NCBI GenBank assembly: GCA_965197905.1
Contig: CBDAOB010000003.1
Span: 384,001-448,000 of the forward strand
Reading direction: 5' to 3'
DNA length: 64,000 nucleotides
From: Candidatus Latescibacterota bacterium
GTDB lineage: Bacteria > Latescibacterota > UBA2968 > UBA8231
The translations under genes and the position numbers were made by a program. Within the stretch, counting starts at the first letter, position 1. Every line of letters starts with the position of its first letter. The notes beneath the pieces are model-generated. The model searched no databases. It had not been told where the DNA came from and was given only the letters and a program-made list of their open reading frames with translations. Below are positions 1-64,000 of the stretch, piece by piece.

Positions 1-1363
1 TCGAGGACTCGCTGTTCCAGGCTCTCATTGACCTCCAGCAGGCTGTCCGAGAGTGATTTCGTCCGTTCCAGCTCCAACTCTAAGGCGCAGTGCGTCTGTG
101 CGAAGTCAAAGGACAGATAGACGGATAAGGACATCAGGAACAAGACCACACCGAACAGATAGGGGTACTCGAGACCAGCCGGCGCCTCAAAGATTTCCAG
201 ATTGAGAAGGATCTGATAGCCGCTCAGCAGCACAAAGCCGATCACTCCGGGCGGGATGATCCAGAGGGGATGCATGCCAGCGCCGCTGCCGATTCCGGCC
301 GCGATTCGCCTGTCGGCGGATCGCTGGCGCATCAGCAAGGTCGCTACAACTCGAAGGATTTCCACACAGATCACCAGAACAAACAGATACACGAAGTCCT
401 GCAGTGACAGCCGTACGCAAGCGGCCACTCCCAAACCCACAGCGACCATCGCAAAACCCCAGAATCGCCGCGGCGTATGCGCCGAGAGCGCGTAGACGAC
501 GCGCAGGCCCATCAGCGCGACCACGAGCACGAGTACGCGCCACAGCCTCTCATACAGGGTGTCCTGAGCCAGATCGGTGGCGAAGAGTGGATCTGAAAAT
601 TGGTGAAGACCAAGGCGGTCAATGCGCCGCAGAGCAGGGCCAAATCGAGATGGGTTCGCTGTCTGCGGTAGAGCAGGAACAGGACGAGATGCAGCAACGC
701 GAAAGTGATCAGTAGACCGCAGAAAAACCGCTGGTAATTGCGGTATGTTTCGACCTCCCTGAGGCGGCGATCTATTGCACTCGCCAACGTGCCGAGGGCC
801 AGCGCGAAACCGGCGTCCGTGTCGGTGCGATACAGGGTGACGGCGGAGAAATTAGAATGCCTGACTGCGATCAAGTGATCGCCGGCCGGGTCCAGGTGGA
901 GGAGTCGCGGCTCGCGATCCCGGTGCGTCTCCTCGTCACCGGCGGACGTACCGACGCGCCCGAAGCGGTAGATCAACAGGCCGTCAAGATACACCTCCGA
1001 GGCGCCGAACTGCCGGTTGAGGGAGAGCGCCAACGGTATGTCCGCAACGGTCGAGTCGGTCTGGATGTGCAGTCGGAACCAGCCGATGTGCGGCCAACCG
1101 CCGCGCGGGAGGTCGTCGGGCTCCAAGAGCGTCGCAGCGCTCTCCCAGGAAGCATCATCGTGGGCGGGAGCGGCCCACTCGGGCTGATCGCCCGCGTGGT
1201 ACTTCCACAAGCCGTCCAACTCGAGCCCGGCCTGCAGCCCGCTCAGAGACACAGCGATATAGCCATCGGACTGAGCCCAACCCGGTGCGGTCGAGGCAGG
1301 TCCGAACCCCAGCAGGACCAACAGTAGCCGTTTCATTACCCGTTTTTCCAAAATGGCATCCAA
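1..1363 (-). CDS. Membrane sensor protein (signal peptide, extracellular sugar-binding-like domain, multiple TM helices, coiled coil); frameshifted near 585; runs off the window start
   Basis: ORF 512..1363 has a signal peptide (MKRLLLVLLG, alternative start 1336) and LDGLWKYHAGD...GWFRL, similar to 7TM-DISM-type ectodomains. A shifted frame from about 585 continues without stops through further TM helices to ...LLEVNESLEQRVL at base 1. Confidence 0.65.
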
Positions 1364-1728
1364 AGACTGTCAGCGCGGAGGAATGAGTGGATGGTAGAGA
1401 AGAATTAAGCGCAGTACGCGGCCATCGGTCAACGGACTCGGCGCACTGACGCACTGCGTTATTCTTGCCACCAGCCGGAGAGAGCGCTTCGGGCCAATCC
1501 GCAAGTGCCGAGCTATTTTCAAAGGAGATGTTTCGCTCCGGGGTTTGGGAACAAAGCGAGACGGATTTTCTGTGGGGTCCAGACGAGGCGGCAGACGCGC
1601 AGCTGGATACGTCGCTCCTCATGGGTCGCTACCTCGTAGAGTTCTCCAAAGGTCGTCAGCGAGGCGCCTAGTGCTTGCGCGTTGACGACCTTCATGCTTA
1701 CCGGCCGCTGCGCTGGCGATGATTTTCG

Positions 1729-3099
1729 TTACATCACATCGTAGCGCAGGAACGAGAAGTACGCCCCCAAAAAGAACACGATATTCCACACACAGAGAAT
1801 GAGAATGTCGATCCAGTTGAGCCGATCTGAGATGGCCGAGTCCTCGTAGGTAAACTGTGGATACCCCTCGATGTTCCGCGAACGCCAGTCATCCCGCTTG
1901 TTCGCTTCGATGTACACATCCAACCCGAAGTCTGTAATCTCGCGACGATATTGGGGCAGCTGATCGAGAAAGAGGTTGCGGTCGCGAATACCGGTTCCCG
2001 CCAGATCAGACGCAGCATAGGCGAACGAAGCAAATGGCGACGCCCTGGAGATGTTCTGCGCCAACGCAATCTGAGCATTCATGGTCTTCTGAAACTGCTC
2101 GTTGATGCGATCCTGAATGTCCATGACCTTCGGCAGGTGATCCTTCTGCATCGTGTTGTAGTTGGCCCACCATTTGGAGCCGTACCGCCTTGGAATGTCG
2201 GGATTCGCCTCCGCCCACACATCGACTTCCGCCTGAAATCTCTTCTCCTCCTCTCGCTTGAGCTGGTTTTTTTCCTTTTCGACCAGCACGAACGATCGTA
2301 CCGAAGTCAACTGTGAAGCGATATACGGCGCAGTGTTGGGAATGACGAGAACCATCAGGACCCAGACCATGAGAAGGATGGTAATGGACGTAGAGGCCAG
2401 ATGAGTGCGCGAGGAGATAAACATGCCAAGGGAGTAGATGACAGACAGATATAGAAGCGCCACCAGGAGAATGAGGCCGAGGAACGCCCAGTGCTCCTCG
2501 CGTAACTCGACGGTGGGAAAGAGCACTACAACCACGAGGCCACATAGCAGCGAGATGATAAACGGACCAATCATGGCAAGGTAGCCGCCGATCCATTTGG
2601 CAAGAATCACGACATCTCGAGGCACGCTGTAGGACATTAACAGCTTCAGAGTGCCCAACTCCTTCTCTCCGGATATGGAATCATAGCTAAAGGCTATGGC
2701 CAGCAGGCTCATCACGATGCCGATGAAGAACAGCAAGTCGATGGGCGGAAAGAGAAATGATACGGGATTGCCTTCGTAGTCGGCTTCGAATTGGGGTTCG
2801 CGAACACCACTAACTTTCGCAGTAACGGTCAGCTCTTCGTTGATGCCTTTGAAGAAGATCTGCATGGGATTCAACGGCTTGTCCACTTTGATGCCATCGA
2901 AAGCCAGATCCCTGGACTCTTCGATCTCGGTCTTATGCATGACGAGATTGGTCCGATAATCCGACAGTGCCTCCTTGTAATCTCTTGTCAGCACAAATGA
3001 GCTGGAGAGCATGATCACCAGGCAGATGATACACGCCAGAGCGAAGCGGAGGCTCAGCAGCTGTTCGAGCAGCTCCTTACGTATTAGCAGGAATAACAT
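1729..3099 (-). CDS. ABC-2/NosY-like ABC transporter permease with large extracytoplasmic loops
   Basis: N-terminal IRKELLEQLLSLRF, motif DSISGEKELGTLKLLMS, multiple TM segments, SRASP motif, ends RYDVM. Confidence 0.85.
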   Translation of the reverse strand: MLFLLIRKELLEQLLSLRFALACIICLVIMLSSSFVLTRDYKEALSDYRTNLVMHKTEIEESRDLAFDGIKVDKPLNPMQIFFKGINEELTVTAKVSGVREPQFEADYEGNPVSFLFPPIDLLFFIGIVMSLLAIAFSYDSISGEKELGTLKLLMSYSVPRDVVILAKWIGGYLAMIGPFIISLLCGLVVVVLFPTVELREEHWAFLGLILLVALLYLSVIYSLGMFISSRTHLASTSITILLMVWVLMVLVIPNTAPYIASQLTSVRSFVLVEKEKNQLKREEEKRFQAEVDVWAEANPDIPRRYGSKWWANYNTMQKDHLPKVMDIQDRINEQFQKTMNAQIALAQNISRASPFASFAYAASDLAGTGIRDRNLFLDQLPQYRREITDFGLDVYIEANKRDDWRSRNIEGYPQFTYEDSAISDRLNWIDILILCVWNIVFFLGAYFSFLRYDVM

Positions 3100-3117
3100 C
3101 GATACCTCCCGAGATTT

Positions 3118-4504
3118 TCAAGTTACGTCGTAACGCAGAAAGAATAGGTACGACAACATTAAAAAAAGCACGTTGAGAACGATAATCACAAGTAGCTCGA
3201 TCATCACCTCATCGATGGCATCGTCGACGCGCGCCGGAACCACCTGCAGCACGGGAAACACTTCATTTTGAAACCAACGCGGGTTCAGTACTCCCTCGTG
3301 AAACCTGTAATGCCATTCCTCGCCCCAACTATCGTACTCGGTGCGGAACCGGGCGTAGGAGGTCTTGAACCTGTCGGATAGATCTACTCCAGTACTGGCC
3401 AGCCCGGTGGCGGCGTAGGTGTAACTTGCGGACGGAGAGAGGCGCGACAACATTTTGCTCAAGTCGATCTGCTGCTGCAATCGTTCCCGGTAATGCTGAT
3501 CTAGCTTCCTTTTTCGATTCTCGCCTTCCTCGCGAACCTTGTTGCGCGCCTCCTGCATCTTTGTACCGAAAAAATACATGCTCGAGTTGAGGCGGTTCAC
3601 CCGCAACCGTGTCTCCCGGTCGATCGACGCCTTTTCAGCGGCGATCTTCTGTGCTGTGGGAACGGGTGACAGCACGCGCGCAAAGACCGGCGCGATATTG
3701 GGTATGACCAGAATCCAACAGATCCACGCGAACAGCGACACCAGCAGGGCCGTAGAGGCCTTGTGAGTCAGGGTTGAAATCATCAACCCCAATGCGAAGA
3801 ACATCGAGATGTAGAGCAGTGAGACGGCAAGTATCCAAATCAGACGCTCCGCCGCCTCACCGCTCAGCTGCACCGAGCCGGTGAACGTACGCGAAGCCGC
3901 CGAACACGGATACCATGAACGGGACCGCCAGCGATGCAAATCCCCCTATCCACTTGCCCATCAGCACCAGGTCGCGGGGCACGGAATTGGCGAGAAGGAG
4001 CTTGAGGGTTCCGCGTTCCTTTTCACCGCAGACGGTATCGAAAACAAACAGCACAGCCAATAGGCTGATAACGATGTTGACAATGTAGACGAAATCGGGC
4101 GTGGCGAACAAAGCGAATAAAGGATTGCGGTAGGGACCTTCGTTGATCTTGCGCGCCCCGTTGAGCCAGACATTCACCTGGGTCGGCAGCTTGCGTTCCA
4201 ACCCGAGGGCGAACATGCTGAGACGACCGGGCCGCCGCCCATGATAACTTCCTTCGGCGGAGAGCATCTCGTCGTGAAACCGTTGGTTGAAATCCTGTTC
4301 ATCCTTGCTATCGGAGTAGAGATTGCTAATGGCGCTCCGGTGCTCCGAGCGAGCCGCCTCGAAGCTGGCCACCGATCTGGCATACTCATCGCTGAGAATG
4401 AATATGCTGGCCTGAATGAGCACGAAGAACAAAACAAAGGTCACCATGAACCGCAGACTCAGTATGTTGGCAGCGATCTCTTTTACGATGAGCGAGACTA
4501 GCAT
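3118..4504 (-). CDS. ABC-2-type permease, split by a frameshift near 3885
   Basis: ORFs 3857..4504 and 3118..3939 together align end to end with the paralog at 13059..14423 (DTVCGEKERGTLKLLL; ISTLTHKASTALLVSLF; FLRYDVT). Confidence 0.85.
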
Positions 4505-4519
4505 CTATCGATGGACGCG

Positions 4520-5977
4520 TTAGTCGAATATGATCCAGCCGTACCTGTCTGGCCGGCGCGTCAATCCATACGTCGGCGTCCACATCGCAAGCTCCGAGTC
4601 CTTGGCGCTGCGCAGCCTGCCGACGCTGAACCCCCAGACGTCCCCCTTCTTTACAGGGGCATCGCTCACTGAAGGGAACATGATCTCGCACTCCATAGCC
4701 CAGGACTTGGGATTCACCTGCGTAGCGCTCTTCAGGTCGGCGTCCCACGTCCAGTCGAGGGAAGGACCTTTCCCGAAACCGATGCTGCGATCGCCGACCA
4801 CTCCGATGCTGTTTATGTAGATGTGGTGGAAAGCCCACTCGTCACGGTCTGCGTCGATGAAGATCTGCATACATGGGTCCTTATGGGTCGCGCCGTCGTC
4901 CTTCTCCTTTGACCACGTTTGCAGATCGCCGGTATCCTCCTCGTACCCTTTAACCGCCACCAACAAACTGCTATCCGTGTACGCCACGTACGCTTCGCTG
5001 CGGCCCGTACCGGGGATAGAACTCATGACCCTGATCATCTTGTAGAACTGGTCGATGCGTGCCGCGTTCTTCCAGACCGGATCGCTGAGGTCTCCGTCGA
5101 TCTGTACCGCCTCCCGCAGCCGAGGAACACGCAGGGCCATCTGATTCTTTTCCAACATGTCCAGTCCCCGCAGGCGCTGCCCGTTGTTGAAATAGAACTT
5201 CCCCAACCGCATCGTCGGATTCTTGCTGTCCGGTTTGAATCTGTGGGCTTTTAGATAGGCCTCCTCGGCGCCGTCCAGGTTCGCCTTGAGCGCTAGCTTG
5301 TCCCCTTCCTGGACCATTTGGGCCACCATTTTTTCCATAAGCTCCCCCGCGTGGCGGCGCAAGGTATCGTCAGTGGTCGCGTTGTAGATCTCCGCGGTCT
5401 TGTCGGCAAGCTCTTTCAGCTCCGCCTCAGTCAACTCCTTACCGCCTATGATCCGGTGGGCTCCCCGCGTGCCGATTCTTTGTGACCGCCACCCTCCGAG
5501 AAACTGAATAGCGCGCACCAGTTCCAATTGGGGTCTGGTTGCCGTTTCGACGTCCAGACGTCGCACGAGGTCGTGGATGAGCTCCTTTTTCCCGGAGTTG
5601 CCGAGCCGGCGGATGGCGATGGCTCGCACTTCTGGCGCCTCGTCGTGGGCCAGCTGCTTCAACGCGACGAGGATGCTCTGGGTAGCTTCGCGCTGGTAGA
5701 TGCGTCCAACCACATCTATGAGATCTACACGCCCGGAAACAGGTTTGGTCGGGTCGGCGGCTGCCTCCAGGATCGCAGGAAGCGACTCAGCATCGCTCAG
5801 CACCAGATCCATCCTGGCGCGCTCGCGGTCCTCACCCCCAGATATCACATCATCAATGGAATCTGAAGTAGGATCGCCGCAGCCCAGGCACAGAGCCAGC
5901 ACTCCGTAGGCCGCCACGAACCTGAAACTCAGGATGTTGTTGACGATTTCTTTACGAATGATATAGAGGAGGATCAT
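4520..5977 (-). CDS. HEAT-repeat + CBM9-like lipoprotein (divergent family member) with a permease-like N-terminus
   Basis: Lipobox LCLGC, HEAT-like LAHDEAPEVRAIAIRRLG, VQIDGDLSDPVWKNA CBM9-like start, shared ALKANL motif. Confidence 0.75.
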   Translation of the reverse strand: MILLYIIRKEIVNNILSFRFVAAYGVLALCLGCGDPTSDSIDDVISGGEDRERARMDLVLSDAESLPAILEAAADPTKPVSGRVDLIDVVGRIYQREATQSILVALKQLAHDEAPEVRAIAIRRLGNSGKKELIHDLVRRLDVETATRPQLELVRAIQFLGGWRSQRIGTRGAHRIIGGKELTEAELKELADKTAEIYNATTDDTLRRHAGELMEKMVAQMVQEGDKLALKANLDGAEEAYLKAHRFKPDSKNPTMRLGKFYFNNGQRLRGLDMLEKNQMALRVPRLREAVQIDGDLSDPVWKNAARIDQFYKMIRVMSSIPGTGRSEAYVAYTDSSLLVAVKGYEEDTGDLQTWSKEKDDGATHKDPCMQIFIDADRDEWAFHHIYINSIGVVGDRSIGFGKGPSLDWTWDADLKSATQVNPKSWAMECEIMFPSVSDAPVKKGDVWGFSVGRLRSAKDSELAMWTPTYGLTRRPDRYGWIIFD

Positions 5978-5989
5978 GCACCCGGAGGT

Positions 5990-6712
5990 TCAGGCAGCTT
6001 GCTCCACCTCTCGGCTGACGTACTCCACGTAGAGCCGTTCGAGGTCTTCGTTGGCCAGCTCATCCCGGGTGAAGATGCGCACCAGGCTGCCCTCGATCAT
6101 GATGCCCACGCGGTCAGCGATCTCCTTGGCGCGAAAAATGTCGTGGGTGGTCATCCACACCGCCTTGTTCTCGCCGCGAAGATCGGCCAGCAACTGCAGA
6201 AATTCAGCCCCGGATTTGGGATCGAGGCCCGAGGTAGGCTCATCCAGCAGGATTACTTCGGCGTTCTTCACGATGGCGATCGCGATTCCCAACTTCTGTC
6301 GCATGCCTTTGGAAAATCCCTTCACGCGCCGGTTGAAGGCATCGCGCTGCAGTCCTACGCGCTCCATTATCTGTTCATACTCCGCATCGGTACTATCCTT
6401 GCGACCGCCGAGTTTTGCAAAGAAATCCAGGTTCTGCCGTGCCGTAAAATTTCCGTAAAGCATGACATTCTCGGACACATAAGCCACGTGTTTCTTGGCC
6501 TCCAGCGGATTCTTGGCCACGTCGATGCCACAGATCTTGACCGTCCCCGCAGTGGGTTCGGTAAAACCGAGGGAAACCATCAAGGTCGTGGTTTTGCCGG
6601 CCCCGTTGGCGCCAAGCATGGTAAAGATCTCGCCTGGCTGAATGGTCAGATCGAGGTTGTTCACCGCCCGGACATCGCCATAGTGCTTGGTCAAACCTTG
6701 GATCTCCAGCAT
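5990..6712 (-). CDS. ABC transporter ATP-binding protein
   Basis: Walker A GANGAGKTT, signature FSKGMRQ, Walker B ILLDEPTSGLDP, H-loop TTHD. Confidence 0.95.
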   Translation of the reverse strand: MLEIQGLTKHYGDVRAVNNLDLTIQPGEIFTMLGANGAGKTTTLMVSLGFTEPTAGTVKICGIDVAKNPLEAKKHVAYVSENVMLYGNFTARQNLDFFAKLGGRKDSTDAEYEQIMERVGLQRDAFNRRVKGFSKGMRQKLGIAIAIVKNAEVILLDEPTSGLDPKSGAEFLQLLADLRGENKAVWMTTHDIFRAKEIADRVGIMIEGSLVRIFTRDELANEDLERLYVEYVSREVEQAA

Positions 6713-6804
6713 TGTTGCCTCCGTGAAAACTGGCCTGAAAGGGTTGGCGCCAGGTGACGGCAGGGGTGCGCGTCAGCAGCTATTAGGATACGATGTGACG
6801 GCGG

Positions 6805-6819
6805 AGTTAACAATGTCAA
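6805..6819 (-). promoter_or_regulatory. Putative operator/-35 motif TTGACATTGTTAACT upstream of the ATPase operon
   Basis: 15 bp identical to 11481..11495; near-palindrome TTGACA-T-TGTTAA. Confidence 0.6.
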
Positions 6820-6917
6820 TTGCATTAGTGCATGCGCCGGCGATATCTGGATCTATTCCATCTTCATATATAATTGTTTATTAGCAACTTACGGGTCTTT
6901 TTCGTGGCCGATCAGGC

Positions 6918-6946
6918 TTGACATGGTGCACCTTGCCCGCTAACGT
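6918..6946 (+). promoter_or_regulatory. sigma70-type promoter for the tolC-like operon
   Basis: TTGACA (6918-6923), 17-bp spacer, TAACGT (6941-6946), upstream of ATG 7005. Confidence 0.65.
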
Positions 6947-7004
6947 TGGCCACAAACCCCGAAAATCAAGCTCCATTCTGAAGAAACCGACTAACAGCAC
7001 TCTT

Positions 7005-8348
7005 ATGTTTTGTGGCGCAAGGAGGTTCTTGAGCGGCTTGGGCCTCTGTTTTTTTACGGCCGCGTCGGCGGACGATCGTGTCCAACTCGACATGAGCTTC
7101 TGTCTCGACTCGGCCCTGGAACACAATCGCACCCTGGTGCAGGGGCGGGAGAAGATCAAGGAGGAGGAGAGCGGCAGGGTTGTCGTGCACTCACGGTTCA
7201 TGCCCCACCTGGATCTGACTGCAAATTACGATGCGCTGCGTACGGATCGGCGGGGCGTGACGGATGATGAGATCTCCAGCAGGTTGCGTTTCACCCAGCG
7301 GCTGCTGGAGTTCGGACCCGACCTTGCGGCCGAAGTGCAGCTACGCGCCGACCTCCGTGAGGCGATCTACTCCTACCAGGACCAGATCTACGCTGTCTTT
7401 TCAGAGGTGTGGCGCACCTATCACCTGATTCTCCTGCAGGATCGCCAGCTTGCCATTCGCCAACAATCCCGGCAGGGGTTTCAGGAGGTCTACGAGCGCA
7501 AGCAGGCCCGATTCGAGCGCCGGCTCTCTGATGAGGAGGAGGTGCTCACCGCCTATTTGAATGTGCTCAACGAAGAGCTGGCCATCAACAACGTGGAGCG
7601 CGCCCAGTTCAACAACAAGATGACGCTGCTACGATTGATTGGGCGCCCCATCGGAACGCAAGTGGAACTTGCATCCAGCGAGGTGGGATTCACCCCCGAT
7701 CCCGACAGTTCGGTCCAGGTAGCGATGGGAAACAGCGTCCAGGTTGCACTTGCCGAGAAACGTCTAGAAGAGCAACAGCGCGTGGTGAGCGAGATCGGCT
7801 GGGACTACACCCCCAATCTAAAGGTAGGCGCCGGTGTGGAAGACGGCAGGCGCGACGCCAGCGTCAACGTCGACAAAGACGGCGAAACCTGGGGCGTGGA
7901 CGTGGAGTCGCGGTTGCGGTTGAGCGAGAAGGAGACCGAACCCGGGCCCGGAGATGAGACCCAGTGGTTTGCCCGGGTCGAGGCGCGCATTCCGATCTTT
8001 GAAGGGGGATCGCGCGTTGGGCGGGAGCGTTTGGAGAAGGCTCGGGAACGTCAGGTACAGGTCGAGGTCGCGGACCTGCGCGCCGCCACCGAGCTCCAGG
8101 TGCGACAGGCGTATCAGTCGATGCTGGAAGCAGAGGGGCGGCAGCAGATTCAGGAGGAGCAGGTGCGCATTGCCCGGCGCCGCCTGGAGATCAACCAGAT
8201 CCTCAAAGACAAGGGGCAGGCAGACGAGAGCAAGCTGGAACAGATACGCACCCAGTTCTTTGCAGCCCAGGATATCCTGTTCCAGAATCAGGCCACCTTC
8301 ATCGACCGTCAGGCCGATCTGCGCAAACGTATGGGCTACTTCGAATGA
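7005..8348 (+). CDS. TolC-family outer membrane efflux protein
   Basis: Signal peptide after ATG 7005, then two OEP-like repeats (ALEHNRTL...PHLDLTANY...FTQRLLEFG; RIPIFEGG...VRQAYQSMLEA) with long helices. Confidence 0.85.
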   Translation: MFCGARRFLSGLGLCFFTAASADDRVQLDMSFCLDSALEHNRTLVQGREKIKEEESGRVVVHSRFMPHLDLTANYDALRTDRRGVTDDEISSRLRFTQRLLEFGPDLAAEVQLRADLREAIYSYQDQIYAVFSEVWRTYHLILLQDRQLAIRQQSRQGFQEVYERKQARFERRLSDEEEVLTAYLNVLNEELAINNVERAQFNNKMTLLRLIGRPIGTQVELASSEVGFTPDPDSSVQVAMGNSVQVALAEKRLEEQQRVVSEIGWDYTPNLKVGAGVEDGRRDASVNVDKDGETWGVDVESRLRLSEKETEPGPGDETQWFARVEARIPIFEGGSRVGRERLEKARERQVQVEVADLRAATELQVRQAYQSMLEAEGRQQIQEEQVRIARRRLEINQILKDKGQADESKLEQIRTQFFAAQDILFQNQATFIDRQADLRKRMGYFE

Positions 8349-9862
8349 CGCAGCGCAAGGTTCCCCACCTTCTTCTGTTGCTTTTGGTGCATGCTGCTGC
8401 GGCCTTCGGCGAGCAGAGCCTGACCAAGGAACAGCAACTGAGCAAGCTGAAGCTAAGAGAGCGGATTTTGGCATTGGAAGAACGACGTACAAGCTTGCAG
8501 ACCCACCGAGAAGAGCTGCAGACGACGAGAGAGCTCTTCGACGGAGGTTTCGTCGCGTTGCAGAAGCTCAAACAGACGCGCAATCGTTTCGAGCAGGCCC
8601 GCCTCGATTACGAGTGGGCGGAGATTGAACTCGAGGAGGCCAAGCTGGAACTGTTGAGAACAGCGACGCACATCATCGTCTCGGAGGCACGCAAGTACAA
8701 GACCGAAGAGGGCAAGTTCATGGTTGACGTCGTTCTTGAAAACGCTTCCGACATTCGCGACGCCCTGCTCGTGGACGCGGCGCTGACGGAGGAGGAGTTG
8801 CGCACTCTCCTGAAGGTAGAGCACATCTTTGCGTCGGTGAGTTATGGTCCGATCGTAGGCGAGCCTTACGAGATCCGCATCCCGTCTCTGGAGGTGGGGG
8901 AGCAACGCAAGATCACCTACCGCCTGCTTCGGGACGAAGAGGCGGTCTACGTCAACCTGAAGTATCTGGATATCAAAGATGAGAAGCCGGTGATCCTCAA
9001 GAAGGGAAGCCAGCAAGATCTTCCCAGCATCAACTCGGCGCAGTTCTCCCAGGAAGGCGAGCTCAATCAAACAGTGAGGTTCGGTCTAACACTCCAGCGC
9101 CTGGCGGAGGAGGAACGTAACTTCGCCCTCGCCGTGATTGGGCTGCCACCGCGGATCGACTACGCCTTCGTAAATCAGGGAGCGAAAGTCAATCAGATAA
9201 AATTCGACGAAACTACCTCGGAGGTGAAACTATCGCTGGAAATGGATATCCCGGAGAAGCTTGATCGGAAGCTGGTCGAGGTAACACGCACCTTTTTCGC
9301 TCTGGTTACGAACGTCAGCGAGTACGCCAAAATCAATGAGCTCCGCGCTCGCTACGGCGAAAACCAAGTCCAGGAAGAAGACGTGAAGTTGCTCAAAGCC
9401 AACTACGTTCGTCTCGAGCTGATTCCCAAGGGTATCGGCAAACTGGAGGTGCTGATCTCCAATCGGTACCTGGAGACCGAAGTCGGCGAGGAGCTGCAGT
9501 TTCGCGTCGAATTCCTCAACCGCGGCACGGTAGCGGTGCAGAATATCCGGGCCGAGCTCGACTTACCGTATGAATGGGAAAGCAGCGTTGAGCCGAAGCT
9601 CTTCAAGCTGCTTGAGCCCGGGGAGAGCGGTCCCATCTCGATCTGGTCCCGCCCGCCCGAGAACATCGCTGTAGGAGACTATGAAGTAGGGGTCGAAGCC
9701 CAGGGACAAGTTGGTACGGAAAACATCGAATCTCTGGAAAAGAACATCACCGTCCGCATCGGTGCCCGCTCCAACATTACCGGAAATGCCATTCTCATCG
9801 GGGTTCTCGTGTTGATGGTTGTGGGTATAGGTGTGGCCAGCGTCAAGATCAGTCGCAAGTAA
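8345..9862 (+). CDS. Periplasmic protein: signal peptide, coiled-coil hairpin, Ig-like/NEW3 domains, C-terminal TM anchor
   Basis: NEW3 (NPCBM-associated)-like FLNRGTVAVQNI...WESSVEP...LEPGES...PPENIAVGDY; C-terminal hydrophobic helix followed by KISRK; overlaps the upstream stop (ATGA). Confidence 0.75.
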   Translation: MTQRKVPHLLLLLLVHAAAAFGEQSLTKEQQLSKLKLRERILALEERRTSLQTHREELQTTRELFDGGFVALQKLKQTRNRFEQARLDYEWAEIELEEAKLELLRTATHIIVSEARKYKTEEGKFMVDVVLENASDIRDALLVDAALTEEELRTLLKVEHIFASVSYGPIVGEPYEIRIPSLEVGEQRKITYRLLRDEEAVYVNLKYLDIKDEKPVILKKGSQQDLPSINSAQFSQEGELNQTVRFGLTLQRLAEEERNFALAVIGLPPRIDYAFVNQGAKVNQIKFDETTSEVKLSLEMDIPEKLDRKLVEVTRTFFALVTNVSEYAKINELRARYGENQVQEEDVKLLKANYVRLELIPKGIGKLEVLISNRYLETEVGEELQFRVEFLNRGTVAVQNIRAELDLPYEWESSVEPKLFKLLEPGESGPISIWSRPPENIAVGDYEVGVEAQGQVGTENIESLEKNITVRIGARSNITGNAILIGVLVLMVVGIGVASVKISRK

Positions 9863-9864
9863 TC

Positions 9865-11397
9865 ATGCCAGCGCTTCGTAGAGTCCTCATGTCGGCAGTT
9901 CTCCTGCTCGCGGTTTTCAATGCTGGCGCCAAGGATCTGCGGACCAAAGAGCAGCGCCTGTACGATATTCAGCTGCGCAAATCCCAGTGGAAGGTGGACA
10001 ACGCCAGGCTCGACATGGAAATCAAGTTGAGCGACTACGAAGAGATCCAAGATCTCTTTAACCAGAAGATCGGCACCCTGGACGGCTTGAACGAAGCGCG
10101 ACGCAAATCGCAGCAGGCCAGGCTGAAATACGACCATGCCGTCATCGACCTGGAGTCCAGACGCCTCTCCTTCCTGCGCGACGCCACCCACATTTCGATC
10201 ATAGAGGCCAAGAAGTACAAAACGCCTGAAGGATACCGAAAGGTAGAGATCACCCTCGAAAACGCGTCCAATCTCAATCAGGCAGCCTCCCTCAATCCGG
10301 ACAAGAGCCTCGATCAGGTGCGCGACCTGCTGGAGATCCAGAACGTACAGGTCTCCTTGCGCCAGAGGGACAACTTGATCATTGGCGAGCCTTACGAGGT
10401 GCTGGTTCCCTCATTGAAATTGGGCGCCCGGCGCAAGCTCATGTTTCGCCTGTTGAACGACCGAGAATCGGTCAAGCTTTCTCTCACACTTCGCGACAAC
10501 CAACGCAAGGACGTACGCGTAGTTCTGCGCAAGGAGTCGCTGCAGGACATACCCACCATCAACTCGGTCCAGTTCTCCCAAGAGGGTGATCTGAACTCCA
10601 AGGTGGACTTCGATATCATTCTGGAACGGCTCGCGGAAGACGAAAAGACCTTTCGCCTGGCCGTAGTAAATCTGCCGAGTGAAATCGACTTTGCTTTCCT
10701 GGACAAGGCCACCAATGCCAGCTTGACCCAGGTGAAGTTCAGCGAGCAGGTTACCCGTCAGCAATTGGAATTGGAGATTCAGATTCCGGAGAAATTGAGC
10801 CGCCATTTCGTAGATCAGACGGTTGAATTCTACGTTTTCGTGACCGACGCGGAAGGATTCCAGCAGATCAGTAAGCTGAACAAGAAATACGGCACGAAAC
10901 GGATGGAGCTCGAGGATATAAATACGGTGAAGGGCAACAAAGAACGCTTCGAGCTCGTTCCGCGGGGCAAGGGCGCGCTCGAGACCATCATCGCCAACCG
11001 GTATCAGGAAATCAAGGTCGGCGAAGAGGTCACCGTACGCGTCGACTTGCTCAACACCGGGACCCTTGAAGTGGCAGATTCCCACATGATCCTTACAGCA
11101 CCGCTGGATTGGACCTACGAAGTGGTGCCGGACACGATTGCACGGATCATACCTGGCGAAAAGGAACCGGTGAACATAACATTCGTGCCCCCCGAAGAGA
11201 TGGGAGTGGGCGAGTATGGGATTCGTGTCGAAGCTGCCGGTTACGTCGGTGTAGAGAAGGTCGAAGCACCGGAGAAGGACCTGACTATTCGAGTGGAAGC
11301 CCAAGCCAGCGTCATCCGCAACGTCCTGATAATCGGCGCGGTTATCACCCTCGTCGTGGGAGTAGCTGTCGCGAGCATCAAGGTGAGTCGCCGGTGA
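9865..11397 (+). CDS. Paralog of 8345..9862 (coiled coil + NEW3 + C-terminal anchor)
   Basis: Collinear motifs EAKKYKT, LENAS, GEPYE, INSVQFSQEG, IPEKL; ends ASIKVSRR. Confidence 0.75.
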   Translation: MPALRRVLMSAVLLLAVFNAGAKDLRTKEQRLYDIQLRKSQWKVDNARLDMEIKLSDYEEIQDLFNQKIGTLDGLNEARRKSQQARLKYDHAVIDLESRRLSFLRDATHISIIEAKKYKTPEGYRKVEITLENASNLNQAASLNPDKSLDQVRDLLEIQNVQVSLRQRDNLIIGEPYEVLVPSLKLGARRKLMFRLLNDRESVKLSLTLRDNQRKDVRVVLRKESLQDIPTINSVQFSQEGDLNSKVDFDIILERLAEDEKTFRLAVVNLPSEIDFAFLDKATNASLTQVKFSEQVTRQQLELEIQIPEKLSRHFVDQTVEFYVFVTDAEGFQQISKLNKKYGTKRMELEDINTVKGNKERFELVPRGKGALETIIANRYQEIKVGEEVTVRVDLLNTGTLEVADSHMILTAPLDWTYEVVPDTIARIIPGEKEPVNITFVPPEEMGVGEYGIRVEAAGYVGVEKVEAPEKDLTIRVEAQASVIRNVLIIGAVITLVVGVAVASIKVSRR

Positions 11398-11480
11398 GTC
11401 GCCGGTAAGCCGCTTCGTTTAACCGTTGGTTTCTAGTCGGGTACCGAGCTGTCTTCGCTTCCGGTGCCGAGCTAAAAACG

Positions 11481-11495
11481 TTGACATTGTTAACT
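11481..11495 (+). promoter_or_regulatory. Putative operator/-35 motif TTGACATTGTTAACT upstream of the lipoprotein array
   Basis: Identical to the reverse complement of 6805..6819; lies in the 11398-11631 intergenic gap. Confidence 0.6.
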
Positions 11496-11631
11496 TCGCA
11501 GCATAGCTCTGGTAGAGACGGTTTGGTGCCGCAGCAAGCCTGTAAAGCGCAGCCGACCAACCGGAGACCATCAACCGGCTGAAATGTCCTTCATCCCTGG
11601 ATGCAACGCACCCGCACTCTCGGAGCGCAAA

Positions 11632-12993
11632 ATGCGTCATGTCTTACGACGCGTTATTTATGTTCGCTTTTGGAGCGCTGTCCTCATAGCCTCGCCGTGG
11701 CTGGCAGCGTGTGGCACCTCCTACGAAGACAGTATCGACAAACTTAGCGGTGGCCCGGACGAACGCACCATGGGCAAACATGAGCTGTTGTTGGCCAAGG
11801 CCGATGCCATCGATCCGATCATTGCTGCGTTGGAAGGGCCGGATCTCGGACAACGCTCCGATCTCGCCGAGGTAATGGTCAACCTCTCTTTGCGGCTCGA
11901 AGATGACCGGATCGCAGCAGCGCTCAAGAAACATCTTATCGATGACTCCGATTCACAGGTACGTGCGCGAATTGCCGACAGATTAGGGCTGCACATAAAG
12001 GAGGAGTATATCGACGCCTTCATGCGGGCCGTGACCGATCCTTCGCCAAGAGTGCGGGCGCCCGCTTTGGATGCCCTGAGCAACGTGTTGGCGAAGCTGA
12101 GTGAAGAGCAGATTCAGACATTGCGCGAACGGACGGCGCAAAACGCCGTGGATGAGGATCGGGAGGTGCGCGAAGCGGCGCTCTACCTGGTTGAGGAGTT
12201 CGTCGGCCGCTGGGCCCATGACGCCCGCGAGCAAGCATTGAAGGCAAACCTTTCGGCCGCCGACTCGATTTACAACCGGGCCCTGGCGTACGCCCCGACC
12301 AGCAAACAAGCCAACTACTACATGGGCACCTATTGTTACGAGTACGGTGACCGCGAACGGGGGTTGCAGCTACTACGCGAGAGCAGCCTCCTCCTGGACG
12401 TGCCCAGATTCCCTTCACCCCCGACGATTGATGGTCGACTGGACGACCCGATCTGGGGCCATGCCGTCAGGATCGACTCGTTTTACGCCTATGGAAAGTC
12501 CCGCACCAGCCTTCCTCCCTTGGTCTCGAGCCGGGCGTTTGTGGGTTATTCGGATCAATCTCTCTACCTGGGGGTTCACTGTTTCGACGCCCACCCAGAA
12601 AGCCTGGTCGTAAAACCGTTCGACGATGCGAGTTACGGCAACGCGCGCCAGGATCTGGTCGAGCTCTTCTTTGACCGCAACAGGGACCAGACAACCTTCT
12701 CCGTCGTCAAAATCAACACCGACGGATCGGTGAGAGGCGGGAGGAATGATTTCAGCAAGGGCCACACGCGGGATCTTTCGTGGGATCTCGAAGGTGCCGC
12801 GGCTGTTTTTGTCGGGGATGATTTCTGGTCTGTCGAATTGCAGCTCGACTGGGACGCGGAGCAACTTCACCGGCCCGTTCCGGGCGATCTGGCGGGTATG
12901 AATATTCACAGGTTGTTTCGTGCCGTCGAATACAGCCAGCCGTTTCGCGATTATGATGAAAACAGGGCGCCGGGTTATTTACTTTTCGAATAG
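11632..12993 (+). CDS. HEAT-repeat + CBM9/DOMON-like lipoprotein, copy 1
   Basis: GGAG RBS then ATG 11632; lipobox WLAAC; HEAT-like DDSDSQVRARIADRLG; PTIDGRLDDPIW...DDFWSVEL. Confidence 0.8.
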   Translation: MRHVLRRVIYVRFWSAVLIASPWLAACGTSYEDSIDKLSGGPDERTMGKHELLLAKADAIDPIIAALEGPDLGQRSDLAEVMVNLSLRLEDDRIAAALKKHLIDDSDSQVRARIADRLGLHIKEEYIDAFMRAVTDPSPRVRAPALDALSNVLAKLSEEQIQTLRERTAQNAVDEDREVREAALYLVEEFVGRWAHDAREQALKANLSAADSIYNRALAYAPTSKQANYYMGTYCYEYGDRERGLQLLRESSLLLDVPRFPSPPTIDGRLDDPIWGHAVRIDSFYAYGKSRTSLPPLVSSRAFVGYSDQSLYLGVHCFDAHPESLVVKPFDDASYGNARQDLVELFFDRNRDQTTFSVVKINTDGSVRGGRNDFSKGHTRDLSWDLEGAAAVFVGDDFWSVELQLDWDAEQLHRPVPGDLAGMNIHRLFRAVEYSQPFRDYDENRAPGYLLFE

Positions 12994-13058
12994 AACTATT
13001 CACGTGGCCCCGCCACCGGGTTGGCGGTTGCCTCACTATTGCGCTAGGAGATACAGGC

Positions 13059-14423
13059 ATGTTGCTCACACTGATTAATAAAGAGATCGTCGCCAACGTG
13101 CTCAGCTTGCGCTTCATGGTCACCTTCGTGCTGTTCTTCGTGCTGATACAGGTGAGCATTTTCGTTCTGAGCGGTGAATATGGAAGGGATGCTGCGACCT
13201 ACGAAGCCAGTAGATCTGTCCAGCGCGACCATATCAACGTGCTCGAGGGTCTCGAGGATTTCAACAAAAGATTTCACGATGATATCATCTACGGAGAGGG
13301 GATCTACGATTCGGTCCAGCCGCAGCCGTTGAGCATCTTCGTGCACGGACTGGTGAATCAGTTGCCCGTTCAAGTAAACAGTTCCTACGAGAACGACTCG
13401 TTTACGATCAACCTCGAGTTCTACCGCAACCCTCTGCTGTCCCTGTTTGCGACACCGGATTACAGCTACATCGTTAACATAGTCGTCAGTCTGCTCTCTC
13501 TGCTGTTCGTCTTCGATGCGATTTGCGGCGAAAAGGAACGGGGCACGCTCAAGTTGCTCCTGTCCAATTCCGTTCCACGTGATCTCGTACTCCTCGGCAA
13601 GTGGATCGGTGGATTTATCTCACTGGCGGTCCCGTTCCTCGTCGCCCTGTTCGGCGGTCTGATCATGATATACTGGACCGGCGCTATTCAGCTCCACGAG
13701 GAAGTCCTCGTGCGATTCATTTGGATCGCCGGCGTTTCACTGCTCTACGTCCTTTTGTTCTTCGCGCTTGGAATGATGATCTCAACCCTCACCCACAAGG
13801 CATCGACCGCGCTATTGGTCTCGTTGTTCGTGTGGGTTTGCTGGGTCCTCGTTGTCCCGAACCTGGCGCCGGTTGCGGCGCGCATCGTATCGCCGATTCC
13901 GCCCCGCGCTGTCATCGACGCGGAGAAGATCGCCATCCAGCAGGAGGGTGAAGTCAGGGAGAGCATCTTCTGGAAGAGAGGCGCCCTGGACAAAGTGGAA
14001 AAGGTTCGCGACGAGGTGCGGCAGGATCAGCAGTCATTGGAGGTATTCTATGAAACCAAAATGCGGACTCAGATCGAGCTGGCACGGACGCTTTCTCGCA
14101 TCTCTCCATCCGCCAGCTTCACCTACCTTGGCAGTGATCTCGCCAACACCGGGATCGGAATTTTCAGCAACTTCAAAAGATCCTTCCACCGGTTCGACGC
14201 GGAATTCAAGGAATGGGGAGAGGCTTGGGACAAGAAGTTCCACAGTGGTGGACATGATGAAAACTGGTATCAAGAAGAGCAACTGCCGACGATGAACTTC
14301 GCTGCCGCCCGCCTCGACGACACCCTCAATGCCTCCATGGGCGACCTCCTTCTGATGCTGATTTTCAATGTCCTCTTTTTCATGCTTTCCTACCTCTTCT
14401 TCCTGCGCTACGACGTGACCTGA
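13059..14423 (+). CDS. ABC-2-type permease embedded in the lipoprotein array
   Basis: AGGAG RBS; DAICGEKERGTLKLLL; multiple TM segments; close paralog of 3118..4504. Confidence 0.85.
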   Translation: MLLTLINKEIVANVLSLRFMVTFVLFFVLIQVSIFVLSGEYGRDAATYEASRSVQRDHINVLEGLEDFNKRFHDDIIYGEGIYDSVQPQPLSIFVHGLVNQLPVQVNSSYENDSFTINLEFYRNPLLSLFATPDYSYIVNIVVSLLSLLFVFDAICGEKERGTLKLLLSNSVPRDLVLLGKWIGGFISLAVPFLVALFGGLIMIYWTGAIQLHEEVLVRFIWIAGVSLLYVLLFFALGMMISTLTHKASTALLVSLFVWVCWVLVVPNLAPVAARIVSPIPPRAVIDAEKIAIQQEGEVRESIFWKRGALDKVEKVRDEVRQDQQSLEVFYETKMRTQIELARTLSRISPSASFTYLGSDLANTGIGIFSNFKRSFHRFDAEFKEWGEAWDKKFHSGGHDENWYQEEQLPTMNFAAARLDDTLNASMGDLLLMLIFNVLFFMLSYLFFLRYDVT

Positions 14424-14426
14424 TAG

Positions 14427-15782
14427 ATGCGGGGGGAGACACGCTTCGTTGTGAGATGTTGTGTGACCCTTGTGATAGTTATAGGGCTTTCCAGCTGCGG
14501 CCCATCCGTCGAAGACAACATCGAGAATCTCGGCGCCGGTCCAGATGAACGAGCCATGGCAAGGCACGAGCTCATTCTCGCCAAAGAGGGCGCCGTCGAG
14601 CCGATTGTCGCCGCGTTGGAGTCTCGAGATAGCCCCGAGATTCGTCCCGACCTGGCAGAGGTGTTGGTGGATTTGCTGCTGCGCGCGGAAGACGAGCGAA
14701 TCTGGGCCGTACTAGAAAAACATCTCCTCGACGATTCCGACCCAAGAGTGCGTGGCCGCATCGCCGATAAGCTCGGAGCTCGCCTCCGCCCCGAGTATTT
14801 CGACATTTTCCTGCAAGCGGGATCCGATTCTTCGCCCATGGTGCAGGCCCCCATCCTGCAGGCCATGAGCGACGTGCTCAAAAAGCTCAGCGACGAGCAG
14901 ACTCGGACGTTGCATCAGCTCGCCCGCAGAAGCGCAGGATCCGAAGATCGGGAGGTACGCGAAGCAGCCTTGTTCTTGGTGGAGGAGTTCATCGCCAGCT
15001 GGGCAAAAGAAGCGCGCCAGGAAGCTCTGAAAGCGAATCTCTCAAGAGCCGACTCGATCTACAATTTGGCGTTGGCCTACGCACCCACGAGCAAACAGTC
15101 AAACTACTATATGGGTACGTTTTATCTGGAGTACGGGGATCGGGAGCGTGGGCTACAGCTGTTGCGGGAAACCCGCCTGCTGGTCGACGTTCCTCGGTTC
15201 TCGTCGGCTCCACGGATCGATGGTAGGTTAGACGACGAGGTTTGGGAAGGTGCCGGCAGGATAGATTCCTTTTACGTCCATTTCCCCAGAACTCGTACGA
15301 CACTTCAACCCCGGGCTCAATCCAACGGGTTTCTGGGTTACACGGCCGAGGCTCTGTATTGGGGCATTCGCTGCTTCGATGCGCACCCTGAAAGCCTGAT
15401 GGTCACACCACTCGAAGACAAATTTGGCGGCGAGCGCCACGACCGGGTCACCTTCCGGTTCGATCGCAACCTCGACAAAAAGACCCTCTCCTACATGACC
15501 GTAAACAGCGTGGGAGCCGTGAATCATAGCTGGCGTGACTATAGCATCAGCCGCTTCCCCGATTACACCTGGAACGCGCTCGGGAGCGGAGCGGCCCATG
15601 TCGGCGACGACTTCTGGACGGCCGAATTCGAGCTTCGTTGGGACCCGAAATACCACCCCCGGCCCGTTCCTGGTGAGATCTCGGGCATTGACCTTACCCG
15701 GTTGTTCCGCACGGTGGAGTACAGTGAAGCGTTTCGTGGGTATGACGATGTGTATGCATCCGGATACGCCCTCTTTCAATAG
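14427..15782 (+). CDS. HEAT + CBM9-like lipoprotein, copy 2
   Basis: Lipobox LSSC; collinear with the other copies. Confidence 0.8.
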   Translation: MRGETRFVVRCCVTLVIVIGLSSCGPSVEDNIENLGAGPDERAMARHELILAKEGAVEPIVAALESRDSPEIRPDLAEVLVDLLLRAEDERIWAVLEKHLLDDSDPRVRGRIADKLGARLRPEYFDIFLQAGSDSSPMVQAPILQAMSDVLKKLSDEQTRTLHQLARRSAGSEDREVREAALFLVEEFIASWAKEARQEALKANLSRADSIYNLALAYAPTSKQSNYYMGTFYLEYGDRERGLQLLRETRLLVDVPRFSSAPRIDGRLDDEVWEGAGRIDSFYVHFPRTRTTLQPRAQSNGFLGYTAEALYWGIRCFDAHPESLMVTPLEDKFGGERHDRVTFRFDRNLDKKTLSYMTVNSVGAVNHSWRDYSISRFPDYTWNALGSGAAHVGDDFWTAEFELRWDPKYHPRPVPGEISGIDLTRLFRTVEYSEAFRGYDDVYASGYALFQ

Positions 15783-15806
15783 GTTTGCGTCGCGACGAAC
15801 CTGACC

Positions 15807-17195
15807 ATGATCGAACATCCTTGGATTCGCCAGTATCGCGCGACGGTCGCGTCCACACTGAGGAAGCTCTGGGTCGTAGCCGCGTTTTTGTACCTCGCCG
15901 CTTGCGGACCATCCATAGAAGAGAGCATCGAGAAGCTCGGCGCCGGTCCAGACGAGCGAGCCATGGGCAAACACGAGCTGGTTCTGGCCAGGGATCTAGC
16001 CATTGGGCCGATTATCGCCGCGTTGGAGTCGCAGGACAGGAGAGAGGTCCGGCCCGACCTGGCCGACGTATTGGTTAGCATGATGCTGCGCGCGGATGAC
16101 AAACGGATCGAAGCCTCGCTCAAGAAACACCTGCTTGATGATGCGGACCCCCGAGTGCGCGCCCGGATCGCCGATAAACTGGGTCTTCATATGAAATCCG
16201 AGTTTTTTGAGGTATTCCTGCTGGCCGCCTCCGACACATCACCCTCGGTGCGAACTCCCGTACTGAACGCCCTGAGCAACTCGCTTTCCCACCTCTCAGA
16301 CGGGCAGATTGAGACGTTGCACCGGCTCGCCCGCGAAGGCGCGGATGCCGAAGATCGGGACCTTCGCGAAGCCGCCTTATACATAGTGGAGGAGTTCGTC
16401 GCCCGTTGGGCGAAGGATGCCCGCGAGGAAGCCCTCAAGGCGAATCTCTCAAGCGCCGACTCAATCTACAATGTGGCATTGGCCTATGCACCAACGAGCA
16501 AACAGGCAAACTATTATATGGGTACGTTCTACTTCGAATACGGTGACCGCGAGCGCGGGATGCAACTGCTGCGGGAAAACCGCCTGCTGTTCGACCTACC
16601 CAGGTTCGTATCAACACCGCAGATCGACGGCCGGTTGGACGATTCGGTTTGGGAAGGTGCCGCCAGCATTGATTCGTTTTACACGCATTCAGGCGATTCC
16701 CGCACCTCGCTTCAACCCAAGGTTCAGACCCGAGCGCTGATGGGTTACTCTGATGAGGCGCTCTATTGGGGTATGCATTGCTCCGACGCCCATCCGGAGA
16801 GTTTGATCGTCTTGCCATACGGCGACAGCTCCCAACGCAACAGGTACCAGGACATCGTCGAGTTCTTCTTCGATCGCAATCTGGACAGAAAGACCATCTC
16901 GGTGATGAAAGTGAACAGCGCCGGAGTCGTTAGAGATGGCCTGGATGACTACAACATTAGCCGCGAGCGCGATCTTTCCTGGAACGCAAAAGGGGCTGCC
17001 GCCGCTTATGTCGGAGACGACTTCTGGTCGGTCGAATTCGAGCTTCGCTGGGACCGGAAATACCATCCCGTGCCGGTTCCGGGTGAGGTCTCCGGCGTAG
17101 ACTTTCACCGTCTGTTTCGCGCAATCGAGTGGAGCCAGCCGTTTCGCGGATATGACGGTCTCAGAGCAACCGGATACGTGGTCTATCAACAATGA
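15807..17195 (+). CDS. HEAT + CBM9-like lipoprotein, copy 3
   Basis: Lipobox LAAC; collinear with the other copies. Confidence 0.8.
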   Translation: MIEHPWIRQYRATVASTLRKLWVVAAFLYLAACGPSIEESIEKLGAGPDERAMGKHELVLARDLAIGPIIAALESQDRREVRPDLADVLVSMMLRADDKRIEASLKKHLLDDADPRVRARIADKLGLHMKSEFFEVFLLAASDTSPSVRTPVLNALSNSLSHLSDGQIETLHRLAREGADAEDRDLREAALYIVEEFVARWAKDAREEALKANLSSADSIYNVALAYAPTSKQANYYMGTFYFEYGDRERGMQLLRENRLLFDLPRFVSTPQIDGRLDDSVWEGAASIDSFYTHSGDSRTSLQPKVQTRALMGYSDEALYWGMHCSDAHPESLIVLPYGDSSQRNRYQDIVEFFFDRNLDRKTISVMKVNSAGVVRDGLDDYNISRERDLSWNAKGAAAAYVGDDFWSVEFELRWDRKYHPVPVPGEVSGVDFHRLFRAIEWSQPFRGYDGLRATGYVVYQQ

Positions 17196-18580
17196 TCCAT
17201 CACCGGTTGAGTCGCCATCTTCATTTCCGCACAAAAGCAGCGTCGGGGCTGAAGGGTATTTGTGCGGCAACCACGACGGCATACCTTGCCGCCTGCGGTC
17301 CGTCGATCGAGGACAGCATCGACAAGCTCGCTGCCGGTCCCGACGAGCGAGCCATGGGCAAACACGAGCTCATTCTTGCCAAGGATCAAGCCATCGAGCC
17401 GATTATCACCGCGTTGGAGTCGCAGGACAGGGCGGAGGTCCGACCCGATCTGGCCGAGGTACTGGTGAGCATGATGTTGAGATCGGACAACCCGCGGATC
17501 GAAGACGCACTCAAGCATCACCTGCTTGACGATCCCGACCCGAGGGTACGCGGTCGCATCTCCGACAAACTTGGTCTGCACCTGAAATCCGAATTTTTTG
17601 ACGTTTTTCTGCAGGCAGTCGACGACACCTCGCCTACGGTGCAAACCGCAGCTATGCTCGCCCTGGAACCTGTGCTCCACAAGCTAGACGAGGAACAGAC
17701 TCGGACGTTGCGTCAGCTTTCCCGCGAAAACGCAAGAGCCGAAGATCGGGAAGTGCGCGAAGGAGCCTTGTTCTTGGTGGAGGAGTTCGTCGGCGGCTGG
17801 GCAAAGAAAGCCCGCGAGGCAGCTCTCAAAGCTGATCTCTCCAAGGCGGACTCGCTCTACAACGTAGCGTTAGACTACGCGCCAAATAGCAGACAAGCCC
17901 GCTACTACCTGGGAACATTCTACTTCGAGTATGGCGACCGCGAGCGGGCGTTACGATTTCTGCGGGAAAATCGACTCTTGATCGACCTTCCCAGGCTCGC
18001 GTCGGCTCCGAAGATAGACGGCCGGTTGGACGATCAAGCCTGGGAGGGTGCCGTGAGAATCGATTCATTTTACGTCCACGCGGAATCCCGCACCACGCTT
18101 CCGCCGTTGGTCGAATCGTATGCGGTGATGGGCTACTCCGACGAGGCCCTCTATTGGGGTGTGCACTGCTTCGACGCCCATCCGGAGAGCCTGATAGTCA
18201 AGCCGTACGGAGACGACGGTTCGGCTGACGGACGCCAGGACTACGTCATGTTCCGTTTCGATCGCAACCTTGACCGCAAGACGCACGTCCAGGTGGCGGT
18301 AAATAGCGCTGGTGCCTTGAGAGATGGTCGGAGTGACTTCAACAAAAGTCACAGACGCGATTTCACCTGGGATGCCGACGCGACGGCGGCCACCTATGTC
18401 GGAGACGATTTTTGGTCCGTCGAGCTGGAGTTTCGCTGGGAACCGGAATATCATCCCCTACCCGCTCCGGGTGAGATCTCAGGCATTGACATTGTCCGCC
18501 TTTTCCGCTGGACTCAGTGGAGTCAACCGTTTCGCGGGTACGACAATCTCTACGCAACCGGGTACATGGTCTATCAATAG
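17192..18580 (+). CDS. HEAT + CBM9-like lipoprotein, copy 4
   Basis: Lipobox LAAC; ATGA overlap with copy 3. Confidence 0.8.
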   Translation: MIHHRLSRHLHFRTKAASGLKGICAATTTAYLAACGPSIEDSIDKLAAGPDERAMGKHELILAKDQAIEPIITALESQDRAEVRPDLAEVLVSMMLRSDNPRIEDALKHHLLDDPDPRVRGRISDKLGLHLKSEFFDVFLQAVDDTSPTVQTAAMLALEPVLHKLDEEQTRTLRQLSRENARAEDREVREGALFLVEEFVGGWAKKAREAALKADLSKADSLYNVALDYAPNSRQARYYLGTFYFEYGDRERALRFLRENRLLIDLPRLASAPKIDGRLDDQAWEGAVRIDSFYVHAESRTTLPPLVESYAVMGYSDEALYWGVHCFDAHPESLIVKPYGDDGSADGRQDYVMFRFDRNLDRKTHVQVAVNSAGALRDGRSDFNKSHRRDFTWDADATAATYVGDDFWSVELEFRWEPEYHPLPAPGEISGIDIVRLFRWTQWSQPFRGYDNLYATGYMVYQ

Positions 18581-18605
18581 GTTTTCGTCACGACGTAACC
18601 TGACG

Positions 18606-19988
18606 ATGATGATCGAACAACCTTGGATTCCCCATCATCGATTCCGCTCGACAGCCGCTTCCGCGATGAGTGGGATCTGTGTTACGGCTTTATTCCTAGC
18701 CGCCTGCGGACCTTCCGTAGAAGAGAGCATCGCGAAGCTCGGCGCAGGACCTGACGAGCGAGCCATGGGCAAGCACGAGCTCATTCTGTCCAGGGATCTA
18801 GCCATCGAGCCGGTGATCGCCGCGCTGGAAACCCAAGATGTCAAAGAGATTCGTTCCGACTTGACGGAGGTGTTGGTGGCTCTGCTCCTGCGCTCGAAAA
18901 ACATGCGGATCTGGGCCGTGCTCGAGAAGCTCCTGCTTGAGGATCCCGACCCCAAGGTGCGCGGCCGCATTGCCGACAAGCTGGGGCTCCACCTGCGCTC
19001 CGAGTACTTTGACGCTTTCCTGCAGGCGGTTTCCGATACGTCGCCTGCGGTGCACACCCCCGCCCTGCTCGCCCTGGGAAACGTGCTCCATCAGCTGAGT
19101 AACGAACAGACTCGAACCCTGCGCCTGCTCGCCAGGGAACGAGCGAAGTCCGAGGAGCAGGGGGTCCGCGACGCGGCGTTATACCTAGTGGAGGAGTTCG
19201 TCGCCCTCTGGGCAAAACAAGCCAATGAAGAAACCCTGAAAGCGAATCTATCGGAAGCCGACTCCATCTACGGAAAGGCGGTGGCGTACGCACCTACCAG
19301 CAAACAGGCCAACTATTACCTGGGCACGTTCTACTTCGAACACGGCGACCGCCAGCGGGGGCTTCAGCTACTGCGGGAAAACCGCCTGCTAATCGACGTG
19401 CCGAGGTTCGCGTCGACTCCACGGATCGACGGACGGTTGGACGATTTGGTTTGGGAAGGTGCGGCCAGGATAGATTCGTTTTACACGCATTCTCCCGAAT
19501 CACGCACGACGCTTCAACCTATGGTACAGACCCACGCGTTCATGGGTTACTCCGACGACGCGTTTTTTTGGGGCGTTCACTGTTTCGACGCCCACCCCGA
19601 AAGCTTGATCGTTCTGCCTTACGACGATGAGCCAGGCAGCATCTCGAGATACCAGGACCTGGTCGAGTTCTTTTTCGATCGGAACCTGGACAAGAAGACG
19701 ATAGCTGTAATGAAGGTAAACAGCGCGGGAACCGTGCGAGATGGCTTGGATGGTTACAAGGGTCAGCGCGATCACAGCTGGGATGCGGGAGGGTCCGCGG
19801 CCACGTATGTCGGCGACGATTTCTGGTCCGTCGAATTCGAGCTCCGCTGGGACCAGTACAATCCCCGACCCGTTCCCGGTGAGGTCTCCGGCGTAGACTT
19901 TCATCGACTGTTTCGTGCGGCCGAGTGGAGTCAGACCTTTCGCGGATACGACGGTAACGACGTGCCTGGCTATCTACTCTATCAATGA
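18606..19988 (+). CDS. HEAT + CBM9-like lipoprotein, copy 5
   Basis: Start reassigned to ATG 18606/18609 by paralog alignment; lipobox LAAC. Confidence 0.8.
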   Translation: MMIEQPWIPHHRFRSTAASAMSGICVTALFLAACGPSVEESIAKLGAGPDERAMGKHELILSRDLAIEPVIAALETQDVKEIRSDLTEVLVALLLRSKNMRIWAVLEKLLLEDPDPKVRGRIADKLGLHLRSEYFDAFLQAVSDTSPAVHTPALLALGNVLHQLSNEQTRTLRLLARERAKSEEQGVRDAALYLVEEFVALWAKQANEETLKANLSEADSIYGKAVAYAPTSKQANYYLGTFYFEHGDRQRGLQLLRENRLLIDVPRFASTPRIDGRLDDLVWEGAARIDSFYTHSPESRTTLQPMVQTHAFMGYSDDAFFWGVHCFDAHPESLIVLPYDDEPGSISRYQDLVEFFFDRNLDKKTIAVMKVNSAGTVRDGLDGYKGQRDHSWDAGGSAATYVGDDFWSVEFELRWDQYNPRPVPGEVSGVDFHRLFRAAEWSQTFRGYDGNDVPGYLLYQ

Positions 19989-20007
19989 GATCGGCGGTCG
20001 TCTCACA

Positions 20008-20280
20008 ATGATCGAATATCCATTGAATCCCCACCGTGGCCTCCCCGTGATAGTTGCTTCCGCACTGAGGGCGGGTTACATCCCAGCCGTCGCTCTGTGC
20101 CTGGCCGCCTGCGAATCATCTATTGATGACAGTATCAATGATCTTTCCGAGGGCCCCGATGAGCGTGCCGCCGCAAGACACGAGCTCATTTTAGCCTCGG
20201 ACAAAGCCATTGAGCCACTTATCGCCGCGCTGGAATCGCGAGATGACACAAAGGCCCGTGCCGACGTAGCCGATATTTTG
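20008..20280 (+). pseudogene. 5' fragment of a lipoprotein copy, cut by the IS end
   Basis: About 91 codons, nearly identical after the signal peptide to the 5' part of 24491..25861; similarity stops at GATATTTTG|GGGGACTATAC. Confidence 0.8.
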
Positions 20281-20285
20281 GGGGA

Positions 20286-20477
20286 CTATACGTCTGACTT
20301 GACAAAGGGAGAGAGGTTGTCGATCTTCCCTGCGTGACAGGTTGGCTTGCGGAGCAATGCTCGCCCTACGTCGGCGGGCGTTGCTCCTTGGTAGCGTGGG
20401 TTTGGGGACGGAGTGGTCGACCACTCCTCTACTGCCGCGTGGCGCTCCTTCTCCGTGGGCTTGCGCGAGTGAGTCAT
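20286..20477 (-). CDS. Small IS-terminal hypothetical protein (63 aa)
   Basis: Start overlaps the R-M gene stop; its stop codon lies within the putative IS terminus; contains NPRYQGATPADVGRALLR. Confidence 0.4.
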   Translation of the reverse strand: MTHSRKPTEKERHAAVEEWSTTPSPNPRYQGATPADVGRALLRKPTCHAGKIDNLSPFVKSDV

Positions 20478-22978
20478 TGCCGAACCCCCAGTTTTGTTAT
20501 CAACTCTTCGGCCTCTTGGCGCCGCTCCACGATTCGCTTCATCCGACTCTTGATTCTTGACCGTTGCCTCGCATCTTTGGCCACAGGCAACTTCAGGTCC
20601 TTCCAGCGATCCCCGATGTTTGGCAGGGTCGTGTCAATAAAGACCTTGGATGGGATTTGTAGACGCGTCAGCGGGTGAGATAGCAGATAGGCCAAATACA
20701 ATCCGTCTATGCCATATGGATTGGGGGATTTTATGGCGCGAAGCACGACACAGTGGCTATTCAACAGAATCTCGGTGTCCGTTGGAAGCACGATCCCAAC
20801 ATCACCGGTGCGGTAACTTCCCTCTTTGACAAGCAATAGGTCCCACGGCTGTAAGTCTACGCCACTGCCCTTCACATCCAAGTAGACGTGCCTCGGAACA
20901 CTTGCCGTTGGATTCTTGTAGATGGACCAGTTGCCAATATCCCCATTGCGCACATATGGCACAGGTCCAGTTCCCTTATAAGCATTGTCGGGGGACCCGT
21001 GTCCCCTGAAGACAGTAATGACGCCCTCTCTGATTAGCCGATTCACTGTAACCATTTGAAGGCCCTGTCCCTTGGCCTGAACTCTCAATTGTTCGTCGTA
21101 GCCCTTCCAGTAGTAGCGAGGGACAAATACGTCGTTACGAATCGCGCTTGGTTCCACGATGAAAACATGCTCGTTATTCTTGTTAGACGAGTGTCTCAGT
21201 TCCTTCCTGATTATCTCGGTATCATCCCATTTCTCTTCCGTTACGATGCCATCCCGGACGCGGTACTTTGTCTTCCCCAAGTGATCGCGTCCCATCTCCT
21301 CAGCCACGCCAAAAACCACGGGTTTCTGCGGACGCCCCTTCTCGATGATCCAAAGAAGCGTCTTGGCGTTGCAGTGTGGCCTGAATGTGTTGTGCGGCAG
21401 ATCAATAACTGCCTTCACCCGCCCCCGCCTCTTGATGTAATCAACGATATACTTCTTCGATGGTGCATGGGCGTATGTTTCAGGGAGAACAATTGCAAGC
21501 CGCCCGCCGCTCTTCAGCATGTCGAGGCAACGCTCAATGAATAATTCCTGAGTGGGCGTTTTGCGCGGCTTCTCTTCACGTACCCCCCCCTTACGTGACC
21601 ACGAGTGGCCAAGATCGAACTCCGCAGATTCCGTTTGTGAAACTTTCGTATGCTTACTTCCAAATGGTGGATTTGTAAGGATCACGTCGAACTGGCGCAA
21701 TTGACCGCCCTCATCAATTGCAACGTCTCTGGCTGCACCTTCGAACTCCTCGGCGCGATGCAGGGAATTGGCTTGGGCAATGCAGCTCTTCCCGTCGCCG
21801 ATGATAGCCATATAGGCTTTCGTGATCTTGACGAGATCATTCTCTTTGTCAAGTCCGTGAGATCGTGTTCTTGGCGATATTGCGCTTCGCCTCTTCACGC
21901 TTATTTGGGGACAAGTTGGCCCACTTGCGCCCATGGTTCATGGTAGACTACATGTGTTGCAGGGCCGAAATGCAGGAAGGCGTCCACTGCCACACGCGGG
22001 GTCCATAATCGTTTCCCCGGGCCGTGGGTTGATTAGCTGGATTGCCGTCTTGACAACCTCTCGGGGAGTGAAGAACTCTCCCTTCTCTCCTGCAAACTTG
22101 CTCTCGGCGAAGACTTCAAACGCACCTCCTACTACGTCCTCGTCAGTCTCCAAGAGAGAGTATTCCTGTAGTTCGCCCACGACGTATGCAAGTGACTTGT
22201 TTTCAAGAAGAATCGTCTCGCCAGGATCAAATACTCCTTCCCCCGACAGCTCTCGCTTTACTCTGCCGAAAAGTTCATCTACGCGCCGCCGAACTTCGGA
22301 AAAACCGTTGTCGGCATCATGCCTGCCAACCCTGAACTCCGGGGTGGTATTGCGCGAAACAGCGCCGTGTTGTTCGTCCATGAGCTTGCAGAACAGAAGC
22401 TTCGTCATCTCGCTGCCGAGCTTTGCCCGACGGCTGATGTTCGTGTTTGTATACAACTCATTCAGGAGCCGCCGAAACGTTGCCTTCAAATGGGTGGCTT
22501 GGCGGAGATCGGAATATGTGTGCGTGCCGATGTCGTCAAGGCTTTGCCCGCATGTTGGAACTGCGAAAATGACACCGCTCGAAATAGTTGCAGATTCCGG
22601 TTCCTTGAGCAGGTATTCGATTTCCTTGCCATTTGTCCAAGCGCCCCACAGCGCCGATGTAGCGGTCATGTAGCTCTGTAATTGACCATCGCCGCACTGC
22701 GGTTATCCCTCTTGAAGGCGAGGATTCCGGCGATGTCAAGGTTCTGACTTCTCCTTGACGGATCATCCGGCCGATAGACTGCTAGCCCGGTCTCGGAAAA
22801 CAAGCGCCCGCTCTCGGGCCGCGCTGCCACGTTGGATTACGACTTCGATGTCAATGTGGCCCTTCGCATATCCATGGTCGGCAAGCGCCTCTTCAAAGTC
22901 CTGGCGCACGCGCTCTTCTGGCTTAGATGTATCGACTGACTTGCCGGTTGCGAAGTCGGGAACTTTTAGGTTGCTCAC
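20474..22978 (-). CDS. Single-chain R-M enzyme (HsdR-N-like domain + N6-adenine methyltransferase + TRD); several frameshifts
   Basis: EERVRQDF...GY...IDIEV (HSDR_N-like), GEFFTPREVV, motif I DPACGSG, motif IV ILTNPPFG, C-terminal HsdS-like region. Pieces lie in ORFs 22763.., 22536.., 21938.. and 20474.. Confidence 0.75.
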
Positions 22979-23926
22979 GCATACAAGGTCCTTGTAGAGA
23001 ACTCGGACTTGCCGACCATGGCGGCGACCACGTGTTGCATCTTTGCCAGCGTGTCCAGCTTGCAGGACGTTGTGGCGGCCGGCGAACTCCGTGGACGTAG
23101 CGGTGCAGGTGCTTGGCCGAGAGCCTCTGCTAGACGCCCTTGTGGGCAACGCTTGAGCATCGACCAGAAGCTCTCCACGCCGTTGGTGTGGATCCCGCAA
23201 CGAACATACTCTCCGCCACTGTGGTAGACCGCCTCGTGCCGCCTGCGGCCCTTGTAGGCGCTGGAGCCATCGGCGTAGACCATGAGCTTCCTTGTCCGAA
23301 GAGGAAGCAGTCCACTGGTGGAGAAGGTCCGCAAGGTCTCTTGGTCCGTCTGGTGGATCACTCTCGCCACAACTTGGTTCGTCTCTCGGTCCTTCGCACC
23401 GACCACCGCCACCTTGGGCAAAGGTCCAGGGCCCGCGAGCAACCTGTCTTTCTCGTGCAAAGTTCTGTTCCCTGCCTCCAACGTGAAGTCCGACTCCACC
23501 TCTACGGGGCCGGAGAACTTGGCTGCCACGTCCGAGTACGCTTCCCTGATCCGGTGCAGCATGAACCACGCCGTGGCCTGGCGGACACCGAGATCCCGAT
23601 GGAGCTTCATCGAGGATACGCCTTTGAGGCTGGTCATCTCACGATAGAACGCCCAAGCCGAGACGCGGAGGGGCAGCTTGCTGATCTTCCATCGCTGTGC
23701 CCGTCTGCAGGCTGAAGTATTTCTTGCATTCCCGGCAACGATAAGGCATGGGCTGGCCGCCATCGACTCGATAGGCTCCCTCAGTGATCCCGCACTTCAA
23801 GCAGCACATCTGCCCATCCGGCCAGTGCAGGCCCTCGAACCATTCAACGGCTTTCTCCTCGGTCCCGAACATCTCCGCCATCTCCATAACGGTGACGCCC
23901 TCTCGGTAGTGCTTGCCTGGTCCCAA
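22975..23926 (-). CDS. IS1595-family DDE transposase, frameshifted
   Basis: N-terminal Zn ribbon (WPDGQMCCLKCG...YRCRECKKYFS), KGVSSMKLHRDLGVRQATAWFMLHRIRE, VYADG, HTNGVESFWSMLKR. Confidence 0.85.
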
Positions 23927-23959
23927 GAATCTGATTTCCCCCCTTCCACCAAAGAAGAT

Positions 23960-24469
23960 ACCCATTCGGGGTCCTTGACTACGCTGCCGCCCCGGGTTCA
24001 GACCAACACACTGATGGGTTACACCGACGAGGCGATGTACTGGGGTATCCGCTGTTTCGACGCCCACCCCGAAAGCCTGGTGGTCCTGCCGTTCGAAGAC
24101 AAGGATGACGCCAACAGGAAGCAAGATATCATCTCCTTGTTTTTCGATCGGAATCGAGACCGCAAGACGATCTCCGTAATGCTGATAAACAGCGAGGGAT
24201 ACGTGAGGGATGGCTATGATGATTACAACAAAAGCCGCCAGCGGGACCACTCCTGGGATGCGGACGGGACCGCGGCTACCTACGTCGGCGACGATTACTG
24301 GTCCGTTGAATTCGAGCTTCGCTGGGATCCTAAATACAATCCCCCCCCCGCTCCAGGTGACGTTTCTGGCCTAGACATTCCTCGCCTGTTTCGCGGGGGT
24401 GTCGAATGGAGTCAGCCGTTTCGCGGATACGGCGATCTCAATGCACCCGGCTATTTGGTCTATCGTTAG
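23960..24469 (+). pseudogene. 3' fragment (CBM9-like part) of a lipoprotein copy
   Basis: THSGSLTTLPPRVQTN...PGYLVYR matches the C-terminal third of copies 8 and 9. Confidence 0.8.
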
Positions 24470-24490
24470 GATCTTGCTACGAATCCTACC

Positions 24491-25861
24491 ATGGCAATCG
24501 AACATCCTTTGATTCCCCACCCATTCGCACTGAGAGTGGGTTGCGTCCCAGCCGTCGCTCTGTGCCTGGTGGCCTGCGAATCATCCATTGAAGACAGTAT
24601 CAATGATCTTTCCAGCGGTCCCGATGAGCGTGCCGCCGCAAGACACGAGCTCATTTTAGCCTCGGACAAAGCCGTTGAGCCACTTATCGCCGCGCTGGAA
24701 TCGCGAGATGACACAAAGGCCCGTGCCGAGGTGGCCGATATTTTGGTAGGCATAATGGCGCGATCGAGAAACGAGCGAGTCGCAGGTGTGCTCAAGAAAC
24801 ATCTACTTGACGATCCCAACCCGATGGTGCGCGGACGTATTGCCGAGGAGCTCGGACTCTATTTGCGCTCCGAGTTTTTTGACGTTTTTCTGCAGGCGGC
24901 TTCCGATCCCTCGCCGCTGGTGCAAACTCCTGCGCTGCATGTTCTGGCCAACGTGATCGACCGGCTGAATGAAGAGCAGACCCAAACCTTGCGCCAGCTC
25001 GCCAGCGAGCGCGCCGGAGCCCAAGAGCGATCCGTCCGCGACGCCGCCCTGTACCTCGTGGAGGAATTTGTCGGCCGTTGGGCTCAAAAGGCTAGGGAAG
25101 CAGCACTAAAGGCGGATCTGTCGGTAGCGGATTCTATCTACAACGTGGTACTGACCTACGCACCTGCCAGCAGACAAGCAAACTACTACATGGGTAGCTT
25201 CTATCTCGAATACGGCGACCGCGAACACGGGTTGCAGCTGTTGCGGGAAAATCGCCTGCTGGTGGACGCGCCCCGGTTCCCGGCAGCACCGCGGATTGAC
25301 GGCCGACTGGACGATCCGGTTTGGGAGCATGCCGCCAGGATAGATTCGTTCTACACCCATTCCTCCGGATTACGAGCAACACTTCAACCCCGAGTTCAAA
25401 CCAACGTGTTCATCGGCTACACTGACGAGGCGTTGTATTGGGGTGTACACTGTTTCGACGCGCACCCTGATAGCCTGATTGTCGTGCGATACGACGACCT
25501 GACAGGGGGCGAGCAACACGACAGAATCTCGTTCCGTTTCGACCGCAACCTGGACAGGAAGACGATTGCCATGGTAGGTGTAAATAGCGCAGGGGTGGTG
25601 AGAGACGGCTGGAATGACTTCAACAAGAGCATCGAGCGCGACTACCATTGGGATGCGGAGGGCAGCGCAGCGGCGTATGTCGGCGACGATTTCTGGTCCC
25701 TCGAATTCGAGCTTCGTTGGGACCCGAAGTACCACCCCCGGCCGGTTCCTGGCGAGATGTCGGGCATAGATTTTGTCCGCATGTTCCGCACAGTCGAGTA
25801 CAGTCAAGCCTTTCCTGGGTATGATTACCTCAAGGCGACTGGATACCTGGTCTATCAATAA
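24491..25861 (+). CDS. HEAT + CBM9-like lipoprotein, copy 7
   Basis: Lipobox LVAC; collinear with the other copies. Confidence 0.8.
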   Translation: MAIEHPLIPHPFALRVGCVPAVALCLVACESSIEDSINDLSSGPDERAAARHELILASDKAVEPLIAALESRDDTKARAEVADILVGIMARSRNERVAGVLKKHLLDDPNPMVRGRIAEELGLYLRSEFFDVFLQAASDPSPLVQTPALHVLANVIDRLNEEQTQTLRQLASERAGAQERSVRDAALYLVEEFVGRWAQKAREAALKADLSVADSIYNVVLTYAPASRQANYYMGSFYLEYGDREHGLQLLRENRLLVDAPRFPAAPRIDGRLDDPVWEHAARIDSFYTHSSGLRATLQPRVQTNVFIGYTDEALYWGVHCFDAHPDSLIVVRYDDLTGGEQHDRISFRFDRNLDRKTIAMVGVNSAGVVRDGWNDFNKSIERDYHWDAEGSAAAYVGDDFWSLEFELRWDPKYHPRPVPGEMSGIDFVRMFRTVEYSQAFPGYDYLKATGYLVYQ

Positions 25862-25885
25862 GATCTTGCTACGGGGTAACCTGCC

Positions 25886-27277
25886 ATGGCGATCCAGCAT
25901 CTCTTGATTCCCCACCACCGCTCCCGCGTGGCGACCGCGCTCGCGCTGAGAGGCCTCCATATCGTAGCCACGGCTTTGTTCCTCGCCGCTTGCGGGCCTT
26001 CCGTAGAAGACAGTATCGAGAAGCTGGGTGCCGGACCTGACGAGCGAGCCATGGGCAAACACGAGCTCATCCTGGCGAAGGACGAACACGTCGAGCCAAT
26101 CATCGCGGCGCTGGAAAGGCAGGATGGCAGCGACGTCCGTCCTGACTTGGCAGAGGTGCTAGTGGCCCGGTTCCTGCGATCGGAGAGCAAACGAATCTGG
26201 TCCGTTCTCGAAAAACACCTGCTGGAAGATTCCGACTCGCGGGTGCGCAGCCGTATTGCTGAAAAACTCGGGCTTCACCTCCGTTCCGAGCTTTTTGAGG
26301 TTTTCCTGCAGGCTGTTTCCGATCCGTCACCTGCGGTGCAATCCCCTGCGCTGCTCGCTCTTGGCAACGTTCTCGACCGCCTGACCATCGAACAGACCCA
26401 AACCTTGCGCCAGCTAGCCAGCGAGAGCGCGAAGGCTCAGGATCAGTCTGTTCGCGAAGCAGCACAATACTTGGTTGAGGAGTTCGTCGCCCGCTGGGCA
26501 GAGAAGGCGCGTGAGGAAGTTCTCAAGGCCAACGTTTCCCGCGCGGACTCGATTTACAATGTGGCGTTGGCTTATGCCCCGACCAGCAAGCAGGCAAACT
26601 ATTACCTTGGAAAATTCTATTACGAGAACGGCGAGCGCGAGCGCGGATTCCAGCTGCTGCGGGAACACCGTCTGCTGATCGACGTGCCCAGGTTCGCTTC
26701 AGCTCCACGAATCGACGGACGGCTGGATGACCGGATCTGGACAGGTGCCGGTAGAATCGATTCGTTTTACACCCATTCAAGTTCCCTCACAACACTGCCG
26801 CCCCGCGCGCAGACCAATGCGTTGATGGGCTACACCGACGAGGCTATCTACTGGGGGATTCGTTGCTTCGACGCGCACCCCGAAAGCCTCGTCGTCCTGC
26901 CGCTAGAAGACAAGGAAGACTCCAACCGGCATCAAGATATCATCAGTTGGTTCTTCGATCGAAACCTGGACCGGAAGACGTTCGCCATAATCCTGATAAA
27001 CAGCGAAGGATACATACGGGATGGCTGGGATGACCGCGAAAAAAGCCAGCAGCGGGACCACACCTGGGATGCGGACGCAACCGCGGCTACCTACGTCGGC
27101 GACGATTTCTGGTCCGTCGAACTCGAGCTTCGCTGGGATCCTAAATACCATCCGCCGCCGGTTCCCGGTGACGTCTCGGGTTTGGATATACCCCGTTTTT
27201 TCCGCGCTATAGAGTGGAGTCAGCCGTTTCGAGGATACCGGGGTGTGGACGCACCAGGGTATTTAGTCTATCAGTAA
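25886..27277 (+). CDS. HEAT + CBM9-like lipoprotein, copy 8
   Basis: Lipobox LAAC; collinear with the other copies. Confidence 0.8.
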   Translation: MAIQHLLIPHHRSRVATALALRGLHIVATALFLAACGPSVEDSIEKLGAGPDERAMGKHELILAKDEHVEPIIAALERQDGSDVRPDLAEVLVARFLRSESKRIWSVLEKHLLEDSDSRVRSRIAEKLGLHLRSELFEVFLQAVSDPSPAVQSPALLALGNVLDRLTIEQTQTLRQLASESAKAQDQSVREAAQYLVEEFVARWAEKAREEVLKANVSRADSIYNVALAYAPTSKQANYYLGKFYYENGERERGFQLLREHRLLIDVPRFASAPRIDGRLDDRIWTGAGRIDSFYTHSSSLTTLPPRAQTNALMGYTDEAIYWGIRCFDAHPESLVVLPLEDKEDSNRHQDIISWFFDRNLDRKTFAIILINSEGYIRDGWDDREKSQQRDHTWDADATAATYVGDDFWSVELELRWDPKYHPPPVPGDVSGLDIPRFFRAIEWSQPFRGYRGVDAPGYLVYQ

Positions 27278-27298
27278 GATCTTGCTAAGTAGCCTACC

Positions 27299-28684
27299 AT
27301 GGCAATCGAAGATCCTTTGATCCCCCACCATCGATTCCGCTCGACAGCCGCTTCCGCGATAAGCGGGATCTGTGTCACGGCTTTCTTCCTCGCCGCGTGC
27401 GGACCTTCTATAGAAGACAGCATCGAAAAGCTGGGTGCCGGACCCGACGAGCGGGCAATGGGCAAACACGAGCTCATCCTGGCTGGGGACGAAGACGTCG
27501 AGCCGATCATCGCGGCGCTGGAAAGGCAGAATGGCAACGAGGTTCGTCCCGATTTAGCCGAGGTTCTGGTGGCCCGGCTCCTGCGATCGGAAAGCAAGCG
27601 AATCTCGTCCGTTCTCGAAGAACACCTGCTGAAAGATCCCGACTCGCAGGTGCGCAGCCGTATTGCCAATAAACTCGGGCTTCACCTGCGCTCCGAGCAT
27701 TTTGACGTTTTCCTGCACGCCGTCTCCGATCCGTCACCTGCGGTGCAATCCCCTGCACTGCTCTCCCTGGGCAACGTGCTCGACCAGCTGACCGACGAAC
27801 AGAGTCAAACCTTGCGCCGACTCGCCAGCGAGGGCGCGAAGGCTCAGGATCAATCTGTGCGCGAAGCGGCACTCTACTTGGTGGAAGAGTTCGTCGCACG
27901 GTTGGCAGAGAAGGCGCGTGAAGAAGTTCTCAAGGCCAACGTGTCCCTAGCCGACTCGATCTACAACGTAGCACTGGCTTATGCCCCTACCAGCAAACAG
28001 GCAAACTATTACCTTGGGAAATTCTATTACGAGAACGGCCAGCGCGAGCGCGGATTCCAGCTGTTGCGGGAACACCGCCTGCTGGTCGACGTGCCCAGGT
28101 TCGCATCGGCTCCGCGGATCGACGGACGATTGGATGACCCGATCTGGGCAGGTGCTGGAAGAATTGATTCGTTTTACACCAATTCAAGATCGCTCACGAC
28201 GCTGCCGCCCCGCGTTCAGACCAATGCATTGATGGGCTACACCGACAAGGCTATCTACTGGGGGATTCGCTGCTTCGACGCGCACCCCGAAAGCCTCGTC
28301 GTCCTACCGCTCGAAGACAAAGACGACTCCAACCGGCAACAAGATATCATCCAATGGTTCTTCGATCGAAACCTGGACCGAAAGACATTCGCCGTGATCC
28401 TGATAAACAGCGAAGGATACATACGGGATGGCTGGGATGACCGCAACAAAAGCCAACAGCGGGACCACACCTGGGATGCGGACGCGACCGCGGCTGCCTA
28501 CGTCGGCGACGATTTCTGGTCCGTCGAACTTGAGCTTCGCTGGGATCCTATATACAATCCGCAGCCGGTTCCCGGTGACATCTCGGGCTTGGACTTACCC
28601 CGTCTTTTCCGCGTTATGGAGTGGAGTCAGCCGTTTCGGGGATACCGGGGTGTCGACGCACCGGGGTATTTGGTCTATGAGTAG
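27299..28684 (+). CDS. HEAT + CBM9-like lipoprotein, copy 9
   Basis: Lipobox LAAC; closest to copy 8. Confidence 0.8.
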   Translation: MAIEDPLIPHHRFRSTAASAISGICVTAFFLAACGPSIEDSIEKLGAGPDERAMGKHELILAGDEDVEPIIAALERQNGNEVRPDLAEVLVARLLRSESKRISSVLEEHLLKDPDSQVRSRIANKLGLHLRSEHFDVFLHAVSDPSPAVQSPALLSLGNVLDQLTDEQSQTLRRLASEGAKAQDQSVREAALYLVEEFVARLAEKAREEVLKANVSLADSIYNVALAYAPTSKQANYYLGKFYYENGQRERGFQLLREHRLLVDVPRFASAPRIDGRLDDPIWAGAGRIDSFYTNSRSLTTLPPRVQTNALMGYTDKAIYWGIRCFDAHPESLVVLPLEDKDDSNRQQDIIQWFFDRNLDRKTFAVILINSEGYIRDGWDDRNKSQQRDHTWDADATAAAYVGDDFWSVELELRWDPIYNPQPVPGDISGLDLPRLFRVMEWSQPFRGYRGVDAPGYLVYE

Positions 28685-28689
28685 TTCTG

Positions 28690-29859
28690 TCAGTCGCCCG
28701 AAGGCAACCCATGGCCTGGGAGCGAGAATCTCAACGTAGCATTGGCGGTTTGGATGGCCCACTGATCCGGTCGCGTATCTTCGAGGTCTGTCAGCACATC
28801 AATCTGATAGTCCGAAAGTCCTGGAGTTCCAACACTAGCCCATTTGTCTATCAGAGCTGCAATATCAGCAGCGAATCTCGAATCTCCCCGCCAGTGAATA
28901 GCGCGGCACTCGGAATCTAGTGAAACAGTTGAATGTGATTCCTTGTGATAGACAGTAGGGGCACAACTTAACGAACTATTGTGATCAACAAGGCTACGGA
29001 GCTCGACACCCTCTAAATGGGCAAAAAGGAGAAAATCGATGTTAGCCCTAGTCTCAGTCGCGATCTCTTTCGGGGCTTTCGTCAAAAGACTTGCTAGTTC
29101 CGCATCAAAGGGCGGCTGCAGTGGATCTGCGATGTTAGTCCAATATTCTCCCTGCAATGTGTTGAAACCAGACCAACCCACGAACGAACCTGTCAACCCT
29201 GCACTACTCTTTCGCAATCGTAAGAGCGGATCGCCCACCGCGCCCACTTTGAACGGCACAAGCAGTACCCCGCCGTCCGCCAATTGCTGGTGCCATGCCG
29301 GTGGAATGTCGGGTGACCCCACAGTTACGATAATCCTATCAAAAGGAGCCCGGTCCTCCCAGCCGAAGCCACCATCGCCGCTCGCGAGGCGCACCTCAGA
29401 GTAACCTGCTACGTGCAGATGGCGGCGAGCCGCGTCGACAAGATCGGCTTGAAGATCAATTGAGTGCACCAATTCGTCGTTGCCAACCCGGAAAGCCATG
29501 AGGGCGGCGTTCCAGCCGCTGCCCGTACCGATCTCAAGTACGCGCATCCCCGGTTCCAGCGTCAGGGCAACGAGCATCCGCATTACAAGAGCTGGCTGCG
29601 ACGCAGCACTATGATTTGGCGGTTTTCGAGACATGAGGCCGCGGTCGGAGTAGATAGTTTGGAGATCGATGTAGGAGACCCTCGTGAAATCCACGATCAC
29701 CGGTTCCTCGGCCTCCATCGTTTCATAATACTGGTCAATGAATAAATGTCGCGGCACAGACACGACCGCGTGGTGGAGCCACTCTGCACTGAGACATCCA
29801 GCTTTGCCAAGACTATCTCGAAATCGCGTCAGAAATTGTTCGACGTTAGGCGTTTCCAT
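28690..29859 (-). CDS. Protein-L-isoaspartate O-methyltransferase-like protein with C-terminal extension
   Basis: VPRHLF, SQP, VLEIGTGSGWNAALM, GDGGFG, APFDRIIVT, QLADGGVLLVP; 389 aa versus about 210 for canonical Pcm. Confidence 0.8.
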   Translation of the reverse strand: METPNVEQFLTRFRDSLGKAGCLSAEWLHHAVVSVPRHLFIDQYYETMEAEEPVIVDFTRVSYIDLQTIYSDRGLMSRKPPNHSAASQPALVMRMLVALTLEPGMRVLEIGTGSGWNAALMAFRVGNDELVHSIDLQADLVDAARRHLHVAGYSEVRLASGDGGFGWEDRAPFDRIIVTVGSPDIPPAWHQQLADGGVLLVPFKVGAVGDPLLRLRKSSAGLTGSFVGWSGFNTLQGEYWTNIADPLQPPFDAELASLLTKAPKEIATETRANIDFLLFAHLEGVELRSLVDHNSSLSCAPTVYHKESHSTVSLDSECRAIHWRGDSRFAADIAALIDKWASVGTPGLSDYQIDVLTDLEDTRPDQWAIQTANATLRFSLPGHGLPSGD

Positions 29860-29932
29860 GTCTCACTCTTTGGTCATCATGGCATCTAACGCATGAGGAC
29901 CTCCAACTCTCCCTAGTCAGCAGCGTGGCTCG

Positions 29933-31427
29933 CTACTCTTCCTGACTCTCCTGCCCCAGGACTCGATCGATCTTGTTGCGACTCGTCCCTAGGAGCCTGG
30001 CGGCTTCGGAAATATTGCCGTGGTTCTCTTCGATGGCGCGCTGAACGACCCAGAGCTGGGCCTGAGCAGCAGCTTGCTCCAGATCTAAGGGTAGCCTTGG
30101 TATCGGAGCGGTTTCTGGACCAGGTGTAGCGGTGGCGGAGGTTACGGTTGCAGCAAGGTGGAGGTGATGCAGCATGATATCGGCGCCGCTGCTTTCTATG
30201 AGCGCGCGCTCAATGACGTTCTTGAGCTCCCGCACGTTTCCGGGAAAGCGGTGGGCTGTCAATCGTTCAATAACCTCCGGGCTCAGCGCCGGCGCCTCCC
30301 GTCCCATTTCCTGCGCAAACATTTCGAGAAAGTGCTGCGTCAGCAAAGGAATATCTGCCCGCCGCTCGCGCAGCGGCGGGGCTTCAACCGTGTACCGGGC
30401 TAGGCGGAAATAGAGGTCCTGGCGAAACGTAATTGCCTGTATACGCTCCTGTAGATTCACGTTCGTCGCTGCCAGGACGCGCACATCCACTTCCCTACTC
30501 TTGTTAGCGCCGACAGGCCAGACCTGGCCATCTTCGAGCACGCGCAGCAGCTTGCCCTGCAACTCCAGCGGCATATCGCCGATTTCATCAAGGAACAGGG
30601 TGCCTTCGTGCGCCATCTCGAAATATCCGGTCCGATCCGTGTCCGCCCCGGTGAAGGCACCGCGCATGTGTCCGAATAGCAGCGATTCAACCAATTCACC
30701 CGGAACCGCGGCGCAATTGACCGGTACAAACGGTCCGTCCTTGCGCGCGCTACCAAAATGAATGGCCCGCGCGATCAGTTCCTTGCCTGTCCCGCTTTCA
30801 CCCATGATCAACACAGTGGTGGCTATGTTCTCTTGCATGAGACGGATCTCTTTTACGATTCGCTGAAGCGTCTGGCTTTTGCCGACGAACCATTTCAGTC
30901 CCCAACGCTCCACCTCCCGTTGGGAGATCATGGACAGCCGGCCCCTGAGCGCCTTGCGCTGCGCTATCTCCACTTCCAATTCAAGGTTCTTCTCTACCAG
31001 TTCTTCGTTTTTCGCCGCCAGCTCTCCGGCCATTTTGTTCATGCGCACATGGGTGCGCACCCGGACTAGCACCTCCTCCTCCTCCTGTATCGGTTTGGTG
31101 ATGTAGTCCACGCCACCGGCCTCAAAGCCGGCCACGATATCCTCCTTCAAGTCTCTACCGGTTATGAAAATCACCGGAATCTGCTCGGTCGTAGGGTCCT
31201 GTTTGAGCCGGCGGCAGACCTCGTAGCCGTCCATCTCAGGCATCGTCACGTCCAGCAGGATCAGATCGGGAATGACCCGTGCTGCGCTCTTGAGGGCAAC
31301 CTGACCATTTGGCGCCAGCAAGACATCGTAACCTTCGAGTTCGAGCAAGCGGCACAGGAGATCCAAATTGGCCGGCTGGTCGTCCACCAGCAGGATCTTC
31401 GCCCCATCATTCATATCCGAGCTCTCG

Positions 31428-31435
<8 letters not shown>
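29933..31435 (-). CDS. sigma54-dependent response regulator (REC + AAA+ + Fis HTH)
   Basis: LLVDD/LLDVTMP receiver, [39 protein letters not shown]. Confidence 0.95.
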
Positions 31436-36156
<4,721 letters not shown>

Positions 36157-36175
36157 AATCCTTACCTGCTAGCCA

Positions 36176-36410
36176 TCACGGTCCCGTTGAAAGATCAGCT
36201 TGCGCACGCGATGAACTCTGGAGCCGGTTGGTGCCGCATCCGATGACCTGCCTAGCCAGGTCGTGTAGATCGTCGAAGAAGGTATAGCACAGTGGCACCA
36301 CCAACAGGGCCGATCCAACCGATCACGAGCAAGGCGACGAGAATCATCACCGCAATAACCGGCCGGTCGACGGATAACCGAGGCAGCAGGTATTTCTGCA
36401 AATCAAACGT
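36176..36410 (-). pseudogene. AcrB/RND transporter remnant (extreme N-terminus joined to extreme C-terminus)
   Basis: LPRLSVDRPVIAVMILVALLVIG (RND TM1-like), then in another frame from about 36308 LLVVPLCYTFFDDL (RND TM12-like). Confidence 0.6.
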
Positions 36411-36423
36411 CGATGGTACTACG

Positions 36424-36600
36424 CTACCTCAGCACTGCATCCTTGCGTTTTTGTTTCCTGACATATGGCGTTTCGATGCTATGCCGACGGCAGATGCGCC
36501 CGAAACTGCGAAGATCGATTCCGAGAGCAGCCGCCGCTTCCTTGTTGGAGGCATACAGTCGTGCCACACGGCGAACCGATTCTAAGGGTGTCTTGACCAT
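36424..36600 (-). CDS. Small basic HTH-like protein (58 aa)
   Basis: AGGAG RBS before ATG 36600; SNKEAAAALGIDLRSFGRICRRHSI resembles an HTH. Confidence 0.6.
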   Translation of the reverse strand: MVKTPLESVRRVARLYASNKEAAAALGIDLRSFGRICRRHSIETPYVRKQKRKDAVLR

Positions 36601-36913
36601 GGCTATCTCCTGTCGAATAGTCTGTTCTCTTTGCAAGGGGCATGCCGGACGTGGAGAAACTGAACGCAGACATGGGTGTTCGCCTACGAAGTTTCTCGCT
36701 AATTGACGCTACGAGAAGGACCTGTCTAACATCGCGTGAAACCAAAGCGGAGATCTACTGAAAAATTAGGACGGATAGAAGAGCGACGACTGTACCGCGG
36801 ATGGAACAATCGTTACAGATCTGGTACAGGATGTTAGATATTTGGTACGGTCATAAAGCCAGACTGATGTACTTCAGGATGCAATGCCAAGCGATACCCG
36901 ACTGCACTCCACC

Positions 36914-37981
36914 TCACTCTGAAGGTAGCCAACGATCCACATCCGCAACGGCAACTTCCTTTGTCTCACCCTCCAACCGTACCCGAGCGCCCACTTCATC
37001 GAGCTTGTAGATGGCCTGTTGCCAGAAACTGTCTGCGGTTCCCTCCTCGACTGCGTCGACGATGGCAACCAGAGCGTCCTCCAAGTAGCTTACGCCGTGG
37101 TGCTTGCCATATCGCTCGCGGACCTCGAACAGGCCGCGTAACACGCTGTCTCGATCCAATTGTGGTATACGGATGGGTGCGAAGCAGTCGACCAATCGTG
37201 GGTTCAATCTGCGACAATAGTCCATCTCGACGGTGACTCCGGTGAGCAACTGGAGGGTACCTTCCTCCAGAGCTGGCCGCAAAACTGATCCGTTCAAACT
37301 CTTCTCAAGGTCGACGAGATCTGCGAGACTGTGGAAATACAACAATACGTTGGCGATCGTTTTCGCCTCCTTCGCCATCGCGGTGACTCGCTCCTCCAAT
37401 TGCCCCCGGTATTTTACACCCGATTGGAGGCCGTCTATCGTCAGTAGGCGTCTGCTCGCGAGAGGTTCGGGAGCCGTCCCTGACGCAATATCCACCGCCA
37501 AAGCGTGTACTATGCCGCGTATCTCTGCGCTGTTGTCTCCGACGAGTACAACGCTGTTTCTATGGCGTCGGACCACCACGCAGGCGATTTCATCTATTAT
37601 CCGTTGACGGCCGGGAGCAGGGTCGAGCTCGTCGCGTCGCGCGTCGTCAACGAGGTCCCGCTGGAAGTAGTCGATAAATGGGGTCTCGCTTCTCTGTCCA
37701 GTCTGATCGTGGCGAGTGTCGGCGGGAACCGTTTCGAGAACGGTGTCCGCTCGCCCTTGGTCTTTAGCCGCCGAGGCGATGAGTTCTTGACCGATCTCTT
37801 CGGCTCGGCTGGGTTGCAGCAGACAAGCCCATGCCAGAATCGTCGAGTCGTTCGGGGGGTTGCGCCTGCCGCGCTCGATATCTGATAGGTAAGCTGGTGA
37901 GATGCGCTCATTCGAGATGTGGCTCAAATCGGAGGGGATCACAGGATACGAAACCCGGCACGAGTTCAGCCTCCCATCCAC
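36914..37981 (-). CDS. XRE-HTH-like segment fused to a degenerate ClpA/B/C first AAA+ domain
   Basis: ISPAYLSDIERGRRNPP (XRE-like); RDL...LDP..GR, KYRGQLEER, RYGKHHGV, LDEVGARVRL follow ClpC D1. The 5' end is uncertain. Confidence 0.7.
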   Translation of the reverse strand: MDGRLNSCRVSYPVIPSDLSHISNERISPAYLSDIERGRRNPPNDSTILAWACLLQPSRAEEIGQELIASAAKDQGRADTVLETVPADTRHDQTGQRSETPFIDYFQRDLVDDARRDELDPAPGRQRIIDEIACVVVRRHRNSVVLVGDNSAEIRGIVHALAVDIASGTAPEPLASRRLLTIDGLQSGVKYRGQLEERVTAMAKEAKTIANVLLYFHSLADLVDLEKSLNGSVLRPALEEGTLQLLTGVTVEMDYCRRLNPRLVDCFAPIRIPQLDRDSVLRGLFEVRERYGKHHGVSYLEDALVAIVDAVEEGTADSFWQQAIYKLDEVGARVRLEGETKEVAVADVDRWLPSE

Positions 37982-38136
37982 TTACTTAACTAGTTGTTTA
38001 ATCAATCTTTATAACATTATATCGGATCTAAATGTGGGGAAGCGTATCCGCTAAGGCATTGGCGATGTCACACCGAGCAGAGCCATGCACCAACGCCGGA
38101 ATGGGCTCTCCCCCCCCCGCCGAGACGGCGATGATC

Positions 38137-38874
38137 TCACGCCTTCCCGCCCGTCAGAATCGACACCACCTGCGGGACAGCCTCCGCCACACTTTCATCG
38201 AATTCATCGCCTTCCACGGGTGCAGCGTACGCCCGCAGTTCGATACTCCTGTAGCCTGCAACGCCGTCAAAGGTGCTCGACCAGGCGCCGGCTCCGGCGG
38301 TCCTGACTCTGGACTCCAGCTCCTTTCGAGGATATTCCCATCGCAGCTCCCTGCCACCGTAGCGGACCGTGTCTCCCTCCTTCACCCCGCTCATCCGCAT
38401 CCTGCGGTGTACCCCGAAGTGGATCAGCCTTCGATGCACGCCGTCGGTCTGTTGACCGGAGTCCTCCCATCCTTCTACCAGATAGCTCCCCGTCAAATGC
38501 GACAGCCTGAACCCATCACCATCGCGTTCGATCATCGGAACCCTTCCAGCGGCCGTGATATAGGCGGTCGGGATGCCTCTCAACTCGAACTCCAGCATAT
38601 CGTGCAAACTGCACGAACTGGCGCCGCATCAGTCCACGACTCCCATCACAAGCCCATCGCACCGCGGAACGATCTCCTCCAGAAGCTTCTTCGAGCAGAC
38701 CCGGTAGGGAGATGACTTCCTCCACGGTCCGACCACATTCGCGTCATACTCTCCTCCGAGCCGTTCCCCTACCGCCTCGAGAACGGCTGCTGAAGTACGC
38801 TTTCCCGGATCCAGAAGTCCGATCCTGGCACTGCTCAAGCGGGTCAATCGGGATGCAGGTTCGATACCTGACAT
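38137..38874 (-). CDS. UGSC-family-like selenoprotein candidate (in-frame UGA at 38629-38631)
   Basis: ORFs 38629..38874 and 38137..38607 share a frame; read-through gives GVVD-U-CGASSCSLHD...RGIPT, paralleling UGSC-family proteins (IGLL..GK...DUGSC...HD...GIP). Confidence 0.65.
38600..38616 (-). promoter_or_regulatory. SECIS-like hairpin
   Basis: TCGTGCA-GTT-TGCACGA begins 12 nt after the UGA; G at the first loop position. Confidence 0.55.
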
Positions 38875-39118
38875 AGCTCTGCTCCTTTCCTTGGAGTGTT
38901 CCGCGCGTCAGTGACAAATATTGGTGAATGATTCCACGATAGCGAGTCTTGAGACGGGTGCCGTCTATCGTAGTGAATAGTGCGCAGCGACAGTCCGTCC
39001 GGGTCCTCGGCCATACACGACAGCGCCGGAGTGAAACGAAATGGAGCAGACAGCGGCGTTGCAACAGAGCATCGCCGAGATGCACTAATATCAAGTGTGC
39101 TAAAGTATCTAAAGTGAT

Positions 39119-39988
39119 TTATGTCTGGGGACGCCCCGCATGCGCGGATTTGTGCTGGTGGTTCAGTTCCAAAGGCATACCTGCGGTAATATCGTTGCCC
39201 GATCCAGCAGTGACCGGCCAGGCCTGGCCGCCCTCGAATACAAAGTCTTCCCGGCCGCACAGCCACAGGAACAGACGCGCAACGCGGACGGAGTCGTGCC
39301 ATTTCTCGGGCATTTGGTGGCCGGTGCTGAAGTCGATCTTGGCGAAATCGCACTGCGGGTCGACAACCCAGTCGCGCCTGGGCGCGGCCGTGCGCCGGTA
39401 GTTGTATTTGAGCAGGTTGCGGATGCCGCTGGCCGTGGAGGGGGTAGCGCGATGCCAGATCGAGTAGTGGGTGATAAAGATCGAGCCGGCCGGCGCCACC
39501 GTCTGCACGGCCTGGCGAATGCTGCCGTATTGGGTCATGTACCGGCGCTTGACGCGAAGAAGGTGGGAACTGGGCAGGACCTCGGTAGGACCCAGCTCCG
39601 CGGGCGTATCCTGCGGGTAGTAGAAAACCTGTAGGCTGTCGAGCCGCGGCGAGTCGACAGCCCCGCCGTCGCGGTGCCAGCCGCCACTCATGGCGCGCGG
39701 GCACTGGACGCGGTGGTTGCCCATGATCATGGGTACTTTGAAGTCTTTGCCCAGGAGCGAGCGCACCGCCCCCGCTGCCTGCGGGTTCTTAATGACGTGG
39801 TCGACGAACCACTCCTCATCCAGGATTTCGATCGGCACTATCTCGGGATACCTGTCGACGAATTCCGTCGTGCGGCGGTTGACCTCGGCGGGGACCACGG
39901 CCTCGAGCATCATGAAGCCATTCTTGCAGAATTCAATCACTTGCTGGTCGGTCAGCGTCGGTTCACAATCGTATATTTCTCCCAACAT
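39119..39988 (-). CDS. Phytanoyl-CoA dioxygenase (PhyH) family Fe(II)/2OG enzyme
   Basis: WHRD, GPTEVLPSSH, AGSIFITHYSIWHR. Confidence 0.85.
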   Translation of the reverse strand: MLGEIYDCEPTLTDQQVIEFCKNGFMMLEAVVPAEVNRRTTEFVDRYPEIVPIEILDEEWFVDHVIKNPQAAGAVRSLLGKDFKVPMIMGNHRVQCPRAMSGGWHRDGGAVDSPRLDSLQVFYYPQDTPAELGPTEVLPSSHLLRVKRRYMTQYGSIRQAVQTVAPAGSIFITHYSIWHRATPSTASGIRNLLKYNYRRTAAPRRDWVVDPQCDFAKIDFSTGHQMPEKWHDSVRVARLFLWLCGREDFVFEGGQAWPVTAGSGNDITAGMPLELNHQHKSAHAGRPQT

Positions 39989-40747
39989 GATCCGTCCTTT
40001 CGTGGATTTATTTTGGTGTTCATTTTCCGCTTCTTTCTAGAGCGGCACCGCATCTGCTTTTTGCGGCCAGGACGGCCGCTTTGTCTTTGTGCCACATGCC
40101 CGTTAACTCTTTGTATCTGAACCTTGTGGGGTTGCTGTACAGACTACTATGTCACCCTGGAATATAGTGTGAACCATTAATTAAATTCCTTTTCGGAGGG
40201 AAGCTGGGGGGTTGGGTTAAAATTCCAACATGGCTTTGACCACCCTCTGGTCGGGGTCTAACCCCAGGTGGGGCAGTCTTCGATTATGGTGTCGGTGGTC
40301 GTTGGGTCAAGTCAGGTGGCGCAATCGCTTCGTTTTCCAATGAGTCGGCCATTGGGTACCTCCGATGTGTGGTTGGGAATACACCAATCTTGCAATTTTC
40401 GTGTCGAGAGACAAGAAAGCGATGGCAGACCCGAAGCAGTGGAAATTCCAGAGTGTAAGCATGTGGTCACGATACGTTCAGGCTGGCGCTGGCACCGCGA
40501 CGGTATTTCGGTCGCTCACACGCGTTCGAATCCCATACGGGCCAACGTAAAAGGGTATCTGATCAGATTCAGGGTCCCCTTCCCTTCTTTGGAACATTTC
40601 GTCAAATTATCGACTCTTCCCTTTCCAGCTAGCGACACCAGTGGTAAGTACGCCGTCAGAAGCCTCGATTCGGAGATGCTTCAGTCATAATTCAGATGCT
40701 GAGGGTAAAGCGAGCCAAACCCATCCCAATTTGAGCCCAACTCACAT

Positions 40748-41413
40748 ATGAAAATCCAGATTACCGGATTATTGATAGCTATTCCGATTCTTGCTTCGAG
40801 TGCAGGAGCACAGGAAATCACAGGTTCTATTTTCAAGGATGCGTACCACCCCGTGCTGCTACGACATAGTAGACTTCCTGTAGTTCGTCGCATCCAGCAG
40901 AATAGCAGGTTCCTTCATTCCGGATTTTTGCAAACATCAATGCCAGTCATCGCAATGCAACCCCCAAGAATGAATCACGCTTCAGGACCTCGGCTTGTGC
41001 CTTGGATGGGAGGAAGAGATGGCATCACGAAAAACCAAGAGAAAGTCCGTATGGAATCTTGGAATTTAGCTCTGCGCGGCCTGCTTGAGTTATCGAGCTT
41101 AGCCGCGATGGGATATTGGGGATTTGAAAAGGGAGATGGTGCAGGACGTTACGCTCTGATGATCGGCGTGCCCCTGGTATCAGCAGCTGCCTGGGGCATT
41201 TTTGCCGTTGAAGGTGATCCGAGTCGGTCAGGGACCACAGTTGTTCATACGCCTAGCATCCTGCGATTGGCGTTGGAGGTGGGTTTTTTCACGTTTTCGA
41301 CCTGGGCAATTCAAGATGTTGGCGCGAAACCTCTTGCTATAGGTTTTGGAGGTGCCGCTGTTTTTCACTATGCGGTGTCGTACAAACGCGTGCTGTGGCT
41401 TCTGCATCTGTAG
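40748..41413 (+). CDS. YrdB/DUF2568-like membrane protein (family domain from ATG 41051)
   Basis: NLALRGLLEL...GYWG...WGIFAV.GDPSRSG...LRLALE; the N-terminal extension is uncertain. Confidence 0.65.
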   Translation: MKIQITGLLIAIPILASSAGAQEITGSIFKDAYHPVLLRHSRLPVVRRIQQNSRFLHSGFLQTSMPVIAMQPPRMNHASGPRLVPWMGGRDGITKNQEKVRMESWNLALRGLLELSSLAAMGYWGFEKGDGAGRYALMIGVPLVSAAAWGIFAVEGDPSRSGTTVVHTPSILRLALEVGFFTFSTWAIQDVGAKPLAIGFGGAAVFHYAVSYKRVLWLLHL

Positions 41414-41507
41414 AATTTGAACCAATCCATGAGGCACATTTCATATGACCGCGGTCGAGAGTGGTCACCAACGGGAGTGAGATCGGTCTTCAAGATAGGA
41501 GGATTCC

Positions 41508-42180
41508 ATGTTTGTCGGACACTTCGGCGTGGGATTGGGTCTTAAATCGGTGGTTCCAGCCCTTTCGCTAGGCACCCTCTTTCTCGCTGCGCAGTTCATT
41601 GATTTGCTGTGGCCCTCGCTGCTCCTGGTCGGACTGGAGCACGTCGAGATCGCACCCGGCATTACACGCGTTACTCCGCTGGACTTCGTTAATTATCCGA
41701 TCTCCCACAGCCTGCTGGCCGTCCTCGGCTGGGCCGTCCTATTTGCCTTGACATATCTGCTGATACGGAGGCATCGGCTCGGTGCCGTCATCTGCGGGGT
41801 AGCCGTACTGTCACTGGCTGCTCGACCTGGTGACCCATCGTCCTGATCTCCCCCTATATCCCGGCAGCGAGTCCCTGGTTGGTTTTGGCCTGTGGAATTC
41901 ATTGTGGGCAACACTGGTGGTTGAATTGTTGCTCTTCGGAGGCGGCATCTGGCTCTACCTTCGCAGCACCCATGCCCGTGATCGGATTGGGTCCATTGGA
42001 TTGTGGGCGCTGCTCGGATTCCTGCTTCTGGTTTATCTAGGCAACCTCTTTGGACCTCCACCAGAGAACGTCACCGCGCTGGCATGGGTATGCCAAGCCC
42101 AATGGCTGGTAGTCGTATGGGGGTACTGGGTTGACAATCATCGGCACGAGACACTGAGTCAGGAATCACTATCCAGTTGA
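41508..42180 (+). CDS. Membrane-bound metal-dependent hydrolase-like protein; frameshift at about 41810
   Basis: MFVGH, IDLLWP, SHSL, and reconstructed SHWLLDLVTHRPDLP; GGAGG RBS. Confidence 0.75.
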
Positions 42181-42324
42181 GGAGTGGAGATTGACATCAC
42201 CTCCGCCTGTTGGATGTCCGTTCAACCGCTTCTTCGCAGTAGTAATTATCCCGATCACGCGGCTTTGCGGGCCGGGTAGAGACCGAAGAAAGTCAGGAGG
42301 GCAACAGCACTTATCAGCTGTGCC

Positions 42325-42531
42325 ATGCGCGCTGACGGCGGGCCCGTGAAGGTGTTCGCCAACGCCGATCTGTCGCAGCACTGTCCGCTGACGGTGGAGG
42401 TGGAGGTGCTGGATGAGCAGTTTCAGCCGCTGCCGGCGGGGGAGTCGTTCCGCTTGCAGGTTAACTACGGTGGCGGTTTGCGGCCGGAGGATGCGAAGCT
42501 CTACGTGTTGTATGTTGCGGGGGACGGCTAG
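42325..42531 (+). pseudogene. Short C-terminal gene remnant
   Basis: VFANAD...VEVLDEQFQPLP...AKLY resembles the C-terminal beta-sandwich of proteins like 57186..58583; no matching N-terminus. Confidence 0.35.
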
Positions 42532-42638
42532 ACTAAGTGCTGGCCTTTACTGATCAGGTTGAGCCAAGAGCAAGCCGCAACCTCGAAGGTTCGATACAAG
42601 GAACCGCTCCAGAATTTACGGCTCGCGACGCCCGATCT

Positions 42639-43661
42639 CTACCCCCCGAGCTCCACCGCCAGCACCCACATCGGAGCCTTACCCACGTCGTAGATCACCC
42701 GGTCTGTCAGCTCTCCGCTGTCTTGATCGATGCCGTAGGCCGACATCTTGCCGCTCACGGCGCCGGCCGCGAAAAAGAACTTTCCCTGCGGGTCCACCTC
42801 GATCCCTCTCACGTGATTTTCGGTGGGCACCCGGCCGATGAGTGACAACTCTCCGGAGTTTTCGTCTATGTTGAAGCAAGCGACGCTGTCGTGGCCTCGA
42901 TTCGGGGCGTAGAGGAACTTGCCGCTCGGATGCACGCGAAGCTGGGAGGTCGAGTTCTCGCTCCTGTCAAAATCGTCAGGCAGGGTCGAGATTGTCTGAA
43001 AGGCGAACACCGTTCCCGATTCGCTGACATTGTAAGCCGAAATGCTGTTGCCCTGTTCATCGGTCGTATACATCACCGCCATTTTCGGATGGAAACGGAT
43101 GTGACGCGGACCCAGTCTTTCTGACGGCACCATTTTTAGTGGCGTATTCGGTGTGATCTCACCCGTGTCCCCGTCGTATTTGTATTGATAGAGTGCATTC
43201 GAATTGATGCAGTTCGGCACGTAGACGAATCTATTCGACGGGTGCACCTCCACCGAGTGCGCCCCCGGTTCCGTTCTCACCGTGCACACGGCGGGCTCCG
43301 CCAGCACACCATCGCCGCCGACACGGTAGCTGCTCGCCCTGGCCCCGCGCTGGCCCGAGGTGAGCACGAACTTGCCGGTTCCATCCACGGTTACGTAAGC
43401 GGAATCCGATTCTTCCTCGATTGTGCCGAGGTGCGCCAGGGTGCCCGTCGCCTGGTCGATGGCCAGTGTGGCTAGTTTGCTGATGGGACGGCGCACGGCG
43501 TACAGGAAGTTCTTGTTCGGAGCTAACGCCAGCGCTGCTGGTCCCCCCTCCAACGGCAGGTCTTCCTGCTTTTCCAGCACGCCGGTTTCGGCGTCCATCT
43601 CAAAGATGCTGATCTTGTCTTCGCCGCTGATGCTAACGTACAGGTAGTAGGCCATCGTCAC
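42639..43661 (-). CDS. pgl: 6-phosphogluconolactonase (YbhE/Pgl-type beta-propeller lactonase)
   Basis: GAHSV, GPRHIRFHP, HPSGKFLYAPNRGHDS, PMWV. Confidence 0.8.
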   Translation of the reverse strand: MTMAYYLYVSISGEDKISIFEMDAETGVLEKQEDLPLEGGPAALALAPNKNFLYAVRRPISKLATLAIDQATGTLAHLGTIEEESDSAYVTVDGTGKFVLTSGQRGARASSYRVGGDGVLAEPAVCTVRTEPGAHSVEVHPSNRFVYVPNCINSNALYQYKYDGDTGEITPNTPLKMVPSERLGPRHIRFHPKMAVMYTTDEQGNSISAYNVSESGTVFAFQTISTLPDDFDRSENSTSQLRVHPSGKFLYAPNRGHDSVACFNIDENSGELSLIGRVPTENHVRGIEVDPQGKFFFAAGAVSGKMSAYGIDQDSGELTDRVIYDVGKAPMWVLAVELGG

Positions 43662-43720
43662 CTCTCTCCCGTTGAATTGTCGTCCGGTTGCTGGCAGAAG
43701 CTAGGCAATTCTCTATCCGA

Positions 43721-44548
43721 TCAATATCGCCTTTTCCAGCGCCAGCTGTCGCTGCCCGAGATGAGCGGCTTGATGTCTTCAGGCAAGGTTTCGATGAATT
43801 CAGGGCTGACCTCGTTCCTCGGCCACTCGCGGAGCATCGGTGGTGTATAGCCGGCGATTAGGATTGTACGTTCCGCATCGCTACGGATCGCAGTACTGCT
43901 GTGGAGGAGAGATTCCGTAAAAAGCAAGGTTGACCCGGCCATTGCTTCGACCTGATGAATCAACCTGTCATCCGCAAGCGCAGCATTAATCATCTCTTCA
44001 GCTGACCACGTCAGGCGATGTGAGCCTGGAATCACACACGTTCCACCGTCATCCGGACCGACGTCTGTCAGGTAGGATAACGTCTTGACGAAGATAGCGT
44101 GGAATTTGTTCTGCTCGATGTAGGTTCCCCAGCCGTGCTTGGTTCCTCTATGAAACTTGGTCGGATTATAGCGCCTCTTGTAAAGCTCATGGAGGGCCAG
44201 GACTGGATCCTTTCGGTTAATGATTGCCTCGGTTTCCTCCAGACGAACCTTACCGCCAACGACCTCCTCGACAAGCGGAACGAGCTTCCGGTGAGCGGCG
44301 TATTCCAAAAGTGCCGGGTCGTATTCGACGAGATTGCCCATCTTGGTATAATGATCGCTTCGGCTGGCATAGACTCGTTTGGATTCGAGATCTGGGTCAA
44401 CGCGGATCCGGTGGAGAGCGTCCTTCATCCGACCAACCTCGTCAGACGTCAAGGCGTTCTCTAGCAACACGTAACCGTAAATATCAAAGTGTAGGCGTTG
44501 TGCAGGTGTCAAACGGATGGTTTCGTTGTTATCCATTGATTTAGCCAA
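43721..44548 (-). CDS. PhyH-family dioxygenase
   Basis: FDIYGY, YLTDVGPDDGGTCVIPGSH, LLH; FHRG in place of HxD. Confidence 0.8.
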   Translation of the reverse strand: MAKSMDNNETIRLTPAQRLHFDIYGYVLLENALTSDEVGRMKDALHRIRVDPDLESKRVYASRSDHYTKMGNLVEYDPALLEYAAHRKLVPLVEEVVGGKVRLEETEAIINRKDPVLALHELYKRRYNPTKFHRGTKHGWGTYIEQNKFHAIFVKTLSYLTDVGPDDGGTCVIPGSHRLTWSAEEMINAALADDRLIHQVEAMAGSTLLFTESLLHSSTAIRSDAERTILIAGYTPPMLREWPRNEVSPEFIETLPEDIKPLISGSDSWRWKRRY

Positions 44549-45092
44549 GCAAAGAGAAATCCAAATTTGAAACGGCTCAGTAGAGGGTATGGATAGTTAA
44601 AATACGGTGGCATTAGTTTTTGTGACAATAGCAATTTCCGGTTGCACAGCAGGGAGTGTCGCGCTGAGCGGCAGGGTGGTAAGGGACACAACGGGTATAC
44701 CTCTGACAAATGCTCGAATTGATATATATACCAAACCCAATGAAGTCCTAGGCCCGGTAGCCCAAACCTATACAGACAGCAGCGGAAGATCGAGCTGGGT
44801 GATCCACCTGATCAAGGATCAAGTTTTTTGCTTCATGTTAATCATATTATCCACGAACCCGTATCGGTCCATGTGACTTTCCTGGGTCAGAGTGCCATGC
44901 ATTTTGCTCCAGGAGACTGCCAACTTTTACGACCTATCGATAAGTTTCGCAAGACAAATCTTCAAGAACCGAGCGAACCTCAATGACCGCATAGGTACTT
45001 GATGCGAAGCCGCTGGATAACTCGGACTTTGACAAATTAGTCCGAGATCTTCCGGCATTTCGAAATCACGGAAGGAAGAAGGCGGAATTCTG

Positions 45093-45287
45093 CTAGATCA
45101 GGGCTTTTATCTCCACAAACCAGGAACGAACGTTGTGACCTGCGGTGGGAAACCAGATGAGGTCGACGCAAACCGAGACGATTATTCCACTTACATAGCC
45201 GATTGCCAGACCGTAGAAAAACGGCTTGCCCGCCAGGTAAGCGCCTTTGCCGCCGAAGCGCAACAGCAACACCTTCACCAATGGCAC
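45093..45287 (-). pseudogene. C-terminal remnant of a DUF6784-like membrane protein
   Basis: LVK..LLRFGG..AY...KPFFYGL.IG...VDLIWFP..GH without an upstream body. Confidence 0.45.
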
Positions 45288-45523
45288 TAGCTGGTGGATG
45301 GCCTCATGGAAGCGGGATTCGATATGCCGAGCGTTTCCGGAGGTCCCCTTTCATACATCGTATCAGCTTGTTGGCAGCGGAATGAAGGCGGAGGTTTTTG
45401 AAAACGGGAACAAATGAGAAAATCTGTCTTTCAAATGGCCTCACGGTAGACCCGGCGCCGGAACATGCACGCTAGTTCGAAAATTTTCGAGAATCCTGAA
45501 TACTCTAATCCGCTGAAAACACT

Positions 45524-45534
45524 TTGACATTGTT
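45524..45534 (+). promoter_or_regulatory. Third, partial copy of the TTGACATTGTT motif
   Basis: 11 bp identical to the motif at 6805..6819 and 11481..11495, upstream of a CBM9-domain gene. Confidence 0.4.
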
Positions 45535-45559
45535 CATCGCGAAACATTGGTTTGCCTTG

Positions 45560-47701
45560 ATGAACAGCTCGTTGGTCTTCCCTATTACACGTGCCTGGAA
45601 CGAGGTGTCATCGTCGTGTTCCGCACGCACCACTCGACTTCGCCCGCTGGTGTGGACGGTACTCTGTTGTCTTTGTATGCCGGTGCAGGCTCCAGGTGTC
45701 GCTTCCTTCGCAGAGGCAGCTGAAAAGCGTTTCGTGACCGCTCTGCGGGTGGAGGAACCAATTTTGGTCGATGGAGACCTGGCAGAGTCGTCGTGGCGCC
45801 TCTCCGAACGCGCCCGAGACTTCTATCGCGTTGAGCGAACTCGAGGCGTACTGGCGGAATTGCGAACAGAAGCAATGGTCCTCTACGACGATACTCATCT
45901 CTACGTTGGATTCAAATGCTTTGAGCCGGACATAAACTCCCTACGCGAAACACTGACGCGGCGCGATTCCAGGATCTGGCACGACGACGCAGTTGAGGTC
46001 GTACTCGACACCTACGACGACGATCGAAACGGCTACATATTTGGCGTCAACTCACTGGGTACGCAGATGGACGAGCATGTTAGCAACGAGTCTGTGTTCA
46101 CCATGACCTGGGATGCCCATTGGCAAGCGCAAGTGATGAAATATGAGGATTCGTGGAGTGTCGAATTCGCCATTCCACTTGCTGAACTGCGATTCGGAGA
46201 GAACACAACGTGGGGTATTAATTTCTGGCGGGCCCATCCAATCGACCGAGAAGCGTACTCCTGGTCGGATACGGGCGGTGATTTCGGCCGCGTATCCGAA
46301 TTCGGTGAGCTACGCGGACTCCAATTCGTCACATCGAGACAGAGAAGGTTCGGAATCCTACCCTATGCTACCTATCGCGCACTTGAGCAGCTGCCAGACG
46401 ACCGCGACTATGGGGTAGATTTTTCACTGCAGCCGCTGACCAGTCTGACGTCGAACATCACCATAAATCCAGATTTTTCGCAGTTGGAGAGTGACCCGAC
46501 GCAGATTGATGTATCCAGTGACAGAGAGCTGTCGCTTCCCGAGCGGCGGCCTTTCTTTCGCGAAGGCGCCGAGCTCTTCCGGCTTCCCCTCAACCTTTTC
46601 TACAGCCGCCGTGTACAGGAGATTGATTTCGGCCTGAAAACAACGGGAAGGATAGGGTCATACAATCTTGCACTGCTCAATACCTACGGTCGCATCGTAG
46701 ACCGCTACGACGATGACCGCAAACGGCGGGCAAACCTATTCAATCTGCGAGCCAACCGCGATATCGGGGATCGCGCCGTCGTCGGTTTCATGGGTGTTCA
46801 AAAGCATCAAGCGGATCGCGATGTCAGCTTGCTCTCAATAAACAGCAGACTGGCGTTGCGGAGGGACTGGTCCGTCCAACTGCAGTCGGTGGTGAATCAT
46901 GTAGAGGGTGAAGAAAACTGGGCTTACCATGCCTCAACCAGATGGACGCACGAACAGGGATGGTTCGGCGATCTTGCAGTTTCCGAGATTCAAAACGGAT
47001 TCCGCCCCAACGAAACCGGCTTGGAGGACGAAGCGTATCGAAAAGTAAACGGTCAATTTGGCTACAGGCACGAGTACCCTGAAGGCAGCAGGCTAAAATC
47101 ATATCGAGTCAGATACAGCATCTTCTATCAGACCAACGAAGAACAGAAGCTACGCGAACGACTCTCGACTTTGTGGGGAGGCGTCAATGTTGGCCGTTTC
47201 GGCTTCATCGCGGTGGGCCGCACCGGAAAACAACGCGATGAAGGCATCTTATTTGACCGGGAGGTGCTCAACCTTCAAGCCACGTACAGTTCCACCTGGA
47301 ACAATGTCCTATTGTTCAGCAGGTTCGCCAAACGTCAAAACCGAAGCATTCGGCAATTCCTCGTGCTTGCGAATGCGACCCTGCTTGAAAAGGTGACACT
47401 CGACTTCCGGGGCGACAGAACTCATTGGCGCGATCACCGGAAAACCTGGCTCGTGAGAATCAAGGGGAACTACCAGTTTGCTAGAAAGGTAGGCAGCCGA
47501 CTTTATATCGAACGCGTCGACGAGCAGTTGGAAGAGGAGATAAATTACAATTTCAACTGGGTCTTTGACTACGAATTTACGCCGGAAAGTCACTTTTATC
47601 TCGTCTTCGTGCGCGACCAGGAAAATCGTCGAGCTATGTTTACCAAGTTAGCCTACCTCTTCGACTCTAACGCCCTACGTTGGAGGCGTCATGAACAATG
47701 A
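45560..47701 (+). CDS. CBM9-like + DUF5916 outer-membrane protein
   Basis: ILVDGDLAESSW, LYDDTHLY, RRD, WSVEFAIP, INPDFSQLESD, PERRPFFREG, FYSRR; beta-rich C-terminus ending TKLAYLF. Start uncertain. Confidence 0.8.
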   Translation: MNSSLVFPITRAWNEVSSSCSARTTRLRPLVWTVLCCLCMPVQAPGVASFAEAAEKRFVTALRVEEPILVDGDLAESSWRLSERARDFYRVERTRGVLAELRTEAMVLYDDTHLYVGFKCFEPDINSLRETLTRRDSRIWHDDAVEVVLDTYDDDRNGYIFGVNSLGTQMDEHVSNESVFTMTWDAHWQAQVMKYEDSWSVEFAIPLAELRFGENTTWGINFWRAHPIDREAYSWSDTGGDFGRVSEFGELRGLQFVTSRQRRFGILPYATYRALEQLPDDRDYGVDFSLQPLTSLTSNITINPDFSQLESDPTQIDVSSDRELSLPERRPFFREGAELFRLPLNLFYSRRVQEIDFGLKTTGRIGSYNLALLNTYGRIVDRYDDDRKRRANLFNLRANRDIGDRAVVGFMGVQKHQADRDVSLLSINSRLALRRDWSVQLQSVVNHVEGEENWAYHASTRWTHEQGWFGDLAVSEIQNGFRPNETGLEDEAYRKVNGQFGYRHEYPEGSRLKSYRVRYSIFYQTNEEQKLRERLSTLWGGVNVGRFGFIAVGRTGKQRDEGILFDREVLNLQATYSSTWNNVLLFSRFAKRQNRSIRQFLVLANATLLEKVTLDFRGDRTHWRDHRKTWLVRIKGNYQFARKVGSRLYIERVDEQLEEEINYNFNWVFDYEFTPESHFYLVFVRDQENRRAMFTKLAYLFDSNALRWRRHEQ

Positions 47702-47772
47702 TCTGCATTTTCCGAGCTTCCTGTAGATCTGCGTCCACAGGAAGCTGCTGTCAGGTGGTAAAGCAACTGCTT

Positions 47773-48822
47773 TCATATGGTGTCATCATTCCCCAGCTCT
47801 CGACGCACTAGTCGTGTTCCCTCGACCAGGGCGACAAGCTTGGCATAGGCCACATCCCGGTCCAAATACTTCAGTCCGCAGTCGGGTGCCGGCAGCAGCC
47901 GCTCGGGTGAGGTGTGCTGGAGCGCCCCGCGTATGCGCTCGGCCACCACCTCAGGTGTCTCGATCTCGTTGGTCCCCAGGTCGATGACACCGTAGATGAA
48001 GGTCCTGTCGGGAAGGTCAGCGAGCAGGCTCGGATCGAGGCGTGGCTGGGCCCCCTCGATGGAGATCTGCTGCACGTCGGTGTCGCGCAAGGCGGAGAGC
48101 ATCGTATAGTGGGGCTTGCCGCCCTTGTCGTGCACGAAGTGGCCGTAACCGCAGCAGATGTGGATCGCCTTCGTGGCCTGGACGCCGTCGAGGGCCGCAT
48201 TGAAGGCGTCGATCCCGTACTCGAGCGCCTGCTCGGTCCGCGCTTCCATGTAGGGTTCGTCCAGCTGGATCACGTCGGCACCGGTCGCGGCCAGATCGTG
48301 CATCTCCTCGTTCACGGCACGCGCGAGATCCATCGCCAGCCGGCTAGGGTCCCCATAATGATCATCCTGCGCCTGTTGCGACATGGTGAAGGGACCGGGC
48401 AGCGTGATCTTGATCGGTCGATCGGTGTGGCGGCGCAGAAACTCGACGTCACCAACGGCAACCGGGCGGCGCCGGCCCACAGGACTAACAACCAGTGGCA
48501 CCGGAACCTCGCGTCCGGTCCGATCGATAGCCTTACCGGGTGGATCGATAGATACGCCGTCCAGCGTCGTAGCGAAGTAGTTGGAGTAACTCTCACGCCG
48601 CTGCTCGCCGTCGGTGATGATGTCGATGCCGGCCCGTTGCTGGTCATGAATGGCCAGGATCGTGGCATCATTTTGGGCTTCGGCCAGGAATTCCTCCGAA
48701 ATGCGCCACCAGTCCCAGTCACGCACGCGAGGCGGGAGATGATCGCGCAGATAGTCGCGCTTTACGAGCCACGCTGGCTGTGGGTAGCTCCCAACTACGG
48801 TGGTCAGCAATGCTCCTTCCAT
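47773..48822 (-). CDS. Cobalamin-independent methionine synthase catalytic-domain (MetE C-half-like) protein
   Basis: TTVVGSYP, TDGEQRR, LPGPFT, QLDEP, Zn ligands HIC and PDCG. Confidence 0.9.
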   Translation of the reverse strand: MEGALLTTVVGSYPQPAWLVKRDYLRDHLPPRVRDWDWWRISEEFLAEAQNDATILAIHDQQRAGIDIITDGEQRRESYSNYFATTLDGVSIDPPGKAIDRTGREVPVPLVVSPVGRRRPVAVGDVEFLRRHTDRPIKITLPGPFTMSQQAQDDHYGDPSRLAMDLARAVNEEMHDLAATGADVIQLDEPYMEARTEQALEYGIDAFNAALDGVQATKAIHICCGYGHFVHDKGGKPHYTMLSALRDTDVQQISIEGAQPRLDPSLLADLPDRTFIYGVIDLGTNEIETPEVVAERIRGALQHTSPERLLPAPDCGLKYLDRDVAYAKLVALVEGTRLVRRELGNDDTI

Positions 48823-49083
48823 CTGTACAGCCCTCCTGGTTTATAAGTATCCCTGTTGGTCGGCATTTACAACCTGACTGATTAGTGGCCTAATACTGCC
48901 TCTCAATGTTCCCTCAATACACGTATCCATGAGGGCGCAAAGCGACTAGTTAGAACATTGCGATAGACGTCTGCTGAGAGTAATTACATTGATCCCGAGC
49001 CATTCACTTCCGGGCTGTCATCGTCCCAGAGTTCCTGTCGCACATTGCGACGCAGCGCAACCTGTGCATCCGCGCCTCTCTTA

Positions 49084-49626
49084 TCAACGATTCAGGGATT
49101 TTTCGAGGAACGGTCGGTAATATTCGAGGTCCGGGACGTCCAAGTCAGGGAGTTTGCCAGCCTCGTCGTAGAGGCGGAGTTGGATGGCTCGTTTGAAGTA
49201 TGGGTTGGCTTCAAATTCGCGAACCTCCTCCTCGTTGAAGGGACCTCCCTGGACCTCGAGACTGATCATCGAGGCCGGTGAAACCGTTTTCAGATACTCT
49301 TCGTCCGTTGCCACGAGATACCGCTTGGCCGCGACATGTAGACGCATCGGTTCGATCACCTCAGTCCTGAAGTGATCGCGTAGCGCCTCGGCCCCCAGCT
49401 CTTCATGAATCGCATCAATACCCTTTTCGGCGATATCTTCGCCTAAGTCGTGTACGAAATGACCGTAATCATGTAAAAAGGCCGCGGCAATCATCAAATC
49501 GTCGGCCCCATCACGCTCGGCAAATACAGCCGTCTGTATGCTATGGGCCACAATGGTCACTCGCTCCCCATACTCCATATGGGTATTCCGCCGCATATTG
49601 GCAATAATCTCGTCAATGATAGACAT
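49084..49626 (-). CDS. tmpB: PhnZ/TmpB-like HD-domain oxygenase
   Basis: YGE.V...HS.Q, LHDYGH, HE..GA, HVAAKRYL, SPAS..SL.VQGG, LRLYDEAGK. Confidence 0.75.
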   Translation of the reverse strand: MSIIDEIIANMRRNTHMEYGERVTIVAHSIQTAVFAERDGADDLMIAAAFLHDYGHFVHDLGEDIAEKGIDAIHEELGAEALRDHFRTEVIEPMRLHVAAKRYLVATDEEYLKTVSPASMISLEVQGGPFNEEEVREFEANPYFKRAIQLRLYDEAGKLPDLDVPDLEYYRPFLEKSLNR

Positions 49627-49636
49627 CCGTGTCTCC

Positions 49637-50749
49637 CTACTCTCTTTCCAACACCGCTAACTTGCTTAGTAAGCTATCAATATCGGCATAGCAACCCTGT
49701 AAGTGGCGGTCACCTGTACTCTGATAGCTAATACGCCCATGCAGGATTCGCTGATTGTCGCAAAGCACCGCATCGCCAGGACCCATTTTGAACGTGATCT
49801 TGAAGCGCTCTTCTTCCAACATGCGGGCGAACGCGTGATAAGCGGCATAAAACATCGGCATCGTCTCCGTTTCGACGTAAAACGTCTGTATTGAGCGATT
49901 GTTAAAAAGAATGCCAACAACCTCGCCGCGAGGATTGGTCTGGATAATTGTTGCCTCATGGCTTAGATCGGCGTCCTCACTACTAAAGCGGAACGTAACT
50001 AACGTTGAGGTCAACAGGTCAAACTGGTCCGGTGCCTCCTGACGAAACACTTCTGCTACGCGAAAGCCATCTGCCAGGGTACTGTCGCCTCCAGTAACGT
50101 AATTACTTAACACATGCAACATCTGCAGCGTCGGCACTGGATGCCGATAGGGGTTATCGGTATGGCCAACGAGCGTTGCACTTGTGAAGGCGAGATTGCT
50201 TGGGTTGGCCACCACCTTTAGGTCGAAGTAGGGACCATAATTTGTATTGCGCACGTAACCAAACAGGTCGATCACCTTGAGCAGTGACTCAGATTCAACG
50301 GGAATTTCAGCTATCAAGGCAAACCCGTAATTGCGTACCTGGGCCAGCATCTCTCGTAGATAGGTATCCTCCTTCGTTAGTCGTGGAAGTGTAAAGGAGG
50401 TAGGCAGCTTGGGAAACGTTGCCGCCTCCCACAACCGCTTGTGACGACGACGGGCCTCTATCTCAGCCCGTTCATAAGCATTGGACCGCAGCCACTCGGG
50501 CATGAACTCCGTTACGTGGCCATCGTTAGCCCACTCTATTTTGACTGTATCGCCTACAGTGACACTTCTAGCTCCTAGATCTAGCGGAATCGATAGAATA
50601 TCCACGAGTTTCTGCCCGTTGACATGCCGGTTCTCGGGCGCATTATCTCTGAGCCAGATATAATGGAAAACGCTGCGATGGCCGTCTCCCCATTCGATAA
50701 CAAGCTGATTCTGCTCCACTCTATGATTAACAATGACGCTATTAATCAC
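49637..50749 (-). CDS. tmpA: gamma-butyrobetaine dioxygenase-like Fe/2OG enzyme, probable TmpA
   Basis: FHYIWLRDN, TNYG, NLAFT, HTDNPYR, DNQRILHGR, RHLQGCYAD; directly upstream of a PhnZ-like gene. Confidence 0.75.
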   Translation of the reverse strand: MINSVIVNHRVEQNQLVIEWGDGHRSVFHYIWLRDNAPENRHVNGQKLVDILSIPLDLGARSVTVGDTVKIEWANDGHVTEFMPEWLRSNAYERAEIEARRRHKRLWEAATFPKLPTSFTLPRLTKEDTYLREMLAQVRNYGFALIAEIPVESESLLKVIDLFGYVRNTNYGPYFDLKVVANPSNLAFTSATLVGHTDNPYRHPVPTLQMLHVLSNYVTGGDSTLADGFRVAEVFRQEAPDQFDLLTSTLVTFRFSSEDADLSHEATIIQTNPRGEVVGILFNNRSIQTFYVETETMPMFYAAYHAFARMLEEERFKITFKMGPGDAVLCDNQRILHGRISYQSTGDRHLQGCYADIDSLLSKLAVLERE

Positions 50750-50785
50750 CGCTAGCTCCTCAAAGATAAATTGGGCTACGCAAAA

Positions 50786-51365
50786 TCATTCAAGTATTTC
50801 CTCGTGCTCCTCGTTGCACCGCAGGTCCTCCTTCAAGGGCGGCGGCCATCTCGATCGCCCGGCGGGCCTGCAGTTCCTCCCAGATGGTCGTCCATCGGTC
50901 GTTCGGCGCGCGACGCAACTGTAGTGAGTTTCAGATGGGGGGGTGGACAGATCGAAGCGAACTCCATTGAAGTCCACCTTGTAGAGGGTCAACGGCGTAA
51001 AATGCGCAATCAGCCCGTCTCCCACGATGAGATGGTAACCCCAGTTACCGTAGCCGCCGCTGGTGGCCACCATGTAGTCGAAGGCGCTGTTCCAGGAGCC
51101 AGGCACGTGTTTGAATATGTCACTGCCGAACCGGCCCCGTCATAAGGAAGCTGCCGAAGGAGTCGTAGTGCGCCCTCGGTGTATCGATGTAGGGAGATTC
51201 ATGGTTGGGATAGTTTTCGTAACTCTGCCAGCCGAAGTTGTGGTAGGGGACGCGATTCCAACGCAGGAATGGCCGTGCCGACACCACTTCACCCAGAGGC
51301 AGATCGTCGCCGTGGACCGCGAAACCGCACAGGGCTAATAGGGGAAATAGACGCCAGCGCATCAT
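50786..51365 (-). pseudogene. Fragmented N-terminus of a secreted hypothetical protein
   Basis: Signal-peptide-like start at 51365; broken into two short ORFs (51120..51365, 50786..51106) that end abruptly. Confidence 0.35.
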
Positions 51366-51902
51366 CGCCCACAGTCCTTTCGGGAATGGAAGAGCTGTTG
51401 AAGCTGATGGACTTGGATATTGCTGTGGGTGCTCCTAAAACGGATGTATGCTGGTTGAACTGAGGCTATTCAGAACCGATGTCCTCTATGGTAATCTCTC
51501 CTTCATAACCATTTGCAACCAGTCTGTTTGCCAGTACTCCGTACCGCATCTTCGAACCTTCTCGACAGCGACAATGTAGTTTTCCCAAGTAGGAAAATCA
51601 ACCGCTCACGGCGCGCAACAAAGGATTCACCCGAAAAGACTCGGCATAATATTCCTCGGCGCGATCTTGTTGTGGACATAGTGGATCACCAACCCGCACC
51701 CGGCAAATCCGCTGCCGGAATCGCGCCAAGGAATCATTTGAATCCACCAGCGGCCGGCAGCAATCTAAGTTGCTGAGGCGTGGCCGGTAGAATATCCTCT
51801 GTGCCGCAGCAAAACTCCGGAAACTCTTGCGAGTTGGATGTCCATTTCATTACTGCAACTGCGGTCCCAAGCGATCCGACAGAGTTCGATGGAAGAATGT
51901 AG

Positions 51903-52763
51903 ATGAGCACCACAAGAAGGATTGTTCTGGCCCTAACCGCTTGGTCCCTCGCCGCGATAGGCCCCGCCACCGCAAAAGTTCCCTTAAAAGGGGACCCCGC
52001 GCCCGACTTTCGGCTGCGAGTCTTTGGAGGGGGGGAGCTGTCTCTCAGCGATCTCCGTGGCAAGGTGGTGCTGATCGACTTCTTTGGCTACGGGTGAGAT
52101 TTCTGTATCTCGGAGGCTCCGAGAATCGAAAAGATCTGGCAGGAATTCAAGAGTTCCGACTTCCAAACCATCGGAGTTGATGTCTGGGACGGCTCAACGA
52201 AACAGGTTCAGCGCACTTTTCTCGGGAGAACCTCCGTCACCTTTCCGCTATTGATGAAGGCAAGTTCCTTGAAGGGGTTGTACGGACTCCAACAAACAAG
52301 CTTCGTCGTCGTGGATCACGAGGGCATCGTCCGCTACAGCTCCGGCAGCATTGTCTTCCTCGACCGGGCGGATATCCTGGCCATCCGCTCTGCCATCGTC
52401 CAGGCCCTGGCAGACTTGGCAGCGGCCCGCGCCACGGACCAAGGTTCCATAACTGCCGTCTCGGCGGATGATCGGTTGCCGACTCAGTTCTCGCTAGAGG
52501 CGAACTTTCCGAATCCGTTCAATGCCAGCACCAACCTTCCGTTCTCGGTGCGGATTGAAGGACCTGTGTCACTGGAAATATTCGATGTTACCGGCCGCAC
52601 GGTGCGACGACTTTTGGAGCACCAATGGTTGGCCCCGGGAACATACGATCTGACTTGGGACGGAAGGAGCGAACGGGGTGACGATGTGGCTAGCGGTCTC
52701 TACATCTATCGTCTCGCCACTCCCGCAGCGTCGTTAGCCCGACCGATGATGCTGGTGCGATAA
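51903..52763 (+). CDS. Secreted TlpA/redoxin-family selenoprotein candidate (UxxC) with a C-terminal FlgD-Ig-like domain
   Basis: GDPAPDF...LSDLRGKVVLIDFFGYG-UGA-DFC; open in the same frame through 52763; C-terminal NFPNPFNAST...WDGR...VASGLYIYRL. Confidence 0.85.
52108..52124 (+). promoter_or_regulatory. SECIS-like hairpin
   Basis: TCTCGGA-GGC-TCCGAGA begins 10 nt after the UGA (52095-52097). Confidence 0.65.
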
Positions 52764-53120
52764 TCCCGCAGCGTCGAGCCCAATGAGCCTGAGCCCAGGG
52801 GCCGCGCCCAACTGCGGCTGAATGACCTTTGTGTGGTACTCAGCTCGGAACACCCTTTTCTCATAGGGTAGCTCCTTCAACCTCTGCGCTGTGAACCCTG
52901 TTCGTTTCAGGATCACACCTCCTCGTGGCGATTTCCTATTGAGCCTCGCACGATCGCGGACTTTCGCGAAGGGACTTTCACCCCATCAGAGACGCAGCCT
53001 TGTCGGCTGCTCCCCCCACTGATTACTTTCAGATGAGGCCCTGATGTTCGCCCGCCAATTGGGGGCCTTTGCCGGCGGGGGGGGCCGATGCGAATGACCC
53101 CAGTCTACAGGAACGAGAGC

Positions 53121-53999
53121 ATGGCAGTTCAAGTCACTGAAGTGCAAGTAAAAAGCGTGCTTACTCGGACCTCCGGGTTTCTCAGAACTGTTTCTTCCCA
53201 TTCTCTGCAGCCCTATCGCGGATGCACCTTCAGAAAGGCCCTTTGCGGCGTCGGCTGCTACGTGCAGCACAACGCAATTCTCACTCGACATCAACCCTGG
53301 GGCAGTTTTCTCGAGGTGCGTACAAACGCTGCGGAAGTCTATAGGAGACAGTTCTCTGGAGAGCGCAAATGGGCGCGAAATCGTCGGGGAGAGTTCTGTG
53401 TTTTTATGTCCAGTTCTACAGATCCGTTCCTGCCCCAGGAGGACAGATACAGGATAACCCTGCAGATCCTAGAGGCCATGGTGGAGTTCCCGCCGGACAC
53501 TCTGATCATTCAATCCCATACCCACCGTGTCACCAGGTACCTGGACGAATATTTGTCGTTGAACAGGCGCGCAGCCCTGCGTATTCACATCTCCATAGAA
53601 AGTGACCTGTCGCGGTTGCCGGGTTTGCCTCCGCCAGCAAGTTCGATAGACAGTCGATTGCAGGCGGCCGCCGAGTTGAAGAGCGCCGGGTTGCGTGTCG
53701 TAGTTACGGTGGCACCACTGCTGCCAATTCAAGATCCGGAGCGATTTTTTGAGCGCATTTCGCACGTGGCCGATGCCGTTGTTTTGGATCATTTCATAGA
53801 AGGTGATGGCAGTTCGAACGGAAGCCGGACCTCGAAAACGGCTTTGCCTGGCGCCATGTCGACCCTTGATCCCCACTCCACTTCTCTGGACTACCGAGAT
53901 CGAATGTTGGCCATCGCCCAGGGAATCATGCCTGGCAGGGTTGGACTGAGTGTGGATGGATTCGCTGGAAGATTTTTCGAAGATTGCGCCTGCCGATAA
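53121..53999 (+). CDS. Radical SAM protein, SplB/Rv2578c-like
   Basis: LQPYRGC...C...CYV, FMSSSTDP, VAPLLP. Confidence 0.8.
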   Translation: MAVQVTEVQVKSVLTRTSGFLRTVSSHSLQPYRGCTFRKALCGVGCYVQHNAILTRHQPWGSFLEVRTNAAEVYRRQFSGERKWARNRRGEFCVFMSSSTDPFLPQEDRYRITLQILEAMVEFPPDTLIIQSHTHRVTRYLDEYLSLNRRAALRIHISIESDLSRLPGLPPPASSIDSRLQAAAELKSAGLRVVVTVAPLLPIQDPERFFERISHVADAVVLDHFIEGDGSSNGSRTSKTALPGAMSTLDPHSTSLDYRDRMLAIAQGIMPGRVGLSVDGFAGRFFEDCACR

Positions 54000-54046
54000 T
54001 CGGCTCACCTCTTTTGGGGACGTTATCCCGGACATATATCGAACAG

Positions 54047-54787
54047 CTATGTCCGCATGCTGGGCTGCGAGTCGAAACCCAGCAGCCGCTTCAAAGTCGG
54101 CGTCGCTCGTCTGACGACCTCCGGCTGCGCCAGTCTGAACTGGTCTTGCTGCGGCCTAATAAACGAGCGGCAGAAAAACCCCAGCAGGATCATCCGCTCC
54201 CGCTTGGTGCGATTGGCACCGCTGCCGTGCCAGGTCGCCCCGTGGAAAACGACTATATCGCCCTTGTGGGCGCTGAGCTGGATCGCGTCGTCGTACTCCT
54301 TCTCCGGCTCGGGGCTGCACCCGTGCCTGTAGCTGCCCGGCACCATCCAGGTTGCCCCATTCTCCGGTGTAAAGTCATCGAGCACGTAGATCGTATTTGA
54401 CGTAAAAGGCGCAGAGGGAATGTCGGGCAGTGGAGCATCACAATGCAACCGGCCGGCCGGCGACGCAGACCCGATGAGATTGACAGTAAAGCTACTCAAT
54501 ATGCAATTGTCCCCCAGCAAGTGTTGCTGCAACTCCAGCACCTGCGGATGCTGGATCATCTCCTCGTAGATCCGTCCCTTGTTGACCAGATTCCAGACCC
54601 GCTGCGACTTGCCGTCCAAATAGATCTCCCTACCCCTTCCTTCCTCTGCGCGCCCGGACGCCCTTTCTTCCGCGATCAGCTCGGCCGAGCGAGCTCGCAG
54701 CTCGTTGGCCTGGTCAGAGGTCAACGCCCCCTCGAGCACGACATAACCGTCCTCGTCGAGATGGGCGATTGCTTCATCTCTGTTCAT
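54047..54787 (-). CDS. PhyH-family dioxygenase
   Basis: LHCD, LDDFTPENGAT..VPGS, WHGSGAN. Confidence 0.85.
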   Translation of the reverse strand: MNRDEAIAHLDEDGYVVLEGALTSDQANELRARSAELIAEERASGRAEEGRGREIYLDGKSQRVWNLVNKGRIYEEMIQHPQVLELQQHLLGDNCILSSFTVNLIGSASPAGRLHCDAPLPDIPSAPFTSNTIYVLDDFTPENGATWMVPGSYRHGCSPEPEKEYDDAIQLSAHKGDIVVFHGATWHGSGANRTKRERMILLGFFCRSFIRPQQDQFRLAQPEVVRRATPTLKRLLGFDSQPSMRT

Positions 54788-55017
54788 GGAGACATTCTCC
54801 TTTCGTCCAACTCGATCAATCCGGCCGGACGACCATTGAGGCTCCTAACGGTCCTCCTTACAGCCCGAACAATCGAGCGACATTTCCCCCGCACATGAGC
54901 GTGTGAGTCGATAATCATTCGGCATCTAATCTGTGCTAAGAGAAGCGGATCGATTGGTCTCATCGAGACTCTCCAGCCTCTGAGCAGTGTGGCCGCGCAC
55001 CCGACTTGGTTAAATCG

Positions 55018-56091
55018 CTACCCAAGGCGCGGCAGTACTTCTTCCTTCAGGAGTTTCATGGAGTGGTGCCATGGTTCCTGCGGTTCCCACTCGTGTCCCA
55101 TCGCCAAAAGGACTCCAAAGCCACCCACATCTTCATAGAGCTGCTGTAACTTTGTGGTGGCATCGTCCGGACTGCCGACGATCCAGACGTTGTCGAGCAG
55201 ATATTCGACAGTTACGTCGGAATCCGACATGTCGGGATCCGTTTTCATCATGTCGAGCATCTTCATCTTGGGCAAGAGATGCAAGAAGTAATCTCGGTAA
55301 TCTCTAGCCAGTGTTCCCTCTAACGCGAGCTTCCTCGCCTCTTCGGTCGTGTCGGCGACAAGCACCTCGCGGGCGATGCGCCATTGCGAGCGGTCGGCGA
55401 CCTTGCCGGCTTCGGTAGCTCCCTCTTCAACAGCCGCCCAGTGAGATTGGAGAACCCGTGTCGGCACAAGATTGATGCTCATCGGAAGCCAACCGCGCTT
55501 GCCAGCCGTCACCAGCGTGCCGGATTTGACGGTTACGCCGGCCACGCCAATCGGCGGGTGCGGCTTCTGGTAGGGCTCTAGCTGAAAGCGCAGACCGATT
55601 CCGTCGTCCTCTTCCGGTACGGTAAACCGCCAGTACTTGTGCTCATACAAACCTGGACGGGGATCCTTCCACAGCTGGAGCACGAGCTCGATGGCATCGC
55701 TGGTCATGCTTCGCTGCTCGCCCGTTTTCGGGTCGAACCCGAAAACCTCGAAGTCTCCCGGGAAGCCGCCAGATCCCACTCCCCAGTAGAATCGCCCGTG
55801 GCACATGTGGTCCAATTGAGCGATACGACTGGCAATGACGAACGGATTGTGGTTGGGCATGCAGGTTACGCCGGTGCCCAGGACGATGTCTTGTGTCTGG
55901 TGAATGGCGCTGGCGATCAATAGGTCAGGAGCGGGGATGTTCTCCCAAACGCTGGTGAAATGCTCTCCGATCCACGCCTCTCGAAATCCGAGCCCGTCCA
56001 GAGTGACGATCTGTTCGAGATCGTTGTCCAATCCCTGCGTGTAATCAGCGCCGGGCGGATGCAATGGCATGGTAAAGAATCCGAGTTGCAT
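55018..56091 (-). CDS. LLM-class (luciferase-like) flavin-dependent oxidoreductase
   Basis: GFREAWIGEH, LGTGV, LDHMCHGR, PYQKPHPP, VGSPDD. Confidence 0.9.
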   Translation of the reverse strand: MQLGFFTMPLHPPGADYTQGLDNDLEQIVTLDGLGFREAWIGEHFTSVWENIPAPDLLIASAIHQTQDIVLGTGVTCMPNHNPFVIASRIAQLDHMCHGRFYWGVGSGGFPGDFEVFGFDPKTGEQRSMTSDAIELVLQLWKDPRPGLYEHKYWRFTVPEEDDGIGLRFQLEPYQKPHPPIGVAGVTVKSGTLVTAGKRGWLPMSINLVPTRVLQSHWAAVEEGATEAGKVADRSQWRIAREVLVADTTEEARKLALEGTLARDYRDYFLHLLPKMKMLDMMKTDPDMSDSDVTVEYLLDNVWIVGSPDDATTKLQQLYEDVGGFGVLLAMGHEWEPQEPWHHSMKLLKEEVLPRLG

Positions 56092-56166
56092 AAGATCTCC
56101 TACCTTATGAAGGGTGCCGTCGGCGTATTACGCCGGCGTCCATTCCGATCGACGTGCTCGTCTCGT

Positions 56167-57039
56167 TCACGACACCTTTGGATTGAGTTTCTGGGTCCAC
56201 TGGTCCATCACTTCTCCGTCGAGCGAGACCGCCTCACCTCGAATCGACGAATCCCCAAGAGTAAAGCCGACGTAACCCTGTCGCTCGTCGAAAACCTTGC
56301 TGTGCTTTCCAAGCGGCTTTTCGCGCATGTGGGCATAGGCGATTTCCGGGGCGCCGGCCATGATCTGCGTGATGCCTCGATACCGTGCACGCTCGTAGGC
56401 ATGGAGGTGACCGCATAGGTAGAGGTCCACACCCCCATCCAGAAGCATCGGCAGCAACGCGCCCTGTTTCACTGCTGCATCAATGTCATACAACCAGGAT
56501 GCTGTGAAGATCGGGTAGTGACCCACTACGATCGTACACCGTGCCTTTCTGGGGCGTTGCAGATCCTGGCGCAGCCAGCGCTCCTGGGCGGTCCCCGCTG
56601 GAAAACCACCCCGGTGCCGGCGGACAACGGTATCGACTGTGACCACGTGCACTCCCCGCATTGTCGTGGCGTAGTAGGTCGGCTTCCCGGCGCGACCTAT
56701 CTGGCGGCAGTACTCTTCTGATGCAGCAGCCGATCCGGTCTGGTCGTGATTACCGATGGCCGATATCACGGGGCAAACGCTCTTCAGAGGTTTCATGACG
56801 CGATGGTAATCCGCCCACATCCGTTTCACGTTCGCCCGCTCTGATGGATCGTCGTTTACGGCGCCGTTGATGTGATCGCCGCCATTGATGACGAAATCGG
56901 GCTTCTCCTCGGCGACCCGCTCGATCAACCGGCGGGCCCGCTCGTCGTTGTCTCGGACAAGCCCGCTGGAATGCCCGAGCTGTGGATCGCTGATGAAAAT
57001 CCAACGCGTGGGACGATCGTTGTTTGGTTTGCTCGGCAT
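56167..57039 (-). CDS. Calcineurin-like metallophosphoesterase
   Basis: SDPQ, GGD, GNHD, GHYP, GHLH. Confidence 0.85.
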   Translation of the reverse strand: MPSKPNNDRPTRWIFISDPQLGHSSGLVRDNDERARRLIERVAEEKPDFVINGGDHINGAVNDDPSERANVKRMWADYHRVMKPLKSVCPVISAIGNHDQTGSAAASEEYCRQIGRAGKPTYYATTMRGVHVVTVDTVVRRHRGGFPAGTAQERWLRQDLQRPRKARCTIVVGHYPIFTASWLYDIDAAVKQGALLPMLLDGGVDLYLCGHLHAYERARYRGITQIMAGAPEIAYAHMREKPLGKHSKVFDERQGYVGFTLGDSSIRGEAVSLDGEVMDQWTQKLNPKVS

Positions 57040-57185
57040 TATTTAGAACCTTTCACAGGTACATGTGCGGAGCTGTTTGGTGCGCGAATGCCTTGTGCCA
57101 GCAGGTGTGCCTGGAAGGCGCAGCCCGATGACTTGGTGCAACATCGTGCTGCTCGGACGAATATTGCGGACAAGGCTGGCGTAGT

Positions 57186-58583
57186 CTATATCCGGTACGC
57201 GAACAGCTTCGCCTGGAACATCTTCACGCGAATGGCCGCCATCTCGCCGACGCCGGATATATCGCTGTTTCCCTGCCAGGTGACGACCTGGTCCACTTCA
57301 TCTCCCACCAGGCGGTCGCATGCCGCGAAGGTGAAACCCTCGAGTGGGTCCACGTCCGGGCAATCCTTGGCGGGTACAGCCTGCAGCAGCTCTATGCTTA
57401 TCCAGCCACCGGGAGCACAGCGATAGTTCAGGCGTAGTTCCTTTTCCTGGCGAAACACCGTGGGGATGGTGAATCTTCCTTCATTCTCTGCCTCGACGCC
57501 GCAGAGGCGATGGGCGGTCCAGCGCGCCCACCTGTGCTGCGGTGGACCAATCTCTGGAAACAGAGCTTTCTGGTACTCCGGGTCGACGGTGTGCAAGCCC
57601 GAGCGCGACATGTAGGGCAGCGCCCAATAGCCATCCGGAAGCACCACCGGCGGCCGGCGAGGGTAGACCTGGCCTTCCTCTCCGCTTCCCCGCGAGCCCA
57701 CGCTCAGGATGGCGCGGCGCTCAGGGCGCGTCCAGACATGACCATCGCGGCTGAAGGAGATCTGCAAGTCCACATGGTCGGTTACCTGGTGGAAGACCGG
57801 AAGGACCACTACATGAAGGTCTTGCCGTCCCGGATAGGGGAAATAGCAGGTGCCGTAGAACGATATGTCCATGGGGTCCTGGGCGTCGGGATGGAGCAGG
57901 AGTTTGGGGCCTGGCCAGTGGCGGAAGTCCTTGGTCCGTGCGATGCCAACCGCCCGGCGTACGACTTCGGTCTCGGGCACGCCGGTGCCCAGGTTGACCT
58001 CTTCGGGTGCGACTCCCTGAGGCTGCAAGAAGCAGTAGTAGGTCTTGTTGTGCGCGTCGTAGCCCGGAGACATACCGCCGTTCACCGAATAATTGGCAAG
58101 GGGTTCTTCGATCCTGGTCCAGTTGATGCGGTCGGGCGAGACTCTGCCCAACAGCTGACCCTTGAGGATTACCTTGCGACCGGAGTAGGCGCGCCCCTCG
58201 AACTGTTCCGCACGCCAGCACTTGTCTGCTTCATCATGGTCGACTTCCTCACCAGTGTCGCGATCGAGCCAGAATCCCTTGGCGTCCATGGCCTTGTAGC
58301 GCTCTTCGGGGGGGGCGGAGGGATCCTCGAAACCTTCGAGATTCCATTCATTTTCGGGTATGGGTATCGGCTCGCACCTCTGCAAATCTTCAACCCGAAG
58401 ATTCACCCCAAGGGGTCCGTCGAACATGTCGTAGCTTCCCTCGCGGGTGATACTGCGGTGGCCCGGAAAGATTTCCATTACGTCCACCATCGCCAACCAG
58501 GTACCGGGGTTGAACCGGGGGCGCACCCAGTCGCCTGGGAAGTAACTACCGCGTGTTGTGATATCCAGCCATTGGTCGGGCAT
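57186..58583 (-). CDS. Hypothetical glycoside-hydrolase-like beta-propeller protein
   Basis: Asp-box-like SPDRINW, TKDFRHW, SRDGHVW; C-terminal beta-sandwich. Confidence 0.6.
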   Translation of the reverse strand: MPDQWLDITTRGSYFPGDWVRPRFNPGTWLAMVDVMEIFPGHRSITREGSYDMFDGPLGVNLRVEDLQRCEPIPIPENEWNLEGFEDPSAPPEERYKAMDAKGFWLDRDTGEEVDHDEADKCWRAEQFEGRAYSGRKVILKGQLLGRVSPDRINWTRIEEPLANYSVNGGMSPGYDAHNKTYYCFLQPQGVAPEEVNLGTGVPETEVVRRAVGIARTKDFRHWPGPKLLLHPDAQDPMDISFYGTCYFPYPGRQDLHVVVLPVFHQVTDHVDLQISFSRDGHVWTRPERRAILSVGSRGSGEEGQVYPRRPPVVLPDGYWALPYMSRSGLHTVDPEYQKALFPEIGPPQHRWARWTAHRLCGVEAENEGRFTIPTVFRQEKELRLNYRCAPGGWISIELLQAVPAKDCPDVDPLEGFTFAACDRLVGDEVDQVVTWQGNSDISGVGEMAAIRVKMFQAKLFAYRI

Positions 58584-58835
58584 TTTCCACCTCTAGGATT
58601 AAGGGATCGAGCGGCTATAACCAATCGTAGATGGCGTGCTTGCCGTTCTGTTGGCACCCAAAAAAGACAATCGGGTTAGTGTGGTCGCGGCAGGCCACCT
58701 ATCGGTTAGCGATGTGAGATATCAGACTGCGGATTCGGTCTCAGTCAGGATAAACGCTCTTATCGATAGCCAGGGCAAGGGAGACATGCGAGGGGCTACG
58801 CGGTACTGGGGTTGGTCCTCACTCATAGTGTCTTT

Positions 58836-59570
58836 TTACAACTGTTCTTTCTTGATGTCGGCAACGATACGGACAAGGACATCGACGGCAGCATTAATGA
58901 AGCGCTCCCCCTTTTCGGCCGACCCGAAGGTGGGATCCCCATGTACTCCTCTATCGCTCGCTTCGGACATATTCCTAAAGCGTCTTACCTGTCCGGTGTA
59001 CTCCGACTTCATAGGATGGCCGTCTTTTTGGAATCTGTCACTCTTGACCAGATCGGGATGGATTGCCAGCATCATCGAGGTCTCCATCTCACCGGCGTGT
59101 CCCCAGCCGTGTGGGCCCGCTTCCCTAATCTCCCCAACTTCATCGAAGGTAAACCAGGAGGTTCCATACACTTTTGCTTCGGGTAACTCTTCCAGAATCC
59201 TTTGCAGAGCTACCTGCATGTTGGCTACGTTGCCGCCGTGGCCGTTGACGATCAGGATTCGGTTAAAGTCGGCGCTCACCATGCTGGTTACCGTTTCGAC
59301 GATGAGGTTAATGTGGGTCTCCGATTTTGCCGTTACAGTGCCCTTAAACCTCATATGGTGGGGGGAATAGCCGAGCCACTGGGTAGGGAGACAAAGGATT
59401 TCATCGGAAATTTTCTGGTCAAGGCGGTCTACCACGGCTGTAACCTCGGCCGTGTCGGTGATGAAGGGCAGATGGGGGCCGTGCTGCTCCAGAGACGCTA
59501 TGGGATAAACTACCACCGTCTCTCTCGATACCTTCTCCAGATCGGGCCAATTGAGATGTGCCAGCTTCAT
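58836..59570 (-). CDS. Creatininase-family amidohydrolase
   Basis: EQHGPHLP..TD, SPHH, NGHGGN, HAGEMETS, GVHGDP. Confidence 0.9.
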   Translation of the reverse strand: MKLAHLNWPDLEKVSRETVVVYPIASLEQHGPHLPFITDTAEVTAVVDRLDQKISDEILCLPTQWLGYSPHHMRFKGTVTAKSETHINLIVETVTSMVSADFNRILIVNGHGGNVANMQVALQRILEELPEAKVYGTSWFTFDEVGEIREAGPHGWGHAGEMETSMMLAIHPDLVKSDRFQKDGHPMKSEYTGQVRRFRNMSEASDRGVHGDPTFGSAEKGERFINAAVDVLVRIVADIKKEQL

Positions 59571-59814
59571 GGTTAGCTCTCCTTTCAGGTTTACAGTAGA
59601 ATATATCAGGCTGAAGGGTATTCATTCCCTATCCCACATTGAGGCTAGTCAAGATCACTGATAGAACGCTCATGGTTGGGAGCATTTTCGGAATCCACCC
59701 TGGTACACGGGAGTCGCCGCGTCTGCTTCGTAATCGTAGAACGTGCTCGTGCCGTTGACGCCGTCGCCGCGATGAATCGACTGCGCGTGCATGAAGCCAA
59801 GCTCGGGATCGTAC

Positions 59815-59842
59815 GCCCAGATGGGGTGCACCCCATCTGGGC
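59815..59842. repeat. Perfect 28-bp palindrome
   Basis: GCCCAGATGGGGTG|CACCCCATCTGGGC. Confidence 0.9.
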
Positions 59843-60105
59843 CGGTGCCGGCAACCATGCGCTCGATCTCTTCGCTCGCCGGTATCAGCGTCTCGAGGTA
59901 TTCCCGAATCTCTGCTCTGCGTGACAGTTCATGTGTTTGCATTGAAAACTTTGACCCTGCGAGAGCCCCACTATACCCTATACCCATCAGGCGATCAACT
60001 TGCACTCCCCCCCGAGGTGTGCGACGACGCCCTGCTTGACCACCTAAACATCGAACGATCTCGTCGGCACCGGACCCATCGCGGGTGGCAGCGAATCGAG
60101 GACTG

Positions 60106-61062
60106 ATGGACTTCAGACGACTGACTCCAGAAGAGCGCCAGCAGTGGGACCGCGATGGCTATTTCACTATTGAGGGCGCGCTGTCCGAGGATGAGATGGC
60201 GCGGATCGACGCCGAGATCGACCGCTATGACGAGCTCTCGCAAGAGCACTTTCGCGAAGCTGGTAGCTACCTCGATCTTTCGAACATCGTCGATCGGACC
60301 ATCGACCGATCCAACGGCAATGCCTCACTTCCGACTCAGCCCAATCAGGTCTTCATCGACCTGCTCGACCACTACAATCACCTCGGCATCGTGTGCGAGC
60401 TCATGGGTGCCTCCATCCATGCCCTTGCCACCCAGATAATGGTCCGCCCCCCCAGTCCGAAACCCAAGAGTCGCTGGCATCGCGACACCATGGCGCCCTA
60501 CGGTTTCCCTCCCGCCGACGGCCGTATGACGCTGCAGCAGTTCCGGATCGGCTGGTTTCTCACCGACATGCCGGATGAGGACATGGGCAACTTCTGCGTC
60601 ATTCCGGGATCTCATCGCGAGGGGTTTCCGAAGATCCCCGCGGGCATCGACCACGCCCTCAAGCTGTCGTCGTTCGCTCGCTACGAGGAGCTCGACGATA
60701 TTTGTGAAGGCTGCCCAGGTGCGCGCCAGGTTACTCTGAAGCGGGGCGATGCCCTCGTCTTCCACAACGCCCTCTTTCACGCCGTCTCCCGCAACACGTC
60801 CGACGTCTACCGCCGCAATCTGTACTACGTCTACGGACCATGGTGGGCCCGGCTCAGCGACCGCAACGAGGTGTCCCCCGAAGCCACGGCCATGTGCACG
60901 CCGGTACAGCAGCAGCTCATTGGCGCAACCCTTGAGCCCAGTGCCAACTCACCGGTTCCACCCGACGAGCGCATGCCCCTAATCGAAATGTTTGAGGGTC
61001 GCACCTTCAAGCAGACCTTCGACTACGAGACGGAGCAGTACATTCTCCAGACGCAAACGTGA
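60106..61062 (+). CDS. PhyH-family dioxygenase
   Basis: GAGGA RBS; WHRD, FLTD, VIPGSH, FHNALFH. Confidence 0.85.
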   Translation: MDFRRLTPEERQQWDRDGYFTIEGALSEDEMARIDAEIDRYDELSQEHFREAGSYLDLSNIVDRTIDRSNGNASLPTQPNQVFIDLLDHYNHLGIVCELMGASIHALATQIMVRPPSPKPKSRWHRDTMAPYGFPPADGRMTLQQFRIGWFLTDMPDEDMGNFCVIPGSHREGFPKIPAGIDHALKLSSFARYEELDDICEGCPGARQVTLKRGDALVFHNALFHAVSRNTSDVYRRNLYYVYGPWWARLSDRNEVSPEATAMCTPVQQQLIGATLEPSANSPVPPDERMPLIEMFEGRTFKQTFDYETEQYILQTQT

Positions 61063-61161
61063 TGTCCATCCTTCAACCCGTGACCTTCCTGGAGGATTCG
61101 TTTCTCGTAAGAGAACGCATCGTCCCTATCCCGTCGCCGACAACCGCCTGACAACCCAACT

Positions 61162-62490
61162 ATGATCTACCAAAGACTGAAAGAGCTCGAGGACAACGGC
61201 ACGCCCGTAAACGTCGGTCTCATCGCCACCGGAACGTTCGGCGCCCAGATCGTTGCGCAGACATGCCAGATGGTCGGCATCCGCATCGCTGCCATCGCCG
61301 AGCTCGATCCCGAGAAGGCAAAAACTGCCTACGAACGAGGGGGCATCGCCAGAGAGCACATCGCCGATGCCGACGGGTCCGGTGACATCGACCGCGCCAT
61401 CGCCGACGGCCACCCCGCCGTCACCAGGGATTCCGCCGCCCTCATCGAGAGCGACGTCCACGTCATCGTCGAGGCTACGGGCAACGTCGAAGTCGCAGCG
61501 CGGCACGCCAGAGATGCCATCGCAAACCAGAAGCACGTCGCTATGGTTACCGTCGAAGGCGATGTCGTCTACGGGAATCAGCTCAAGAAGCTCGCCGATG
61601 AGGCCGGTGTGCTCTACAGCGCTGCCCACGGCGACGAGCCCTCCATCGCCTTTCAGTTGTGGGACTGGGCCCGCGCCCTCGGTTTCCGCGTCGTCGCCGC
61701 CGGCAAGGGGACGCGGTTCATCACCTCCTTCCGCAAGGCCAACCCCGACGACGTGCCCAGACTCTACGGCTTCACCGGTGAGGACTACAACGCCCAGATG
61801 TTCGGCTCCTTCCTCGACGGCACCAAGCACGCCATCGAGATGTGCGCTCTTTCCAACATGACCGGCCTCGTGCCCGACGTTCGCGGCATGCACTTTCCGG
61901 CCATAGACCTCCGAGAGATGCCGGACAAGCTCTGCCACAAAGACAAGGGTGGAATTCTCGAGAGCGAAGGCGTCGTCGAAGCAGTGAGCGCGGCGCACGA
62001 GGACGACACCCCGGTAGAGCGCAACCTCAGAGGCGGCCTCTACGCCGTCGTCGATGGTCCCGTGCCTGCACTGGTCGAGTGGATGAAGTCTTATGGCGAG
62101 ATCACCGGCATGATCACCGGTGAAAAGAGCGATTACGCCATGATCTACCGGCCTCAGCACTTCGTCGGCCTCGAGATGCCTTTGACGATCGCCCACATGG
62201 TGCTCGACGGGGTTGTGACCGGCACGCCTATCGGTCAGTTCTCGGAGGTTGTCTGCGCCGCCAAGAAACCCATGAAGGCCGGAGAATCCCTGGATGGGGA
62301 AGGTGGTTACTGTGTTTACGGACTGCTCGAAAAAGCCGCTATCGCCAAAGAAGAGAACCTGTTGCCCGTGGGCTTGAGCCAGGGCGCCGAGCTCGTACGC
62401 GACGTCGCCGAAGACGAAATGATCAACTACGACGACGTCGAGCTGCCCAATTCTGTCGCCCTCGAATTGCGCCGGGCGCAGGACGCCTGA
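61162..62490 (+). CDS. NAD(P)-dependent oxidoreductase, homoserine-dehydrogenase-like with C-terminal SAF domain
   Basis: Rossmann N-terminus, VEATG, GDEP, AAGKG, FLDGTK, LDGEGGY, LPVGL. Confidence 0.85.
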   Translation: MIYQRLKELEDNGTPVNVGLIATGTFGAQIVAQTCQMVGIRIAAIAELDPEKAKTAYERGGIAREHIADADGSGDIDRAIADGHPAVTRDSAALIESDVHVIVEATGNVEVAARHARDAIANQKHVAMVTVEGDVVYGNQLKKLADEAGVLYSAAHGDEPSIAFQLWDWARALGFRVVAAGKGTRFITSFRKANPDDVPRLYGFTGEDYNAQMFGSFLDGTKHAIEMCALSNMTGLVPDVRGMHFPAIDLREMPDKLCHKDKGGILESEGVVEAVSAAHEDDTPVERNLRGGLYAVVDGPVPALVEWMKSYGEITGMITGEKSDYAMIYRPQHFVGLEMPLTIAHMVLDGVVTGTPIGQFSEVVCAAKKPMKAGESLDGEGGYCVYGLLEKAAIAKEENLLPVGLSQGAELVRDVAEDEMINYDDVELPNSVALELRRAQDA

Positions 62491-62608
62491 TCTCCTCCTA
62501 TGGCCGGAACATTATCAAGACCGAAATGCGTCCCCGATTTTTGGGCGCGCCCTTTTTTCTGCCTTTCTGAGGACAGGTTCGATCCATAATGACCGACGTG
62601 GAGGACAT

Positions 62609-63064
62609 ATGAACGAGACAACGCCAACCGTCCTGTGCAGGATCTGGCGGCAGGCGACCGCCCCCAACGGCTGCGGGCGAGACGCCGGGCTGCTGCTGCT
62701 GCGGGCCACCACTGGTCTGCTGATGTTAACCCAACATGGTTGGGGCAAACTGCAAAGTTACGCCGACAAGGCCGACACCTGGGCCGATCCGATCGGGCTC
62801 GGGGGGCCGACCAGCCTGGCTCTGGCCATCTTTGCCGAAGTCTTCTGTTCCCTTCTGGTCTTTATTGGGTTGACGACACGGCTGGCGGCAATCCCGCTGG
62901 CAATCACGATGCTGGTGGCGGCGGGCATCGTGCATTGGGACGATCCCTTCGGAAAGAAGGAGTTTGCCCTGCTCTTTCTGGTTCCCTTTCTGACCCTGAT
63001 CCTCACCGGAGCGGGACGGTACTCTCTGGACGGCTGGCTGGCGCACCGAAGGCACCCCGACTGA
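62609..63064 (+). CDS. DoxX-family membrane protein
   Basis: GLLLLR, HGWGKL, GLTTRLAA, GAGRYSLD; GGAGG RBS. Confidence 0.85.
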   Translation: MNETTPTVLCRIWRQATAPNGCGRDAGLLLLRATTGLLMLTQHGWGKLQSYADKADTWADPIGLGGPTSLALAIFAEVFCSLLVFIGLTTRLAAIPLAITMLVAAGIVHWDDPFGKKEFALLFLVPFLTLILTGAGRYSLDGWLAHRRHPD

Positions 63065-63217
63065 GCTCCACTCTGCCAGAGCACGTCCCTTGCTGGGACC
63101 AACGATAGTGGTGTTGATTCGCCCAATCCTCAGGCTGGGACCGGAGGGCTGGCGACTCAAAGATGTGCGGCTGCGGCTGGACGGTACGGATGCCGACGCA
63201 GGTCGTACTCGCGTCGC

Positions 63218-64000
63218 CTACTCTATGGCACTCGCAGCCGCCTGCGCCTCGCCCCCTACCCGATCCAGCCCCCCGAAATGCCGCTCGACCTGCGGTAGAA
63301 CCTCTGCGGTGAACCGCTCGATGGTGCGCGTGACGCCGTTCGCAGGGATCCCGCCGATCGACATGTGGCAACTGAGGTGGCTCGGCCGGAGCCGTTCTAG
63401 CTGCACGATCATGCGCTCCGCTACCTCGTTGGGGCTGCCGATGTAAGTGGTTGGCAGCATGTCTTCCAATGTCATCTCCTCCGCCGCCACCTGCTCACGC
63501 AGCCACCCATTGTCGAGCTCCACGTAGTCCCCACGCATCGCCGCCACCACCCGGCGGATGAAACGCACGTTGTCTGCCGCCTCAAGAGCTTCGTTGTGGT
63601 CGTCGGTGATGTGCACGTACTGTTGGAAAGCCAGTGGCATGGTCGCCGGGTCCAGCCCGGCCGCACGGTACGTCTCTTCGACGCGGCCGCGATTCTCTAT
63701 CGCGTTTTCCATGGGGATCGCTCCGGCTGTGTTCACGGACACGTAGCCCTTCCGCGCCATGTGCTGCTGGGTCGCCGAATCACGCAGCAGTCCCGCGACA
63801 TAGGTGTCCGGGCTCCTTTGCAGCGGCCGAACACTGAAATACGTCTCCGGGATCTTCAGATACTTGCCCTTGTAGGAGAGCGGTTCGGACTCGAAGAACT
63901 GCCCGACCACGTCCAGGTACTCGACAAAGCGATCGCGGGACTCGTCCAGATCGAGCCCGAACTTGTGGAACTCGTGACGCTGATAACCGCACCCAAGGCC
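63218..64000 (-). CDS. LLM-class flavin-dependent oxidoreductase, 5' end outside the window
   Basis: Frame is open to the window end (GLGCGYQRHEF...SRDRFVEYLD); IGSPNEVAE; ERFTAEVLP. Confidence 0.8.
   Translation of the reverse strand, partial: GLGCGYQRHEFHKFGLDLDESRDRFVEYLDVVGQFFESEPLSYKGKYLKIPETYFSVRPLQRSPDTYVAGLLRDSATQQHMARKGYVSVNTAGAIPMENAIENRGRVEETYRAAGLDPATMPLAFQQYVHITDDHNEALEAADNVRFIRRVVAAMRGDYVELDNGWLREQVAAEEMTLEDMLPTTYIGSPNEVAERMIVQLERLRPSHLSCHMSIGGIPANGVTRTIERFTAEVLPQVERHFGGLDRVGGEAQAAASAIE

Follow-up and report, generated by a model that had tools for sequence, protein, structure and literature searches.

The locus described here lies in a 64,000-nucleotide stretch of a Candidatus Latescibacterota genome (the window) and probably encodes a tripartite, ATP-driven exporter of the type V ABC class, in which a hetero-oligomeric pair of adaptors appears to be combined with exchangeable permease pairs and accessory lipoproteins. 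The connecting subunit is most likely of an undescribed kind. An earlier note, made from the DNA letters alone, had suggested a trans-envelope machine, and this suggestion is supported by an adaptor-type hairpin predicted in the NEW3 proteins and by the co-occurrence of the core across phyla. No characterised system among those sought matched the full locus, and a literature search found no paper on such a system.

Organisation of the locus

Pfam searches bore out the gene inventory given in that note, comprising an ATPase, three permeases, a TolC-like protein, two NEW3 paralogues and about ten lipoproteins, with the qualification that one permease is frameshifted and one lipoprotein is split by an insertion. 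The left arm, on the minus strand, carries the ABC ATPase (5990–6712; ABC_tran, E 4.5e-31, and sequence motifs), a HEAT-TPR-CBM9 lipoprotein of the 'lipA' subtype (4520–5977), a pseudogene of an A-class (first-of-pair) permease (3118–4504; two ORFs at 3857–4504 and 3118–3939) and an ABC-2/type V permease assigned to the B (second-of-pair) class by the tree (1729–3099). The right arm, on the plus strand, begins with a TolC-family outer membrane factor (OMF; 7005–8348; Pfam OEP, E 3.6e-33, in two repeats), the NEW3 protein new1 (8345–9862) and its paralogue new2 (9865–11397). These are followed by a lipoprotein of the 'lip1' subtype (11632–12993; alternative ORF start at 11584), an intact A-class permease (13059–14423) with no adjoining B partner, four tandem lipoproteins (14427–15782, 15807–17195, 17192–18580 and 18606–19988), the split lipoprotein (20005–24469) and three further tandem lipoproteins (24491–25861, 25886–27277 and 27299–28684). 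Nine of the ten lipoproteins are intact.

The tight coupling claimed for these genes holds, with intergenic gaps of −4 to 65 bases bar three larger ones: 234 bases between new2 and the first right-arm lipoprotein, the insertion, and the 292 bases of the divergent region (6713–7004), which presumably contains the promoters and in which no match to the sigma-70 consensus was found. On each arm a lipoprotein is immediately followed by a permease, as had been observed, with gaps of 15 (left) and 65 (right) bases. The boundaries agree with the block shared with the sister genome G002 (window positions 1728–20284 and 24522–28698, ~90% DNA identity).

The frameshifted permease carries a 5-base deletion near 3880 relative to the intact copy in G002. 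Contigs from two samples of two studies, one sample possibly being the source of the window, span this site free of gaps, so the deletion is not merely an assembly slip. The insertion of ~3.7 kb at 20285–23960 (minus strand) has no counterpart in G002 and is not part of the system; Pfam identifies within it pieces of an N6 DNA methyltransferase (20474–21934 and 21938–22669) and a remnant of an IS1595 transposase (22975–23763). The 5' piece of the lipoprotein that it splits (20005–20284) resembles copy 7, and the 3' piece (~23960–24469) copies 8 and 9.

NEW3 proteins as probable adaptors

Both NEW3 proteins appear to be periplasmic adaptors of a non-canonical type, with an MFP-type hairpin homologous to those of MexA and AcrA. 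new1 consists of a signal peptide, an alpha-hairpin (residues 28–107, with helices at 28–66 and 72–107 in the structure model), three predicted Ig-like domains of which NEW3 is the last, a C-terminal TM helix and a basic tail; new2 is 40% identical and has the same architecture. By inspection, the N-terminus resembles a cleavable signal, whilst hydropathy places the strong TM helix at 482–500 and 487–505 in the two proteins, a C-terminal position unlike that of the N-terminal TM or lipid anchor of a canonical adaptor. The hairpin begins directly after the signal peptide and leaves no room for the N-terminal half of a lipoyl domain, so that a hairpin set within a two-half lipoyl domain, as defined in PMC4446572, is ruled out.

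A hairpin profile built from 203 adaptors aligned with the eight canonical MFPs of the genome in hhalign at a probability of 95.6% (E 1.3e-8), with the tips matched, the controls giving 0.5% for the permease, 0.07% for the lipoprotein and 22% for the OMF. The best PDB sequence matches, MexJ and MexA, are weak (E 0.08–0.9), and in structure comparison the hairpin resembles EmrA and AcrA (Z 10.6–10.8) no better than unrelated coiled coils (Z 10.3). Among 35 distant adaptor representatives, none had a Pfam match to the MFP-hairpin families or to the beta-barrel or membrane-proximal adaptor domains, and six matched OEP weakly instead.

Of 45 single-adaptor loci, 41 carry the TolC-docking motif R(-4)-L-S/T(+7), as do 35 of 106 distant representatives, against a background of 46 of 2581 other leucines in the same proteins. 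Its spacing equals that of R96/L100/S107 in MexA (PMC6447562), and the RLS motif that canonical adaptors carry at their tip is described as widely, not absolutely, conserved (PMC4446572). Within the window's own clade the leucine and a small residue at +7 are each present in 50 of 50 sequences and the arginine in none of 50, glutamate being frequent at that position in new2 (13 of 27). For MexA, the leucine is reported to be essential and the arginine dispensable, while the +7 residue must be small (PMC6447562).

The remainder of the adaptor is modelled as three beta-sandwiches, of which the last matches Ig-like domains (Z 11–12). The first Ig domain occurs in three copies in some relatives, which implies that the length of the stalk is not fixed. 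From the last Ig domain through the TM helix to the RR tail, the adaptor matches a NEW3 protein of Sinorhizobium that has no hairpin (96.7%). To our knowledge, all characterised TolC-dependent pumps employ adaptors of one structural family.

The conserved core and its permease pairs

A neighbourhood search established that the components do co-occur in the genomes of relatives. The adaptor family forms 235 clusters at 50% identity (E up to 1e-30). Among 139 other Latescibacterota genomes, 61 encode both the adaptor and the permease family, five the adaptor only, one the permease only and 72 neither, counts which overstate independence because the genomes are related. In 29 of 31 two-adaptor loci the OMF gene lies immediately upstream; the remaining two loci stop at a contig edge. 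Over 78 adaptor loci, an OMF is present in 54, an ATPase in 57 and a permease in 59; no OMF is nearby in nine of the 22 single-adaptor loci that have 5 kb on both sides. The core recurs in Aminicenantes, where it is accompanied by as many as nine permeases but by no such lipoprotein.

The ATPase has Walker A, signature, Walker B and H-loop motifs, as do 14 of 15 sampled orthologues, the fifteenth being cut by the locus end. The genome has no second close copy (the next best is 33–35% identical), and the dN/dS of the ATPase is 0.02. At the tips of the OMF the H7–H8 glycine is invariant, whilst the H3–H4 glycine, described as critical in OprM (PMC6447562), is replaced in the window's clade.

The permease at 1729–3099 matches ABC2_membrane_2 (E 5e-32) and DUF3526 (E 8e-8), and has six TM helices by hydropathy and two helical, DUF3526-like periplasmic domains. 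The closest solved structure is NosY (7o0y), with an E of 4.6e-21 across the TM core. Together these features rule out a permease of the MacB/FtsX (type VII ABC) kind, which has a four-TM MacB fold and MacB_PCD/FtsX domains. The permeases evolve in A/B pairs, frequently as orphans scattered around one core, and in the tree the leading genes of such pairs form clades separate from those of the second genes. The intact A-class permease of the locus is likely to be partnered by the B-class gene at 1729–3099. The window's genome, G000, has seven permease genes but a single close ATPase, a single OMF of this type and a single pair of adaptors, and two others (G019 and G022) have ~20 permease matches. 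The neighbours of orphan pairs had no family in common across 20 regions of six genomes, and indicated no substrate.

Comparison with characterised systems

MacAB–TolC likewise combines an ABC ATPase, an inner-membrane permease with a periplasmic domain, a hairpin adaptor and an OMF. The permease here, however, is apparently a six-TM, ABC2_membrane_2/NosY-like A/B heterodimer rather than MacB, and the adaptor shares with MacA the hairpin only, which is mounted on an Ig stalk and anchored C-terminally. The E. coli YbhFSR pump, which works with TolC and the canonical PAP YbhG, has a fused double NBD and is without an Ig-stalk adaptor, orphan permease pairs or a lipoprotein partner. It is described as a tripartite pump with two different ABC-2-type permeases and a separate ATPase, as here (PMC7190983, PMC13739795). 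A precedent for two adaptors is TriABC–OpmH of P. aeruginosa, in which paralogues that are 36% identical (40% here) are reported to play non-equivalent roles in one pump (PMC4446572, PMC13328181), although this system has an RND transporter and canonical PAPs.

MacAB–TolC and its relatives are reported to take periplasmic cargo, and in AatPABCD and CexPABC Sec-dependent cargo (dispersin, CexE) leaves the periplasm via an ABC system and an OMF (PMC8277102). These differ in their MacB-like permease, canonical PAP, ~10 kDa cargo and auxiliary AatD/CexD; membership of the Aat/Cex type of lipoprotein secretion was rejected on the permease, the PAP and AatD/CexD, the cargo candidates here being 450–485 aa long.

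NosDFY is a mechanical transducer whose NosFY unit shares the NosY-like TM core. NosY, however, has 276 aa and lacks the two helical periplasmic domains, NosFY is without an OMF or adaptor, and no Pfam match to NosD, NosL or N2O reductase was found among the 46 ORFs of the window. The module of a NEW3 protein, ABC-2 ATPase and permease in Sinorhizobium medicae NZ_CP104150, uncharacterised as far as found, has a permease of the same Pfam family, but lacks the hairpin, encodes no OMF within the 10 kb examined and has a single short permease. The hairpin-less Sinorhizobium NEW3 gene adjoins degQ and groES/EL.

The lipoproteins

The lipobox cysteine is invariant in 11 of 11 aligned lipoproteins, and by inspection most of 22 copies have a lipobox of the L-A-A-C type, with short h-regions and some atypical n-regions. 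In lipA, and also in G002, the first ~24 codons are a permease gene start fused ahead of the lipobox. The proteins (~48 kDa) have a compact predicted fold (pTM 0.73), in which the C-terminal domain best matches the CBM9 of Thermotoga maritima Xyn10A (1i82; Z 13.2, rmsd 2.9, 170 residues, 19% identity), here attached to HEAT/TPR repeats and a lipid anchor rather than to an enzyme, with putative ligand binding. Pfam CBM9_1 scores above cut-off in four of four orthologues scanned; in the copies of the window it falls below the cut-off or is missing.

The claim that the lipoproteins belong to the system stands for one permease subfamily only, and not for the conserved core: they occur in 4 of 78 adaptor loci and in none of 47 single-adaptor loci, but all 18 genomes with the close permease subfamily (cut-off E 1e-100, set where the data showed a gap) have them, against 2 of 121 others. 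They are an accessory linked to that subfamily, outside the core. Three divergent lipoproteins (G005, G011 and G018), two of them adjoining a PMT_2 glycosyltransferase, persist in the absence of the subfamily, which speaks against so close a tie. Only two genomes, both of one genus, have long arrays (22 and 18 matches; 0–5 elsewhere), and the ten-copy array is an expansion at the level of the genus, with purifying selection relaxed and the binding domain not diversified. The idea of interchangeable binding subunits found no support from selection, dN/dS being 0.22 in the CBM9 domain and 0.18 in the HEAT/TPR part; the interchangeable parts to which the comparisons point are the permease pairs.

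A model and its alternatives

In the model that we favour, an ATPase dimer would drive a type V (NosY-like) permease heterodimer, made up of an A-class and a B-class subunit and bearing tall helical periplasmic domains. Six adaptors, three of each paralogue, would encircle it, each tethered beside the permease by its C-terminal helix, as in hairpin-less NEW3/ABC-2 modules. Each adaptor would cross the periplasm on its Ig stalk and dock its MFP-type hairpin tip-to-tip on the TolC-like trimer, an inferred 3:6 stoichiometry, so opening a conduit to the outside; transport is presumed to be outward. A single core would be used by several permease pairs encoded elsewhere, and these would determine the cargo. 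The lipoproteins could tentatively be viewed as membrane-anchored loaders, with CBM9 binding glycan-bearing cargo and HEAT/TPR contacting the pump; that they are cargo of the pump is possible, if rather doubtful. ECF transporters have a shared-module organisation for import. An export counterpart by analogy, as a pathway for proteins with a shared conduit (ATPase, hetero-hexameric Ig-stalk adaptor and OMF), plug-in A/B permease pairs encoded across the genome and surface delivery of the 48-kDa lipoproteins by one subfamily, is conceivable but improbable.

It is similarly unlikely that the locus is dedicated to secretion of its lipoproteins, which after Sec export would be pulled from the inner membrane and threaded unfolded through the OMF to the surface, the array being an expanding set of surface proteins on one pump (compare the small protein of Aat/Cex). 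In G000, 23 lipoprotein genes or remnants stand against a single core and permease genes amounting to three pairs, and many copies are distant from any permease. Their turnover is faster than that of the core (dN/dS 0.12–0.45 versus 0.02–0.14), and broken copies are present in both G000 and G002. The tight link with one permease subfamily and the precedent for Sec-dependent export via an OMF (PMC8277102) also fit. However, the cargo reported for periplasm-fed pumps reaches ~10 kDa (PMC8277102), against a compact fold of ~48 kDa; Pfam finds no AatD-like acyltransferase among the window's ORFs at the locus; and a derived clade of lipoproteins exists without the close permease subfamily.

We give little credence to a chance association, in which a lipoprotein family beside an ancestral permease pair was amplified in tandem without functional connection to the pump. 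The restriction of long arrays to one genus and the broken or scattered copies would fit, as would the five-fold variation in dS between copies, which suggests recombination, and the linkage could be inherited. The lipoprotein nevertheless tracks the permease subfamily within genus g13 (three genomes with both, four two-adaptor genomes with neither) and in a second class (G047), both subtypes keep their adjacency to the permease, and all seven copies tested are under purifying selection.

Slighter still is the likelihood of a NosFY-like mechanical coupler, in which the ABC unit would pass ATP-driven motion to a periplasmic lipoprotein for envelope upkeep or protein quality control, with no conduit and with adaptors that only tether the complex to the outer membrane via the OMF. 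NosY as the closest solved permease, the degQ and groES/EL neighbours of the hairpin-less relative and the lack of evident cargo genes in the 20 regions surveyed are in keeping with this; the dedicated upstream OMF, a gate-contacting tip motif needless in a mere tether and the numerous specialised permease pairs, suggesting numerous substrates, argue against it. Import, with interchangeable CBM9 lipoproteins capturing sugars for the permease, is very improbable. In its favour are the CBM9 fold as best structural hit, the immediate neighbourhood of lipoprotein and permease genes in at least eight other genomes and the two CBM9 loops among the most variable windows, but the HEAT part holds an equally variable window, the CBM9 domain shows no excess of amino-acid change, the lipoprotein is missing from most cores, no glycoside hydrolases are conserved neighbours, and type V ABC units are known as exporters when they work with an OMF. 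An outer membrane channel with sealing adaptors also fits poorly with an importer supplied by binding proteins.

Implications

In the exporter proposed here, an unrelated subunit of ABC-2 transporters, built as an Ig stalk, has apparently acquired the channel-docking hairpin, in what appears to be an independent solution for bridging the periplasm. This type of adaptor is common in uncultured phyla, being present in 66 of the 139 other Latescibacterota genomes and in many Aminicenantes, and it provides a natural experiment on how much a hairpin can accomplish by itself. Two uncharacterised families, the NEW3 membrane proteins and the DUF3526 permeases, thereby gain a testable role, and it is suggested that the specificity of such a pump may be set by the swapping of permease pairs.

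Gene inventory and integrity of the locus

All genes of the system are carried on two divergent arms with tight spacing, and the gene list of the earlier note was borne out. It comprises one ABC ATPase (5990–6712, minus strand), a TolC-like outer membrane factor (OMF) of the OEP family (7005–8348, plus strand), two NEW3 proteins, new1 (8345–9862, plus strand) and new2 (9865–11397, plus strand), three ABC2_membrane_2/DUF3526 permease genes and ten HEAT-containing lipoprotein genes. One of the latter, lipA (4520–5977), lies on the minus strand and the rest form a plus-strand array (11632–28684). The block has the same extent as the region common to the window and the sister genome G002. Named relatives of the window proteins belong to Candidatus Latescibacterota. 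No NCBIfam model scored above cut-off for the 14 proteins scanned, and matches in the ESM Atlas were confined to the proteins' own uncharacterised families. No Rfam match was found within 1–36000, nor any match to a sigma-70 promoter or terminator within 6600–7100.

Several genes bear signs of rearrangement. The permease gene at 3118–4504 (minus strand) is a pseudogene with a 5-base deletion, a site spanned without gaps by contigs from two studies. A 3.7-kb insertion (20285–23960), absent from G002 and single-copy in the window's genome (G000), splits one lipoprotein gene with pieces of an N6 DNA methyltransferase and an IS1595 remnant; it has contig cover in one sample and is partly uncovered in the other (two of four runs). 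The 5' end of lipA (5900–5977, minus strand) consists of some 24 codons from a permease gene start, matching the region of contig C3:367810 of G000. Since this fusion is shared with G002 and the lipobox is kept, the elbow helix of the permease now appears to serve as the signal-peptide n-region of lipA.

Genes flanking the block were excluded from the system as they are not common to G002. These are a PCMT-like methyltransferase (28690–29859, minus strand), convergent with the array and similar to ATP-grasp peptide maturases (TIGR04188, scoring below cut-off), and two regulatory genes (29933–35759, minus strand). The latter encode a sigma-54 response regulator and a hybrid sensor kinase that contains carboxypeptidase-regulatory, propeller and Y_Y_Y domains. 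A kinase and sigma-54 regulator also occur at Aminicenantes pump loci, but are of a different type. Four PhyH (phytanoyl-CoA dioxygenase) genes and TauD and luciferase-like oxygenases are scattered over 39119–61062.

Conservation of the core

The earlier note had grouped all of these components in one system. Among relatives this holds for the core of OMF, adaptor, ATPase and permease, and fails for the lipoproteins, which are present at 4 of the 78 adaptor loci (0 of 47 with a single adaptor). Within the DNA available at the 78 adaptor-centred loci, an OMF was found in 54, an ATPase in 57 and a permease in 59. Where two adaptors are present, the OMF lies directly upstream in 29 of 31 cases, the remaining two stopping at a contig edge; single-adaptor loci with 5 kb on either side carry one in 13 of 22. 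Seven canonical periplasmic adaptor (MFP) genes fall within adaptor loci, 6–8 kb distant, some adjoining RND genes. Across 139 other genomes of the phylum, 61 (spanning 8 families) have both the adaptor and the permease family, 72 neither, five the adaptor only and one the permease only, counts which overstate the association because kin genomes are not independent. Four of the five adaptor-only genomes belong to one genus (g12), and at least one has broken adaptor and OMF genes. In G013 the breaks lie at L040:9189–12492, and the four g12 genomes also lack permeases; here the whole system appears to decay together.

Aminicenantes loci combine an OMF, one adaptor, an ATPase and up to nine permeases; a sensor kinase and a sigma-54 regulator are frequent additions. 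The label "Eubacteriales" on several loci was not read as a sign of monoderm hosts, since the proteins cluster with those of Aminicenantes and an OMF is encoded at some of these loci.

Adaptor-like features of the NEW3 proteins

The AlphaFold model of new1 (mean pLDDT 84.6, pTM 0.46) runs from a signal segment through a two-helix hairpin (28–66, 72–107) and three beta-sandwiches to a C-terminal helix, which by hydropathy is the sole strong transmembrane segment of the NEW3 adaptor. A hairpin profile was built from 203 full-length adaptors: both window proteins, 95 of the 109 adaptors from the loci examined and 106 of the 149 distant representatives, with the others dropped on length. It matched a profile of eight canonical MFPs from G000 with 95.6% probability (E 1.3e-8) and the tips in register; controls gave 0.5% (permease), 0.07% (lipoprotein) and 22% (OMF). 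The MFP docking motif is an Arg followed by Leu at +4 and Ser or Thr at +11 (MexA R96/L100/S107; PMC6447562). Single-adaptor loci show this spacing in 41 of 45 cases and the distant representatives in 35 of 106; the background among other leucines is 46 of 2581. An Aminicenantes single-adaptor locus with the canonical motif is L107. In the clade with two adaptors, to which the window belongs, all 50 of 50 sequences have the Leu and, at +7, one of Ala, Pro, Thr and Ser (50 of 50), and the Arg is present in 0 of 50. That pattern agrees with MexA mutagenesis, which describes the Leu as essential, the Arg as dispensable and +7 as sterically limited (PMC6447562). The OMF of this clade keeps its H7–H8 glycine, and its H3–H4 glycine is replaced by a basic or polar residue; both glycines are kept in Aminicenantes. 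By analogy with TriA and TriB, whose roles are described as non-equivalent (PMC4446572, PMC13328181), new1 and new2 may be specialised for two unlike OMF tips.

Two other comparisons count against kinship with MFPs. None of 35 adaptor representatives matches a Pfam MFP family, and 6 of 35 match OEP weakly. Structural scores of the hairpin against EmrA, AcrA and MacA (Z 9.8–10.8) do not separate from those of unrelated coiled coils (Z ≤10.3). The whole adaptor model retrieved only integrin-leg and axonemal Ig arrays in Foldseek (TM ≤0.30). Complex prediction for an OMF trimer (130–447) with the new2 hairpin (45–90), from their own alignments, scored 0.01; as the input was truncated, multi-copy and outside calibration, this score counts on neither side.

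A NEW3 protein from a Sinorhizobium plasmid, which has no hairpin and whose gene accompanies those of an ABC-2 ATPase and a permease, matches the adaptors in the C-terminal Ig domain, transmembrane helix and RR tail (96.7%). The simplest history would be that an ABC-2 accessory subunit acquired an MFP hairpin, and the OMF with it. The Sinorhizobium module (L149:2750–7253, NZ_CP104150) adjoins degQ and groES/EL. Three related adaptors of 718–797 residues (P0127, P0130, P0131) carry the first Ig domain in triplicate, implying a longer stalk.

Permease pairs and a probably shared core

In a FastTree phylogeny of 73 permeases, each of the two major groups divides the Latescibacterota pairs into one clade of first genes (A) and another of second genes (B), with supports of 98/91 and 87/99, as would be expected of A/B heterodimers. 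The permease at 13059–14423 (plus strand) is of the A class without a neighbouring B, and that at 1729–3099 (minus strand) is of the B class with the pseudogene as its neighbouring A, so these two probably form a pair. By alignment the permeases carry helical periplasmic domains, and the closest structure to the permease is NosY. The G000 complement is a single close ATPase, a single OMF of this kind and one pair of adaptors, together with two further lipoprotein–permease–permease satellites; satellite permease pairs lie at C3:364903–367921 and C5:723700–726510. G019 and G022 have 20 permease matches each, and only one of eight permease regions fetched from G019 has its own ATPase. No common cargo gene was found beside orphan permeases among 30 proteins scanned, selected from the neighbours listed. 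In G004, three divergent permeases of the pump family (L023:17522 to L024:10813) directly follow the pump ATPase gene, inside a peptide-maturation-type cluster with radical SAM, S8 and S41 peptidase, BtrH-like and type IV ABC genes.

The lipoprotein family

The lipoproteins are accessory components. Their model (pTM 0.73) comprises HEAT repeats, a TPR pair and a beta-sandwich best matched by CBM9 (1i82; Z 13.2, rmsd 2.9, 170 residues); a distant relative of this last domain occurs in a CBM9 and DUF5916 protein at 45524–47701 (plus strand). The family was found in 20 of 139 genomes, with 11 candidates scored per genome. These 20 include every one of the 18 genomes that have the permease subfamily nearest to the gene at 13059 (E ≤1e-100, a cut set where the data showed a gap). 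In genus g13, three genomes have both lipoprotein and permease subfamily, and four two-adaptor genomes have neither. The remaining two lipoprotein genomes (G011, G018), with G005 of the 40-genome set, form one derived clade (support 100), two of whose three members adjoin a PMT_2 glycosyltransferase. This neighbour offers a hint that the CBM9 domain may read a protein- or lipid-linked glycan. The derived lipoproteins at L159:6684–10161 (G011) and L161:441–3078 (G005) lie away from permeases, beside the PMT_2 (GT-C) gene.

The long array is restricted to G000 and G002 (22 and 18 matches, others 0–5). Between these two genomes dN/dS is 0.02–0.14 for the core and 0.12–0.45 for seven intact lipoprotein pairs, two pairs with a frameshifted G002 copy being excluded. 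The copies are thus functional but weakly constrained, and turn over. The earlier suggestion of interchangeable binding subunits finds no backing, there being no diversifying selection in the CBM9 domain at the G000/G002 depth (pooled dN/dS 0.22 versus 0.18 for HEAT/TPR).

A proposed mechanism and its relation to known pumps

The earlier note had proposed a trans-envelope machine. On the strength of the adaptor-like NEW3 proteins and the conserved core, a tripartite exporter of ATPase dimer, A/B permeases, adaptor ring and OMF is the most likely form of such a machine, and a probable one. For its assembly, stoichiometry, direction and substrate, we infer that an ATPase dimer would drive a heterodimer of A and B permeases, whose periplasmic domains are helical. 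Three copies each of new1 and new2, anchored through their C-terminal helices, would form a ring whose hairpins contact the OMF tip to tip, and several permease pairs would use the one shared core. The lipoprotein may load glycan-bearing cargo onto its own permease pair, a role slightly favoured by its size (48 kDa, where the cargo of known pumps fed from the periplasm is about 10 kDa; PMC8277102) and by the survival of one lipoprotein clade without the pump. The alternative, that the lipoprotein is itself the exported cargo, draws on its copy number and scatter.

The proposed mode of working resembles that of MacAB–TolC or of YbhFSR-type pumps (PMC7190983, PMC13739795), but the system is a member of neither group. 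Its permease is of another type than MacB. Canonical periplasmic adaptors are defined by a lipoyl insertion point and an N-terminal anchor; the window adaptors have neither. No published account of a NEW3/Ig-stalk adaptor with ABC-2 and OMF, or of Latescibacterota CBM9 lipoproteins, was found in a search that covered few subscription papers, nor anything on COG1470 with ABC transporters or on DUF3526. We take the system to be a real and undescribed form of the tripartite pump, one whose adaptors make up a new family.
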